Assembly: GCA_048128005.1 (NCBI GenBank)
Contig: JBEUKZ010000002.1
Span: forward strand, 1 to 64,000
Reading direction: 5' to 3'
DNA: 64,000 nt
Source: Veleropilina oligotropha
Lineage: Eukaryota
Shown here: positions 1 through 64,000 of the stretch, piece after piece
Numbering within the stretch: the first letter of the stretch is position 1
How the letters are laid out: each line of letters starts with the position of its first letter
Notes under the pieces: generated by a model
What the model saw: the letters and a program-made list of their open reading frames with translations, nothing else
The model's database searches: none
Told to the model about the DNA's origin: nothing
Position numbers and translations under genes: made by a program

Positions 1-75
1 AACATGTCAAACAAAATATTTCCAAAAAATATTTCATAATTATAAATTAACAATTACAAAAGTTTACTATTTAAT

Positions 76-3000
76 TTATTTAATTTGAATGTTGAAGTTG
101 AACACGCCACCATTGATGGTTGAACCAGAAATAAGTGGATTCATTTGGAACTGGTCACTAGTGCACGCAGCATAGCTGGTACTTTGTGAACATAACGGAA
201 GGGTTTTGATCTCATTATTAGGGTCGCAATTTTCTTCCGAATTGTTATCGTACGGTTGCATAATGGAATCAATCTGCTCGACTGTATCACTATCATCAAC
301 ATCAATAGAATTATTAGTACAAGTTGTATTTGGCCTGGATTTTGTTAAGGTTAATGACATGTCTCTTTGTTTTTTCACACTAACAGTGCTGTACTCATTT
401 AAACTCTGGGCATTTTTATGCCCAGTTAATTGAATAATATCTACATTATCAAATTCTGCCTCTCGCAGGCGCTTGATCGTGGTCTTCCTTCCACTGTGAT
501 TGGTTTTACGACCTGGAATGCCTCCAGACACTGCCATCTTTTTCATTATCTCACTAAGTTGATGGATGCCCATCGGCTGCGTCTTGTACCATATCTGTGG
601 CCCTGCCTTCTGCATCGGCGTGAGGTAAAATGGGGACTCTGCAGTTGTCATCGCAACTGGACGCCTAAGAAAAATGACAAAGCATAAATAATTGTGTTAC
701 CGATTTATGTATTATGTTTACACACTACAATCATGCAGATCATGACATTTATGGCTATTTAATTGTCTCAGAGCAAAATCTAACCCCAACGCAAGGTCAG
801 TGCTGTGTGGAGACAGTACTTGTATACAATAACATTATTTAAACGGCATAGGTGTTTTCAGAAAAATAGTACATCGGCCTACTGTACACATCATTGAACT
901 GTGTTTATTAATTGTTATTACCATATTATATTTTCGAATCCGCCAAATTAACTAGCAAGGCTTTATTTAAATTATGTAATTATATGCATGTCTTGGAATG
1001 ACAGGCGACTCCGATTTGAGACCTCTGTTCTACCACTCGACCACCGGTCGCCCGGAATGGCCAACTGAACAGTGGGAGTGCATAGGCGCACGTTAAAAAT
1101 ACTTTCTACAACAATTCTTATTTTTATATTTAAAAACAATAAACCAAGTTTTTGTTACTTTTGTTACTGGAAATGAATAAATGTATATGAAGGGAAGACT
1201 ATGAGTCTGAATTGGGTAAACAATTAAAAGATACTATTAAAGAAAATCATCAAATCACAATTCAGAATAATTCATTTTACAGACTGTCAGTAATACATGC
1301 GATTGAATAGTATGTCCATATGCATACCTGTGGGTGTATTCTAACAGGAGTTGAACTGGGCAACGGTCTGGCTGTTCTGGCATCTCGTAGATTCTTGGCG
1401 GGTAGGCACGATGCTGGCCAGGGTCCTTCCTGGTTTTGGTGTCTCTTTCGTGATACAACAAATATCGCCTCCCGTCGATGTCTGTTTGGATGGAAATATC
1501 TCCCCATGTCAGCTTCCGGTGTTCGTCCCGCCCTCGCAAGCCAAAGAAGTTGTTCCGCCACCACATAGCATTCAACAGACTCTTCGGATTGGAAGCTCCC
1601 AGTAATTTCTTCTCCCATAGGACCTGAAAGTATCGAACAAGTACAAATTAATTTAGTTTAGTATTTTTTTCAGACATTTCATATAATATTTTTTATAATA
1701 AAAATACTATATCGCCCGATTTCGCAACTATATCTTATAAAAAGCAAGTCAACAGCGATGCACGTTTTGTTTATAACATGATTGTTATGATTTTTCAATG
1801 CTTGCATGTTGTGAGAAGTTTCCTGTCTTTTTAGTAAATCGCAAATAAGGGAACTTACGACGATTGTTGGTGTTATTAATAAAAAACAGCTTATTACATA
1901 TATTTGCCATTTCGACATTGATATTAACCCAAATTTAAAAAATGTTGGAAGTGTGACTCGGTGCGAGGTAATTTTTTCGGACCGATTTCTAAACTTTTAA
2001 CAAAATGCAAGCATTGAAAAGTCATAACAATTGCCTAGCGTCAGAATATAAACAAAACATGCATCGCGGTTGACTTGCTTTTTATAAGATATATATAGTT
2101 GCGAAATCGGGCTCTACAGTGTCAAATGTGATAAATATATGCCATGGATTGTGTGAGTGATGTATATGTGGAATGGGATGGTGTGCGAAACATTTTTTTT
2201 AACTAATCAATACTTTATGTCTAAACTCGATTTGTGTCAGGGGTGGCACATTATAGGCATTGGCCAAACAGAGCGGCCGGTGGCTGAGTGGATCGAGCCT
2301 GTATGTTAAATAACCGACGGAAGTGCGTGGGTATCACCGGTTAATCGGGGCTTTCCTCCCACGAAAAATAAGGATATTTATCCATTACATGAGTGGACTA
2401 TACTGTTGGATAAACCTTTAGCTTTATCCAAAAACGTTGAATAATTGCGCACGCGGATGAATAATATTTGACCCCATTTGATCTAATCCAAGTATTATAA
2501 TTAGCGCACGATTCCTTTGAAGATCACCGATGCAGTGAGTGTCTCACACTTTCGAGAATGTAAACAATGATTTTGTAACTTTATATTATCATGATGTTTT
2601 TAAGAAAATGTTACATTAATTCCATATTTAGCTTGAAATAAATAAAACTGACCGATATCTATAAAAGTTATATTATTTTATCCATTTGTACGTATAATTG
2701 TAAAAACTATTTCAAATGTTTACTTACTTTTTGGCTGTCGTAATCTTGTTTCACTAATAAATAAGTCTTAAAATCTAGTAAATCCACAAGCTATCTTCAT
2801 TTCTCGGCGACACCTTCTTTTATGTATTGTACTTATTCCAGAAATGGCGCAATATTTAGGCATTGTTAAACTAATTTTAACGATGCGAATCATGACACTT
2901 GGCTCCGCACATTCGGCGCGTGCCATAATGACGTCAAACGTAAACAATTCCATTCATATTTATTTGCAGTCAAACTGAAATGTACAGCGCGAACTTGTAA

Positions 3001-3960
3001 TAATGTTTCAAAATGATGGTAAAATCATACTATTTTTACGTAATCATTTTTATTTACACAAATGGAAAAGACGTTGTTTTCATGATGGTACATAAAGATA
3101 ATTGCATTTCATTTGAAATATTGTTGAACTAGTTGCTATAGCGTAGGTTCATATGAAAATCAACCATGTCAATTGTCAATCATGGTATTTTTTTTACTAA
3201 TTTGCTGTTTTAATCTAGTAAATATAAATAATTTCAATGACGACAATAGCCGCATTGGATAAATAAGATATACCACGACCTTTTCAATAAAGCGAGATTT
3301 TTTGTTTTGCATACCACGAGTGAGATAAAGCCCATATTTGAAAAGACCGTGGTATATCCTATGGTGGTATATGCTTCGATAAGGTGCGTTAAATGGAAAA
3401 TGCAAACAAACAAAAATCAACCACACCCCAGTGACACAAAATTGAAATGGAGTTAAATTGAAATGACTAGATATGCCAAAGTAACCTATTCATATAGTAT
3501 ACCCTGTAGGCTAGACAATATTGTTGGATAATGTTAAAAAAAACCTCACCTCTTCTTCCTCAAAGGAAAGTGGTTCACATTGATTTGGTTTTCTGCCCTT
3601 TCCTATCGACTTCAGTTGCTTTAATTTCGCAGCCAGAACATCGCGGCTTCCCTTGAATTCTCCACTTTGTGTGATGGTCAGTCCATAATGATTTGTGGAC
3701 AAATACCTGTCGAAGCTGTATGCAAACGACCGAAGCGAAGAGGGCTCATAATTATCTCCATTTGGTTTTTTGGCCGTCAAATAAAATGACTGCAGATATT
3801 TGTCTAATTCCGTTCCCGGTATATCTTGAATTTCGCGACTTTCACTTGCCGGTCCTATTAACCATCTCTTCAATATGCCAATATCAGTTTTAGTCTTCGA
3901 TTTTGTATTGATTGGTATCTGCTGAGAAATGAACGCGTCAACCTCGTCTGGAGACAACAT
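76..3960 (-). CDS. Crypton-type (DUF3504-like) tyrosine recombinase, 3 exons (3960-3550, 1623-1328, 664-76), 431 aa, apparently intact
   Basis: GT-AG junctions join in frame (EEEE|VLWEKKLLG; EYTHR|RPVAM); total 1296 nt with no internal stop. Motifs FGLRGRDEH, TKT, TNHSGRKT (HxxR), TGHKN and SLNEY supply the R-K-H-R-H-Y catalytic set. Confidence 0.88.
1706..2120. mobile_element. MITE with ~70-bp terminal inverted repeats inside Crypton intron 1
   Basis: gcccgatttcgcaactatat...aaaagcaagtcaac..cgatgca..ttttgtttata at the left is mirrored at 2048-2120. Confidence 0.7.
2375..3360. mobile_element. Non-autonomous element with short IR pair and terminal hairpin (Crypton-like architecture), degenerate
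   Basis: tatttatcca (2375-2384) / tggataaata (3256-3265), followed immediately by hairpin gatataccacgaccttttcaa...ttgaaaagaccgtggtatatc. Confidence 0.45.
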
Positions 3961-5195
3961 GTTTACAATTGTCAGAAATCGCCTGTCGTCTGCTAAATGC
4001 AAGGGCAATAATTGCGTTTGGCACAGCTACTCCTGCTGGACTGGCAGAAGAAAACACGTAATGTCCATAAAATGACGGAAATAATAAATAATATGAATTT
4101 TTCGTCAAAACAGGTAATTTGTATAAAATTAACACCAATTACGAAAAGTATTAACGCCAAATTACCTCTTGAAGCGAGACAAAATGGCGGAGGTCTCAAA
4201 TTGTTTTGAGTCCACTTGTTAACATTTATTGGACTAGGTAAATTGGTTATTGGACTCGATTTCAGTCCAATATCATCATTTATGGGCAAACGTCAAACGG
4301 CATTTCAACCAATCAGAAACGGGGATAATAAAGCGATGGATAATAATAAAATATATTCGATACCAAAGTATAATATCGTGCAATTGTTAATGAGAAAGCA
4401 TGACTGTCCTAATCTTATGCATACCCATTTTTCCGTAGTATTTTCGCCTTGCACCGCTAGTAATAATGGATACTATTTCAATAGCTATATATATCCAACA
4501 TAAGTGCGCTAATAATAGCTAAAAACATTAAAAGGAAGGCACAAATGTTTATAATTATGGACAAATGCATTAATATGTAAAAAATTGTCTGTAAAAGATA
4601 TGGAAAGTACCAAATTGGGTGAAAAGGGTAGGTGTAAGTTTATTAAATATGTGACACAATATCAACAAATATAGGAAATTGCTTTCTTGACATGATTGTG
4701 TTGACCGACATTTTCTCAAAGTGCCCATGATCTGCACGCAGCCGAATACTGGTACAACAGGTAATAATCCAGAACAAACGAAATGCTCTAAAAAAACAAT
4801 TCAAATTACAATCATATCCTCACAAAGTCATATAACAGTAATTGTTGCTACAATTATATCCACGAGAATATAAAACGAGACATTCATTAAGGATACTTAT
4901 CCAAAATATTTTGATATTTCAGATAGATAAATCAACCTTTAATACATTCCTGGGGCCTGTCACGAAAAAAAACGGTGGGCACCACCCTCTTCGAATATCA
5001 TGTAGCCAATTAAACATATTTTAGTTATATATTGAAGCATACCACTACTTTAAATATAAGTCATTTTCATGAAAATATATTATTATCGTAAAAAGAAATC
5101 ATGATAAATAAAAGAATAGTATATCATCTAGAGAAAAACAATTTAATTAACCCGACCAAAGCGGTTTTAGGAAAAATAGACAGACAACAGATCAA

Positions 5196-7280
5196 TTGGT
5201 CAGGCTGGAAAATGACATTAGAAAAGGGTTCATCCAAAATAGAAAAACACTAGCAGTCTTCATTGATTTCGAAAAGGCATACGACATGATTTGGCATGAA
5301 GGGCTCAAAGAAAAAATTAAAAACTTAGGTATTACAGGCAGGATGCTAAATTGGATAGGTAATTTTTTGGAAGATAGGAAAATAAATGTAATAGTCGAAA
5401 ACTCAAGATCGGAAGATTACGATCTAGAAAACGGTACGCCACAAGGTAGTGTAATCAGTCCAACTCTTTTCAACATAATAATTAATGACTTAGATAAAAC
5501 TCTGATAGATAACAAAACGACAAAATCATCATTGTTTGCAGACGATAGCGCGATATGGAACTCGAATAAAAATGTTAAAAAACTAGAAGACATAATGAAC
5601 GAAAACCTTAAACTAATCCATAAATGGTCAAACGAATGGGGATTTAAAATATCCGAATCAAAAACGATAGGAGTACTTTTTTCTAAAGGTAGACAGTACA
5701 TTAAACCTACATTAATACTGAATAACAAACAATTGAAAATTGAAGACAGAGCTACATTCCTAGGAATGACATTTGATCGTAAATTAACTTGGCATGCCCA
5801 CATTAACCAACTCATCAATAATTGCAATAAAATGCTCAACCTCATGAGATGCGTCTCTGGTAACGACTGGGAAGCAGATAGACAAACTTTAACACTTCTA
5901 TATAAAGCCTTAATTATGTCGAGAATAGACTACGGCTGTCAGGCATACGGTTCAGCTAAACCACATCTTTTAAAGAAAATAGAGAAAATTCAAAACCAAG
6001 CCCTAAGAATAATTACAGGAGCATTTAAATCAACTCCAATAGCCAGTCTTGAAGTAGAAGCAAATATCAAACCCCTGGAACTACGTAGGAAAGAAATGAC
6101 GCTTAACTACTGGGCCAAAACTAAATCTCAAGTAGAAACCAATCCCGCGGCTAAATTAGACACTAACTGCAATGCCTTCCAGAAAATAGAATACAATAAA
6201 CGGTACGTAGATCGACCACCGTACGGATTGATAACAAGAAGATACAATCAAGAACTAAAACTCGATAAATTACATATTGCGCAAAACAGACCTGCAGATA
6301 AACCGCCTTGGCAACATAACCCTGTTAAATCATCAATACAACTTAGACACATGATAAAGGACGAGCCAGCTCTAAATATAAAAGCCACGACTCAAACTTT
6401 CATAGATGAAAAATGGAATGGATATTTAAAAGTTTTTACAGACGGGTCAAAGGACCCAGAAACGTCACAAACATCCGCAGCAGTGGTAATCCCAGAGTTA
6501 AAAGTAAATAAATCATTCAAACTATCAAACAACTTAACTGGTAGCTATTGAAAAAGCATTGGAAATAATCCACATAATTGAACCAACAAAAGTTGTAATT
6601 CTGTCAGACTCCCTAAGTGGACTTCAGTCTCTACAATCCTCAAAAAGTTCAACAAGACCAGATCTAATCAATAAAATCAAATCATTAAATGATTCCCTTT
6701 TGGATAAAGGAATAGATATAAATCTTGAATGGATCCCAGCCCACGTAGGCATTTTAGGCAATGAAATGGCAGACACAGCAGCAAAAAAGGGAATGACAAA
6801 CCCAGATTACACTCTAAATAATATCCCGCTTAGCCACAACGAAGTCAAAAGCATAGTCAGAACTCACATTAACAATGAGTGGCAAGATCGTTGGAATCAC
6901 CATGATAAAGGCAGACATCTTTTTCAACTTAAAAATAAAATAGGCAAACCAATTAAGATGCAAACTAGTAAACTTGAAAGCAAAACAATAACGCGCCTCC
7001 GACTCGGGCATTCAGGTTTACTAGCTCATAGATACAGAATTAAATCATGTGAATCACCAAAATGTCCCCATTGCGACTTTCCGGAAACAGTCGAACACTA
7101 CCTCTTAAAATGTCCCGCACATATAAATGAAAGACAAAAGCTTAAAGATACGTTAAGAACAGCTAATATACTTGAAATCGACAAAAAACACTTCTAGCAC
7201 CACCAGAACCAGTAGCTACCTACACATATAGGGCATTAGCTAAATATATCAAAGACACCGGTTACATAAACAAAATATAG
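5196..7280 (+). pseudogene. LINE ORF2 remnant (RT-RNase H), broken at ~6550 and ~7190
   Basis: ORFs 5196-6551 and 6559-7197 are consecutive parts of one pol, with a deletion/frameshift inside RNase H. Confidence 0.85.
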
Positions 7281-7772
7281 ATAAGTGCGCCACCACTAGG
7301 CAATAAACTGGCAAAAGCAGGCTCATAATAATATAAGGAGAGGAATAGAGGGAGGTTAGTAAGCAAAACTACCTCGAACCAACACCAACAAAAAAATTAT
7401 AACTAGTTAGACAACGAGTTGGTATGATTCTAGACAAACAACCGCGCGCAGTTTGTCTAAAGGCGGCAACTCGTCCGCGTAAAAACAAACTATATCTCGA
7501 CAACATCTACATACCATGCCAGTTGCTTTTTATTTTATTTTTTTTCCCATTCCGAGGCCCATCAAAACTGGCTACATTAACAAGATATAGAAAATAGAAA
7601 AACCAAAAAAATAAAATAAAATATCAAGAAATACCAAAAAAAAAAAAAATGCCTTCACACAATCTATAACTTTTCTTTTCTCGGCCCATCATGTACACAC
7701 ACATACAAACGCAGTTCTAATACTATTATCTTCAGCACATGTTTCTGTAAATATTCCACCCTAATGTCTCGT

Positions 7773-8585
7773 GCGCACTCATTTGCAAAGAAATAGGCTC
7801 TGTTGCTTTAGACTCGGGGCAGCAGGCGTTACCTTAGCGACATCCACGATGCCAGCGACGGGACCCGGCGTTAATAGGGGAGTGTGCCGAAACGAAAGCA
7901 AATAAAATACAACAACGCATCCACACCACCTACACGAAACGTACATAATCATGGAGGAACGATTATGCGACGATTCACACTTCCCCCCACTACAATCTAT
8001 TCTCTTACCCTTTTTTGTTATTTTTTATATTTATTTTTTTATTTTATTTTTTATAATTTTATAGGCTTAGCACATTCATAATTAATGAAAGCGGCCCTGC
8101 TGCATTAGACTCGGGGTAGTAATCGCTACCCAAGCAGCATCAGGGATGTTAGCGAAGGTGCATTACACAAATAGGAGTAATGTGCATAAGCGATAACAAA
8201 TAAAAGTCTCAGATACACTCATGGTAAAGAGCTAGGCCCTGTTGCTTTAGACTCGGGGCTGTAGGCGTTACCTTAGCGACATCTCCGATGCCAGCGACGG
8301 GACCTTACGTAAATAGGGGAGTGTACAGAGACAAATTCATATAAACGTGTGACACACTCATGGTGGGGATAGGCTCTGGGGGGCAGTAGCTGATGCCTTC
8401 CGACGTCACCTTGATGTACGTGGAGATTTGGTTACGGTAAATAGGGGAGTGTGCAGACAAATCTACAACTAAAATGTTTCAGACACACTCATGGTGGGGA
8501 TAGGCTCTGGGGGGCAGTAGCTGATACCTTCCGACGTCACCTTGATGTACGTGGAGATTTGGTTACGGAAAATAGGGGAGTGTGC
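7773..8585 (+). repeat. Five ~105-115-bp structured repeat units in the LINE 3' UTR
   Basis: Units at 7773-7887, 8070-8185, 8214-8325, 8353-8453 and 8484-8584, each closed by a cacactc/gagtgtg-type stem with conserved aggc(t/c)ctg and aatagg(gg)ag. Confidence 0.75.
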
Positions 8586-9631
8586 AGAAACAAAAGCAAA
8601 TAAAATACAAGCACCTCTTGCACTACACTATACATAACTCATACCCAACACACGAAACCAGGCATACTCATGGAGGATGGAGTATGCCTTGTTACTTCTT
8701 TCTTTTATTTTTTCAAATATCAAATAAAATGCCGAAACAGCAAATAAAATACATCCACTGCAATACACTACACATCACGCACTCATCCTCCAACTTAATT
8801 AACTTATTTTTCAACATTTCGGAATTTTAATTCAGGCCATTACATTTTAATTTTTTCTCTCGATTAAAGCCTTTTTTCAACTACATAGCATATTGATTAA
8901 CTAAATGTTGAAATGTTATGTAGACGTAATATATTGATATATTCAATATGTATATATATATATATATATATAAATATATACCTTTTTTATTCCTAGTAGT
9001 ATAACCTTTATAACTTACAAATTACGGCAGTATAATCAATAAAGTTAACCAATAATTGTCATTTTCTCATGTTCACTTACAGTAACTACTAAATTTATTT
9101 TCTATTATTTTCCAGTTTTTTTTTGGTGGCCCTGAATGGGTACGTTGGAACAGTCGGACGGACGGTGCAGCCTGAATACGGGGTTCGGCCTTTTCTCTTC
9201 GGTGCGTGTACGACATCCATGGAAACTATAAAGCAACAAGTCAAATATAAAGTAAAGAGGTCGAAATCACGGAAAACGTGGAAGACCTCGTTAAAATCGA
9301 ATAAAACAACAACAACAACAACCCCCCCCCCCCTCCCCGAAACATGCCGAGTCTGGGCCATGCATGACGCGATCCACGCACGCTCTGTAGACGGCACAGC
9401 TGCGTGCATGTGTTTAATCTTCCTGTCAATCATATGTATACCTCTTGGCAATGGGAAACGTCAATCCGATAATACATTAGAGATAAACATGGACGTTTTC
9501 GTTCAAAAATTCACTTGTATGTTATTGTTCCGGTCAATTGCCAGTTCTTTCAGTGTTCACATCACTTCGAGGAACCCATATCTGGCAATTGTAATAAATG
9601 GGTACTTTTATATACGCTTTCTAAAAATATC

Positions 9632-9830
9632 AGGCCGCTTCGACAGTCGTGTGGTTTCGGATGTGGACTCTGCAGGGACATCACACATTTGTTCAAGTAA
9701 GTTGTCCCTAACTGGTCGGAGAGGGCGGGTTTCCCCGGGCGACCGGGCTTCCCCCCCCCGCGATAATATGGACCTGTCCTGCTTTGAAACAAATGATGGT
9801 TGGATTTATACTGGACATTAAGCATTGATT
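9632..9830 (+). mobile_element. tRNA-derived SINE (family also at 47850-48100, 50050-50300, 50495-50650)
   Basis: Shared core agttgtcc.taactggtcggagagggcgggtttccccggg..ccggg and tail ggacattaagcat; other copies retain B-box-like ggttcgaaccc. Confidence 0.7.
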
Positions 9831-10461
9831 GATTTTATTTTGCAGAAAATTCAATGGCATCATATGTACATTAAACCATGCAAGGATAACACAGAAAGCA
9901 TATAAATACTTATTTCCACTGTGGTCATAAGACACATACAAACACAAAATAATACAAATTAAAAAAACAGCAGATATTAATAAATATGTTTAAGCAAGTA
10001 AAACTAGTAAATCAAAACATTAAACTAAACATTATTTAATCAATATCAGATGTCTGAAATTGTAATTGCAGGTGAGTTTTGATCTTCTTTTTAAATAAAA
10101 CTATTGATGAACAATTCTGAATGTTACAAGGTATGGAGTTCCAAGCATGGTATGTAGTATATGATAATGACTTCTGACCAGCTCCTAAATGTCGGGGTAT
10201 ATGAAGCGTTGATTGACTACGGCGTGTAAAATGTTTATGGATTGAAGTGTTGTGTATCACATTCCTGGTGAGATATGATGGAGCTGCATTGGTGGTAATT
10301 TTATACATGTGCACCAATTTAATGTATCTTACCCTATAGTTCACTGGAAGCCACCCTATTCTTTCAAATTCAAAAGGGCCTATATGAGATCTTGCATCAA
10401 GATTTAGGACAAAACGAACAACTTTGTTTTGACATGTTTGTAGACGATGGATGAGCTTAAT

Positions 10462-13400
10462 TTGTGAGATGTGGGCAGTTTTTGCGACTGAGTGTGCGAA
10501 AGTGGAGTTTGGTTATGCATGCATGGATGGGTTTGTTTTCGTATGTGACAAATGCAATACTCTTACCCTGGAGGAAATCTTAAACAAGGAAAACTGCGAC
10601 GTGGGAATCCAGACGGACGACATCTCCAAGACAGAAACAGAAGCCGAGACGACTAATACATGGAAATTAGTGCGGAAAAGAAACAAGAAGGCGGATACAA
10701 CAACAACAACGACGACGACGACGCTAACAGGTAATATATATGCATGTCTGTCTGATGAAATGATTGATCTTCGGAAGAGTGATACAAATGTAATAGAAGA
10801 CAAGAATGAATGTGATACAAATGACACGAAAGAGGCTGGTATGAATGAAGCAAGAGTTGAGTGGGAGGTTTTAGACGAATATATAGCGTCGGATAATATT
10901 GTTTTGATAGGTTCATCTATAGTTAGAAACGCTGATAAAACTTTTTGTGCTGTTGACAGGAAAAGAAGAACGAGAGTGTGTTTACCAGGAGCCAAGATAG
11001 AAGATATCACGTCGAGGGCGGACAGTCTGACTGCGGGGGAAGGCACTGTTGTAGTTATCATAGGGACTAACAACATCGACAAGGACAGTCCCGAGGAAAT
11101 GAAGAAGAAGTACCAATAATTGCTTCCGAAGTTGTACGACAATGGTAAGAGAAAGGTGATTGTGGGTGGGCTGTTGCCAAGGAGAGCGCCTAGGAGATTG
11201 CTGGAGAAGATGAGAGAGATAAATGCCTGGTTGCGTGAGTATTGTTGTTCGGAGGGGTTTGGGTTCTTCGATTTGTGGGACAAGTTTGAGGGAAGGAGGG
11301 AGTGGTATTTCAGAGATGGGCTGCACCCTTCACTGGAGGGTGGAGAAGTGCTGGCCAGAGGAGTAAATAGGGCGATAGAGAAACATTTAAACTGATTAAG
11401 GGGGAGGTTGGATCACCAAATCAGAGAACGGAACAACCCGAAAACAGCGGTGTAAATAATACAAGGAGGCAAAGAAAGACCACTAAATTCACTAGAAAGC
11501 AGATAGGCCCTTTAAAATCTAAAGGAAATAAAAAAGACCAAAACGTGCTAAAAGTTATCTTTACAAATGCACAAAGTGTGATGAATAAACAAGGGGAACT
11601 AGAAACACTAATCGATGTACACAACCCAGATGTTTTAGGAGTTACAGAATCATGGACAAATAGTAACATAAATGATGCCGAATTAAATGTAGTGGGTTAC
11701 AAATTATACAGAGAGGATAGAACAGATACGTTAAATGGCAGAGGTGGAGGGGTATTACTATACATCAAAGATCAACTAAATTATGTTTCTCGCGAAGATT
11801 TTAAAATAAACTCTTTTCAAAATTCAGTTTGGTGTGAAATTATGGCGAATAATAAAAAAGATTCCACAATTGTAGGTATTGTTTACCGGTCACCAAATAG
11901 CACGGAAGAGAATAGTGCTAACCTAAACAGTACATTGGGAAATGTGAGTAACTCTAAGTTCAACGTATTAATTATGGGAGACTTTAATTACCCAGATATA
12001 AATTGGAAAAATTTACATAGTGGGAAAGCAGGAACAGATTTTTTATCCACAATGCAAAATGAATTCATGCACCAACATGTGCATTTCCCGACTAGAGGCA
12101 ATAATGTATTAGATTTAGTGTTTTCCAGTGATGTAAATATGGTGCAAAACATTATCAGAATTGGGAAACTTGGATGTAGTGATCATGATTTAATTGAATT
12201 CCAGCTACACACAAAAACAATTGTGAAAACTAGCAAACAAGAAATACCAGATTTTCGAAAAGCAGATTTTGACAAAATTAAAGCAGATCTCCGAAATATA
12301 AACTGGGAGGGAACTGAAAACTTAAATGCCACGGAATGTTGGGAAGGTTTTCGAAATAACATCGAACAAATAATGAAAAGAAATGTTCCATTAAAGTGTA
12401 GACGCAAAATACATTCACCACCATGGTTAACCAGGAAAGTCAGAAAAATGATAAGACGGAAATATAAACGTTGGAAACGATACAGAGAGTCACACGACAC
12501 AGATGAGCACCAACAATATATAGAAAGTGAGAAATAAAGTAAAAAAATAAATCCGAGCAGCCAAAAAAGCTTTTGAAGAAAAGTTAGCAGAAAACATCAA
12601 GGAAAACCCCAAATCTTTTTATGTTTATATTAGGTCAAAACAAAAAACAAAAGATGTCGTAGGTCCCCTGAACGATGAACATGGAAATATAATATCCGAT
12701 GATGCACAAATCTCAGAATCCCTAAACAAATATTTTGCATCTGTTTATACTATTGAGGACACGATAAACATTCCACCGGTAAAACTTATTTATGAAGATC
12801 ATGAAACTTTTTGTGAAAGTATTGAAATTACTACGGAAATGGTTGAAAAAAAGATAAGCTTACTAAATGTCAGTAAAGCTCCAGGTCCAGACAGCATATA
12901 TCCCAAATTGCAAAAATTCGGTAAAGATGAATTAGCAAAGCCATTAGCCCTGATATTCAATAAAACTCTACAAGAAGGCAGCTTGCCTGATGACTGGAAG
13001 ACTGGAAATATTACCCCAATCTTTAAAAAAGGTAGTCGATCAAATACCCAAAATTATCGACCTGTTAGTCTGACATCAATAGTAGGCAAAATAATGGAAT
13101 CTATCTTAAAGGATGCTATCTTAAAACACATAAATAAATTTGGCCTTCTAAACCTAAGTCAGCATGGGTTTATGGAAAAAAGATCTTGTTTAACAAACTT
13201 ACTGGAATTTTTTGAAGATGTAACAAGTGCAATTGACAATGGCAAACCAGTTGATATCATATATCTTGATTTTCAGAAAGCATTCGATAAAGTACCACAT
13301 AAACGACTATTACAAAAAATAAGTAACCATGGCATTAAAGGCCAAATACTAAATTGGATACGTAAGTGGCTAGACAATAGAAAACAGAGGGTTGTAATAA

Positions 13401-14391
13401 ATGGGATAAAGTTAGAATGGAAACCAGTACTAAGTGGAGTCCCACAAGGTTCTGTTTTGGGACCATTGTTGTTTCTCATATATTTAAATGATATTGATGA
13501 CGTCATTACATCTCTAGTAAAAAAGTTTGCAGACGATACCAAGCTGTACAGAATTATCGAAACAGAAGAAGATGCAAGGAAACTTCAAGGTGATTTAAAT
13601 AATGTGAGGACTGGCAAATGGTTTTCAACACCAGCAAATGTAAAGTAATGCATGTGGGTTATAATAACAATACCTATAATTATGAAATGGGTTCAGAAGC
13701 TTTACAATAAATGGCCAAAGAAGAAGATTTGGGTGTATGGGTAGACAAGACATTTAAACCATCAAATCAATGTGCAGAGTCAGCTAAAAAGTGAAATCAA
13801 ATATTGGGAATGATAAAGAGAAATTTTGATTTTAAATCTAAAGCCATCATAACTCGCCTATACAAGCAAATGGTTAGACCGCATTTAGAATATGCAGTGC
13901 AAGCATGGTGTCCATGTCTTGCAAAGGATATCAATATAATAGAACAAGTTCAAGGAAGAGCCACAAAATTGATAGGAGAATTGAGAGAATTACCATATGA
14001 GGAGAGACTAAGAGCTCTGAACCTCACAACATTATCTTTGAGAAGGATAAGAGGTGATATGATTCAGGTGTTTAAAATGTTTACAGGAAAATAGTTTCTT
14101 TTTTCAGATGAACCAAAGGCATACCCGGGGGCATCAATACAAGATTTACAAAAAACGATTCCGACTAGACGTTAGAAAACACTTTTTCTCAAATCGGGTT
14201 GTCGATGAATGGAATGCTCTTCCTAATAATGTTGTGGAATCGACATCTGTAATCCAATTTAAAAATCGCCTAGATGAGCATTTTAAGAAGAAGGGCAGGT
14301 TATAGAGGACAAGACAACTCAATGGGCTTTTATAAGAGTGGCAGTAATGCGCTTTCTAAACCCAAACATATTATATTTAATCTATTTAATC
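10462..14391 (+). mobile_element. CR1-clade LINE, near full length, inserted in opposite orientation into the older LINE
   Basis: ORF1 with SGNH esterase motifs (IGSSIVR, CLPGAKIEDI, GTNN, DGLHPS; stop at 11117-11119); ORF2 APE + RT (FADDTKL, VRPHLEYAVQAW); (tttaatcta)n tail; taat flanks both ends. Confidence 0.88.
11545..14305 (+). pseudogene. CR1 ORF2 (APE-RT) with several frameshifts and stops
   Basis: Fragments 11545-12537, 12839-13648, 13804-14094 and 14108-14305 are collinear with CR1 pol. Confidence 0.85.
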
Positions 14392-16944
14392 TAATAGGTA
14401 AACCTCTGTACCAGTAAGAACATGCATAGTCAAAGTGACACAGAATCAATGCAGATGCTAGCAATATGCGCGAATGTGTGTCCAAGTGATTTCTGACTCT
14501 AAAAATAAATTTAAGTCTGGATGAGGTCGTTTTTATTACTTTTTCTGCCATTATCTTACCCGAAAGTGATTGATCTAAGGTAGCACCAAAGGTATTTGAT
14601 ATTATTATTTGCTGAGATTTTGTTGCCTTTACAGTAAATATCTAGTGCGTCGGGTTTGGCTAATCTTGGTTTTGTCCCAAATAGAATTGATTCTGTCTTG
14701 CCAAAGTGAATTGAGAGTTTGTTGTCAACTAACCAATTATAAATGGATTCTAATTCACTGCTAAGAGTGGATTGAATATAATTTATATTGCTACTTGAAA
14801 CTAACAGAACTGTGTCATCGTCATATAATAAAAGCTTACAAGAAACAGCAGATGGCATATCAGTAACATATAGCGAAAACAACAAAGGGTCAAGTATGGA
14901 ACCTTGTGGTACTCCACAATTGATTGAATTTGGTTCTGAGATATCGCCATCCATATCAACTACTTGTTTTCTATCACACAAATAGGACTTGAACCACTGA
15001 ACAGCATTATTATTTAGCCCACAAGCACTTATTTTGTTGAGAAGAATATCATGGTTGACTGTGTCAAAAGCCTTTTGAAGATCTAGGATGACCATACCAG
15101 TATAATTACCATTATCCATTTCTTTGCGAATATGGTCAGTCATGTGGATCAGGCAAGTGTCAGTAGAATAGCCATGTCGAAAGCCTGATTGAAATTCGTA
15201 TGTTAACCTGTTTTCATTTAAATAACCCTCAAGCTGATTATACACTGATCTTTCTAAAATTTTAGATATTATGCTAAGAACGGAGATTGGGCGGTAATTG
15301 CTTTCATCAGTTTTCTTGCCCTTTTTGTGTATTGGCACTACGCGAGCGGACTTTAGATCAGACGGTACTTGACTGTAGTGTAACGACAAGTTAATGACAT
15401 GAGTAAGGGGGGGGGGGAAATAATCTGGGAAGCACCATATTTGATAAATATAGCTGGTATATGGTCTAGCCCAGTAGCGTTATTATTGTTTATACTGTTA
15501 ATGATTTGCATTTTTTCGGTAGAAGCGCTTGACATGACCAGCACCATATATGCCAGATATTTTAGGAAGTTTGTCAACTAGAGTTTTTGCTATTGTTGTG
15601 AAAAAATCATTAAATCGTTTTGCTACTTTTGATTTAACAAAGCAAATCTCGTTATCAATATTTAAGCCAATGTTTGATTTTGAAGCTGAGGATTTTTTGG
15701 AGGGTGCGCCAAGACCTTTCAATGTTTTCCATAAGTTCTTAGAGTCATTTTTGTTTTCTTCGATTGTACTTTTAAGGTATGATGATTTTGCATCAGAGAC
15801 TAATGTATTAACTTTATTACGCAGGGCTTTGGACTCGTCGAAATGATCACTAAATTTTGACCTTTTAAATTGCAAAAATCGCTAATTACGTTGTCTTATA
15901 GCAACTAGGATTTCGTTATTGATCCAAGGTTCGGTACGCTGTGGTGCTACACTATCAATGATAGACAAGAATTTATGCTTTAAGAGTTGCCAGGCATTTT
16001 CCAGCTGATTACATAATATAACATCATCCCAGTTTACATCAAGTAATTTCATTTGAAAAACAAATGGTGTATAATTTTTCATTGATCTGTTTTTAACTGT
16101 CTTATGTTGGTTGAATTTAAGTTTGGGCAATTTTCTAGTACAATAGGTAATGCAGTGATCACTGATGCCAGCAGAAATAACACCTGATTGACTAATCTTA
16201 TCATGATTGGATACATAAATAAGATCTATTGTCGAAGATGAATTTGGGGTGATTCGGGTATAATCAGAAATGATTTGTTTAAGGTCAAACATGTGTGTGA
16301 ACTGCTTTTGAGAATTACAAAGGCTGGTATTCAACTTCGAAGCAGATAAATCACAATTAAAATCGCCTAAAATAAAGATTCAATGACAATAAAACTGTCA
16401 CAATTAATAAAGACTTCTTCCAGCATTGAGTAGAAATAAGCCTGAGTTGGAGGTCGGTAACAAATTCCAACAAGAAGGGGTTTGGATTTAGGAAGCAAAA
16501 AGTCAATCCATAGAGTTTCTAAGTCTTCGGTCAATAAGTCCGGTCTGGGGTTGAAGGCAATATCAGACCGTATGTAAACGCACACACCACTACCACCTCG
16601 ATTCCTATCTCGTCTGTGTATTATATAGTTATTAATACCGACTTCTTTATCTGACACTGAACTGTCGAGCCATGATTCTGTGATACCTATAACGGTGACG
16701 TTTGATTCCACTGCAATCAGGCGCACTTCGTCGATCTTTGGGAGTAGACTTCGTGCGTTCATGTGCAGGCAGTGAAATCCTTTCTTATGAAAGCACTGAA
16801 ATAGCGGTTTCTAAAAGTATCAAAAGTTTTAGGAATTTAGGGAAGCAAGGGTGCACTTCAATATTCGACTGACGTAACGAATTTTAAATCGATTCATAAT
16901 AAATACATTGGCTTGCAAACAATTTTGTCGTAACAGTCATATAA

Positions 16945-17792
16945 ATAGAGGATCGCAAATGAGTGGTAATGTAATATCACATTTATGAAACGATTTTAAC
17001 TATTTTTCTTATTTTCCGAGGCTTTGCCGAGGAAAATATGAAAATTAGTTAAACGAGTTACATAAATGTGATATTAAATTACCACGAGTGTATGGTTCTA
17101 TTTATCACATGTCGCTCTTTGGGATAGAAAACAAATTACAAACTCACGAAATTGTCTTACCGGTACGAAGAATCAGCAGTAGAGTGAAAGCGACATTATG
17201 GCGTAGTGATATGTAAACAGTTTAATGCAAAAGGACATCTTGTTGACCCATTACATACATTAGTAACAATGCCCTCTAAAAAGAGTGCGAATTTTCTTTG
17301 AAAATGAACCGATGTAACGTTATATAAAATATATGAACATATTAGAATACCAATTTTCACTAAGATTTAAAACTATCTGCCAAAAACAGTAACGCGGGAT
17401 ATATGACGCCGACCGGTTCGAATCTGTCATTAATTTTGAAGTCTGCTATCGCGGATATGCTACGTACCTGCATAAATGTGGTTGTTGCGTCTGCAATCTC
17501 GTTACCTCAAAATCAGTTTCAATAATATATACCATGTTGTTGTTTTGTGGCCGTTGCTATAAATGTTTCCACTATCGCCGACATAATGTCAACATTACAG
17601 ATATTGGCGGCAATCACGTTATAACATTATAGTAAATAATACGTATTAAAAAAAGAATTGTGCTCGACCTTTAGTGACACGAATTTCCATTGGTAGTTCT
17701 AATTTCAATCATCAAATCATCCAATCACATTTCAAGCAGGCTTTATGACACGCGTGTTGCACTATGAGAAAATGACCTAGATATGTGATAAA
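16945..17792 (+). mobile_element. Non-autonomous hairpin-ended element (putatively Crypton-dependent)
   Basis: ~155-bp imperfect hairpin centred on CGAG-GCTTTGC-CGAG (17017-17031); tttatcacat (17101-17110) / atgtgataaa (17783-17792) inverted pair. Confidence 0.6.
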
Positions 17793-19103
17793 TTAGATTA
17801 TGACCTGTGCTATTACTCACACAGCTTGCTGCTGACAATCTAATAGTTATTACTGAAATCTCTATGTCTAGATATGTTGTGTACCGCGGTGGGCGGGGTT
17901 ATCCCCCCAAGTTGATATACAACTATGGGTTCAGTTGTATACGTAAATCAGTGTAATAATTGCATTTATTACTCGGGTGTTGGAGATACAGGTGTTTAGT
18001 AAACATACCATATATTATAGGTGTTGGATACACGATTGACCCCCGTCCCTCAATTTTGATTGGACAATAGCAGTCTGCTGATGTGATGTCACGTAACTAC
18101 TTTTTTCATGAAATCTGACTTGAGGAAAATCTCAACTTAAGTATCTTTATGCAAGCGGGGCCTGAAGATTGGGATAATTGTATTGACCGCAGGTCAAAAT
18201 AGAATAACATTTAGCTTGTCGGTATAGAAATTCAAATATGTCTTAGTGTAGCGATGCGCGTGTTGTTGCTGTGGGGACATCGTAAGACAAGAGAGGTCCC
18301 GACATAATCGCAACGCCACTCCGCACCTTGTCGCACCCTGTAGCGTTATCGCTGCTACAGATGCTGGGTGTATTAATTTGACTTCACGTTGTGTTCTACA
18401 TCTTTTATCTTGACCAGTCGAATCAGTAACAATTGCAAATAGATTTATTGATCAGCATAACATCATAATAGCATGGTACATCAATTGCATATTATCACTG
18501 CCAAAGTTCTATGAGTTGATCGGACACGAGTTACCCGCTAGGCTGGGGTGACTCCAGGGAGAGTGTTCCCTATAGCCATCGGGGTTCGAACCCCGAGGCT
18601 CGGCGTATGCTGACGGTATAACTGGTCTAGGCAACTGTCCAGGAATCTCTTTTTTCTAACTGTGTCTGACTCTAGCATTTATCTAATGTTAGATCCGGCC
18701 ACGTCATCCTACTACGTGCAGTGTTGCATGCATTCCATTGTCCATATTTAGACAAAGGGTAACTGTTCCTCTAACCTAATATGGCTGTCTACAGAATAGC
18801 CTGGCAGACAGAATCACGCAACTGGCAGGGTCGTGCAAGTGCGTCATAACGCCTTTCCGCTTGCATGCGTAAACAAAGTACTTGAATTTAATATATGTGT
18901 CCTGTTTGGATTCGAGGAACTGTCATAGGTCACATCTCCTTAACCCTTTTAGGCAGTAAAATATGGACACCATTTTGTTACATTAGTATGTATTGGACAA
19001 AGGGTCTTTTACGTCACCCGGCAACGTTATAAACAGACCTGGTACTTATGCATCAACTCAAAATTTTGGTAGCAGACCTACAGTGATTGATCAGCAATTG
19101 AAC

Positions 19104-22100
19104 ATGTGCGCACTTATTCGGGTTTTGGGTCTTGTGGCTTTTGCCTGCACGTTACACAATGGTAAGTGCTGCCTAGTAATCCTCAATTCACGCAACTTAT
19201 TTTACATTTTTCTTTTTTAAAGATGCTTTAAATCAGCCACGTAAAATATAATTTAAAGCAACTCATTCTCAAACTTGTTGTATGTATTTTTGCATATAGT
19301 TATGATAATTTATTGGTTATCGTATCCATACATAAAATGTAAGATATAGTAATAGATGTTTAAAACATCGATATTGAATATTGATATTCACAGCGATCTT
19401 TCATGTCGGTTTCAGGGTGTCTCGCCCGTATCAATATATAATTTATTTGCAACATTAACAATAATTTATCTGAACATAAAGTTAAACCAATAGCATATTC
19501 TATACTTTAAAAAATATTGTATACATATATTACAATTACTATGATATTGTACCATTAAAATAATCGACTTGGGCGAAACTTCCACGGCTTTGGGAGAAAT
19601 CCGCTCGATGCGAATTTACATTGGGGCGGAACTTCCGGCTATAACGTACATGGCTTCGAATTCAAAGCGATCATATAATTACTAGCCAGGGTACCCGTCT
19701 TCGACGGGTGAGTGTCCCCACCTCATCAATAACCTAATTTCTTATCTTGAACGCCTCTAACATTCCACGAAAGATCTCCACTGAGTGATAACTATGAAAA
19801 TATGAAAATTCCCCCCCCAAAAAAAAACACCACCCCCGCCCCCCAAAAAATAAAATTTGAAAGCGCCATAACCACCGCCTTGGTACCCTTAGTTCACATG
19901 CCAAATTTGGTGGAGATCGGTCGAGCCGTTTGTAACGTTATAACTGTTATGAAAATTCCCCACCCCCCCAAAAAAAAAAACCCCGCCCCCCAAAAAAAAT
20001 TTTTGAATGCGCCATAACCACCGCCTTGGTACCCTTAGTTCACATGCCAAATTTGGTGGGATCGGTCCAGCCGTTTGGGAGCCTATAGGAGACACACACA
20101 CACAGACAGACAGACAAACTCTCCACGATCATAGTATAGATTGGAATACTTTCTGTTGCATTTTAACTTGTAAATCATCAAATGAGTAGGTGATAAATAC
20201 ACACAATACCCTATTTGTAATTTTATATTGAATATAAACTACGTAACGAAGCGGAATAAGATCCACGTGCGCACCAATACGCTCCAATAAGCATCGTTAG
20301 AGATAAAATTAATTTTAAAATCATGCGTAGCTGAATACAATATGTTTTATCATGATCGAAGAGAATGTTGTAATATAAAATATTCTTGAGACAACATTGA
20401 AAATATTTAATGTTTAATCATAACTATTTTTATTAAGTTATGAATACATGCATTCATTCATATTACTTTCATTAATGTGTTAAGTTTAATTTACTCGTAA
20501 TGAAGTATAATTATGTCAATAGAGTATTTCGCATGTTCATATTCAATGTTATACGACTGCCTGCATGCTTTGAGTATTAGCATGCACTTACCCAGCTGCA
20601 TGTACGATGCTAATGATGAATTGATGTTTAGCGACCACTATGGGGTGCCGTTGTTCTTTTTATTCCAGTTTTAGATATCAAGAATTCGAATTTGTGATAT
20701 CAAAAAATCGAATTCTTGATATCACAAATTCGAATTGTTGATATCGCAAATTCGTATTCTTGATATCACAAATTCTAACTTTTATAACGGTAACGCCGAA
20801 AAGTGATTGATCCCTTGTTCGTTTACCTTCGATAAGAGAGATAATCGGATTGGAAATGGCGGCATGGTGTCGCGTGATATGTCTGTTATAGACAGGTTTG
20901 TGGACAACCACCGGGCGAACAGTAGAGAGGGGAGAAGTCATTTAATTCAAAATATGACATCGTATTTCTTGATATCAAGAAATCGAATTCCTGATAGGCA
21001 AGAAATCGAAATCTTGATATCAAGAATTAGATTTTTTATATCAATAAATATTTATTGATATCAATACTTCGAATTTGTGATATCAAGAATTAGATTTCTT
21101 GATATCATGAAATCTAATTCTTGATATCTAAAACTGGAATAAAAAGAACAACGGATCCCCATAGACCACGCCAACAGCCTTTCAGTCATAAATCGGGTAA
21201 ATCAACTTTGGATGATCAAATGGATTATTGCTGTGTGCAATGGAGGCCGATATCATTGGAAATATACCCACACCCCCGAGGATTTGACCCATGACCTTCC
21301 GTTAGTAGACCATCACAATCATGGTCCCCAGCAGCAGGGGGGGTGAGTGTACTTTTTAGAATGGGAAAATACGGCTCCCAGCACCATTTCAGAACCGAGC
21401 TGGTATTACTGTGGGGATGAATGCACCTTTTCCGACCCAACGTAGACTATATAAAGCCCCCGGGGACGGCCCACTACCCGAGCCGGCCCGGGCTCCTCAG
21501 TTATGCGAGCAGTAGCAGGGGGGGTGATTGGACTTTTTAGAATGGCAAAATAGCGGCCCGGCGAAGGCTACAGGACATCACTGAGGGCCCGCCAGCGTTT
21601 GATTTCGTACAACTCCCTTTCTACCGTCTTTGGTCTTCTTCTTATATATCGCTTGTTCACCATCGTCGAGTACAACGATCAAAACGTTATAGCCCCGGTT
21701 TAAGAGGTTTTTAACGCGCCTGAAGCTCCGTTCGCTGTACAGCGTAGGAATGTCTTCCTGCGGCATGTTGATTTCAAGTATAACTACACAGCGTCTAACA
21801 TGCCGATATAGTAGTATGTAGTAAGAGCCCGTAGGGACGGCCCACAACCCTCGCCGGCACGGGCTCTCTTTTAGACATACCCATCGGACGGGTATATCCA
21901 ATGCAAAGGATACGATGTGGGGAACGGACACCTGTCAATGGCTCACCATCAGCTCCACGGAGCTATGTGGTAAGAGATGTCTGAACACGTATTGCAAAGT
22001 CCACCTGGCTCGGCTACGGCGAAATGGCTGGGGCACAAAGCCCTGCATCAAATGCGGCAAAGGCGTCTTTAACCGGTTTACGTTGTGCCGGGGTTGTGGG

Positions 22101-25100
22101 TATCGGAATGAAGACGTTAAGGACTGGCAACGAAAGAAAAGGGCCTTCCAGAGAGAGTTTTGCCGCATGGCTGCAATCTACCACACGTAATTTCCTATTA
22201 GAGAAATGATTTGGCGTAGTGTATACCCCCCCAGCAACATGGATGACCTGCGCAATCTAGCGAAAGATTATGGGATTCCCGCTCGGTCGAAGCTCAAGAA
22301 GCACGACCTCGTCAGGGCAATCGCCAGGGTCCGTGCTGCGGAGTTTCGGAGCAGACTCGAGCGGGCGATGAAAACGGGAAGGTTCCCCTCCATACGTGGA
22401 GATGTGGAGAACCCCCACAAAAGAGGCCGACGTGCTCGCGAGTTGCGGCAGATTAAGGACGAGGTCGACGCCGCCCTGCAGGCTCGTAAATACGAATCCC
22501 AAGCTGAGAAAAATCCCAGGATTCGACTGAAGCCACTTCGCGCCATCACGGATCGAATCGTCAAGCGGTCTCGGAAAGAGACCCTTGCCCATGCTATTGC
22601 TCGGAAGGGGCCCGATCTTCTCATCTCCAAAACGCCCCGGACAGCCCAGGACTACCAGAAGGATCTTCTAGGGCAATTTACCACACCCGAGGGACAACGA
22701 TTCATCGACCTGGATGACCAGGTCCCTCCCCCAGTAAGGCTCCCAGCAAAAGAGCCATGGGTGGAACTCTTGAGCGACGCCAAAGACGAGTTTGAGGTCG
22801 ATGGCGCCGCGGCGGCTTTCTCCACATGGAGGGTAGAAGTGGACATTAAGATCGCACCAGCCCTGGATGCCCGTATGACAGATGCAAGGGCGGCACAGCT
22901 CCTCACAGCCCTTCCAAAGGGCGAGTATGTCCTTAGAATAAAGTTCTTGCGTGAGTGGAGTGAGGGCGACTGGGTGGTCGAAGACAAGTTTGACCCGGTG
23001 AAAGCTGCGAGAAAGAAGGGCCAGGGTGTCTTTGAGATCTCTCAGGACACTAAGCCGGGTGCTATCACCGGGGTCGACAAGGTCTACTACGAGAATGCCT
23101 ACCCGGTCACTGCAGTCGTCTACGGCGTCTATCCTCTCAGAGAACCAAACCCCGCCAACCTGGTTCCGATGAAGAACGGCGACCTCAACTGCGTTGCCCA
23201 ACGAGTGGTTGAGCACTTCGAAGGTGCCCTTAGAGGACACGGACTCACCCCGACAAGGCGGCAGAAAATACTGGAGTGGGAAGAGCGAGTCCATGTAACA
23301 GGCGCCACTGTGGATGATATATCCATCCTCGAGAAGATACTGAAGCGGGCGATTGTCTTGAGAGACATCGCCGGCGAGGACGTCTTCAACAGCGGAAAAT
23401 ACCAGGCCAGTATGTGGAAGTCCATAGAACTCATCTGTCACAACGGCCACGCATGGTCGAAGGACCTACACTTTCCGCAGTCTCGCGAGGTCCACCTGTA
23501 TGAGGGCGATGTCTGGGAAGCTATTCGACAAGCCACACAGAACGAGCCATTGGCTGTCTGGCTCCTAGGCGGTACAGACCGACAGCTCAACGTGAACCAG
23601 TTCGTGCTTCAGGACGGCCGCACGTACAGGACAAAAGATGATCACGAGAGACTCCAAGAAGCCTGTACAGCGCTGGGGAATGAGTCCCTAGCCGATCGAG
23701 CCTTTGGCGTGAACCATGCAGCTAGCATTATGGCCAAAGAGACCAACGGCTGGAAACCGACCCCAGCGGGCCTGCTCGATGACATCCAGAAGGCCTGTGT
23801 AGAGCATGGCCACGGCGGCCTGTGGAATTCCATGAATTACGACACGGGCGATGTCTGCTGCATCGATATGAAATCCTGCTACCCTGCAAGCTTTCTGGGG
23901 AAGGGCGAGGCTAAGCCCTATTTCGAAAGATTCGGACACCCACTCCACAGCATGACCCGGGTCGCAATTAACGGTCCTCTACCCCAAGATATCGGGACCG
24001 GGTTTGCTGAGGTCGTGGAATGGGAGTTCGCACAAGACATCCACCCCGTCATTGTAGCATGGTTCGGAAAGCACTTTGCAGAGAATGGATGGGCACCAAC
24101 CCCGCTGCTCGCATTCCTCGTAGAATCTGGACTCCTAAAAAGCCTCAAGATCCGAGAATCCATTATCGCGTTCAAAAACCAGACCGATGTCTGGCTTCCG
24201 GAGAATCGTGACCAGGGCTGCAGCATTATCGGCAAATTCACCCAAGGCGCCAAAGCCGATGGCAAAAGATTGACTCGTAGACTGGTGACCGACCAGGGTG
24301 AGCTCGACTTCCTCGTAAGAGACACCCGCCAAAGCGGCACCCTGGTTGGCGCTCCTCAGAGATGCCCCCTCGGTCACATCCTCACGTACTATGATGGCTC
24401 CCAGCCTCAGTACGCCCACCTGAGGGCATCCATGTTGGCCTATGCACACATAAACCTCTTGAGCATGCTGAAGCGTTTCAGTGCAGCAGAAGCCGTCCGG
24501 GTAGCCACGGACAGCATCTACCTCAAGAAGGCCTCGTTGGAGAAGCTCGACGATGTCACGGTGTACGTTGCCCCCAGACTCTGCGGCTGTGGCGAGAAAT
24601 CGTGCATCTCATGTCTGATCGCGGAGCCGTACCTTCCGCCAGTAGCACCAGCCCAGTGGCGTGACAAGGGCGAACAGCTGTATATGCCACAGGAACATGC
24701 CGCATACCTACCCAAGCCAGAGTATTGTTGTGCCGCCAATTCCAGCCAGCCGAGCACCGCGCCATGCTACAATGACACACTGACCCACCATCGCCTGAGT
24801 TACCTCAATGGTGGAGGGGGCTGTGGCAAGACTACGAGAGCGATCGAGCTCTTTCGGGCAAGGAATCCCGTCGTGTTCACACCAACCCACCGCCTCGCTA
24901 AAGAGATGCGGACCAGAGGCGTCAAAGCCCAGACCTACCACAGCTTCTTCCGATGGAGCGGCCAGAACGACTGGACGCCTGATCGCATGGGTCAGAAGTT
25001 CATCCCGCGCGTCATTATCTGGGACGAGGTCTGTACTGTTCCCCGGCACATCCTAGAGATGTTCTTGGACTGGCTGGGCCGCCACGAAGTGCAGGTTATC

Positions 25101-28100
25101 TGCTGTGGTGATCAAGGCCAGCCACCACCGATTACGGGCGAGATGCCGCACGATTGGCTGCGAAAGACCGCGGACTACTATGAAGAGATCGAAGTAGACT
25201 ACAGGGCGAAAGACGACCCTGCCCTCCAAGCCCTGAAAAGACGTATCCGTCTCCAGCCCGACAAAGTCCAGTGCGACGAGATGCGACGGACCCTCCCCAG
25301 CTGCCTCGGATGGGACCGGTTCGTCAACACCTGGAAGCCAGGCGACCTAATCCTCACAAGCCGTCAGAAGGTCCGCGAACGGGCTCAAGAGCTGTTGCTC
25401 CAGAGGCACAAGGAGCACTTCCCAGACTCCATGGTGCCTATCCTGTACCACCCCAGGGACAGCAGAAAACAGAACATCATGGTAACCATTCCGGGCACCA
25501 GCGACAGAGAGGAGCTAATTCTGAACGACGTCGTCGAGGTCACCATTGAGGCCGCTGAGCGGGCTATCCTGACCCCGGATTGGCGCCTGGGCTATGCTCT
25601 CACCATCCATTCGAGCCAGGGTCTTACGATTCACGACCCACAGAAAGTCTGGATCATCGACGACTACCTTCAGTGGAGTAATCTCGCCTACCTAGCCGTG
25701 TCCCGGGTGGAGCTGCTGCGTCAGCTCGAACGGGTAACCTGTCCACCGGATGAGGGTTCTGAGGACAGGCCCCCCCAAGCGCCCCAAACCGAGCAACAGC
25801 TCCGAAAGACCATCCAGAAAAAGCTTGTGGCGTACAAACGCCAGGACCAGGCAACGGGACTCCCGGGGTTTAACCTCAAGGTCGACGACATCCTGCGGCT
25901 CAGAGAGGCCCAAAACAACCGCTGCGCAGCATGCAACATAGAGCTGCTCTGGGAATATTCCCCGAAGGACACACAGCAGTTCAGTGTCGACCGTGTGGAC
26001 AACAGCAGGGGCCACACCCGCGACAACGTGCGCTTAACGTGTCTGGAATGTAACCGGAAACGAGGATTTGCGGTTGTTAACGCCTGAGAACCGGTGGCAG
26101 CTGGGTATCACGAGGCACCACGAGAAGTTCCTCACGAACGAAGCCACGCGGTGGTCCATCCAGCAAGTAGTAGAGCACAGGCTCGTCAGGCTTAGTGACG
26201 GAGCGTCCAAGCCTGTAAACTTTTAGAGACCACACCGGGTCAGTAGCACGGCGATGACCCCCCTCCAGCTCACCATCGTAGTAAAGGTAGCGAACATCTA
26301 CGTCAGAGGGGAGTTTCTGTTCCTTCCCCTGTCGGCCTGGAACAGTGGCGCCTGGCTTTTGGGCAACGCGAGGTGCCTTGATGGCGTCCTTGGGCTTTTT
26401 ACCGGTCAGCCTGGTCACTTCCCCATTCAAGGCCGCAACTACAGCTGCTAACCGGGCGACCCACTCAGTTGACCTTTGACCCTCTTTCGCAGACTCTGCA
26501 AACCGCATCTCTGTTGCATACTGGTGCCCGAAGAGCCGCTCAGCGAGCGTCCGGTTGAAGCGCTCCACAATGCCCTGATCGCGATGGATATCCACACGGC
26601 CACGCCTAACCTCGACGTTATTCTTTGCCAGCAGCTGGGAAACCGCGCCCATAAACTCTCGCCCTGGATCGACTTGAAGCAGTTTCGGCCAGCCAAGAGG
26701 ACTCCGCCTGTAGATTCGGGCTAGTGCTTCAGCAACCCCTTTGGCCTCTTTTGTGACCAGAGGCTCAGCCTCTTTAAAGCGACTGGCCACATCAACCACA
26801 GTCAAAGCGTACTTATAGGTCTTGTGTCTGACCTTGTCATGGGGGAGAAACAGGAGGTCGGCTTGGTGAACCTCGTTTGGCGTTACGACGTCGAATTTTG
26901 GTCTTGGAATCCGCCGTGGCGCAGGTAAATAGATCTGCCATATAGCCTGCCTCTTAAGCCATGTCCGGGCCTCCACTTCAGACGCCTTGGCAGCGTCAGC
27001 TAGTTTCTTTATCGCGGCAATGCCTTTCCAGTAGCCCTTAGGGCTGTAGTACATCCTCGCAAGCTTACTATCCATCAGCAATGTATTCCAGTAAACTGAT
27101 CAGTCTCCAACAGGCTTCAGCTTCCGGAGCCGGTCGCTGCGCAGTCGTCGCCCGTAGGTTGGTCGGGCCCGAGAGCACCAGGACCGCGAACCGCACCATA
27201 GTCTTTTCGTCGCGGCGCCAGCAGTCGAGTAACGTAGTACTATAGCCGACCGCAAGCATAGCGCAGTACAGCTCTTCTGGGAGCCCCATTACTATACATG
27301 CCAACGAAAAAAATGTCCACTGGAAATAATTAGGCGAGCTTGTAGGCGACCAACCCGGTCGCAGCCATCCCCAGGATGATGAAGGTGATCTCACGTCCCT
27401 TCTGGCCATCGCTCGGTGTGTAGTAGTCAGACAGGGCGGGCTCAGGGCCACCCCCCAGGCCGGGGTCAAGGTTCTTGCCGGTGATCAATGCATACTCACG
27501 GATCGCGGCGTCAACATCCCGGAATGTGCCAACGGCATGACCCTGGCGGCGAAGTTCAACGTTCAGCCAGTCGAGACGCTCTGCCCTCTGTTGTGACCAT
27601 TTAGTCTGAGCAGCGTTGAGCTGTTCTACAGCAATGTCGTGGCGTTTACGCTCCGCATCGACACCGGAGCTGCGTAGCTTCGAGAAGAGGAAGTTGGAGC
27701 CGCTGAAGGCGAGGGCGTTGACGAGAGCGCCCCCAACCAGCATCGCAATGGAAGCCATTGAAATGCTGCGATTATCTAGCAAGGTCCCACTACTTCAATA
27801 TATCGGCCGGAATGATGCCTTGCTTGATCAGCATGTCTTTCGTCGCCATGGCGAGCGCTACGTCGAGGACGACCATCCCGACATCGTAGCCCGTGAAGTC
27901 CAGTTTGGGGCTCGCTCCCTTGAATACCATCTTTGTCAGGCGTGCGTAGCCTATGGCGAGGCCTGACACTATAGCGGCGTGGTATACAGCGTTGCCGAGC
28001 ATCTTTCCATCAGTGATTGGGGTAGTCATAACTGTTGATTAGTACCGTTTGCGACTATTGCATATGAAAAGGGTTCTGCTTCTTCAATTCGATAGTGGGG

Positions 28101-31100
28101 GCGGCCCGAGGCTGCCTAGCGTCCGCGTCTGGTGGCTGTTGATGTGGTGTGGATGGACCAGGGTTGCTGCGTTCTGAGGACGTCTTCCAGACAACAAATA
28201 CCAACGCAACCGTACCGGCAGCGACGGCTACCTGGGTCCAATTAAATAGGTCCGATTTCCGTGTATCTGGCGCACGCGGTCTTTCTGCGGCTGGAACCGC
28301 CTTCCCGGGCTGTTCTGATGGAACGACAACACTTGTTGGGGCACTCAGGTCTTCTTTCATTTTTCGAACCGCGGCCAGTAGCTTCTCCTGCTTGGCTTTT
28401 CGAGCAGCAGCGCCGGCCCTCCCTGCAGCCACTTTTTTCGGGTCCTTTTTACTCACTGATGAGTCCGTCGAAGAAGTCACCCTCTCTATCGGCTGGCTCT
28501 CGATCGGCTGTCTCTCGATCACTTGGTCCACTTCCGGCGTTGTCATCTTGATCTGGTATCTTAGGCGGGCAAACATGTCCAAATTGGCAGTGCTTAGCCG
28601 TGGTCAACGCTGCGGTCAGCGGTGCGAGGTACATGCCATATTTATAATACAGCTCACAGCTTGCAGTGGTCAGGGCATGTGAGATGAACGGGTCGGCCTC
28701 CAGGTCGGCGATCAGTCGTAGCTGGTTTGCTGGTGGAATGGGCAGGAACATCCCAGCTGCCCCCGCGTAGAGATGAATAGCTGAAGTCCCCAGAGTCTTC
28801 GTCACATCGGCACCGAGTTTCGCTTCATACCTCGCGTGGTGCTTTTCGACCTCGTCGTCAGTCATGTCGTCTATCCGGTCCACTGTGAGGTTACGCCCCA
28901 TGTATCGGTGGGCCTGTCCTCCAACGGCTAAGGCTGCAAGCCTCTCATGCTTTGCCGCGCAAACGGAACTTGCGACTCCACTGTTACTGACAGGTTCCTT
29001 GCCATCGGGAGTCAAGCGACAGCTGTTGATGGTCGTTTCTTGTTCGTCATCCATGAGTTGATCGATGAGGCTGTCCATCCTGAAGCGTTTCCAGCATCGC
29101 CTCACCGGTCTAATATAACTGTAAATCCAATACCACAATGTAGCGAGTAGGAGCAAGATCAGGCTCTGGCTGAAAGCAAAAGCTAGATATACAGCGTCCG
29201 ACATGCGAGAGCTTGCTGGGCAGCTACTTAGCATCTGCTGGGTAGCTATAGCACACTATAAGCAACGGGCTGATCAGTTTTCAACAGAAGCTTAGCGTGT
29301 CGTGTCTCGGCCAACAGCCGGCGAACCTCGGTCCGTTCATCCTGCGACGGGATTACATCGTTCTCGCGCAGACAGTCCTCGAAACTGTCGCGGTCCTTGC
29401 AATGGAACAGCGCGACCCAGCGGGTCTGCTCTCTGAGCTCCTTCAAGACCGAGTTGTACTTTTGCGTCACTACCCATACGCTCTGGGAAGCATGCCTGCC
29501 GCTGAAGGCCAACAAAGTCAGCATGTCCCTCCTCTTTGCCATAGCCTTGCTCGCGGCGCAGTCGTCGATGATATATAAAGTTGATTCCCCCTGAAACAGT
29601 CGGTAGAACCCCCGCAGCCAGTCATGGAGTCGCTCACCCGGGGGGACTAAATACACCTCAGGGTCGGTCCAGATCCACGGACAAGACTGGTATGCTTTGT
29701 TGTACTTGATCGTGGGGCAGAGGACCACGATATGCCGGAAGACGCCTCGATATTCCCCTTCCAGCAGTTCAAGCATGAAAACCGTCTTCCCACAGCCCGT
29801 CTGGCCGCAGATGATTGCGGAGTGGGGGTCCTTGGTGTGCGGAAATCGTTTAGTACAGTGCTTCGACGAATCGGCCATTCTCGATATTCAGCTGTGCGTC
29901 CATGATCACGAACTCGTAGACGTTCAGTGGACCGGCCGCTTCGGCTGTTTTAGTGATCTGAATAGTAATGCCTTCGCTGGCGTTCTCGACCCTCCGGCCT
30001 GACCCGTGCAACTGATCGTCGTCAGTTACCCGCATATCGATCCAGAGCGCAAATTTCTTAGTCAGAAATTCGCCCAGGGTGACGTCTGCCATCTCCAAGT
30101 CCTTTGCGACCATCGCGACCTCAGGATGCCGCTTGCTGCAGCCGGAGGCGAACATTTTCTTGGCTTCTTCCCAGATCTGGTATGTTCGCATGCCCTGGCT
30201 GTAGATTTGATTCGGGACACCCTCGATTGTGACCTCGACCTTTGTGATCTTCGGATTATAGAAGGCCTCAGTATCGCGAGAGAATGGCGCGGCGTCTCTC
30301 GCAGGGTCCTCGAACAACAGTAGTATTCCTTTCATCGACCTCGCCGGTACGTTCACATTCATATTCCACAACGAGTCGCTCTTGTCTAGGGTGAGCTTCC
30401 GATGCCGGAGAACACGGTCGTACAGGATTACGAGTTGACCCTGGTATTGATTTCGAATCCGTCTGGCAAGCTCGGATTGGGTTACCATGTCATATTCGAG
30501 GGATATATTGTCGATGGAATAGCTGGAACCGGAGTCGTCCGTCTCCCGGATAGTCCGGGAGTAGTCGTTGAACGTTAGCTCATACTCGAGACGGTCTCCA
30601 AGGGCGCTTTGATAGAATGGCATGTGACTTTCCAACAGCTCGAAATCCAGCGGGATGCGGAATCGGTTACCGTACGCGGCCGCGACCGCGACATCCTCCT
30701 CGCCTAATTATTTCCAGTGGACATTTTTTTCGTTGGCATGTATAGTAATGGGGCTCCCAGAAGAGCTGTACTGCGCTATGCTTGCGGTCGGCTATAGTAC
30801 TACGTTACTCGACTGCTGGCGCCGCGACGAAAAGACTATGGTGCGGTTCGCGGTCCTGGTGCTCTCGGGCCCGACCAACCTACGGGCGACGACTGCGCAG
30901 CGACCGGCTCCGGAAGCTGAAGCCTGTTGGAGACTGATCAGTTTACTGGAATACATTGCTGATGGATAGTAAGCTTGCGAGGATGTACTACAGCCCTAAG
31001 GGCTACTGGAAAGGCATTGCCGCGATAAAGAAACTAGCTGACGCTGCCAAGGCGTCTGAAGTGGAGGCCCGGACATGGCTTAAGAGGCAGGCTATATGGC

Positions 31101-34100
31101 AGATCTATTTACCTGCGCCACGGCGGATTCCAAGACCAAAATTCGACGTCGTAACGCCAAACGAGGTTCACCAAGCCGACCTCCTGTTTCTCCCCCATGA
31201 CAAGGTCAGACACAAGACCTATAAGTACGCTTTGACTGTGGTTGATGTGGCCAGTCGCTTTAAAGAGGCTGAGCCTCTGGTCACAAAAGAGGCCAAAGGG
31301 GTTGCTGAAGCACTAGCCCGAATCTACAGGCGGAGTCCTCTTGGCTGGCCGAAACTGCTTCAAGTCGATCCAGGGCGAGAGTTTATGGGCGCGGTTTCCC
31401 AGCTGCTGGCAAAGAATAACGTCGAGGTTAGGCGTGGCCGTGTGGATATCCATCGCGATCAGGGCATTGTGGAGCGCTTCAACCGGACGCTCGCTGAGCG
31501 GCTCTTCGGGCACCAGTATGCAACAGAGATGTGGTTTGCAGAGTCTGCGAAAGAGGGTCAAAGGTCAACTGAGTGGGTCGCCCGGTTAGCAGCTGTAGTT
31601 GCGGCCTTGAATGGGGAAGTGACCAGGCTGACCGGTAAAAAGCCCAAGGACGCCATCAAGGCACCTCGCGTTGCCCAAAAGCCAGGCGCCACTGTTCCAG
31701 GCCGACAGGGGAAGGAACAGAAACTCCCCTCTGACGTAGATGTTCACTACCTTTACTACGATGGTGAGCTGGAGGGGGGTCATCGCCGTGCTACTGACCC
31801 GGTGTGGTCTCTAAAAGTTTACAGGCTTGGACGCTCCGTCACTAAGCCTGACGAGCCTGTGCTCTACTACTTGCTGGATGGACCACCGCGTGGCTTCGTT
31901 CGTGAGGAACTGCTCGTGGTGCCTCGTGATACCCAGCTGCCGCCGGTTCTCAGGCGTTAACAACCGCAAATCCTCGTTTCCGGTTACATTCCAGACACGT
32001 TAAGCGCACGTTGTCGCGGATGTGGCCCCTGCTATTGTCCACACGGTCGACACTGAACTGCTGTGTGTCTTTGGGCTGGTAGGCCCAGAGCAGCTCTATG
32101 TTGCATGCCGCGCAGCGGTTGTTTTGGGTGTCTTTGAGCTGCAGGATGTCATCGACCTTGAGGTTAAATCCCGGGAGTCCCTTGGCCTGGTCCTGGCGTT
32201 TGTATGCCACAAGCTTTTTCTGGATGGTCTTTCGGAGCTGTTGCTCGGTTTGCGGCGGGGGCCTGTCCTCAGCACCCTCATCCGGAGGACAGGTTACCCG
32301 TTCGAGCTGATGCAGCAGCTCCACCCGGGACACGGCTAGGTTGGCGAGATTACTCCACTGAAGGTAGTCATCGATGATCCAGACTTTCTGTGGGTCGTGA
32401 ATCGTAAGACCCTGGCTCGAATGGATGGTGAGAGCATAGCCCAGGCGCCAATCCGGGGTCAGGATAGCCCTCTCAGCGGCGTCAATGGTGACCTCGACGA
32501 CGTCGTTCAGAACTAGCTCCTCTCTGTCGCTGGTGCCCGGAATCGTTACCATGATGTTTTGCTTACGGGTGTCCCTGGGGTGGTACAGGATAGGTACCGG
32601 GGAGTCTGGGAAGTGCTCCTTGTGCCTCTGGAGCAACAGCTGTTGAGCCCGTTCGCGGACCTTCTGACGGCTCGTGAGGATTAGGTCGCCTGGCTTCCAG
32701 GTGTTGACGAACCGATCCCATCCAAGGCAGCTGGGGAGAGTCCGTCGCATCTCGTCGCACTGGATTTTGTCGGGCTGGAGACGTATCCGTCTTTTCAGGG
32801 CTTGGAGGGCAGGGTCTTCTTTCGCCCTGTAGTCTACTTCGATCTCTTCATAGTAGTCCGCAGTCCTTCGCAGCCAATCGTGTGGCATCTCGCCCGTAAT
32901 CGGTGGTGGCTGGCCTTGATCGCCACAGCAGATAACCTGCACTTCGTGGCGGCCCAGCCAGTCCAAGAACATCTCTAGAATAGCCCGGGGAACAGTACAG
33001 ACCTCGTCCCAGATAATGACGCGCGGGATGAACTTCTGACCCATGCGATCAGGCGTCCAGTCATTCTGACCGCTCCATCGGAAGAAGCTGTGGTAGGTCT
33101 GGGCTTTGACGCCTCTGGTTCGCATCTCTTTAGCGAGGCGGTGGGTTGGTGTGAACACGACGGGATTCCTTGCCCGAAAGAGCTCGATCGCTCTCGTAGT
33201 CTTGCCACAGCCCCCTCCACCATTGAGGTAACTCAGGCGATGGTGGGTCAGTGTGTCATTGTAGCATGGCGCGGTGCTCGGCGGGAGGTCCTTCTCGGAC
33301 TGCGTGTACTCCGGCTTGGGCATGTATGCGGCATGTTCCTGTGGCATATACAGCTGTTCGCCCTTGTCACGCCACTGGGCTGGTGCTACTGGCGGAAGGT
33401 ACGGCTCCGCGATCAGACATGAGATGCACGATTGGCTGCGACAGTCGCAGAGTTGGGGGGCAACGTACACCGTGACATCGTCGAGCTTCTCCAACGAGGC
33501 CTTCTTGAGGTAGATGCTGTCAGTGGCTACCCGGACGGCTTCTGCTGCACTGAAACGCTTCAGCATGCTCAAGAGGTTTATGTGCGCATACCCCAACATC
33601 GCGGCCCTCAGGTGGGCGTACTGAGGCTGGGAGCCATCATAGTACGTGAGGATGTGCCCCATAGGGCACCTTTGAGGTGCGCCGACCAGGGTACCGCTTT
33701 GGCGGGTGTCTCTTACCAGGAAGTCCAGCTCTCCCTGGTCAATCACCAGTCTCCGTGTCAATCTTTTACCCTCGGCCTTGGCGCCTTGGGTGAATTTGCC
33801 GATGATACTGCAGCCCTGGTCACGATTCTCCGGAAGCCAGACATCGGTCTGGGCTTTGAACGCGATGATGGCTTCTCGGATCTTGAGGCTTTTTAGCAGT
33901 CCAGATTCTATGAGGAAGGCGAGCAGCGGGGTTGGTGCCCATCCATTCTCTGCAAAGTGCTTCCCGAACCATGCTACAATGACGGGGTGGATGTCTTGTG
34001 CGAACTCCCACCCCACGACCTCAGCAAAGCCGGTGCCGATATCTTCGGGAAGAGGACCGTTAATTGCGACCCGAGTCATGCTGTGGGTTGGGTGTCCGAA

Positions 34101-37100
34101 TCTTTCGAAGTATGGCTTGGCCTCGCCCTGCCCCAGAAAGCTGGCAGGGTAGCAGGCTTTCATATCGATGCAGCAGACATCGCCCGTGTCGTAATTCATG
34201 GAATTCCAGAGACCGCCGTGGCCATGCTCTACACAGGCCTTCTGGATGTCATCGAGCAGGCTCGCCGGGGTGGGTTTCCAGCCGTTGGTCTCTTTAGCCA
34301 TAATGCTAGCTGCATGGTTCTCGCCAAAGGCTCGATCGGCTAGGGACTCATTCCCCAGCGCTGTACAGGCTTCTTGAAGTCTCTCGTGAGCCTCTTTTGT
34401 CCGGTACGTGCGGCCATCTTGCAGCACGAACTGGTCCACGCCGAGCTGTCGGTCTTTACCGCCTAGGAGCCAGACAGCCAATGGCTCATTCTGTGTGGCT
34501 TGTCGAATAGCTTCCCAGACATCGCCCTCATACAGGTGGACCTCTCTACTTTGCGGGAAGTGTAGGTCCTTCGACCAGGCATGGCCGTTGTGACAGATGA
34601 GTTCTACTTTACCTCTCACCCCGCCTGTGGACCCACCAAACTGGTACTTCCCACTGTTGTAGATGTCCTCACCAGCAATGTCCCTCAAGATAATCGCCCG
34701 CTTGAGGATCCTCTCCAGTCGGGCCACATCGTCGACGGAAGCTCCTGTTACATGAACTCGCGCCTCCCACTCCATTATTTTCTGCCGCCTGATTGGAGTT
34801 AGTCCGTGTCCTCTCAGGGCGCCTTCGAAGTGCTCAACCACTCTTTGGGCAACGCAGTTGAGGTCGCCGTTCTTCATTGGGACCAGGTTGGCGGGGTTTG
34901 GTTCTCTGAGAGGATAGACGCCGTAGACGACTGCAGTGACCGGGTAGGCATTCTCGTAGTAGACCTTGTCGACCCCAGTGATAGCACCCGGCTTAGTATC
35001 CTGAGAGATCTCAAAGACACCCTGGCCCTTCTTTCTCGCAGCCTTCACCGGGTCAAACTTGTCTTCGACCATCCAGTCACCTTCACCCCACTCACGCAAG
35101 AACTTTATTCTAAGGACATACTCGCCCTTTGGAAGGGCTGTGAGGAGCTGTGCCGCCCTTGCATCTGTCATACGGGCATCCAGGGCCAGCCGTCCAGCCA
35201 CTTCTACCCTCCATGTGGAGAAAGCCGCCGCGGCGCCATCGACCTCAAACTCGTCTTTGGCGTCGCTCAAGAGTTCCACCCATGGCTCTTTTGCTGGGAG
35301 CCTTACTGGGGGAGGGACCTGGTCATCCAGGTCGATGAATCGTTGTCCCTCGGGTGTGGTAAATTGCCCTAGAAGATCCTTCTGGTAGTCCTGGGCTGTC
35401 CGGGGCGTTTTGGAGATGAGAAGATCGGGCCCCTTCCGAGCAATAGCATGGGCAAGGGTCTCTTTCCGAGACCGCTTGACGATTCGATCCGTGATGGCGC
35501 GAAGTGGCTTCAGTCGAATCCCCGGCGTTTTCTCAGCCTGGGATTCGTATTTACGAGCCTGCAGGGCGGCGTCGACCTCGTCCTTAATCTGCCGCAACTC
35601 GCGAGCACGTCGACCTCTTTTGTGGGGGTTCTCCACATCTCCACGTATGGAGGGGAACCTTCCCGTTTTCATCGCCCGCTCGAGCCTCCTCCGAAACTCC
35701 GCAGCACGGACCCCGGCGATTGCCCTGATGAGGTCGTTCTTCTTGAGCTTCGACCGAGCGGGAATCCCATAATCTTTCGCTAGATTGCGCAGGTCTCTGA
35801 GGGAGACACGTTCCATCGCGATATGACCCTACAACACAAGTCTCTAATTGGAACTTTTTATGTCGTGCGCGACAGCAACTCGCGCAATACTGCGCCGTAG
35901 AGACGGCGAGCTCGGTTTTTAGTGTTTATGAGAGCCTGGGCGGCACGACGACCTCCACATGGTCTACACACCAGAACGGCCGATTTCGTGCCCTTGCCAC
36001 ATCTCTTACATGGCGGGGATGGTGTTATACCCATCCGAATTTGCCGTCGATGGGCATTGCAAAATTCGTTGACGCAGCTACGACCACAAACTCCAGCGGC
36101 ATTAACTGTCAACCAAGGGCATACATTCTTTCCCCACATAGTTATCGCGTATACCATCGTATATACCAGTCTCTAAATAGGTTATGACACTAACACACAA
36201 GAGCCCGGGCCGGCGAGGGTAGTGGGCCGTCCCTGGGGGCTCTTACTACATGCTACTCGCTCTGTACACACGGTAACTTTTTGTAATACACGATATACCC
36301 TGGGGTCTGAAAGGGTGCTGGGAGCCTCCACGGCGGCCGCCCCGCCCCTAGTCTATACCCCCTACTTCCCACCAGTACAACCCTATCAGTTCTGAAATAG
36401 GGCTGGGAGCCTTATTTTCCCATTCTAAAAAGTACACTCACCCCCCCTGCTGCTTCCCCCCTCGATATTTATGTACAAAATTGCGCTTATCATTGTAAAT
36501 TGTAAACACGCCATATGTTCTTAAAATCGCTTACTTGCTTGCTTATCAAGATATCATTTTTCAACAAATATTGAAAGCATTAACTCTTTCGACGCCATTG
36601 TGGCATTATTGCGACCACTACGCATAGTGTTCGGCGCAATTTTTCGTCGAAAGAGTTCATCGATTGCAAGTAACAAAAAATTAAGATTTTGTCCACCGTA
36701 CGGTCTCAGAACATAATGTGCTTTGCATATGAATTATTATAATGCAAAATAGATCACTGCACGCCTGGCATTGTTGAATACGATTATAATCTGACATTAT
36801 TTATTGGGTCCTATTTGCTCTTAATATAAATGTTCAAAGCAGCATACGTCAGTTAACGTCCACTTGGTTTAGGTGATGATGGTGTGGTTGGGACATGTTC
36901 AGCTGCAGTCTCGCTGTTTCTCGTATCATATGAGATGACATTAACAAATCATTATATAGAACGACACGACGACATCCTGGAGAAATTATAAAGCTAGATT
37001 GTTAAATGACATTCTGCCACATATAACAAATGTGCCAAGATAATAATCAGATTGGGTATCTTCGGTTTATAAACATACAATACTAATACTCAATGATGCA

Positions 37101-40100
37101 TTCATTTTTTAAATGACAACATAATATGCGACATGTAATTTAATACTATAACCAGAAGACCTAGAAAACAGCTGCGAAAGTATGTGTCAGATTTTGTCTG
37201 ATAATAACAATTTCATTCACACTGATTTTGTTGGCAGCACGCCTGATTGATTACAAATAACTTATTAGCTTTAATGCAATGGCGATATTTCTATCCCTAA
37301 TAAAATTAGTCTACATTTTGTCAACAGTACCGGTACTGACATTAGTTCATTGCCCTAGTTTAAAACATGTGTAAAGGTCCATAGTTGTATATTTATGCGA
37401 CTTACTCTATTCACTAGCAAGAGTAAAGCGAAATGAAATTGTTCAGTGACCTTTTCGCATCGTTACACATTAATTCAACATAACTGCAGTCGATCCTGTT
37501 ATAGAATAAAACGTGACAAATTAATTATCGAGTTATTGACGACTAACGTATATATATGCTTATTTAAAAATAATCAATTGTTAGTGAAACTTTAAAATCA
37601 CGGTCCGAAAAATAATGCCGTTACTACACAAGATAGTTTTATTTCATTCCGATCAATTCGAATTGAATCAGGAACTATTTACCGTTGATATACAGCCCAC
37701 CAATTCGAATGAACACGCATCGTTTTGCTACACTGGATTCAGTTCAATGCGGTCTCAGTTTTAAGGAGATTCCATGATAATGACGTAACGAATATGTTCA
37801 ATATTCGATAAACCTCGGAAATCTTTTGTCCCATCTTGCATGCGTCGTAACATAAAGTTGCCTACCAATCATGCGTGTATTAACCGAACCGAATCGAATC
37901 GCATCGCACAGTCGGCGTAGGCCATATTGCCGTTGACCCACCATACAACCCAATCGCATCGCACCGTCGGCGTAGGCCATATTGCCGTTGACAACCCAAT
38001 CGCATCGCAGAGTCGGCGTAGGCCATATTGCCGTTGACCCACCATACAACCAAATCGCATCGCAGCGTCGGCGTAGGCCGTATTGCCGTTGACCCACCAT
38101 ACAACCCAATCACATCGCACCGTCGGCGTAGACCATATTGCCGTTGACCCACCATACAACCCAATCGCATCGCGCCGTCGGCGTAGGCCATATTGCCGTT
38201 GACCCACCATACAACCCAATCGCATCGCACCGTCGGCGTAGGCCATATTGCCGTTGACTCACCATACAACCCAATCGCATCGCACCGTCGGCGTAGGCCA
38301 TAGTGCCGTTGACCCACATCCATTACCGAATCGAATTTTCACAACCATAAACGTAACTGGCAAACAATTTGGTGTATTAGCAATATCGTTCTATGCGAAT
38401 CGACGTATCAACTGATTAATCGAAGTTTATTAACATGGTCTCATAGAAATGAATGTATGCATTTGAAACTTCAAAATGTTGCCTGACAGCAAATTATCAA
38501 GACTGTCATTGATCACAAATCTATTTTGCAGCTTTTGGACAAAAACGAGATTGCACGTTCGACGAGTTAACGGCGCGCCACGTGTTCGAGGGCGTTTATG
38601 GCTGCTTCAATATCTTCGATTCCTGGTATTACAGAGAATTCATTAACTATGGCGTGGGCGTGCTCTTCCGTGAACAAATGTTTAAGAGAGATGTAAACGC
38701 GCGCGTAAAACGCCAAGCGACGAGCGCATCGACACCTCTTGGAAATGGCACCAGCCCCGCGAACCTAACCATATCGGACCCCGTCCCTGTCGTGCAAGTC
38801 GAACCACTTCCTTTCGAAAATTTTACATATTGGGATACGATGTGTAGGCAAGTATGTTTTATTTCATTTTGTCCCATCTCTTTACTAGTATTGTTCTTAC
38901 GTACCAATCAACATATTTCATCTTAGTCGATAATAATGACTTTTCGCTATATCAGACAAAGCACATTGGTACTTTTTGTTTGGATTAATGCTTGCCTAAT
39001 GAATCATTTTAGCAGACTTCAGGGTCACTCTCACTAGAGGAAACCAAAAGAAAATCCGTCCTCATCGGCCAGTTACGGCCAACTGTGCTGTCAGGTGCTC
39101 TGGCGAATAGTCTTAATGAGAGCAGTCCTGCGGGTGAATGTTCCTTATCCATGTCACCAATGTGAGACTCTACGGTCGGTAGAGATTTTTACTGGATTAA
39201 ACGCATATTTCGGTTTGTTGATAGTTTTATTTTTGCATAATATGTTTCTGTATATTTTACAAGGACAGATATTATACATAATATTATATTACCTATATGT
39301 CTTCTGGATTGGTTTTCAGTCGATGGCGGGCTGGAGCCATGTGCTTTTCCTTCCTGGCCGAAGACTGCGACGAAAAGTTTGTATTCGAAGCCATGCGTAA
39401 CCGGACCAACAACTGGGGAAACGATATCGCATGGAGCACGGCCGCCTACGCCTTCTACGACCGTTTGTGTCACGGAAACGCCATCAAGCCGAGCATACGA
39501 GCCCGTAAGCCCAATATATCAAATATAATATTATTACCTACTGACCAACGCATTGGTTTGTACCCAGTTTCTGAATCCGCAGATTTGACGTCTGTTATAT
39601 TTAACATTTCAGGTCAACTGCTTTGCACAATACTTTCTTTATTTTAAACAATACATATTTATATAATTACTCATAAGTGGAGAATAATATCACCAATCTA
39701 TATATCCATCACTGTATGTTTGTTGGCCAACAACATGCGCGAGTTCAGCGGTAGCAAACCATCTCCTCCATGGCGAAGCCAGACGCATTTAGGTATTTCA
39801 AAGCACTGGATCTCCATAAATTACATAAATAGTATATGTAAATGTTCCCAAAAAGGGTTGCACCCCCGCCCCACACGCACACGAACACTCAGATAGGCGA
39901 TAAAATACCCATAGGCAACAATTGTCCACTGGTCAGCTCACCATAATATTCATCTTAAACACAATATTTTCGATAAACAACTTTCAAAATATTCCGCAGG
40001 CGTACACGTCCAACACCACGTGGATGCTTCCTAATGTACTGGCATGCAATATATACACTTGCCCCCCCCCCTTCGTGAATTCCTACACAGATACAGATCA

Positions 40101-43100
40101 ATTGTGTTATTATCTTCTATTTTGTACTTCAGTTTTGAACAGTCCGAATTTAGACATGTCTTGCATGACCCCGGAGTTCAGACGAACGCTCGTAAAGTGC
40201 TTTGCTTTCCTGAATTACGAAATCAGCAATTCCCAGGGTGACGTCCGCATCGTGTATCAGGGACTGAAATCTTACTACGACAGGTGGGCATATAGTAGGT
40301 GGCATGAATCATGGCTAAATATGCAAACAATCACCGAAGATGGCAATACGTAACTCGCAATTGCAATACTTAAAGAGTTATTACAAATAAGTCAACCTCT
40401 CAACGATTTTAATTTCGGAGCAAAAATGCATGTTAAACCCTCTGCGGACGAGAGCTAACAGCTGAGCTGGTTCCTCGCGAGCAATCAGCTCAGCCGATAG
40501 CTCATGGGTTTTTTCACCGCAGACGGTGAATAACTGTTGTCGCCTGAGCTAAGTTTATTCAATGTGATCACGAAGCTAATAAAATGGCGGACGGGATCGA
40601 TATGGACACACAAATATCGGAACATGATATTTTCCAAATAATGAAAAGAACAAGTGTTTTTTGTGAGTAATTATGATTTATCAATGACTGCTTTACTAAA
40701 TGACAGTGGAGTATACAAATAAAGAAATTTCCAAGCATGTTCAAAAATGTATTCATGATACTCATCGATCCAGGGATGATCCAGAATGTTTGCTTGGAAG
40801 GGGGGGGGGGGTGCGACGCCGATATTATTTACAAATTTTGATATTTAATAACCACTACGATAATAATGGTCTCTTCTTCTTATGTATTCCATTGTGCTAT
40901 ACATTCTTACAAAGAAGGCAGGTTTGACATGTATATTGCATGGTCGCAGCAATGAATTTAATGCGGTTCTAAATTTAATATCAAAGGAACGCTTGGGGGC
41001 GGGTTCCAGAAAGAGGAACAATTTGATAATAATTTTTATTGACGGTGTGTAACTGCCTCTTCTACATTCTGAGAGTATAAATGCGTTATTTTTCCCCAAC
41101 ATTTTATTAACCATTTTCAATACTTTGTAAAGATAACAATTATCATACTGATGCTTTTTATATTACTTTATATTACTTTTCCGTTTTTGTCCCAAAATGG
41201 CGTCTCGTTCGCACAGGACTGACTGAAACGACGGTTTCACATAGGTTAAATTACCCCATACTTGTGCCTTTACGGGGCGGCGAGGGGATGGGGGGAGGGG
41301 GCTCAGTTACATTATTTCTCAACTTTAAAAAAAATTACTCATACTGTTTTATGAAATTGTTCATACATGTTGGTAAAAAATAACGCGTTTGCACTTCCAG
41401 AATGCAAGAATATGAATTTCACAATTTCCCTCCACGTTGATAGTATTTTTTAAATTTCAGCCCAACCACCGGACTTTAAAAAAGGGTCAGCCGCCCCTGC
41501 TTTAGAATAAAATCATAATAGAATATAAATATAATCATAATTACGGTTAAATATTGTGTATATTAATAAAATTCAGCTTTATTTTAATGTGCCTTTATAA
41601 TTCAATGGAAGTCCTTTTGATCAACATATTCTTGGTCATGTTTAGGGGTCGGGCGTCCCCTGCGCCTCGTGTATCATATATTATTATCCCCCGCAATAAG
41701 GAAGTTTCTTATCTTCACACAAGCCCGTGAGGCCGGGTCTTCCTCTCTTGGTAGTATGGACGTGTCCATATATGTGTTCACTCTTGTAATCCAATTTATC
41801 TCAATGTACCTGAATATATGTTTATTACAAACCATTGTGCTATTGATAGGTTTTGTTCAAATCCATTGCAAATTTTGCAATAAATATCTTTAAAATGTAT
41901 ACACATATATAAAGCAAGCACAGTCACCATTTATGGAAAGTGAAAATTGCAGAAATATTGCTGATACAATTAATTAAAGTCTATATAAGGTGTAAAAATA
42001 ATTTCAGTAGGGCCCGGTATTGATTACTACATGAATGCTGTGTTTTTATTTTGATGATGATGATGATGGTTTATTTGCCAACATTTACAATACAATATAC
42101 AATATACACAATTAACATAAAATTAACTGAAAAAAATAACGATGTACAAAGTATCGTGTAATGATATTAAAGGTTAAAAACCCCTTATAGACTGTAAAGC
42201 TGGCGAGGAGATCCAGAGAAGCCTGGTGGGGCTTACATTGGGACCACCTCTTTGCTCTAGTATAGGCCTATAATAATTTAGAATGTGTTTTTTTGTGTGT
42301 TATATAAGTAACATTAAGATAGAATAAAATATGCTGTCTAGTTGCTTATGTGTTCATTTATATAATCTTTTAGTAGTAGGAACTTAAATGTTGCAAGTGG
42401 TGTTAGTGAGTGCTTCAATGAGTTTGGTAAATAATTCCATAGTCGCGGACCTTGGAATCTAATAGAGAATAGTCTAGTGTTAGTACGACATGGGTGTAAG
42501 TGATAATCGTTAGAGTTTCGTATACCATAGTTGTGAAGTCTGGAATTATGGATAAAATAATGCGCAAAAACGTTAGTGATGATATTTTGATAACATTTAT
42601 ACATAAACAAAGCTATTTGCAGTTTATTAATGTCACATATGGCTAATTGACTATATCTATACATGATTGGTTTAGTATTTTCCAAGTAATGCGATCCTGA
42701 CATGAGGCGGATTGCACGCTTTTGTAACAAGGATAACTTATGCAAACGGCTGGAGTAAGTACTAGCCCACAGTATTGTGCAATATTGAAAGTAGGGTAAA
42801 ATTAATGAATTGTATAACATTGGTAAGGTATGTGAGGGAATGGATTTTCTTAACTTATACATGACACCAATACTTTTGACACCTTAGACGCAATTGTTTG
42901 TATGTGCATTGTCCAACTGATATGTTCATCAATCATGATTCCTAAACATTTGGTTTATTTAACTTGTTGCACTTCAGTGTTGTTAATTCTTACACTACAT
43001 TCAGATTTTAGGTAATATTTTCCCTTTGAAGAGAATATAACAAAATTTGTTTTCTTAATGTTTAAGGAAAGTTTGTTAACCTGAAACCATAAGTTTACCT

Positions 43101-46100
43101 TTTTCAATTCTTAATTCATAATTTTTAACATTGTATATAAATCTTTGTGTGCCATAAAGATATTGGTGTCATCGGCAAATAATATAAAATTTAGTAATGT
43201 TGATACATTAGCTAAGTCATTGACATATGGTAAAAATAATAGAGGGCCCAGTATTGACCCTTGGGGTACACCACATTTTATATTTTGTTCCGAGGAAGCA
43301 GATGATCTAATGGTGACGTATTGTTTCCTATTTGATAAGTAACTTTTAAACCATTGCAATGGTATTCCACGTATACCATAATGATATAATTGATTACATA
43401 ATATTTCATGGTTGACAGTGTAAAACGCTTTAGATAAGTCAAGGAATATACCTATTGTAAATTCCGTGTTGTCAATTGAATTTGTAATCTGGTCCACTAA
43501 TTCCAGTAGTGCCATGTACGTGGAATGGTTGTCACGAAAACCAAATTGTTTTTAATATAAAATGTCATATGTTTTAATATAATTCAATAATCGATTGTAT
43601 ACCACTTTTTCATGTATTTTTGAGTAAAGTGGAAGCAATGATATTGTTCTATAATTTGAAAATTTAGTTTGATCATCAGTTTTGTAGACGGGCACTACTT
43701 TTGCTATTTTAAGACATTCTGGGACAACCCAAGTTGATAAAGATAAATTTATAATTGAAACCAAGGGGCTAAAATGCATTTTGATGATATTTTGACAATA
43801 AATGCCGATATGCCATAGATTCCAGATTTCCTTTTGTTTTTCCAGTCAGAGATAATACATTCGATCTCACTTTCATAAACAGGAGTGAAGAACATAAAAT
43901 TTTCATAAACACCGGACATATAAGTAGAATAACTTGTATTGACAGTTGGGATATTCTTTTCAAGATTTGGGCCTATATTAGTAAAATAATTGTTAAAGTT
44001 TTCTGCTATGTCAGTGTCACCTGTTATGGTACTTTTGTTGTTTTTAAGTTCTGTTGGAATTTCTTGTGAGTACTTACTTTATCCACTTATTGATTTAATG
44101 ATTTTCCATAAGTCTTTTAAATTGTTTCTAGCTGCTTCTAATTTATTTGCAAAGTGTTTCTTTTTACTAATTTTTATTAAATGGATTAGTTTATTTTTAT
44201 AGTTTTTATACGTCATGGTTGCAAGGTCTGTGTTTTTATTTAGTGATATTTTATATAGTTTGTTTTTCCTTTTGATTCAGTTAATTATTCCATTGGTTAA
44301 CCAGGGCTTGTTAATTTTATCCTTGGGTTTGACTTTCAAGATAGGGAAACATTTATCATGTACAGATTTGTATTTTAAGATACAAAAATTATACGCATCG
44401 TTTCCATTTTTAGCGTTATAGATATCATCCCAAGTTGTTTTTTTCTAATTCGTCATTGAAATATGTTATGTTTTGTTCATTGTAGATTTGTTTAAATTTT
44501 ACTTTTGGTTTTGGGTTTCTATCGGTTTTCATATCGATTATTAAAAATATAGGCAGGTGGTCGGAGATATCCGTGAACAAAATTCCTGCGTATACCTTAT
44601 AAATCATGTCATTTATAAATATATAGTCTATGAGAGAAGCTGTATGTTCTGTAATTCTGATAGGCCTGGTGATAATGGGATACAGTGAGTTCGAGATAAT
44701 GCTATTTAAAAATGTATTTGTTGATACATGATATTCGTATTTTAATAAATCAAGATTGAAGTCTCCCAAGATAATTATAGTTTTGGTTTCATTATAATTT
44801 TTGAAAATATGATTTCAAGATTGGTGAATTGGTCAATCGCATATTTCAGCTCAGCTGATAGCCCATGTTCCCCGCACACGGTGAGGTTTCGAACTCGCGA
44901 GTCGATAAATATCCAAATCGCTGGATTCCTGCCTCATCTCTTCGCGTGGTCGAAACCTCAACAAAATTCGTCCGCAAACGAGAGCTATCGACTGAGCTGT
45001 TGGCTCGCGCGCAATCAGCTCAGCTGATAGCTCTCGTCTGCGGTGGGCTATACGTGTTAAAATTGAGTAGTTTACTGTCATTGGTTACATATGATAGCTA
45101 TGTTCCTTAGTTGCATTTTGAGCTAGTTGATTTGTTATAATGCATATGAAGTTCACATTAAACATTATTTTTCAAATATTTTTGCTGATATTATCGTAAT
45201 TTCATCAATATTGCAATTTGCATTAAGAATTTACACAATTTAATTTGATGTAGTGAAATTAGAAATTGGCGCCTTTATTTTAAATGCACCTGGAGGCCAT
45301 CTTGGTTAATTTAGATCTTATATAATTCATTATGTCATTGTCCCGTTAGCTAATGAACATATTGAGCCAAATTTTAAGTTTGTACTACGAAGCGTTTTAG
45401 CGATACAGCCCAAAATCCACCAACCAGAAATTGCATCGTGAAATCCGGAGACCAATGCGGTCATCTTAGCGGCATACCGAGGATGCTCTCCAGTGTATAA
45501 ACTTCAAGTAAATTGGATCGGTTTTGTTGAAGTTATGCGAATGGACTTGCATACATAACTACAGTCACAAGGATCCGATTGCAATACCATCGAATTTTCC
45601 CTAGTCTGTCGTTTGAATAATGTTGTTGATGATAATTATTGCACGAAATTTAACTGAGGAAATATCGACATATTTCAGCTTGGCTATTAATACTTTGAAA
45701 TGCGTCCGAAGTGAAATTCGTACATCATCTTGTAATGACGATACCAGAAAACTGATATGGGAACTGGCGAGGGCTCAGCTGCACTCCTTCTTCAACATTG
45801 ATGAACTCAACGTCGACGAGACTCCGCCATTTGTAAGTCATGACAATATTTTTAAAGCAGGAAAACTATATATATGCAAACTTCTCATACAAAATATTTA
45901 TAATCAAATCGGACACTGAGTTGAAAGCCTCGTGCATGTATGACTGCGTCGAAAGCGGCGATCTCGAGGTAATGACCTCATGTTTAACTGTAAGGCTCTG
46001 CGTTTCATTGGTGGGATTTGAATTGCAGCTTAACAGATGTTTGGCGATGATAGCATATTAGATAACCACGTGACTACGCATGCGTAATGTCAACACGAGT

Positions 46101-46713
46101 ATTCACTTGAATAATAAAGTCAGTGTATTAAAGTCACTATCAAGACAATGCAGTCAGTATTAGACCGAGCCGCACGCATGACCGAGTGGTTTAAATCGTT
46201 ACTCTAAACTCACTCTCTCTTTTTGCAATGGCTTCGCTGAGTGGGTTCAAATCATCTCTTCAACACTCTGTATTATTAGCATGCACAGTTGTCTGTAACT
46301 GGTCGGTGTGGTTGGTCTGCTAAAGTGTAGTACTTACAACCCTGCTCCTCCTGCAAACCGTGATCCAAGGCATCAGTCGGCGACTCCATACCCACTTATA
46401 AGGCGAATAAGTGCCACCAATGCTAAAAACGAAATAAAGTTGCTACATTCAGGTACATATTTTGCCTTCCATTTCCCGAAGACAAACTTGGTGAGTAGAT
46501 AGTAAAGCGATCTAATCTAAAATGACGTGCGTAAAATTATATACATGTTTCATTTCTCTTTCGTTTCATTATCTATTCCAGATGCTCAATATCACCTTGT
46601 CAACTTCGAGCGATATTACCGAAGCAGAGAGCATCATGGATAACAGTGGTGCCAGTCCCCTGAAAGCGGGGTTTCTTCTCCTCGTCGTTGTTGCTACATT
46701 AATCTTTGGCTAA
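19104..46713 (+). CDS. Host gene: secreted, Cys-rich, probably GPI-anchored protein (~353 aa); exons 19104-19161, 38532-38847, 39320-39504, 40133-40349, 45679-45832, 46582-46713
   Basis: All splice phases are compatible. N-terminal signal peptide MCALIRVLGLVAFACTLHNAFG, furin-like RVKR, spaced Cys, C-terminal NSGA plus hydrophobic tail. Exon 1 assignment and the exon 2 donor are inferred. Confidence 0.65.
19682..20140 (-). mobile_element. Non-autonomous Helitron
   Basis: On the minus strand 5'-TC...CTAG-3' sits between A and T, with subterminal hairpin acccgtcttcgacgggt (19693-19709), an internal tandem duplication and (ca)n/(gaca)n. Confidence 0.8.
20639..21163. mobile_element. IS3EU-like MITE with long TIRs and internal gatatcaagaa repeats
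   Basis: Termini TATGGGG...CCCCATA; 6-bp TSD gaccac at 20633-20638 and 21164-21169. Confidence 0.8.
21330..21395 (+). repeat. Left terminal inverted repeat of the viral element
   Basis: Reverse complement of ~36389-36454; first ~40 bp identical. Confidence 0.9.
21578..21766 (-). CDS. Small viral ORF (62 aa), left arm only
   Basis: MPQEDIPTLYSERSFRRVKNLLNRGYNVLIVVLDDGEQ...; no recognised homologue. Confidence 0.35.
   Translation of the reverse strand: MPQEDIPTLYSERSFRRVKNLLNRGYNVLIVVLDDGEQAIYKKKTKDGRKGVVRNQTLAGPQ
21915..22190 (+). CDS. Viral Cys/His-rich (zinc-finger-like) protein
   Basis: C..W...CGKRC...YCKVH and CxxC...CxxC; a homologous ORF occupies the same position in the right arm. 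Confidence 0.7.
   Translation: MWGTDTCQWLTISSTELCGKRCLNTYCKVHLARLRRNGWGTKPCIKCGKGVFNRFTLCRGCGYRNEDVKDWQRKKRAFQREFCRMAAIYHT
22206..26087 (+). CDS. Family B DNA polymerase - SF1 (Pif1/RecD-like) helicase - HNH nuclease fusion, 1293 aa
   Basis: N-terminal Rho-N/HEH-like helix pair; PolB-like DMKSCYPAS, GCSIIGKF, VATDSIY; helicase GGGGCGKTT, IIWDE, CGDQGQ, YALTIHSSQGLT, YLAVSR; C-terminal CAAC...SVDRVDNSRGH..DNVRLTCLECN. Confidence 0.85.
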   Translation: MIWRSVYPPSNMDDLRNLAKDYGIPARSKLKKHDLVRAIARVRAAEFRSRLERAMKTGRFPSIRGDVENPHKRGRRARELRQIKDEVDAALQARKYESQAEKNPRIRLKPLRAITDRIVKRSRKETLAHAIARKGPDLLISKTPRTAQDYQKDLLGQFTTPEGQRFIDLDDQVPPPVRLPAKEPWVELLSDAKDEFEVDGAAAAFSTWRVEVDIKIAPALDARMTDARAAQLLTALPKGEYVLRIKFLREWSEGDWVVEDKFDPVKAARKKGQGVFEISQDTKPGAITGVDKVYYENAYPVTAVVYGVYPLREPNPANLVPMKNGDLNCVAQRVVEHFEGALRGHGLTPTRRQKILEWEERVHVTGATVDDISILEKILKRAIVLRDIAGEDVFNSGKYQASMWKSIELICHNGHAWSKDLHFPQSREVHLYEGDVWEAIRQATQNEPLAVWLLGGTDRQLNVNQFVLQDGRTYRTKDDHERLQEACTALGNESLADRAFGVNHAASIMAKETNGWKPTPAGLLDDIQKACVEHGHGGLWNSMNYDTGDVCCIDMKSCYPASFLGKGEAKPYFERFGHPLHSMTRVAINGPLPQDIGTGFAEVVEWEFAQDIHPVIVAWFGKHFAENGWAPTPLLAFLVESGLLKSLKIRESIIAFKNQTDVWLPENRDQGCSIIGKFTQGAKADGKRLTRRLVTDQGELDFLVRDTRQSGTLVGAPQRCPLGHILTYYDGSQPQYAHLRASMLAYAHINLLSMLKRFSAAEAVRVATDSIYLKKASLEKLDDVTVYVAPRLCGCGEKSCISCLIAEPYLPPVAPAQWRDKGEQLYMPQEHAAYLPKPEYCCAANSSQPSTAPCYNDTLTHHRLSYLNGGGGCGKTTRAIELFRARNPVVFTPTHRLAKEMRTRGVKAQTYHSFFRWSGQNDWTPDRMGQKFIPRVIIWDEVCTVPRHILEMFLDWLGRHEVQVICCGDQGQPPPITGEMPHDWLRKTADYYEEIEVDYRAKDDPALQALKRRIRLQPDKVQCDEMRRTLPSCLGWDRFVNTWKPGDLILTSRQKVRERAQELLLQRHKEHFPDSMVPILYHPRDSRKQNIMVTIPGTSDREELILNDVVEVTIEAAERAILTPDWRLGYALTIHSSQGLTIHDPQKVWIIDDYLQWSNLAYLAVSRVELLRQLERVTCPPDEGSEDRPPQAPQTEQQLRKTIQKKLVAYKRQDQATGLPGFNLKVDDILRLREAQNNRCAACNIELLWEYSPKDTQQFSVDRVDNSRGHTRDNVRLTCLECNRKRGFAVVNA
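26077..27075 (-). CDS. Retroviral-type (rve) DDE integrase, Polinton-like
   Basis: HQADLLF, LTVVDVASRF, LQVDPGREF, IVERFNRTL. Confidence 0.92.
   Translation of the reverse strand: MDSKLARMYYSPKGYWKGIAAIKKLADAAKASEVEARTWLKRQAIWQIYLPAPRRIPRPKFDVVTPNEVHQADLLFLPHDKVRHKTYKYALTVVDVASRFKEAEPLVTKEAKGVAEALARIYRRSPLGWPKLLQVDPGREFMGAVSQLLAKNNVEVRRGRVDIHRDQGIVERFNRTLAERLFGHQYATEMRFAESAKEGQRSTEWVARLAAVVAALNGEVTRLTGKKPKDAIKAPRVAQKPGATVPGRQGKEQKLPSDVDVRYLYYDGELEGGHRRATDPVWSLKVYRLGRSVTKPDEPVLYYLLDGPPRGFVREELLVVPRDTQLPPVLRR
27068..27289 (-). CDS. Small viral protein (MGLPEELYCAML..., 73 aa)
   Basis: Conserved at 30748-30969 and 62967-63266; stop overlaps the integrase start. Confidence 0.6.
   Translation of the reverse strand: MGLPEELYCAMLAVGYSTTLLDCWRRDEKTMVRFAVLVLSGPTNLRATTAQRPAPEAEACWRLISLLEYIADG
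27330..27758 (-). CDS. Viral membrane-associated protein (N- and C-terminal hydrophobic segments, central coiled coil)
   Basis: MASIAMLVGGALVNALAFSGSNFLF...ITFIILGMAATGLVAYKL; homologue at 62496-62926. Confidence 0.7.
   Translation of the reverse strand: MASIAMLVGGALVNALAFSGSNFLFSKLRSSGVDAERKRHDIAVEQLNAAQTKWSQQRAERLDWLNVELRRQGHAVGTFRDVDAAIREYALITGKNLDPGLGGGPEPALSDYYTPSDGQKGREITFIILGMAATGLVAYKLA
27790..28029 (-). CDS. Small hydrophobic viral protein, 79 aa
   Basis: Same-length conserved homologue at 62226-62465. Confidence 0.75.
   Translation of the reverse strand: MTTPITDGKMLGNAVYHAAIVSGLAIGYARLTKMVFKGASPKLDFTGYDVGMVVLDVALAMATKDMLIKQGIIPADILK
28055..28546 (-). CDS. Viral protein with basic KDPKKVAAGRAGAAARKAK motif and one TM segment
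   Basis: Homologue at 61719-62213; frame conserved despite indels. Confidence 0.7.
   Translation of the reverse strand: MTTPEVDQVIERQPIESQPIERVTSSTDSSVSKKDPKKVAAGRAGAAARKAKQEKLLAAVRKMKEDLSAPTSVVVPSEQPGKAVPAAERPRAPDTRKSDLFNWTQVAVAAGTVALVFVVWKTSSERSNPGPSTPHQQPPDADARQPRAAPTIELKKQNPFHMQ
28449..29204 (-). CDS. Viral protein with N-terminal TM segment, unknown function
   Basis: Homologue at 61061-61813, both starting MSDAVY. Confidence 0.75.
   Translation of the reverse strand: MSDAVYLAFAFSQSLILLLLATLWYWIYSYIRPVRRCWKRFRMDSLIDQLMDDEQETTINSCRLTPDGKEPVSNSGVASSVCAAKHERLAALAVGGQAHRYMGRNLTVDRIDDMTDDEVEKHHARYEAKLGADVTKTLGTSAIHLYAGAAGMFLPIPPANQLRLIADLEADPFISHALTTASCELYYKYGMYLAPLTAALTTAKHCQFGHVCPPKIPDQDDNAGSGPSDRETADREPADREGDFFDGLISE
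29246..29878 (-). CDS. A32/FtsK-HerA-type genome packaging ATPase
   Basis: Walker A GQTGCGKT, Walker B YIIDD, SGRH and VVTQ motifs. Confidence 0.9.
   Translation of the reverse strand: MADSSKHCTKRFPHTKDPHSAIICGQTGCGKTVFMLELLEGEYRGVFRHIVVLCPTIKYNKAYQSCPWIWTDPEVYLVPPGERLHDWLRGFYRLFQGESTLYIIDDCAASKAMAKRRDMLTLLAFSGRHASQSVWVVTQKYNSVLKELREQTRWVALFHCKDRDSFEDCLRENDVIPSQDERTEVRRLLAETRHAKLLLKTDQPVAYSVL
29850..30698 (-). pseudogene. Putative double-jelly-roll major capsid protein, C-terminal part (5'-truncated at the inversion junction)
   Basis: Beta-strand-rich sequence next to the packaging ATPase; frame open from the junction at 30698 (EDVAVAAAYGNRFRIPLDFELLESHMPF...). The fold is inferred, not computed. 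Confidence 0.65.
30748..30969 (+). CDS. Small viral protein, inverted duplicate of 27068-27289
   Basis: Identical translation. Confidence 0.6.
   Translation: MGLPEELYCAMLAVGYSTTLLDCWRRDEKTMVRFAVLVLSGPTNLRATTAQRPAPEAEACWRLISLLEYIADG
30962..31960 (+). CDS. rve integrase, second (inverted) copy
   Basis: Same DDE motifs; differs from the left copy by R>W and R>H. Confidence 0.92.
   Translation: MDSKLARMYYSPKGYWKGIAAIKKLADAAKASEVEARTWLKRQAIWQIYLPAPRRIPRPKFDVVTPNEVHQADLLFLPHDKVRHKTYKYALTVVDVASRFKEAEPLVTKEAKGVAEALARIYRRSPLGWPKLLQVDPGREFMGAVSQLLAKNNVEVRRGRVDIHRDQGIVERFNRTLAERLFGHQYATEMWFAESAKEGQRSTEWVARLAAVVAALNGEVTRLTGKKPKDAIKAPRVAQKPGATVPGRQGKEQKLPSDVDVHYLYYDGELEGGHRRATDPVWSLKVYRLGRSVTKPDEPVLYYLLDGPPRGFVREELLVVPRDTQLPPVLRR
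31950..35816 (-). CDS. PolB - SF1 helicase - HNH fusion, second copy, 1288 aa
   Basis: Same motifs (DMKACYPAS, VATDSIY, GGGGCGKTT, HNH); open frame; patchily diverged from the left copy. Confidence 0.85.
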   Translation of the reverse strand: MERVSLRDLRNLAKDYGIPARSKLKKNDLIRAIAGVRAAEFRRRLERAMKTGRFPSIRGDVENPHKRGRRARELRQIKDEVDAALQARKYESQAEKTPGIRLKPLRAITDRIVKRSRKETLAHAIARKGPDLLISKTPRTAQDYQKDLLGQFTTPEGQRFIDLDDQVPPPVRLPAKEPWVELLSDAKDEFEVDGAAAAFSTWRVEVAGRLALDARMTDARAAQLLTALPKGEYVLRIKFLREWGEGDWMVEDKFDPVKAARKKGQGVFEISQDTKPGAITGVDKVYYENAYPVTAVVYGVYPLREPNPANLVPMKNGDLNCVAQRVVEHFEGALRGHGLTPIRRQKIMEWEARVHVTGASVDDVARLERILKRAIILRDIAGEDIYNSGKYQFGGSTGGVRGKVELICHNGHAWSKDLHFPQSREVHLYEGDVWEAIRQATQNEPLAVWLLGGKDRQLGVDQFVLQDGRTYRTKEAHERLQEACTALGNESLADRAFGENHAASIMAKETNGWKPTPASLLDDIQKACVEHGHGGLWNSMNYDTGDVCCIDMKACYPASFLGQGEAKPYFERFGHPTHSMTRVAINGPLPEDIGTGFAEVVGWEFAQDIHPVIVAWFGKHFAENGWAPTPLLAFLIESGLLKSLKIREAIIAFKAQTDVWLPENRDQGCSIIGKFTQGAKAEGKRLTRRLVIDQGELDFLVRDTRQSGTLVGAPQRCPMGHILTYYDGSQPQYAHLRAAMLGYAHINLLSMLKRFSAAEAVRVATDSIYLKKASLEKLDDVTVYVAPQLCDCRSQSCISCLIAEPYLPPVAPAQWRDKGEQLYMPQEHAAYMPKPEYTQSEKDLPPSTAPCYNDTLTHHRLSYLNGGGGCGKTTRAIELFRARNPVVFTPTHRLAKEMRTRGVKAQTYHSFFRWSGQNDWTPDRMGQKFIPRVIIWDEVCTVPRAILEMFLDWLGRHEVQVICCGDQGQPPPITGEMPHDWLRRTADYYEEIEVDYRAKEDPALQALKRRIRLQPDKIQCDEMRRTLPSCLGWDRFVNTWKPGDLILTSRQKVRERAQQLLLQRHKEHFPDSPVPILYHPRDTRKQNIMVTIPGTSDREELVLNDVVEVTIDAAERAILTPDWRLGYALTIHSSQGLTIHDPQKVWIIDDYLQWSNLANLAVSRVELLHQLERVTCPPDEGAEDRPPPQTEQQLRKTIQKKLVAYKRQDQAKGLPGFNLKVDDILQLKDTQNNRCAACNIELLWAYQPKDTQQFSVDRVDNSRGHIRDNVRLTCLECNRKRGFAVVNA
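35858..36139 (-). CDS. Viral Cys/His-rich protein, diverged homologue of 21915-22190
   Basis: MWGKNVCPWLTV...CGRSCVNEFCNAH...PCKRCGKG...CRPCG. Confidence 0.7.
   Translation of the reverse strand: MWGKNVCPWLTVNAAGVCGRSCVNEFCNAHRRQIRMGITPSPPCKRCGKGTKSAVLVCRPCGGRRAAQALINTKNRARRLYGAVLRELLSRTT
36389..36454 (-). repeat. Right terminal inverted repeat of the viral element
   Basis: ...tattttcccattctaaaaagtacactcaccccccctgctgct, followed by TSD tcccc. Confidence 0.9.
37897..38317. repeat. 55-bp minisatellite, about 7.5 copies
   Basis: Unit ccaatcgcatcgcaccgtcggcgtaggccatattgccgttgacccaccatacaac; one unit shortened. Confidence 0.9.
40435..45050. mobile_element. TIR pair of a DNA transposon/MITE enclosing younger insertions
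   Basis: gcggacgagagctaacagctgagctg at ~40444 is mirrored by cagctcagctgatagctctcgtctgcgg at ~45016-45043. Confidence 0.5.
42052..44810 (-). mobile_element. Decayed L2/Crack-like LINE (APE-RT)
   Basis: GDFNLDLL, SDHLPIF, NYRTISLL, DLSKAF, GVPQGSILGP, FADDT; aataaa plus (cat)n tail near 42052-42075. Confidence 0.85.
46167..46435 (+). mobile_element. tRNA-derived SINE
   Basis: A-box-like tgaccgagtgg, B-box-like gggttcaaatc, core agttgtctgtaactggtcgg shared with the other SINEs. Confidence 0.55.
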
Positions 46714-47020
46714 GTAAAAATACGAAACAGGTACTAGACTTTTGACGGTGGATCACAAGGTAGTGGAAATGACGCTAGTTGAAAATAAATGACCTGTTTT
46801 ATGTATGAAATTTAAAGCTGCATTGCCCTTAATCAGTGAAAAATGCTTTTAACTTTAAACCATAGGCAGCAAACATTTTTTTGCCAGTTAGACAAATTTA
46901 GAAACTTTGCCATTTAAAAATTTTGTAATTTTCCAAAAAAATCGAAGGACGTTGATTCCTGGAGCGCTTACGAATTAAAAGTAAAAATTAATATTATCAG
47001 AAAAGCGAGTTTTTTTTCAG

Positions 47021-49541
47021 AACGAGCTATCACAGGAGTGATCACGTGCCCCCACGAAAGCATTTGACCCAGGAACAAGCTTTTGCATACACACATGAAG
47101 TTTCATGTCCCTCAGTCAAATATTATGGGAGATATCATTTGGAGCGGAAGGGTATTTTAGACTGAATGCGGTCAAGTGTGAAATGTAGGTCGCAGTGACC
47201 TACTTTCTGTACGCGACATACCCTTCAGTTATGATGCATACACATATGAAGTTTCATGTCCCTCGGTCAAATAGTTTAGGAGATATGGAGCGAAAGGGAA
47301 TTTTGGACCAAATGTGGTCAAGCGTGAAAAGTAGGTCGCGGTGACCTACTTTTGGTACGCGACACACCTTTTGATTATGACACATAAACACATCAAGTTA
47401 CGTGTTGCTCGTTCAAATAGTATAGACGATATAGACCGGAAGGGAATTTTGGACCAAATGCGGTCAAGTCCGAAAAGAAGGTGCAGTGACCTACTTTTGG
47501 TACGCGACATACCTTTGGGTTATGATGCATACACACAGCCAGTTTCATGTCCCTCGGTCAAATAGTATGGGAGATATGGAGCGGAATGGCATTTTGGATT
47601 AAGTGCAGTCAAGCATGAAAAGTAGGTCGTGGTGACCAATTTTCGGTACGCGACACACCTTGGGGTTAAGACACATTCAATTCAATCTTTATTGACAGTC
47701 TTTACACAACATGTTTGTAGACTTATAATATATATATAAATACATAATGGCGGAATATTTTAGAGTCTCAATGAAGAGGAACAAACAAATATTATGGAAA
47801 CAACATGATCAACAGATACTAGTTGCATAAGCTATAATACAGGAAAGGATCGATGCTTAATATCCTGTATATTTCCAATCATTAAGTACAAAGCAGGTCA
47901 TGTCCATATTATCGCGGGGGGGGGGGGGAGCCCGGTCTCTCGGGGAAACCCACCCTCTCCGACCAGTTACGAACAACTGTGAATCATAGCTTGAACAAAT
48001 AATAACGTCTCGACCGGGTTCGAACCCACTACTTTTATTGTTAGAGGAATCAAGCCAGTGATTTTTCGGTGACCGAGACCTCACAACTGTCGAAGCGCCC
48101 ATGACATAATACAGTGTAAGAAAAAATACACAATGCATACAATAATTAAACTAATAAAACATCTCTTAATTTAAAGGCATGAAACAAATATTTTTTCAGT
48201 TTATTTAGGAGCGACTTTGAATGAATTGTCATTATTGAGATAAATTTATTTATGGTTGACCAATGTGTATAGTGTTTGGGCAGGAAACGCTTTCTAAGAT
48301 CATGATATGTCATGATAAGTAAAAAGTAAAAAATGGTATTCATTTTCTATAACAGATAAAGTACAAAGTTTACAGAGTCTATGATTTCTATCTACATTTT
48401 CGTATCGGCCCGTTTCTATGAATAAATTGACAAACTCTATATCCAATATCTTGTATGAAGGTCAAATACAATTCACATGTTAAATTAATATTTATTTTAC
48501 TATATATTTCTAATTTGGATGACTGTGAAAAATGAAATTTGTACAATGCTGAAAATATTCGTCTTTTATTCTTTGCTACAGAGCATTAAATATTGGAATT
48601 GGTCGATCCTGATTTAACCAAATATCATGCCTACCAAGAGAGCATAACAAAGTTTTAACATCACTAGCCCAGTTTAGCCCATTATAATTAATACCATTAT
48701 CACAGTCATTTTTAAGCATAACATATATTTTACATAGTAGATTATCTCTGTCTTTTAAAATTTTAATCCAGTATTTTAGTATAATTTATTTTCTCGTAAT
48801 GGCCATTGGAAAACGCCCAAGCTCACTTAGTACGCCTTCAGTTGGAGTGGATTTTTTAACCTTTAATGTACGCTTGCAAAATCGTAAATGCACTCTTTCG
48901 ACTTCTGCTGCTTTATGGAATCCCCATATTTCAGCACCGTAATTTCATACAGTCGAAACTAAGGTATCATAAAGATAACATTGTTTGCCAACTGGTAATA
49001 CGGTATCTTGCATAATTTAAAATGACGTAAATAGTGCCCTTTGTCCCTGTGATGAGATGCGTTTCTTTGTCTTGTTCCAACGTCCGTTTTTATATAAATC
49101 TAACCCTAAGTATACAAAGTACACATGCACACATCAAGTTTCGTGTCCCTCGTTCATATAGTATGGGAGATATGGAGCGGAAGGGAATTTTGGATTAAGT
49201 GCGGTCAAGCATGAAAAGTAGGTCGTGGTGACCTACTTTGGGTTATGACGCATGTACACATCAAGTTCGTGTCCCTCGGTCAAATAGTGTCCAAGATATG
49301 GAGAAGAAGGGAATTTTGGATTAAGTGCAGTCAAGCATGAAAAGTAGGTCGTGGTGACCTACTTTCGGTACGCGACACACCTTTGGGTTATGACACATGC
49401 ACACATCAAGTTTCTTGTCCCTCGATCAAATAGTGTCCAAGATATGGAGCGGAAGGGAATTTGCAACAGACCGACAGACGGACGGACAAGCTGACTCCTA
49501 TATTCCCCCCACCTAAACTTCCTTTGTGGGGGCATAATAAA
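47021..49541 (+). mobile_element. Helentron/HINE-like non-autonomous element with ~140-bp tandem repeats, interrupted by a LINE fragment
   Basis: Units aagtttcatgtccctcggtcaaatagtatgggagatatggagcggaaggg...gtgacctacttt at 47085-47675 and 49120-49460; (gacg/gaca)n then ccccc...ggggg hairpin and A-rich end. Confidence 0.65.
47676..49120 (-). mobile_element. 3' fragment of a decayed LINE containing a SINE (47850-48100)
   Basis: Minus-strand aataaagattgaattgaa tail; residual pol C-terminus (YHDLRKRFLPKHY). Confidence 0.55.
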
Positions 49542-50766
49542 ACAGCAAACAATTGATATTCTTCCATTTTGAAACCTCAACATGTTTTATAACATCCACA
49601 TATATGTCATTAAGGCATTGCTGGGCATTATGCGATAATTACGGGCAATACATCTTTAATACGTCTTGCACGATTTCCATTATAATTATCTATGGTATTC
49701 TCGTTATTATAGCATCATTGGTCGATGTTTGACCGTTTGTTCTTACAATCAAATATTAGAGTCAAGTTATTTTGTCTCAATATTTTTGTCACCATATCTG
49801 ATTTTTCTAGATACAAATGACATCGAATGTATTAGGTTGCATAGACGATCTGATTCATACACTGATCTACAGGAAGAACTTGGGATCTTAAAATAATGTG
49901 GTGCAATATGGTTAGTCATTTGATATTGACAATGCGAACATAATATTTCTAGATCATTTAGGATCTATATTTTTAGTACAGGAACTTGATATTGAATAAC
50001 AGTTTCTTCATGAAGCCATATCACATGAAGCCATATCACATGAGGGTGGAATGATGCTTAATGTCCTGCATATTTACAACATCGAGGTTCAAGGCAGTAT
50101 ATGTCCGTGTTATCGCAGGAGGAAACCCCGGTCGCCCGGGTAAACCCGCCCTCTTCGGCCAGTCGCGGACAACTGTGATTCATAACTTGAACAAATGTCA
50201 ATGCCTCAGCCAGGTATTGAACCCACAACTGTTCGTATTAGCGGAATCAAGCCAGTGAATTTAGAGTGGACACTCTTACCCACTGCGCTGCCGAAGCGGC
50301 CCATATCACATGAAGCCATATCACATGAAGCCATATCACATGCTTAAAAAATTCCTTTATTTAATACTGCCATTCCGAAATTCAGTGTAAATATATTTTC
50401 GAATAGAAATGGAAAGTTGGACGCATCGGTGTACGTTTTTATACGACTTGTATCATAGTCTACTTATTGGTCACTTTGATCAACGTATCACATAGGCCGC
50501 TCCCGTATCCTTAATTAACATGAGTGCGTTCAAATCTTGGTTGAGGCAATTACCAATCACAGTTGTCCGTAACTGGCCGGAGAGGACGATAATACGGACA
50601 TGTCCAGCATGAACCCGAAGGTTGTAAATATACAGGATATTAAGCATCGATCCAACACAATACAATTCAAGGTACCACAAAAGTTTTGAAATCAATTTCG
50701 ATACATACCTATTACTATATACTATATATAGGTTCCTGTTGCTTCAATTTGATATTTGATTGATTA

Positions 50767-52003
50767 ATAGAATCAAGCACCACATTGAGTTCCAGATAGA
50801 GAAATATCAGTCGAGGGTGGGATGATGCAACAAATCACAACCGAGGCGTTAGCCGAGGTTGGGATGTTGCACCATCACACCCGAGACTGATATTTCTCTA
50901 TCTGGAACTCAAATGTGGGACTTGATTATTTTTCTCGCATCTCAAAAAGCTTGAAAAAGTTATTTTGATATGTCTTTACCTTGCGTATTCAAATAACCCA
51001 ATCACTCACCAGTAGTTCTTCCGACGCAATCGAATATAGTTACGTACTTTTGGAATACATATTTATTCAATTCTTTAGTATTATTAAATAATAATAATTG
51101 TAAAATATTTAAATTCATAGCATAGGGTAATAAAAAGCTCGAACTATGACTATGCATGAGGTGATGTTACTTTTTAAGGCTATTTCGATATTTGTTTACC
51201 TTGCATACAGTACGAGTATTACAAAAGCCCAATCACTCACCAGATGTCAGCTGTTCTTCTGACGCAATCAAATATAGTTCCGTACTTATGGAATAAATAT
51301 TTACTCAATTTCATTAGTAACTTTAAAATATTAATAATTGAAAAAGTAGACAAAACGCTAAATATTTAAAATCATAACGTAGATTAAAAACGCTAGAACT
51401 ATTGAACTGACAAGAAGTGACGTCACTTTTCTGAGGCAATGTTGTCTGTTTATAATTTGTTGCTGTCGATCTGCGTGTTTTCCAGAAATTGTTGTCATAA
51501 TTAAGTACATTCTGACAGAAGTGTTTGTGAAGCGTCGATCGCTCTGTAATTATGTTCGTATTTGCTGTCATACGCTTCATGGTGCATTTAAATTTGTTTA
51601 CATCAAGCGGACAATTTGCAAACGAAGGACGTGTTTTGCCGGTATTTTCACGGAATTGTGTCAGCTATGTAGAATGAATTTTCAGCGTTGGAGTAGCTAT
51701 AGTCTGCAGGTCTAAACTTAAAGCCATGGTAAGTTTTGTAGATAGTTATGAGACATCGGTGTGGTGTTTCGGGTGTAGCGTACATGCGTGGTTGAGTGCG
51801 ATATAGATATTATAGAGAGATGTTAGCCTCAGTACGTGGGGTTTTTATGTTTCGATCCGCCATTTTTTTTTCCAAACATTGCAGACGCCGTGCGTAGGAA
51901 TACAAAGTGTGCTAGACAGCATTTGCGTATGTATAAAAAGTGTGCTAGATATAATGTTCCAGCACCGGTAAAAAATGGGATCAGTCTATCTCAGGTGCGA
52001 GAA
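50767..52003 (+). mobile_element. Non-autonomous hairpin-ended element (putatively Crypton-dependent)
   Basis: ~160-bp hairpin centred on CGAG-GCGTTAGC-CGAG (50842-50857); ttctcgcatct (50932-50942) / aggtgcgagaa (51993-52003). Confidence 0.6.
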
Positions 52004-52196
52004 TGATATTTCTGTATAGCGCTGTTTTTATTTATTTATAATATTTATATAATCTGCCATAACCTAATTTTATTAAAGATGCTTAACGAAGATTGAATAA
52101 ATTATATATTTTTTCAAGTGTTTCGTTATTTCGTGTTCGGCAATATTAACTCCAAACTATCTATCGTTATCTCTTCAGGTATGTAGATGTTTGTAC

Positions 52197-54209
52197 GGTT
52201 ATCTCCCAATTGTCAGACGTGCCAATAGTCAGACAGGTAATTATCACACCTTGTAATTAAGGCAAGTATGCAGACTTACCTAATGATAAAATGGAATAAC
52301 CTTATGTCGCATGTCGGAGAGTAATAGTGAGCCGAATTCTCCAAAAATAATTCATAACTCTTAACTGTATGTATATGAGCAGTCTTCACTGCTTGCTTAA
52401 ACCCACTATTCATCTGACCGCTGTGTCCAGTCAACTTATTGATTGGTGGCGATACATATCACAACTCACAAAAGTAAATCCTATGATTACTGTTAACTGC
52501 ATCTACATATGAAAAAAAATCACTAAGTGAATCATTCCATTTGGAGTAAATTGTATCACCCACATGTAGTCTTATTTTATTTATCATATACTATGGCACA
52601 CCTAGTTAAAGTAAACTATGTTACTTCGCAAAGAGGGACCCCGAAAGTTTTGCTTGATGGATACTTGTACAACCGGAATAAGGTCCGGCAGTCGTGTGTC
52701 CATTGGAGATGTATAATGAAGACTTGCACTGGCAAATACACCACTATCAACGATTTCGCACGAAACACCACCGAACATAACCATCCACCAGAAGCTGAGG
52801 ACAAACTTACATTTGTAAGCAATCTGCGTAAACGTGCCAGAGGAAACTACGCATATGCATTATCTGTACAACGACGAGATTACGCGACAGGATGGGGCTT
52901 TAATTCCCCAACTTCCATCATTTCCGAGTACGAGTAGTGCTTTGGACAGACATCGACGTAAAAACATTCCATCGCTTCCAAAGAGTAGAGCAGAAGTGAA
53001 TCTTGAAGGCAGTTGGACCGAAACATCTGATAGTAGACCATTTCTTCTCTTCAACGATGGCGATGATAAGAAAGTTTTAGCGCTTTCCACAACTGAACAA
53101 CTTGAAAATCTACAAGCTGCAGATGTTTTATACATGGATGGAACATTTTCGTCATGCCCGGAGCTATGGGACCAAGTTTATATCATTCATGCAAGACACC
53201 AATATATTACGTATCCACTCGTTTATGCGCTATTACCAGATCGACAATCTACCACCTACGCCAGACTGTTTAGCTTGTTAAAGACAATCGTTTAGCAGCG
53301 ATTAAATCGACCCCTTGCTCCATCAAAAGTGCAAACAGATTTCGAACTGGCTTCAATTCGTGCTATAGAGAGAGAATTCCCGGAAACTGAAGTTAAAGGA
53401 TACTTCTTCCATTACTGCCAGGCAATTTGGAGGAAAACGCAGGACTTAGGACTAGCTGCTCGTTACAAAGATTATCCTGACGTACGAAGATGGATTCGAC
53501 GCGCTGGACTACCATTACTTCCACAGAACGATGTGCAAGACGCCTGTATGGAAGCAATGGACACTACTCCCGATGTTCCTTGCGTTGAGGAGTTTAACGA
53601 TTATATGGTGATGGATTGGGTGGACTATGACGCACGATTCCATCTGTCATTGTGGAATCACTATGAAACACAGTGACCAAGAACTAATAACAACAAGGGA
53701 TTGAAGTAAGTGAAAAAGCCAAACTCGCCCAGATTAACGTTGGTGCAGTGCCTCCAAATAGAAAAAGAGTATGGAAGGAAATCGAACAGAGAATCATTCG
53801 TTGATATCGCAACTGGACGAAGGTATGAAGACGGCAATTCAATTTTTAGATGCCATCGGGCAACTGTTAAAATTAAGTTAAAATTCGGTTTCATTGAACA
53901 TTATTAAATTAAGTGTTATTGTATTTGATCAAGATAACTTTTACTGTTGCTTATGACATTTTATTGTCTTATATGATGTTAGTGTTATTACCTTACTATA
54001 TATACACGTATCAGTAACTTATGTTGTAAATGTACATATTCGATACAATAAACATGGTATACTATATTTTATGTTTGACTACGTTTATTAATTGGATCAT
54101 ACCATTTAATTAATGGGTAAGGAGCATGGGATTATGTGTGCAGCCAACCTTTAAATCTGTAGGATTAACCTGTCTGAGATATGGCATGTCTGACAAATGG
54201 GAGGTTACC
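52197..54209 (+). mobile_element. Mutator-like (MULE) DNA transposon, decayed
   Basis: TIRs ggttatctcccaattgtcagac / gtctgacaaatgggaggttacc; 8-bp TSD gtttgtac (52189-52196, 54210-54217). Confidence 0.85.
52593..53700 (+). pseudogene. FLYWCH + MULE transposase, frameshift ~52840 and internal stops
   Basis: GYLY..HWRC...HNH; YMDGTF, PLVYALLP, TDFE, FFHYCQAIWRK. Confidence 0.85.
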
Positions 54210-54505
54210 GTTTGTACTCGTTGCATTAGTTCAGAGCTTTCATTATAGCGTTTGCTGCTAAAGATCCATTGACGACTGCGATATGCTTATGATATAGGTG
54301 TAACAAAAGTTGAAGACTGTACCGTTCGTTGCTTTAGTTCTGACATTTCTAATGTCACGGGAATATATGACCATACATATAAAAACAATCGAATCATGCG
54401 TCACTGCTGGAACTAATAGGTCATAATAATTATATCATGGCATTTCCTGATTTCATTTCATTATAACGTATCCACGTAATGCTATTCCGAGATAATGGAT
54501 AATTT

Positions 54506-54951
54506 TTTATTATATGCCAGTCGTTTTCTGACGCCTATTCTCGCGCAATTTTCCGAGACCCTGTATCACGGACACAGCTGATATCGATTCAGAAAACGTC
54601 TCCTGCTTATATATTCACAGGAAAACGTCTCCTGCTTATATATTCAAATGGCTGACAAATCGTACGAACTACTTCCAATATAGTCCTATACTATTTCAAC
54701 CTCCCTTACAGGTTCGTGACTAAAATTATCATAATCTTTCGATTCAATTTGATAAGAAACTTGTTGTGGCATATAATAAAAATGTTATCAGTTAGTGTGT
54801 GGATTCTAGCACATCGGAAACCTCTCGTGACGTCTTAGTTTTTGCGGCGGATAAATCGCTCGAACTTCGTTCTCGCGATTAATCCGCTGCAAAAACTAAG
54901 ACGACACTCGAGGTTTACGATGTGCCAGAATCGACACAATACTGATAACAT
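54506..54951 (-). mobile_element. Non-autonomous hairpin-ended element
   Basis: Perfect 14-bp IR tttattatatgcca (54506-54519) / tggcatataataaa (54767-54780), then a ~170-bp hairpin centred on ctcg-aacttcgtt-ctcg (54859-54875). Confidence 0.65.
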
Positions 54952-55369
54952 CATTATATTGCGCATTTTCATGTACCAATGCTTGCTCAAAGCGCTACAT
55001 CATTATTATTCCCTGGTTACCGACCTGTTCTGTACGAGATTCTATTTCAACTTTCTCTGACAGTATTACAGCCGAGCTGCCATTTATTGGCGCTTCAGAC
55101 TAGTCATACTGGCAATTTTCATCACTGCCAACAAGGTACTCACTCAGATCGGCTGGGTGAAATCAAGGAAATTAGCTGGGATCTGGGATTGAACCCAAAC
55201 CTCTCGATGGGAGGCCAGTGCATCTACCACGGTTGAAATATTCTAGTCGCTTTCGTATTACGATGCGAAAAATGAGGTACTACTGCTATTAAACCCTCGT
55301 TGGCATCAAAATAGCAAACTGAAGACGGGGAAATAAGCAAAGACAATATATTGGTACAGAATGCAACAC

Positions 55370-55855
55370 ATTACTTTCATATCGCGAAATCCGCGACGTC
55401 TGATTGGTCAAAATGACATCACGTGGAGTTTGGTAAATACTCGTCTCAAACCCGACGTTTTCGTATCAAACTACACGTGGTCTGCTAGACGTCATTCGCT
55501 TCTGCGGGAGACAATAAAATGTTTTCAAGTATTTCTTTGAGATTCAATCATATACATCAATGTATATGACTAAACTATTCCTCAGCTTTTCAAATATCCA
55601 AGTTATTTTGCGCTTAGAATAACCCGATAGGTGCAATTTTACATGACGTTATTCATTGCTTAGTCATTGTTCAGCATTGACAGGAAGCTTTTTTTAAATA
55701 AAATAAAAATAAAAATGTTATCCTGTAGCGTCTCTTTGGATACTACGTTTATCGTGTTGGCTATGAAAATATCACACTCGACTTCGTCTCGTGTGATATT
55801 TTCAGAGCTCACAGGATAAACGTACGTCTCAAATTCGCCGCCCCAGGATAACGTT
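55370..55855 (-). mobile_element. Non-autonomous hairpin-ended element
   Basis: Hairpin 55715-55854 centred on ctcg-acttcgt-ctcg (55777-55791); left boundary uncertain. Confidence 0.5.
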
Positions 55856-56107
55856 CAATAGATAGACTTGGTAGCCCCATGCAAAATTGATCGCAGTCCA
55901 TGACAGTAATAACACCCAAATACGTGTTTCATCTCAAGAGTTTACGAAGCGTACGGCATACAACTCACAGAGATTGGAGATGTGGGAGTAGTAATTTGTC
56001 GTCTTTCTTCAGAATTATTAATTAATGTTGGACTCATTTTTAGCTCGCCTGTTCGAAGAACAGTAGAGCTATTTCTATGATCAGCTCGTATGGCGTCGGC
56101 GTTTCCT

Positions 56108-56508
56108 ATAGACCATTTCACCAGACATTCGGCAATATTCGGAAACCGCTCGGGATTTTAGTCACATGGCGCCAAGTCATGTGACTGCATGAGCCTGGTA
56201 GTCAAACAATGGCGGCCGCGACATCGTCTGCATCTTGTTTACGTCGGGGCACGTGCGGGTAAGTAGAATTTCCCGGGAATTCCGGTGTGTATGCAACTTT
56301 TTACCCCCTAAAAATGATCCGGGATTCTGATTGTATCTTCAAACAAGCATTGACAATATTAAGGCCACATAAAGTTGACGGCATAACTACCTGGGAGCCG
56401 CCATGTTGTTTGACTGCCAGCCGCTGATTGGTCGATACGTTCGGCATATCGGCGAACAGCCGTGTATTTCCGTTGTTGTTCGGGGGAACTCGGAGTGAAA
56501 TCGTCTAT
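56108..56508. mobile_element. MITE
   Basis: atagaccatttcac / gtgaaatcgtctat TIRs and internal gtcaaacaatggcggc / gccgccatgttgtttgac IR. Confidence 0.6.
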
Positions 56509-57869
56509 TGAATTAAAAGCGTACGCTTTTATTCACGGCGATCATTCACTTCGGTTTCTGGAAGTTTCGACCATATCGACGTATATTTAGTTTTTAACGA
56601 AAACAATACTTTATCTTAACGTAAAGTTTCAAGTAATGACTCCCTAGACCCCATCCCACTGGGTGTGAGTTAACAGACAACATGACGACAGCAACTCTTT
56701 TGTGCTACAGTCATATTGGACACATGAGAGGAAATTCTGAAATATTCAGTGAAATCTTACCTTCGCAGGTAGGACTACCGTGATATATTTATACCAGTGT
56801 GTTCTACCAGAAGACCAGCTCACACTTTCGAAACAACGTAGCCAAGCAAGGGATTGGGGTAGACGCTATAACCACATTGCCACGGTGGCCGTCTCTGAAT
56901 ACTGTAAAACAGAAAATGTAAATAAAAGTGTAAAATCTTTAATATATTGAATTTATCTCCACTACTACAAAGATCTACTCTGCAAAGCTTAATGGATGGA
57001 CCAATATATTTTGAAATGAATAGATAAATAGATATCATGTATCAGTTGATAATATCAAAAGGTTAATATAGAAAATAGTATACAATTGTATGAAACGACA
57101 AGTAGGTATGCATATGCAAATAAGATATACAAAGATGTGACAGTAACAGTATATTTGACAAAGTCAGGAGCAAAACCCAATCGCATTTTCATGAGATAAC
57201 TATCGCTGGTAGAGGTATCTGTACTAGTTATCGATAGTAAAATCATTTTTTGCTTAAACACCCTATATAGCCCATGTTAAACGCGTGCATGAAGCTTCTT
57301 TGTTTGCAAAAGTCAGTTAACGCCCCCAGTTGACGAAAATCGTGTATAGCGCTTACCGGGTTTTGCGTCTGAACTCTTTATGTATAGACATATTAAATAT
57401 ATAAACATAGTTTTTACAAAAAAATCACAAATATATATAAAATCATATACAATACAATAATTACATGCATTTGAACAACTTTTAAACAAATCACCAGTCT
57501 ACACTAGTAGGTACAGTATGCTTCGCCAGTAAAACTTTCTTCACCAAAATCGACAAAAAACACAAATCTTTATTTACTGATTGTTAACTTGTAAAATACT
57601 TCCAAAATAGTCTTATTCACAAATTAATTGTGTTTTTGGCGTGGAACTATCTCGTCTCACTCTTTGTATATGCGATTTGAGTCAATGTCCCGTTGCTAAC
57701 AACCTTCGCTGTCAGTGAGGAAATCACGGTTGCCAGAGAAAAGTCGTCCCCAATATAAATATGAATATAACTGTCACTGTTAAATTAAAAAGATTGCCCC
57801 GCCGGGATTCGAACCCACTTCTGTTCCACGCGTGGTTTATGTATAATGCTTGATCACGTTATGTTATCG

Positions 57870-58712
57870 TCATTTTATTGCCACTGGTGAAAAATGTTCG
57901 TGCTTCGGAAGTGGCCCAGACGTGGTGAATTGTTCTATGGATGTTGTATACGACTGCGCATGCGAAAACCTGTTCATGCGCAGCATTATCAAATATCGTA
58001 ACATGCCCGGAATCGACAGAAATGCAATATAACACAAAAGACGAAGAATTACATCTGTATCTTCTAAGAGGGAACTGTATGACATGCTCACCGTTGTAAA
58101 GTAAAATGATAAGCATGTCAGCAATAACTTGAAAAGAAACAGCACAATCTGGCCACGAATCGGTTGATGTTTCTCTTTAATATAGTTAAATAGCGATTTG
58201 CTAATGCTGTATTTCCCATTTTGAAAATGGACGGGCCCATTCGCCATTGATCTCGCCTCTTGTAGTATTTTTTTGGTTAAGCTATCATACACTTTGGCCA
58301 GATCAGAATAATACAACAGGGCGTATATCACTAAGGCGATTACATAAATGGTCAGCGGGATAGTCTTTGGTGGATATCTGGGAATTGCAATTACGAAAGT
58401 AAATACGGCAAATTCAAATACATTTGTGACCGACTGGCCGTAGAAATCAAACACAATGATGGTACATATTAGAAAACAGACGAAACTTAGGAAACAAGAT
58501 GACAACATATCTCGACCTCCCTGCAAATTCACTTCTTGATAAGATGCAGTTTCGCTTTCATTTGGCATTTCAACACTGTCATATTTCCTACCCCCCATTG
58601 CAGTGCTTCCCAAAAGGCGTGCGCTTCCATCATCGTCAATTTTCTCAACAATTTCGGTTTCATCATCGTCGGCCAGAGTCTTAGCATACGTCTGAGTACA
58701 TAGCCCCACCAC
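57870..58712 (-). pseudogene. 3' part of a host multi-pass membrane protein gene, cut at its 5' side by an insertion at 58713
   Basis: ~280-codon open frame with several hydrophobic segments; upstream it runs directly into repeat sequence with no native start. Confidence 0.5.
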
Positions 58713-59530
58713 TATGGAGCCGAATAGGTGCAAAAATTCTACATCCTACATTCTTTATTCTACATCCATCATTCATCATGCTACATGGTAAAATACAAGG
58801 TGCAAAAATTCTACATCCTACATTCTTTATTCTACATCCTACATTCTTTATTCTACATCCTACATTCTTTATTCTACATCCTATATTCTTTATTCTACAT
58901 CCCACATTCTTTATTCTACATGATAAAAACGGTTATAGAATAAATATTTCTACAGTTAGAAGCATATTAGCAGCTACAACTTGGAACTCGCATGTTCGTG
59001 TTGGCATGTTGAGGCTAGCATGTTGACGCTGGCATGTTGAGGTTGGCAAGGTCGTGTTTGAAAGTCTAGCATGCGGTGTTAAAGTGTGAAACTAACCGCT
59101 CCCTAGCTGTCACTCGTCGCTGAGAACCTCGTTGAAAGAAAGGTAATATCGGTATCATGTATATTATGTTTAATCTGTGACTGATATAAGAGTAGTACTA
59201 AGCAGTCACAGGTTAAACATAATATACATGATACCGATATTACCTTTCGTTCAACGAGGCTCTCAGCGACGAGTGACAGCTAGGGAGCGGTTAGTTTCAC
59301 ACTTTAACACCGCAGCGCCATCTATCAGGCAGATTTGAGATAGCATAATACGTATGGAACCGAATAGGTGCAAAAATTCTACATCCTACATTCTTTATTC
59401 TACATCCATCATTCATCATGCTACATGGTAGCCTCAACATGCCAACACGAACATGCGAGTTCCAAGTTGTAGCTGCTAATATGCTTCTAACTGTAGAAAT
59501 ATTTATTCTATAACCGTTTTTATCATGTAG
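58713..59530. repeat. Composite fold-back: TATGG-ended module twice, 21-bp tandem repeats, two nested inverted repeats
   Basis: Direct repeat 58713-58790 / 59353-59430; IR 58916-59017 / 59429-59530; hairpin 59072-59183 / 59203-59314; unit ttctacatcctacattcttta. Confidence 0.8.
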
Positions 59531-60400
59531 GGCGCGTTCAGACGTTCTGAGGACACGGCCATCTCGGACGCTTACGGTCCGAGGTTCCGCATCCCGCTGG
59601 ACTTCGAGTTGCTGGAGAGCCACATGCCATTCTACCAAAGTGCGTTGGGGGACCGTCTGGAATATGAGCTCACCTTCAACGACCACTCAAGGACGATCAG
59701 GGACACCGACGACCCCAGCTCCAGCTACGTCATCGACAATATCAGCCTGGAATACGATATGGTCACTAATCTTGAGCTTGCCAGATTGATACAAAACCAA
59801 TACTCGGGCCGCCTCACGATCCTGTACGATCGTGTCCTGCGGCATCGTAAGATCACCAGAGACAAGAGTGACACTTTGTGGAATTTAAATTTGAACGTTC
59901 CGGCGAAATCCATGAAGGGAATCCTACTTCTGTTCGAGGATCCCGCGAGAGACGCCGCACCATTCGCGAGGGACACCGAGGCCTTCTACAATCCGAAGAT
60001 CACGAAGGTCGAGGCCACTATTGAGGGTGTCCCGAATCAAATATACAGCCAGGGCATGCGTTCCTACCAGATGTGGGACGAAGCCAGGAGATTCTTCGCC
60101 TCCTCCCCGATCAGCAAGCGCCATCCTGAGGTGGCGTTGTTTGCCAAGGATTTGGAATTGGCGGACGTCACCCTGGGCCAGTTCTTGACGAATAAATTTG
60201 CTCTAGTTATAGACCTGAGGGTCACCGACGACGACGCGCTGCATGGGTCAGGCCGGAAAGTAGATAACGCCAGCGAGGGCATCACGATTCAGATCACGAA
60301 GACAGGCGAAGCCGCCAGCCCGTTGAACGTCTACGTGTTCGTGATAATGGACGCGCAACTGCATATTCAGGATGGACGCTTTGTCACCGCGCTATACTAA
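59531..60400 (+). pseudogene. Putative major capsid protein, 5'-truncated
   Basis: Homologue of 29850-30698; frame open from 59531. Confidence 0.65.
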
Positions 60401-61007
60401 AAGACAGTTCCCGCACCCCAAGGATCCCCACTCCGCGATCATCTGCGGCCAGACGGGCTGTGGGAAGACGGTTTTCATGCTTGAACTTCTGGAGGGGGAG
60501 TACCTAGGAGTGTTCCGGCATATTGTGATCCTCTGCCCCACGATCAAGTACAACAAAGCATACCAGTCCTGTCCATGGATCTGGACTGACCCTGAGGTGT
60601 ACTTGATCCCCCCCGGTGAGCGACTCCATGACTGGTTGCGGGGGTTCTACCGGCTGTTTCAGGGGGAGTCGACTCTGTACATCATCGACGACTGCGCCGC
60701 CAGCAAAGCCCTCGCAAAGAGAAGGGATATGCTGACTTTGTTGGCCTTCAGCGGAAGACACGCCGAACAGAGCGTATGGGTAGTGACGCAAAAATACAAC
60801 GCAGTCTTGAAGGAGCTCAGAGAGCAGACCCGCTGGGTCGCGCTGTTCCATTGCAAGGACCGCGACAGCTTCGAGGACTGTCTGCGCGAGAACGATGTTA
60901 TCTCATCCTGCGACGAGAGAACCGCAGTGCGCCGGCTTTTGGCCGAGACCCGACACAAAAAGCTGCTGTTGAAAACTGATCAGCCTGTTGCTTATAGTGT
61001 GTTGTAG
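60372..61007 (+). CDS. A32-type packaging ATPase
   Basis: GQTGCGKT, YIIDD, SGRH. Confidence 0.9.
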   Translation: MDALSPRYTKRQFPHPKDPHSAIICGQTGCGKTVFMLELLEGEYLGVFRHIVILCPTIKYNKAYQSCPWIWTDPEVYLIPPGERLHDWLRGFYRLFQGESTLYIIDDCAASKALAKRRDMLTLLAFSGRHAEQSVWVVTQKYNAVLKELREQTRWVALFHCKDRDSFEDCLRENDVISSCDERTAVRRLLAETRHKKLLLKTDQPVAYSVL

Positions 61008-61060
61008 CAGCTACCTGGCTAGCCCTAGCATCTACTTAGCAGCTACTTAGCTAGCTAGGC

Positions 61061-61813
61061 ATGTCGGATGCTGTATACATAGCTTTTGCTTGCAGCCAGA
61101 GCCTTCTGTTGCTGCTACTCGCTACATTGTGGTACTGGCATTATCGCTATATTAGACCGCTCCGAAGATGTTGGAAACGCTTCAAGATGGACAGCCTTCT
61201 CGACCAACTCATGGACGACGAACAAGAAACGACCGTCACCGGCCCACCCCGCTCGACGACCTCCGGCGAGGAACCTGTCAGTAACTCCGTAGGCACGGCA
61301 AAGAAGCGGGAGAGGCTTGCCGCGCTAGCCGTTGGAGGACAGGCCCACAGATACTTGGGGCGCAACCTCACAATTGACCGGATCGACGAGATGACCGATG
61401 ATGAGATCGACAAACACCACGCACGGTACGAAGCGAGGCTCGGTGCCGAGATGACGAAAACCCTCGGGACTGCGGCGATTCATCTCTATGCGGGTGTAGC
61501 GGGGATGTTCCTGCCCATCCCGAGGGAAAGCCAGCCACGGCTGATCGCCGACCTCGAGGCAGACCCGTTCATCTCACATGCCCTGTGCACCGCAAGCTGT
61601 GAGCTTTATCATCAGTACGGCTCGTATCTCGCGCCGTTGACTGCCGCGCTGACCACGGCTAAGCACTGCCGATTTGGACACGTCTGCCCGCCCAAAATAT
61701 CGCGAGAGCGAGATCAAGATGACGACGCCGGAAACGGACCAGCCGATAGAGAGGGTGACCCAGCCGATAGAGACGATAGAGAGGGTGACCTCTTCTTCGG
61801 GGAAGGACCCTAA
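61061..61813 (+). CDS. Viral protein with N-terminal TM, 250 aa
   Basis: Homologue of 28449-29204. Confidence 0.75.
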   Translation: MSDAVYIAFACSQSLLLLLLATLWYWHYRYIRPLRRCWKRFKMDSLLDQLMDDEQETTVTGPPRSTTSGEEPVSNSVGTAKKRERLAALAVGGQAHRYLGRNLTIDRIDEMTDDEIDKHHARYEARLGAEMTKTLGTAAIHLYAGVAGMFLPIPRESQPRLIADLEADPFISHALCTASCELYHQYGSYLAPLTAALTTAKHCRFGHVCPPKISRERDQDDDAGNGPADREGDPADRDDREGDLFFGEGP

Positions 61814-62213
61814 GAAGGTGGCTGCAGGGAGGGCCGGAGCTGCTGCGAGAAAGGCCAAGCAGGAGAGGCTCCTTGCCGAGGTTCGAAAACTTAAGGAAGA
61901 CACCCGCAAAGTTCCAGAACTACCGGAGGCACAGCCCCACCAACAAAAACACAATGGTGCCCCCGCGGCCGAGATGACCGCGGTCGAAAACGACGTTCGC
62001 GCCGTACAGTCGGCTACACGGAAATCGGACCCATTTAATTGGACCCAGGTAGCCGTTGCTGCCGGTACGGTTGCGTTGCTATTTGTTGTCTGGAAACGTA
62101 GCAGTGGTCCATCCACACCACATCAACAGCCACTAGCACAGGCGAGGCAGCCTACCACCCCAAGGGCCACCACCGAATTGAAGAATGAGCACAACCCGTT
62201 CCATATGCGATAG
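61719..62213 (+). CDS. Viral basic-motif/TM protein
   Basis: Homologue of 28055-28546. Confidence 0.7.
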   Translation: MTTPETDQPIERVTQPIETIERVTSSSGKDPKKVAAGRAGAAARKAKQERLLAEVRKLKEDTRKVPELPEAQPHQQKHNGAPAAEMTAVENDVRAVQSATRKSDPFNWTQVAVAAGTVALLFVVWKRSSGPSTPHQQPLAQARQPTTPRATTELKNEHNPFHMR

Positions 62214-62225
62214 TAGCAGTACAAC

Positions 62226-62465
62226 ATGACTACCCCGATTACTGACGGAAAGATGCTCGGCAACGCCGTCTATCACTCGGCGATCGTATTAGGCCTTACC
62301 ATCGGCTACGCACGCCTGGGAAAAATGGTATTCAAGGGACCAAGCCCCAAACTGGACTTAACTGGTTACGACGTCGGGATGGTCGTCCTCGACGTAGCGC
62401 TCGCCATGGCGACGAAAGATATGCTGATCAAGCAAGGCATCATTCCGGCCGACGTTTTGAAGTAG
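62226..62465 (+). CDS. Small hydrophobic viral protein, 79 aa
   Basis: Homologue of 27790-28029. Confidence 0.75.
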   Translation: MTTPITDGKMLGNAVYHSAIVLGLTIGYARLGKMVFKGPSPKLDLTGYDVGMVVLDVALAMATKDMLIKQGIIPADVLK

Positions 62466-62495
62466 TGGGACCTGCTAGATAATCGCAGCACTTCA

Positions 62496-62926
62496 ATGGC
62501 TTCCATTGCGATGCTGGTTGGGGGCGCTCTCGTCAACGCCCTCGCCTTCAGCGGGTCGAACTTCCTTTTCTCGAAGCTACGCAGCTCCGGTGTTGATGAG
62601 GAGCGTAAACGCCACGACAAAGCCGTAGAGCAGCTCAACGCCGCTCAGACTAAGTGGTCACAACAGAGGGCAGAGCGTCTCGACTGGCTGAACGTTGATC
62701 TTCGCCCCAGGGTCACGCTGTTGGCACATTCCGGGATGTTGATGCCGTGATCCGTGAGTATGCCTTGATCACCGGCAAGAACCTTGACCCCGCCCTGGGG
62801 GGTGGCCCTGAGCCCGCCCTGTCTGACTACTACACGCCTAGTGATGACCAGAAGGGACGTGAGATCACCTTCGTGATCCTGGGGATGGCGGCGACTGGGT
62901 TGGTCGCCTACAAGCTCCTACCCTAA
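62496..62926 (+). pseudogene. Viral membrane protein with 1-bp deletion at ~62706
   Basis: cttcgccccagg versus cttcgccgccagg in the intact copy. Confidence 0.7.
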
Positions 62927-62966
62927 TTATTTCCAGTGGACATTTTTTTCGTGGGCCTGTATAATA

Positions 62967-63266
62967 ATGGGGCTCCCAGAAGAGCTGTACTGTGCCATGC
63001 TTGCGGTCAGCGGGGTGGGCCTTGGTACTACGTCACTCGACTGCTGGCGGCGCAACGAAAAGACTATGGTGCGGTTCGCGGTCATGGTGCTCTCGGGCCC
63101 GACCAACCTTCGGGCGACGACTGGGCAGCGACCGGCTCCGGAAGCTGAAGCCTGTTGGAGACTGATCACGTTGCTGGAATACATTGCCAGTCTCGATGGC
63201 AGCGAAGACCGGCAAAAGAACTCGAGGGCGCGGAATGGACCGGAAGCTTGCGACTTTCTACTATAG
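62967..63266 (+). CDS. Small viral protein (MGLPEELYC...), C-terminally extended
   Basis: Homologue of 30748-30969. Confidence 0.55.
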   Translation: MGLPEELYCAMLAVSGVGLGTTSLDCWRRNEKTMVRFAVMVLSGPTNLRATTGQRPAPEAEACWRLITLLEYIASLDGSEDRQKNSRARNGPEACDFLL

Positions 63267-64000
63267 CCCCCGAGGCTACTGGAAAGGGATCGCCGCGATA
63301 CAACATCTCTCGGCCGCAGTAGATGTCTCTGAAGACGTGGCCCGGGATTGGCTGAAGAAGCAGGCCATCTGGCAAATCTATTTACCTGCGCCACGGCGGA
63401 TTCCAAGACCAAAATTCGACGTCGAAACGCCGAACGAGGTTCACCAAGACGATCTCCTGTTTCTCCCACACGACAAGGTCGGTCGTAAAACATACAAGTA
63501 TGTGCTTACAGTTGTTGACGTGGCCTCACGCTACAAAGAGGCTGAGCCTCTGGCCACAAAAAGAGGCCAAAGGGGTTGCTGAAGCTCTGTCTCGAATCTA
63601 CAGGCGGAGTCCTCTTAGCTGGCCGAAACTGCTTCAAGTCGACCCAGGGAGGGAGTTTATGGGCGCGGTCTCCCAGCTGCTGGCTACAAATAACGTCGAG
63701 GTTAGGCGTGGCCGTGTGGATATTCATCGCGACCAAGGGATCGTGGAGCGCTTCAACCGGACGCTCGCTGAGCGGCTCTTCGGGCACCAGTATGCAACAG
63801 AGATGCGGTTTGCAGAGTCTGCGAAAGAGGGTCAAAGGTCAACTGAGTGGGTCGCCAGGCTGCCCGCCGTAGTTGCGGCCTTGAATGGGGAAGTGACCCG
63901 CCTCACCGGTAAAAAGCCAAAGGATGCCATTAAGGCACCTCGCGTTGCCCAAAAGCCCTCTTCCACTGTTCCAGACCAACAGGGGAAGGAACAGAAACTC
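63235..64000 (+). pseudogene. rve integrase, +1 frameshift in an A-run at ~63560, incomplete at the window end
   Basis: acaaaaagagg versus acaaaagagg in the intact copies; could also be a homopolymer sequencing error. Confidence 0.8.

Follow-up and report, generated by a model that had tools for sequence, protein, structure and literature searches.

Within a 64-kb window, the whole stretch of DNA analysed here, four stretches of 140-170 nt differ in sequence along most of their length and yet carry one and the same apical motif, which raises the question of what kind of element is built in this way. All four fold as long hairpins on either strand (DNA minimum free energy -38 to -71 kcal/mol), and self-BLAST found no second copy of any of them within the window. 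The CGAG-bearing strand is the plus strand in hp1 (16941..17105, core 16945-17103) and hp2 (50766..50930), and the minus strand in hp3 (54782..54951) and hp4 (55715..55854). Each apex is comprised of a CGAG, a Watson-Crick stem of 2-3 bp (3-4 bp by energy fold), a loop of 3-4 nt and a second CGAG, namely CGAG-GC-TTT-GC-CGAG in hp1 (17017-17031, +), CGAG-GC-GTTA-GC-CGAG in hp2 (50842-50857, +), CGAG-AAC-GAA-GTT-CGAG in hp3 (54859-54875, -) and CGAG-AC-GAA-GT-CGAG in hp4 (55777-55791, -), with TTT, GTTA, GAA and GAA as the respective loops. The apical pair is a direct repeat, placing CGAG opposite CGAG once the strand is folded. An earlier note on this DNA had described four long hairpins with this apex, CGAGs that are direct rather than inverted and oppose each other on one strand, and a C-GAA-G triloop in two apices; the folds bear this out, with the apex and its opposed CGAGs seen in the pairing of all four hairpins and the triloop in hp3 and hp4.

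The apex motif is specific to CGAG. CGAG-N3-14-CGAG occurs 36 times in the window against 8.6 expected. Requiring an inner stem of 2 bp or more, a loop no longer than 6 nt and pairing at 7 or more of the 10 outer positions leaves exactly four of these matches. When all 48 direct-repeat 4-mers of the form x-yz-x' were scanned for the apex architecture, four sites were returned, every one of them CGAG, and a control of 186,203 nt from 43 related metagenome loci contained neither such apex sites nor long hairpins. Lower CGAG blocks sit in three stems, on the same strand each time. Those that the earlier note had placed in hp2 (50812-50815/50882-50885, +) and hp3 (54824-54827/54907-54910, -) are both present in the pairing; CGAT/CGAG (16991-16994/17054-17057) and TGAG/CGAG (16960-16963/17085-17088) can be read from the plus strand of hp1, and hp4 has a single, degenerate TGAG/CCAA block (CGAG strand, -). 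CGAG/CGAG on one strand makes up six of the eight 2x2 internal loops in the folds. Purine-purine mismatches are biased to this strand, in line with the strand specificity claimed earlier: with the strand-defining apex blocks left out of the count, 11 of 13 mismatch events on the CGAG strand are G.A rather than C.T (p = 0.011). The CGAG strand also forms the more stable fold in four of four hairpins with RNA parameters, which score CGAG/CGAG as stabilising (-0.7 vs +1.4 kcal/mol for CTCG/CTCG), and in three of four with generic DNA parameters, whereas its wobbles show no enrichment of G.T (3 G.T pairs vs 2 single A.C mismatches). In DNA, CGAG/CGAG is described as a structurally characterised 'CGAG block' of sheared G.A pairs (PMC10085684), and C-GAA-G as a hyperstable mini-hairpin core found at single-strand initiation sites (PMC13037366).

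The arms themselves cannot be aligned (in global alignment, z = 1.2 between hp1 and hp2, 3.2 between hp3 and hp4, and no higher than 2.0 in any other pair), in agreement with the claim that arm sequences differ, but the elements are not unrelated, as they had been called. Common stem ends and apex sort them into two classes: hp1 and hp2 share the stem ends AATAGA and the apex CCGAGGC-loop-GCCGAGG, and hp3 and hp4 share AATAAAAATGTTATC and their apex. Nor is the hairpin the outermost 5' feature on the CGAG strand, as supposed earlier, since a conserved box, TGC-N2-3-CAATTT(T)G, is found 14-27 nt further 5' of hp1, hp2 and hp4. A search of 128 kb of strand gave three matches to the box, where 0.6 would be expected, and all three are those beside these hairpins, on the same side and the same strand: CATTGGCTTGCAAACAATTTTG at 16906..16927 (+), 15 nt 5' of hp1; TGCTTCAATTTG at 50740..50751 (+), 14 nt 5' of hp2; and CATGGACTGCGATCAATTTTG at 55882..55902 (-), 27 nt 5' of hp4. 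By hand count on the alignment, the hp1 and hp4 boxes are identical at 18 of 22 positions. Sequence comparison adds a variant beside hp3, CATGAAAATGCGCAATATAAT at 54953..54973 (-); this variant doubles as a third, imperfect copy of the repeat at 54504/54767 described below. Directly 3' of the hairpin on the CGAG strand a T-run is present in three of four cases (background 0.038 per position, p = 2e-4), at the 3' foot of hp2 (50929-50933, +) and, seen on the plus strand as an A-run before the hairpin, at hp3 (54778-54782) and hp4 (55711-55715). The length from box to hairpin end is nearly constant in all four, at about 180-190 nt. With stem ends and apex shared inside each of the two classes, the four form a family defined by cis-signals rather than a set of unrelated elements. 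The bodies adjoining the hairpins have no sequence in common, and the module alone could therefore be the whole element.

Terminal repeats are best developed in the element that carries hp3, e3 (54504-54973, +, given in Helitron2/HINE orientation). It opens with a T-run (TTTTT) and a 16-nt repeat (54504-54519, +), contains an exact 26-nt direct repeat of period 29 (54592-54617/54621-54646), carries the inverted 16-nt copy immediately upstream of hp3 (54767-54782) and ends in a 22-nt tail after the hairpin. Read from the sequence, the 54504-54519 repeat has no complement within the next ~60 nt, so a 5' hairpin is absent, and no flanking duplication is visible. A possible body of the hp1 element, e1 (17100..17793, +), bounded by an 11-nt inverted pair (17100-17110/17783-17793), is statistically marginal, its score of 11 equalling the shuffle maximum of 11, and holds no ORF of at least 90 aa. 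An 11-mer at hp2 (50752-50762) is inverted at 51265-51275, inside an internal duplication, and once more at 49746; the 11-mer itself is situated on the hairpin's box side. On the body side, neither hp2 nor hp4 has inverted repeats above shuffles. Of the repeats compared with shuffles, those of e1 and e3 and the body sides of hp2 and hp4, only the e3 pair exceeds them (score 16 vs a maximum of 13 in 100), and the 10-14-bp far-end inverted copies reported for three elements are not confirmed. No target duplication of 2-10 bp was seen at any tried boundary, at hairpin feet or module edges, where the AT flanks of hp1 and hp3 are uninformative because AT is self-complementary. A conserved short direct repeat that could serve as a crossover site was not found at the module edges.

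G-A blocks shared on one strand, together with the box and the T-run, point to mobile elements that are recognised as folded single strands. The part of the earlier interpretation that sees conservation in a folded single strand, and not in the sequence of the arms, is supported: arms vary from hairpin to hairpin, but pairing, apex, strand and the position of the blocks do not. Structure, strand bias, box, T-run and e3 layout are established in the window. We tentatively favour, at somewhat less than even confidence, the reading that the hairpins are a single-strand-specific end module of non-autonomous rolling-circle transposons of Helitron2/Helentron type. The four hairpins would then be the cis-acting module conserved in a single group of small mobile elements that are non-autonomous. 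On the CGAG strand its order is a box (CATKG..TGC-N2-3-CAATTTTG), a spacer of 5-27 nt, an imperfect palindrome of 140-170 nt and a T-run, with one to three CGAG/CGAG sheared G.A blocks and a hyperstable tri- or tetraloop apex in the palindrome. Such a module would function once a particular one of its strands is single-stranded and folded, and would signal the end of an HUH-type rolling-circle transposon of the Helitron2/Helentron (HLE2) kind; in CTCG-strand orientation, the right asymmetric terminal repeat would be followed by the palindrome as 3' stem-loop, and the box would be the 3' tail. The hairpin may mark termination or cleavage, and perhaps also a strand-specific start for second-strand synthesis, comparable to the ~160-nt ssoA of rolling-circle plasmids. 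We infer mobility of the elements, although each hairpin is single-copy in the window, and likewise a single-stranded intermediate and an enzyme.

The layout described for HLE2 and HINE elements, with a T-rich 5' end, a terminal repeat inverted upstream of the stem-loop, an internal direct repeat and no duplication (PMC3627910, PMC11417382, PMC4067079, PMC7492417), is matched by e3, which likewise has a short 5' terminal repeat with its inverted copy immediately upstream of the 3' stem-loop, a T-rich boundary, an internal tandem repeat and no visible target duplication. Helentron subTIRs are GAA/GAAA-loop mini-hairpins, e.g. CGTCGAAGACG (supplement S7, PMC4067079), and hairpin-preserving compensatory changes are described for Helitron2 (PMC3627910); both traits, cis-signals that include GAA-loop mini-hairpins and hairpins maintained through compensatory substitution, are points of likeness to HLE2 (HINEs, DINE-1), as is a short tail after the palindrome, here a conserved 20-50 nt in four of four. 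These elements are described as inserting between T and T (or after TTTT) without target-site duplication, and as having asymmetric terminal inverted repeats of 8-16 nt, one copy at the 5' terminus and the other directly before the 3' hairpin. Such a repeat is significant in one of our four elements only (16 nt in e3), stands at the shuffle maximum in e1 (11 nt) and is absent from the hp2 and hp4 elements, and e3 lacks the described 5' hairpin. Proportions differ as well, the palindrome being 140-170 nt here and 5-22 bp in the HLE2/HINE accounts drawn on, where the stem-loop lies ~8-35 bp and the 3' repeat ~20-60 bp from the 3' end; with so much longer a stem-loop, the 3' repeat lies ~190 nt from the end here. 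Nor do these accounts describe CGAG mismatch blocks. Also weighing against the Helitron2/Helentron reading, no Helitron_like_N, PIF1 or other Rep/helicase gene or fragment was found among 78 of the 138 window ORFs of at least 90 aa scanned against Pfam, which cover every ORF outside Polinton-like copies, and the T-run after the hairpin would serve equally well as a Pol III terminator.

That last property belongs to a quite improbable alternative, in which the hairpins are small structured RNA genes, or retroposed copies of them, transcribed from the CGAG strand, with the box as 5' sequence or promoter, the G.A pairs as protein sites and the T-run as terminator. The T-run directly after three of four hairpins, the constant box-to-end length (181-191 nt), the stabilising CGAG/CGAG and the preference of RNA parameters for the CGAG strand in all four are consistent with it, as is the AAUUUUG of the box, which may resemble an Sm site. 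A near-perfect 60-80-bp RNA duplex, however, would be expected to be cut by Dicer instead of persisting as a stable RNA, the CGAG strand shows no enrichment of G.T wobbles, and the window has no Rfam match at gathering score, no tRNA gene and no tRNA-like promoter. Near-palindromic elements of 140-170 bp are most often MITEs, and it is unlikely, though somewhat less so, that ours are MITEs too, palindromic ones belonging to a cut-and-paste (DDE) transposon, whose arms would be long TIRs and whose CGAGs would be bound as duplex DNA by a transposase or a protein of the host. Between hp2 and hp3 there is a decayed FLYWCH/MULE-type transposase, AT dinucleotides (uninformative, as noted) stand beside hp1 and hp3, and the starts of the apical CGAGs are separated by 11-13 bp, about one helical turn, which would put both on one face of a duplex. 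Yet the arms of hp2 and hp3, on either side of the MULE remnant, are unrelated, and the 2-10-bp target duplication is missing at every tried boundary. Moreover, the apex is the most conserved part here, while the centre is the least conserved part of deletion-derived MITEs; the box is on one side only and the mismatch spectrum is strand-biased. Binding sites in inverted repeats should themselves be inverted, but these CGAGs are direct at mirror positions, so that only folding brings them opposite one another. As a DNA rather than RNA stability motif (PMC13037366), the C-GAA-G triloop likewise tells against the RNA genes.

The earlier note had favoured attC-like folded single-strand recombination sites for a Crypton tyrosine recombinase, which we now consider very unlikely. 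Integron attC sites work by strand-specific structural marks on a hairpin of variable sequence, which these hairpins also show; the window contains one Crypton, and target duplications, which Cryptons do not make, are not seen. This sole Crypton, however, consisting of remnants of a tyrosine recombinase gene (76..4026, -; Phage_integrase, DUF3504 and a weak QRICH1 match), is 12.9 kb from the nearest hairpin, and self-BLAST found no sequence common to window positions 1-5000 and any of the four elements, a comparison of ends that is partial because the copy runs off the window edge. Nor does this copy carry a CGAG hairpin near its in-window end. The Crypton recombinase as enzyme is the part of the earlier interpretation that is not supported, as the copy neither lies next to the elements nor has a sequence or a hairpin in common with them. 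In animals, Cryptons and the non-autonomous elements derived from them are described as having no terminal repeats, direct or inverted (PMC3212892), and the derivatives, although they too lack target duplications, have both ends in common with an autonomous Crypton over several hundred bp, which is not seen here. The Helitron2-type layout of e3 and module edges without a conserved crossover repeat argue in the same direction. Least probable of all is that the shared motif reflects chance, or ancestry alone without selected function. There are only four copies in one 64-kb window, and their two classes amount to at most two to three independent apex observations, but CGAG occupies all four sites among 48 motif types, same-strand CGAG/CGAG forms six of eight 2x2 internal loops, and blocks, box and T-run persist in arms diverged beyond alignment.

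Less probable than a Helitron2/Helentron end, although a possibility of some weight, is a eukaryotic mobile module of a hitherto undescribed kind that is recognised purely as a folded single strand. It would be a unit of ~190 nt whose identity resides in the box and in sheared G.A 'CGAG blocks' at set positions of a hairpin of free sequence, comparable in eukaryotes to attC, REPIN or sso elements. Its enzyme, be it an HUH nuclease, a tyrosine recombinase or a host factor, would recognise the geometry of the mismatches and not the sequence. In attC sites, IS200/IS605 ends and REPIN/RAYT systems, a folded single strand of highly variable sequence is read by structure, and the strand is set by unpaired or mismatched bases. 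The likeness to our hairpins lies in this mode of recognition, but those systems are prokaryotic, are served by integron integrase or Y1 HUH transposases, and carry extrahelical bases or a flanking tetranucleotide as marks instead of tandem sheared G.A. The ssoA is described as a large imperfect hairpin of ~160 nt that works on one strand and in one orientation only and has small conserved islands (PMC5703833). Its size, strand specificity and conserved islands in variable sequence may be compared with ours as a functional analogy only, as it is bacterial, primed by RNA polymerase and without sequence similarity. The closest matches to the marks themselves are oligonucleotide motifs of promoters or replication origins, not parts of dispersed repeats: the CGAG block of the AUTS2 promoter has the same C-G, sheared G.A, sheared A.G and G-C pairs as the blocks described here, and the d(GCGAAGC) mini-hairpin has the same C-GAA-G triloop.

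The earlier note's claim of four CGAG-apex hairpins is borne out: hp1 (16941–17105, plus strand), hp2 (50766–50930, plus), hp3 (54782–54951, minus) and hp4 (55715–55854, minus), oriented by the CGAG-bearing strand, each fold as a single long hairpin from either strand, both by energy folding and in the drawn pairing. Every apex is comprised of CGAG, a 2–3-bp Watson-Crick stem (3–4 bp by energy fold), a loop and a second CGAG. The loop is TTT in hp1 (apex 17017–17031, plus strand) and GTTA in hp2 (50842–50857, plus), while the two GAA triloops that had been reported are those of hp3 (54859–54875, minus) and hp4 (55777–55791, minus). As had also been described, the apex CGAGs are direct rather than inverted repeats in all four hairpins, so that in the fold they oppose one another as C-G, G.A, A.G and G-C, here termed a block. 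The further blocks claimed for the lower stems, at 50812/50882 and 54824/54907, are both present. In addition, hp1 carries two degenerate blocks (CGAT/CGAG and TGAG/CGAG) and hp4 a half-block (TGAG/CCAA), and six of the eight 2x2 internal loops across the four folds are CGAG/CGAG, always on the strand of the apex block.

Our evidence base consists of the window with its four copies, metagenome contigs that are distant relatives (186 kb, as a control), and published papers. The window (64 kb, 43% G+C, no N) holds 36 matches to CGAG-N3-14-CGAG against 8.6 expected, an excess that is largely a G+C-rich coding effect. When an architecture filter is imposed that demands an inner stem of ≥2 bp, a loop no longer than 6 nt and seven or more of 10 outer pairs, four of the 36 pass, and these are exactly hp1–hp4. 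A motif-blind scan of the window with the 48 direct-repeat 4-mers that give a closed 2x2 mismatch in the apex architecture likewise returns four sites, all of them CGAG. The same scan returns zero sites in the 43 control loci (186,203 nt), which are mostly coding metagenome contigs carrying relatives of a large Polinton-like ORF and serve solely as a negative control; long hairpins, CGAG-apex hairpins and the box described below were not found in these loci either. At equal stringency, only two other direct-repeat blocks occur in the window, AAAT in a palindromic satellite and GACC at 3277/3345, and long hairpins free of the motif are also present (59072–59314, 44972–45043 and the 20.6–21.2-kb satellite). 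The core observation is sound and more specific than chance, and it is richer than reported, extending to a box, a T-run, two classes and strand-biased mismatches; that the shared motif is a coincidence is barely credible.

The description of the elements as unrelated holds for the hairpin arms, which cannot be aligned (z = 1.2 for hp1–hp2, 3.2 for hp3–hp4 and at most 2.0 for the remaining pairs), but not for the stem ends and apices, which are common within hp1/hp2 and within hp3/hp4. In hp1 and hp2 the common stem foot is AATAGA and the common apex CCGAGGC-loop-GCCGAGG; hp3 and hp4 have the same 15-nt junction, AATAAAAATGTTATC, present solely at these two places, as well as an apex of the form CGAG-A(A)CGAAG(T)T-CGAG. 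Nor is the hairpin the 5' end of the CGAG strand, as had been proposed, since a conserved box lies 14–27 nt further 5' on that strand. Searching both strands of the window for its pattern, TGC-N2-3-CAATTT(T)G, yields exactly three occurrences against 0.6 expected; they accompany hp1, hp2 and hp4, always on the same side and the same strand. The hp1 box, CATTGGCTTGCAAACAATTTTG, and the hp4 box, CATGGACTGCGATCAATTTTG, agree at 18 of 22 positions by manual count on the alignment, and hp3 has the variant TGCGCAATAT. The box motif was defined from the tested sequences themselves, making its significance post hoc, and after rough correction this is probably below 1e-3. A T-run directly follows the hairpin on the 3' side in hp2, hp3 and hp4 (p = 2e-4 for three of four, background 0.038 per position), and the coordinates place the box TGC 181–191 nt from the far hairpin foot in all four elements. 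Alignment of the neighbouring bodies and flanks reveals nothing common beyond stem ends, apex, box, hairpin and T-run, and a search of each body for a second box copy, direct or inverted, gives nothing above shuffles.

Far-end inverted copies had been claimed for three elements, but among those set against shuffles only the copy in e3, the putative element around hp3 (54504–54973), stands out, its 16-mer at 54504–54519/54767–54782 scoring 16 against a maximum of 13 in 100 shuffles. The score of the hp1 11-mer inverted pair equals its shuffle maximum. A candidate 11-mer pair of hp2 (50752–50762/51265–51275) flanks the hairpin on the side of the box, has an additional inverted copy at 49746, and has its far-end copy inside an internal duplication of ~231 bp; body-side inverted repeats of hp2 and hp4 do not rise above shuffles. 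The direct duplication itself (50985–51105/51216–51345, period ~231 bp, 82% identity) is located a short way downstream of hp2 and is reminiscent of the repeats found centrally in HINE-type elements.

Duplex DNA gives a palindrome no strand identity, yet these hairpins have one. With the orientation-defining apex blocks set aside, 11 of 13 mismatch events are purine-purine on the CGAG strand (p = 0.011), namely six single G.A mismatches, four further blocks and one half-block, versus two C.T events; among single mismatches alone, 6 of 8 are G.A (p = 0.14). DNA energy tables favour the CGAG strand in three of four hairpins and rate the 2x2 loops nearly alike (1.3 vs 1.7 kcal/mol), and RNA tables, which include tandem G.A data, favour it in all four (-0.7 vs +1.4 per block). 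CGAG opposite CGAG in DNA is described from experiment as a stable 'CGAG block' of two cross-strand-stacked sheared G.A pairs (PMC10085684), and C-GAA-G is described as the core of an extraordinarily stable DNA mini-hairpin that phage and plasmid origins carry at their single-strand initiation sites (PMC13037366). The strand-biased mismatches thus support the earlier suggestion that structure is selected, and we infer that the selected form is one folded single strand, more likely of DNA than of RNA. The CGAG strand shows no enrichment of G.T wobbles (three G.T pairs vs two single A.C mismatches), and Rfam and tRNA scans of the window detect no known RNA family and no tRNA; we consider a small-RNA gene quite unlikely.

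No target duplication is seen at any boundary tried, so families without duplications remain, and membership of the hairpins in a DDE MITE family is rather unlikely. Helitron2/Helentron rolling-circle transposons (HLE2) and their non-autonomous derivatives, HINE/DINE-1, are described as having terminal repeats that are short and asymmetric, the 3' copy directly preceding a 3' stem-loop, together with a T at the 5' end, T-T insertion and no duplication, central tandem repeats, and hairpins conserved through compensatory changes (PMC3627910, PMC11417382, PMC4067079, PMC7492417). The layout of e3 largely follows this plan: on the CTCG strand it reads TTTTT with an 11-nt core, ~250 nt, the inverted core with AAAAA, the 170-nt palindrome and a 22-nt tail. 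Direct comparison finds a 26-nt exact repeat of period 29 in the ~250-nt interior; Tandem Repeats Finder reports nothing at score 40 over 50700–56000. Published Helentron subTIRs are themselves GAA- or GAAA-loop mini-hairpins (PMC4067079, supplement S7), and the box and apex strings are absent from ~20,000 characters of supplement S8 of that paper. Against this likeness, the differences are large: published HLE2 palindromes measure 5–22 bp, far shorter than hp1–hp4, and the HLE2 descriptions, in the text available, mention no CGAG mismatch blocks. The terminal repeat is seen in one of our four elements, e3 has no 5' hairpin, and no HLE2 Rep/helicase is seen among the 78 of 138 window ORFs scanned. 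The ssoA of rolling-circle plasmids (~160 nt) offers a functional analogue of suitable size; it is described as acting on a single strand and in a single orientation only, and as folding into a large, primed structure (PMC5703833). Our tentative identification, the most likely one though short of an even chance, is a single-strand-specific end module belonging to non-autonomous rolling-circle elements of an HLE2-like type; a more doubtful possibility is that the module is of a new kind, recognised by its structure.

The earlier note had instead proposed that the hairpins may be substrates of a Crypton tyrosine recombinase like that left as remnants at 76–4026 (minus strand). Neither membership nor use finds support: the Crypton copy lies 12.9 kb from the nearest hairpin, has no sequence in common with the four elements and has no CGAG hairpin near its in-window end, and animal Cryptons and their non-autonomous derivatives are reported to have no terminal repeats of any kind (PMC3212892). 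We regard this proposal as very unlikely, while attC remains apt as an analogy for the mode of working. Two other arrangements were rejected, namely hp2 with hp3/hp4 as the two ends of one 4–5-kb element around a FLYWCH/MULE remnant (arms unrelated, no flanking duplication), and hp1 as a piece of the adjacent LINE's 5' end (the other three hairpins have no neighbouring LINE).

If the rolling-circle reading is true, these would be, in the literature searched, the first eukaryotic transposon end signals whose strand is marked by a defined non-Watson-Crick motif, and would open a direct, sequence-level route to the single-stranded intermediate assumed for rolling-circle transposons. No description of G.A or CGAG motifs in transposon hairpins was found, which is weak evidence of novelty, as most subscription journals and Repbase lie outside coverage. 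The combination of CGAG, short stem-loop and CGAG within a long palindrome, plus the box, would be a simple, searchable signature for annotating a class of hairpin repeats otherwise lumped with MITEs by ordinary repeat finders. The hairpins would also be a natural system in which to study proteins that read sheared G.A geometry.

A graveyard of transposons, the window holds several non-LTR elements besides the Crypton remnants, and no CGAG hairpin is recurrently carried by or abutting its Crypton, non-LTR, Polinton-like or FLYWCH/MULE elements. Three copies of a Polinton/Maverick-like element occur (21330–36454 and 59562–64000): 22245–27338 is 95% identical to inverted 35795–30699, and 26311–30685 is 81–88% identical to inverted 59562–64000. 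The element encodes a 1298-aa ORF (22191–26087) with an SF1 helicase (Pfam AAA_30/AAA_19) and, by eye in the translation, family-B polymerase-like motifs and a C-terminal HNH-like motif, an rve integrase (26077–27099, minus) and an A32-type packaging ATPase (29249–29887, minus). Its nearest Atlas clusters are Preplasmiviricota-like; the large ORF has 43 relatives in metagenome contigs (39–79% identity) and none among viral contigs. Separated by ~30 bp from the end of the third copy, a nested fold-back (58713–59530) contains the near-perfect 243-nt palindrome 59072–59314 (112-nt arms, 97% complementary), which has no CGAG blocks and was used as a control hairpin, enclosed by a second inverted pair (58916–59023/59423–59530, 99%). 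Just left of the Polinton-like element, the palindromic satellite 20638–21164 is built of GATATCAAGAATTCGAAT-like units with many overlapping inverted and direct repeats. A fold-back insertion of ~400 bp (1714–2112, arms 1729–1821/1991–2093) that has no CGAG motif interrupts the Crypton coding remnants. The decayed FLYWCH zinc-finger and MULE-like transposase pseudogene (52527–53673, one in-frame stop at 53293–53295), whose nearest Atlas clusters are from rotifers, arthropods and molluscs, lies between the oppositely oriented hp2 and hp3, for which no evidence was found as its ends. A different hairpin family without CGAG blocks is formed by the G+C-rich 72-nt palindrome 44972–45043 and a related copy 4.5 kb away (40447–40503, 86–88% identity), and tandem arrays occupy 37897–38333 (period ~55 bp) and 47084–47676 and 49121–49462 (period ~150 bp).
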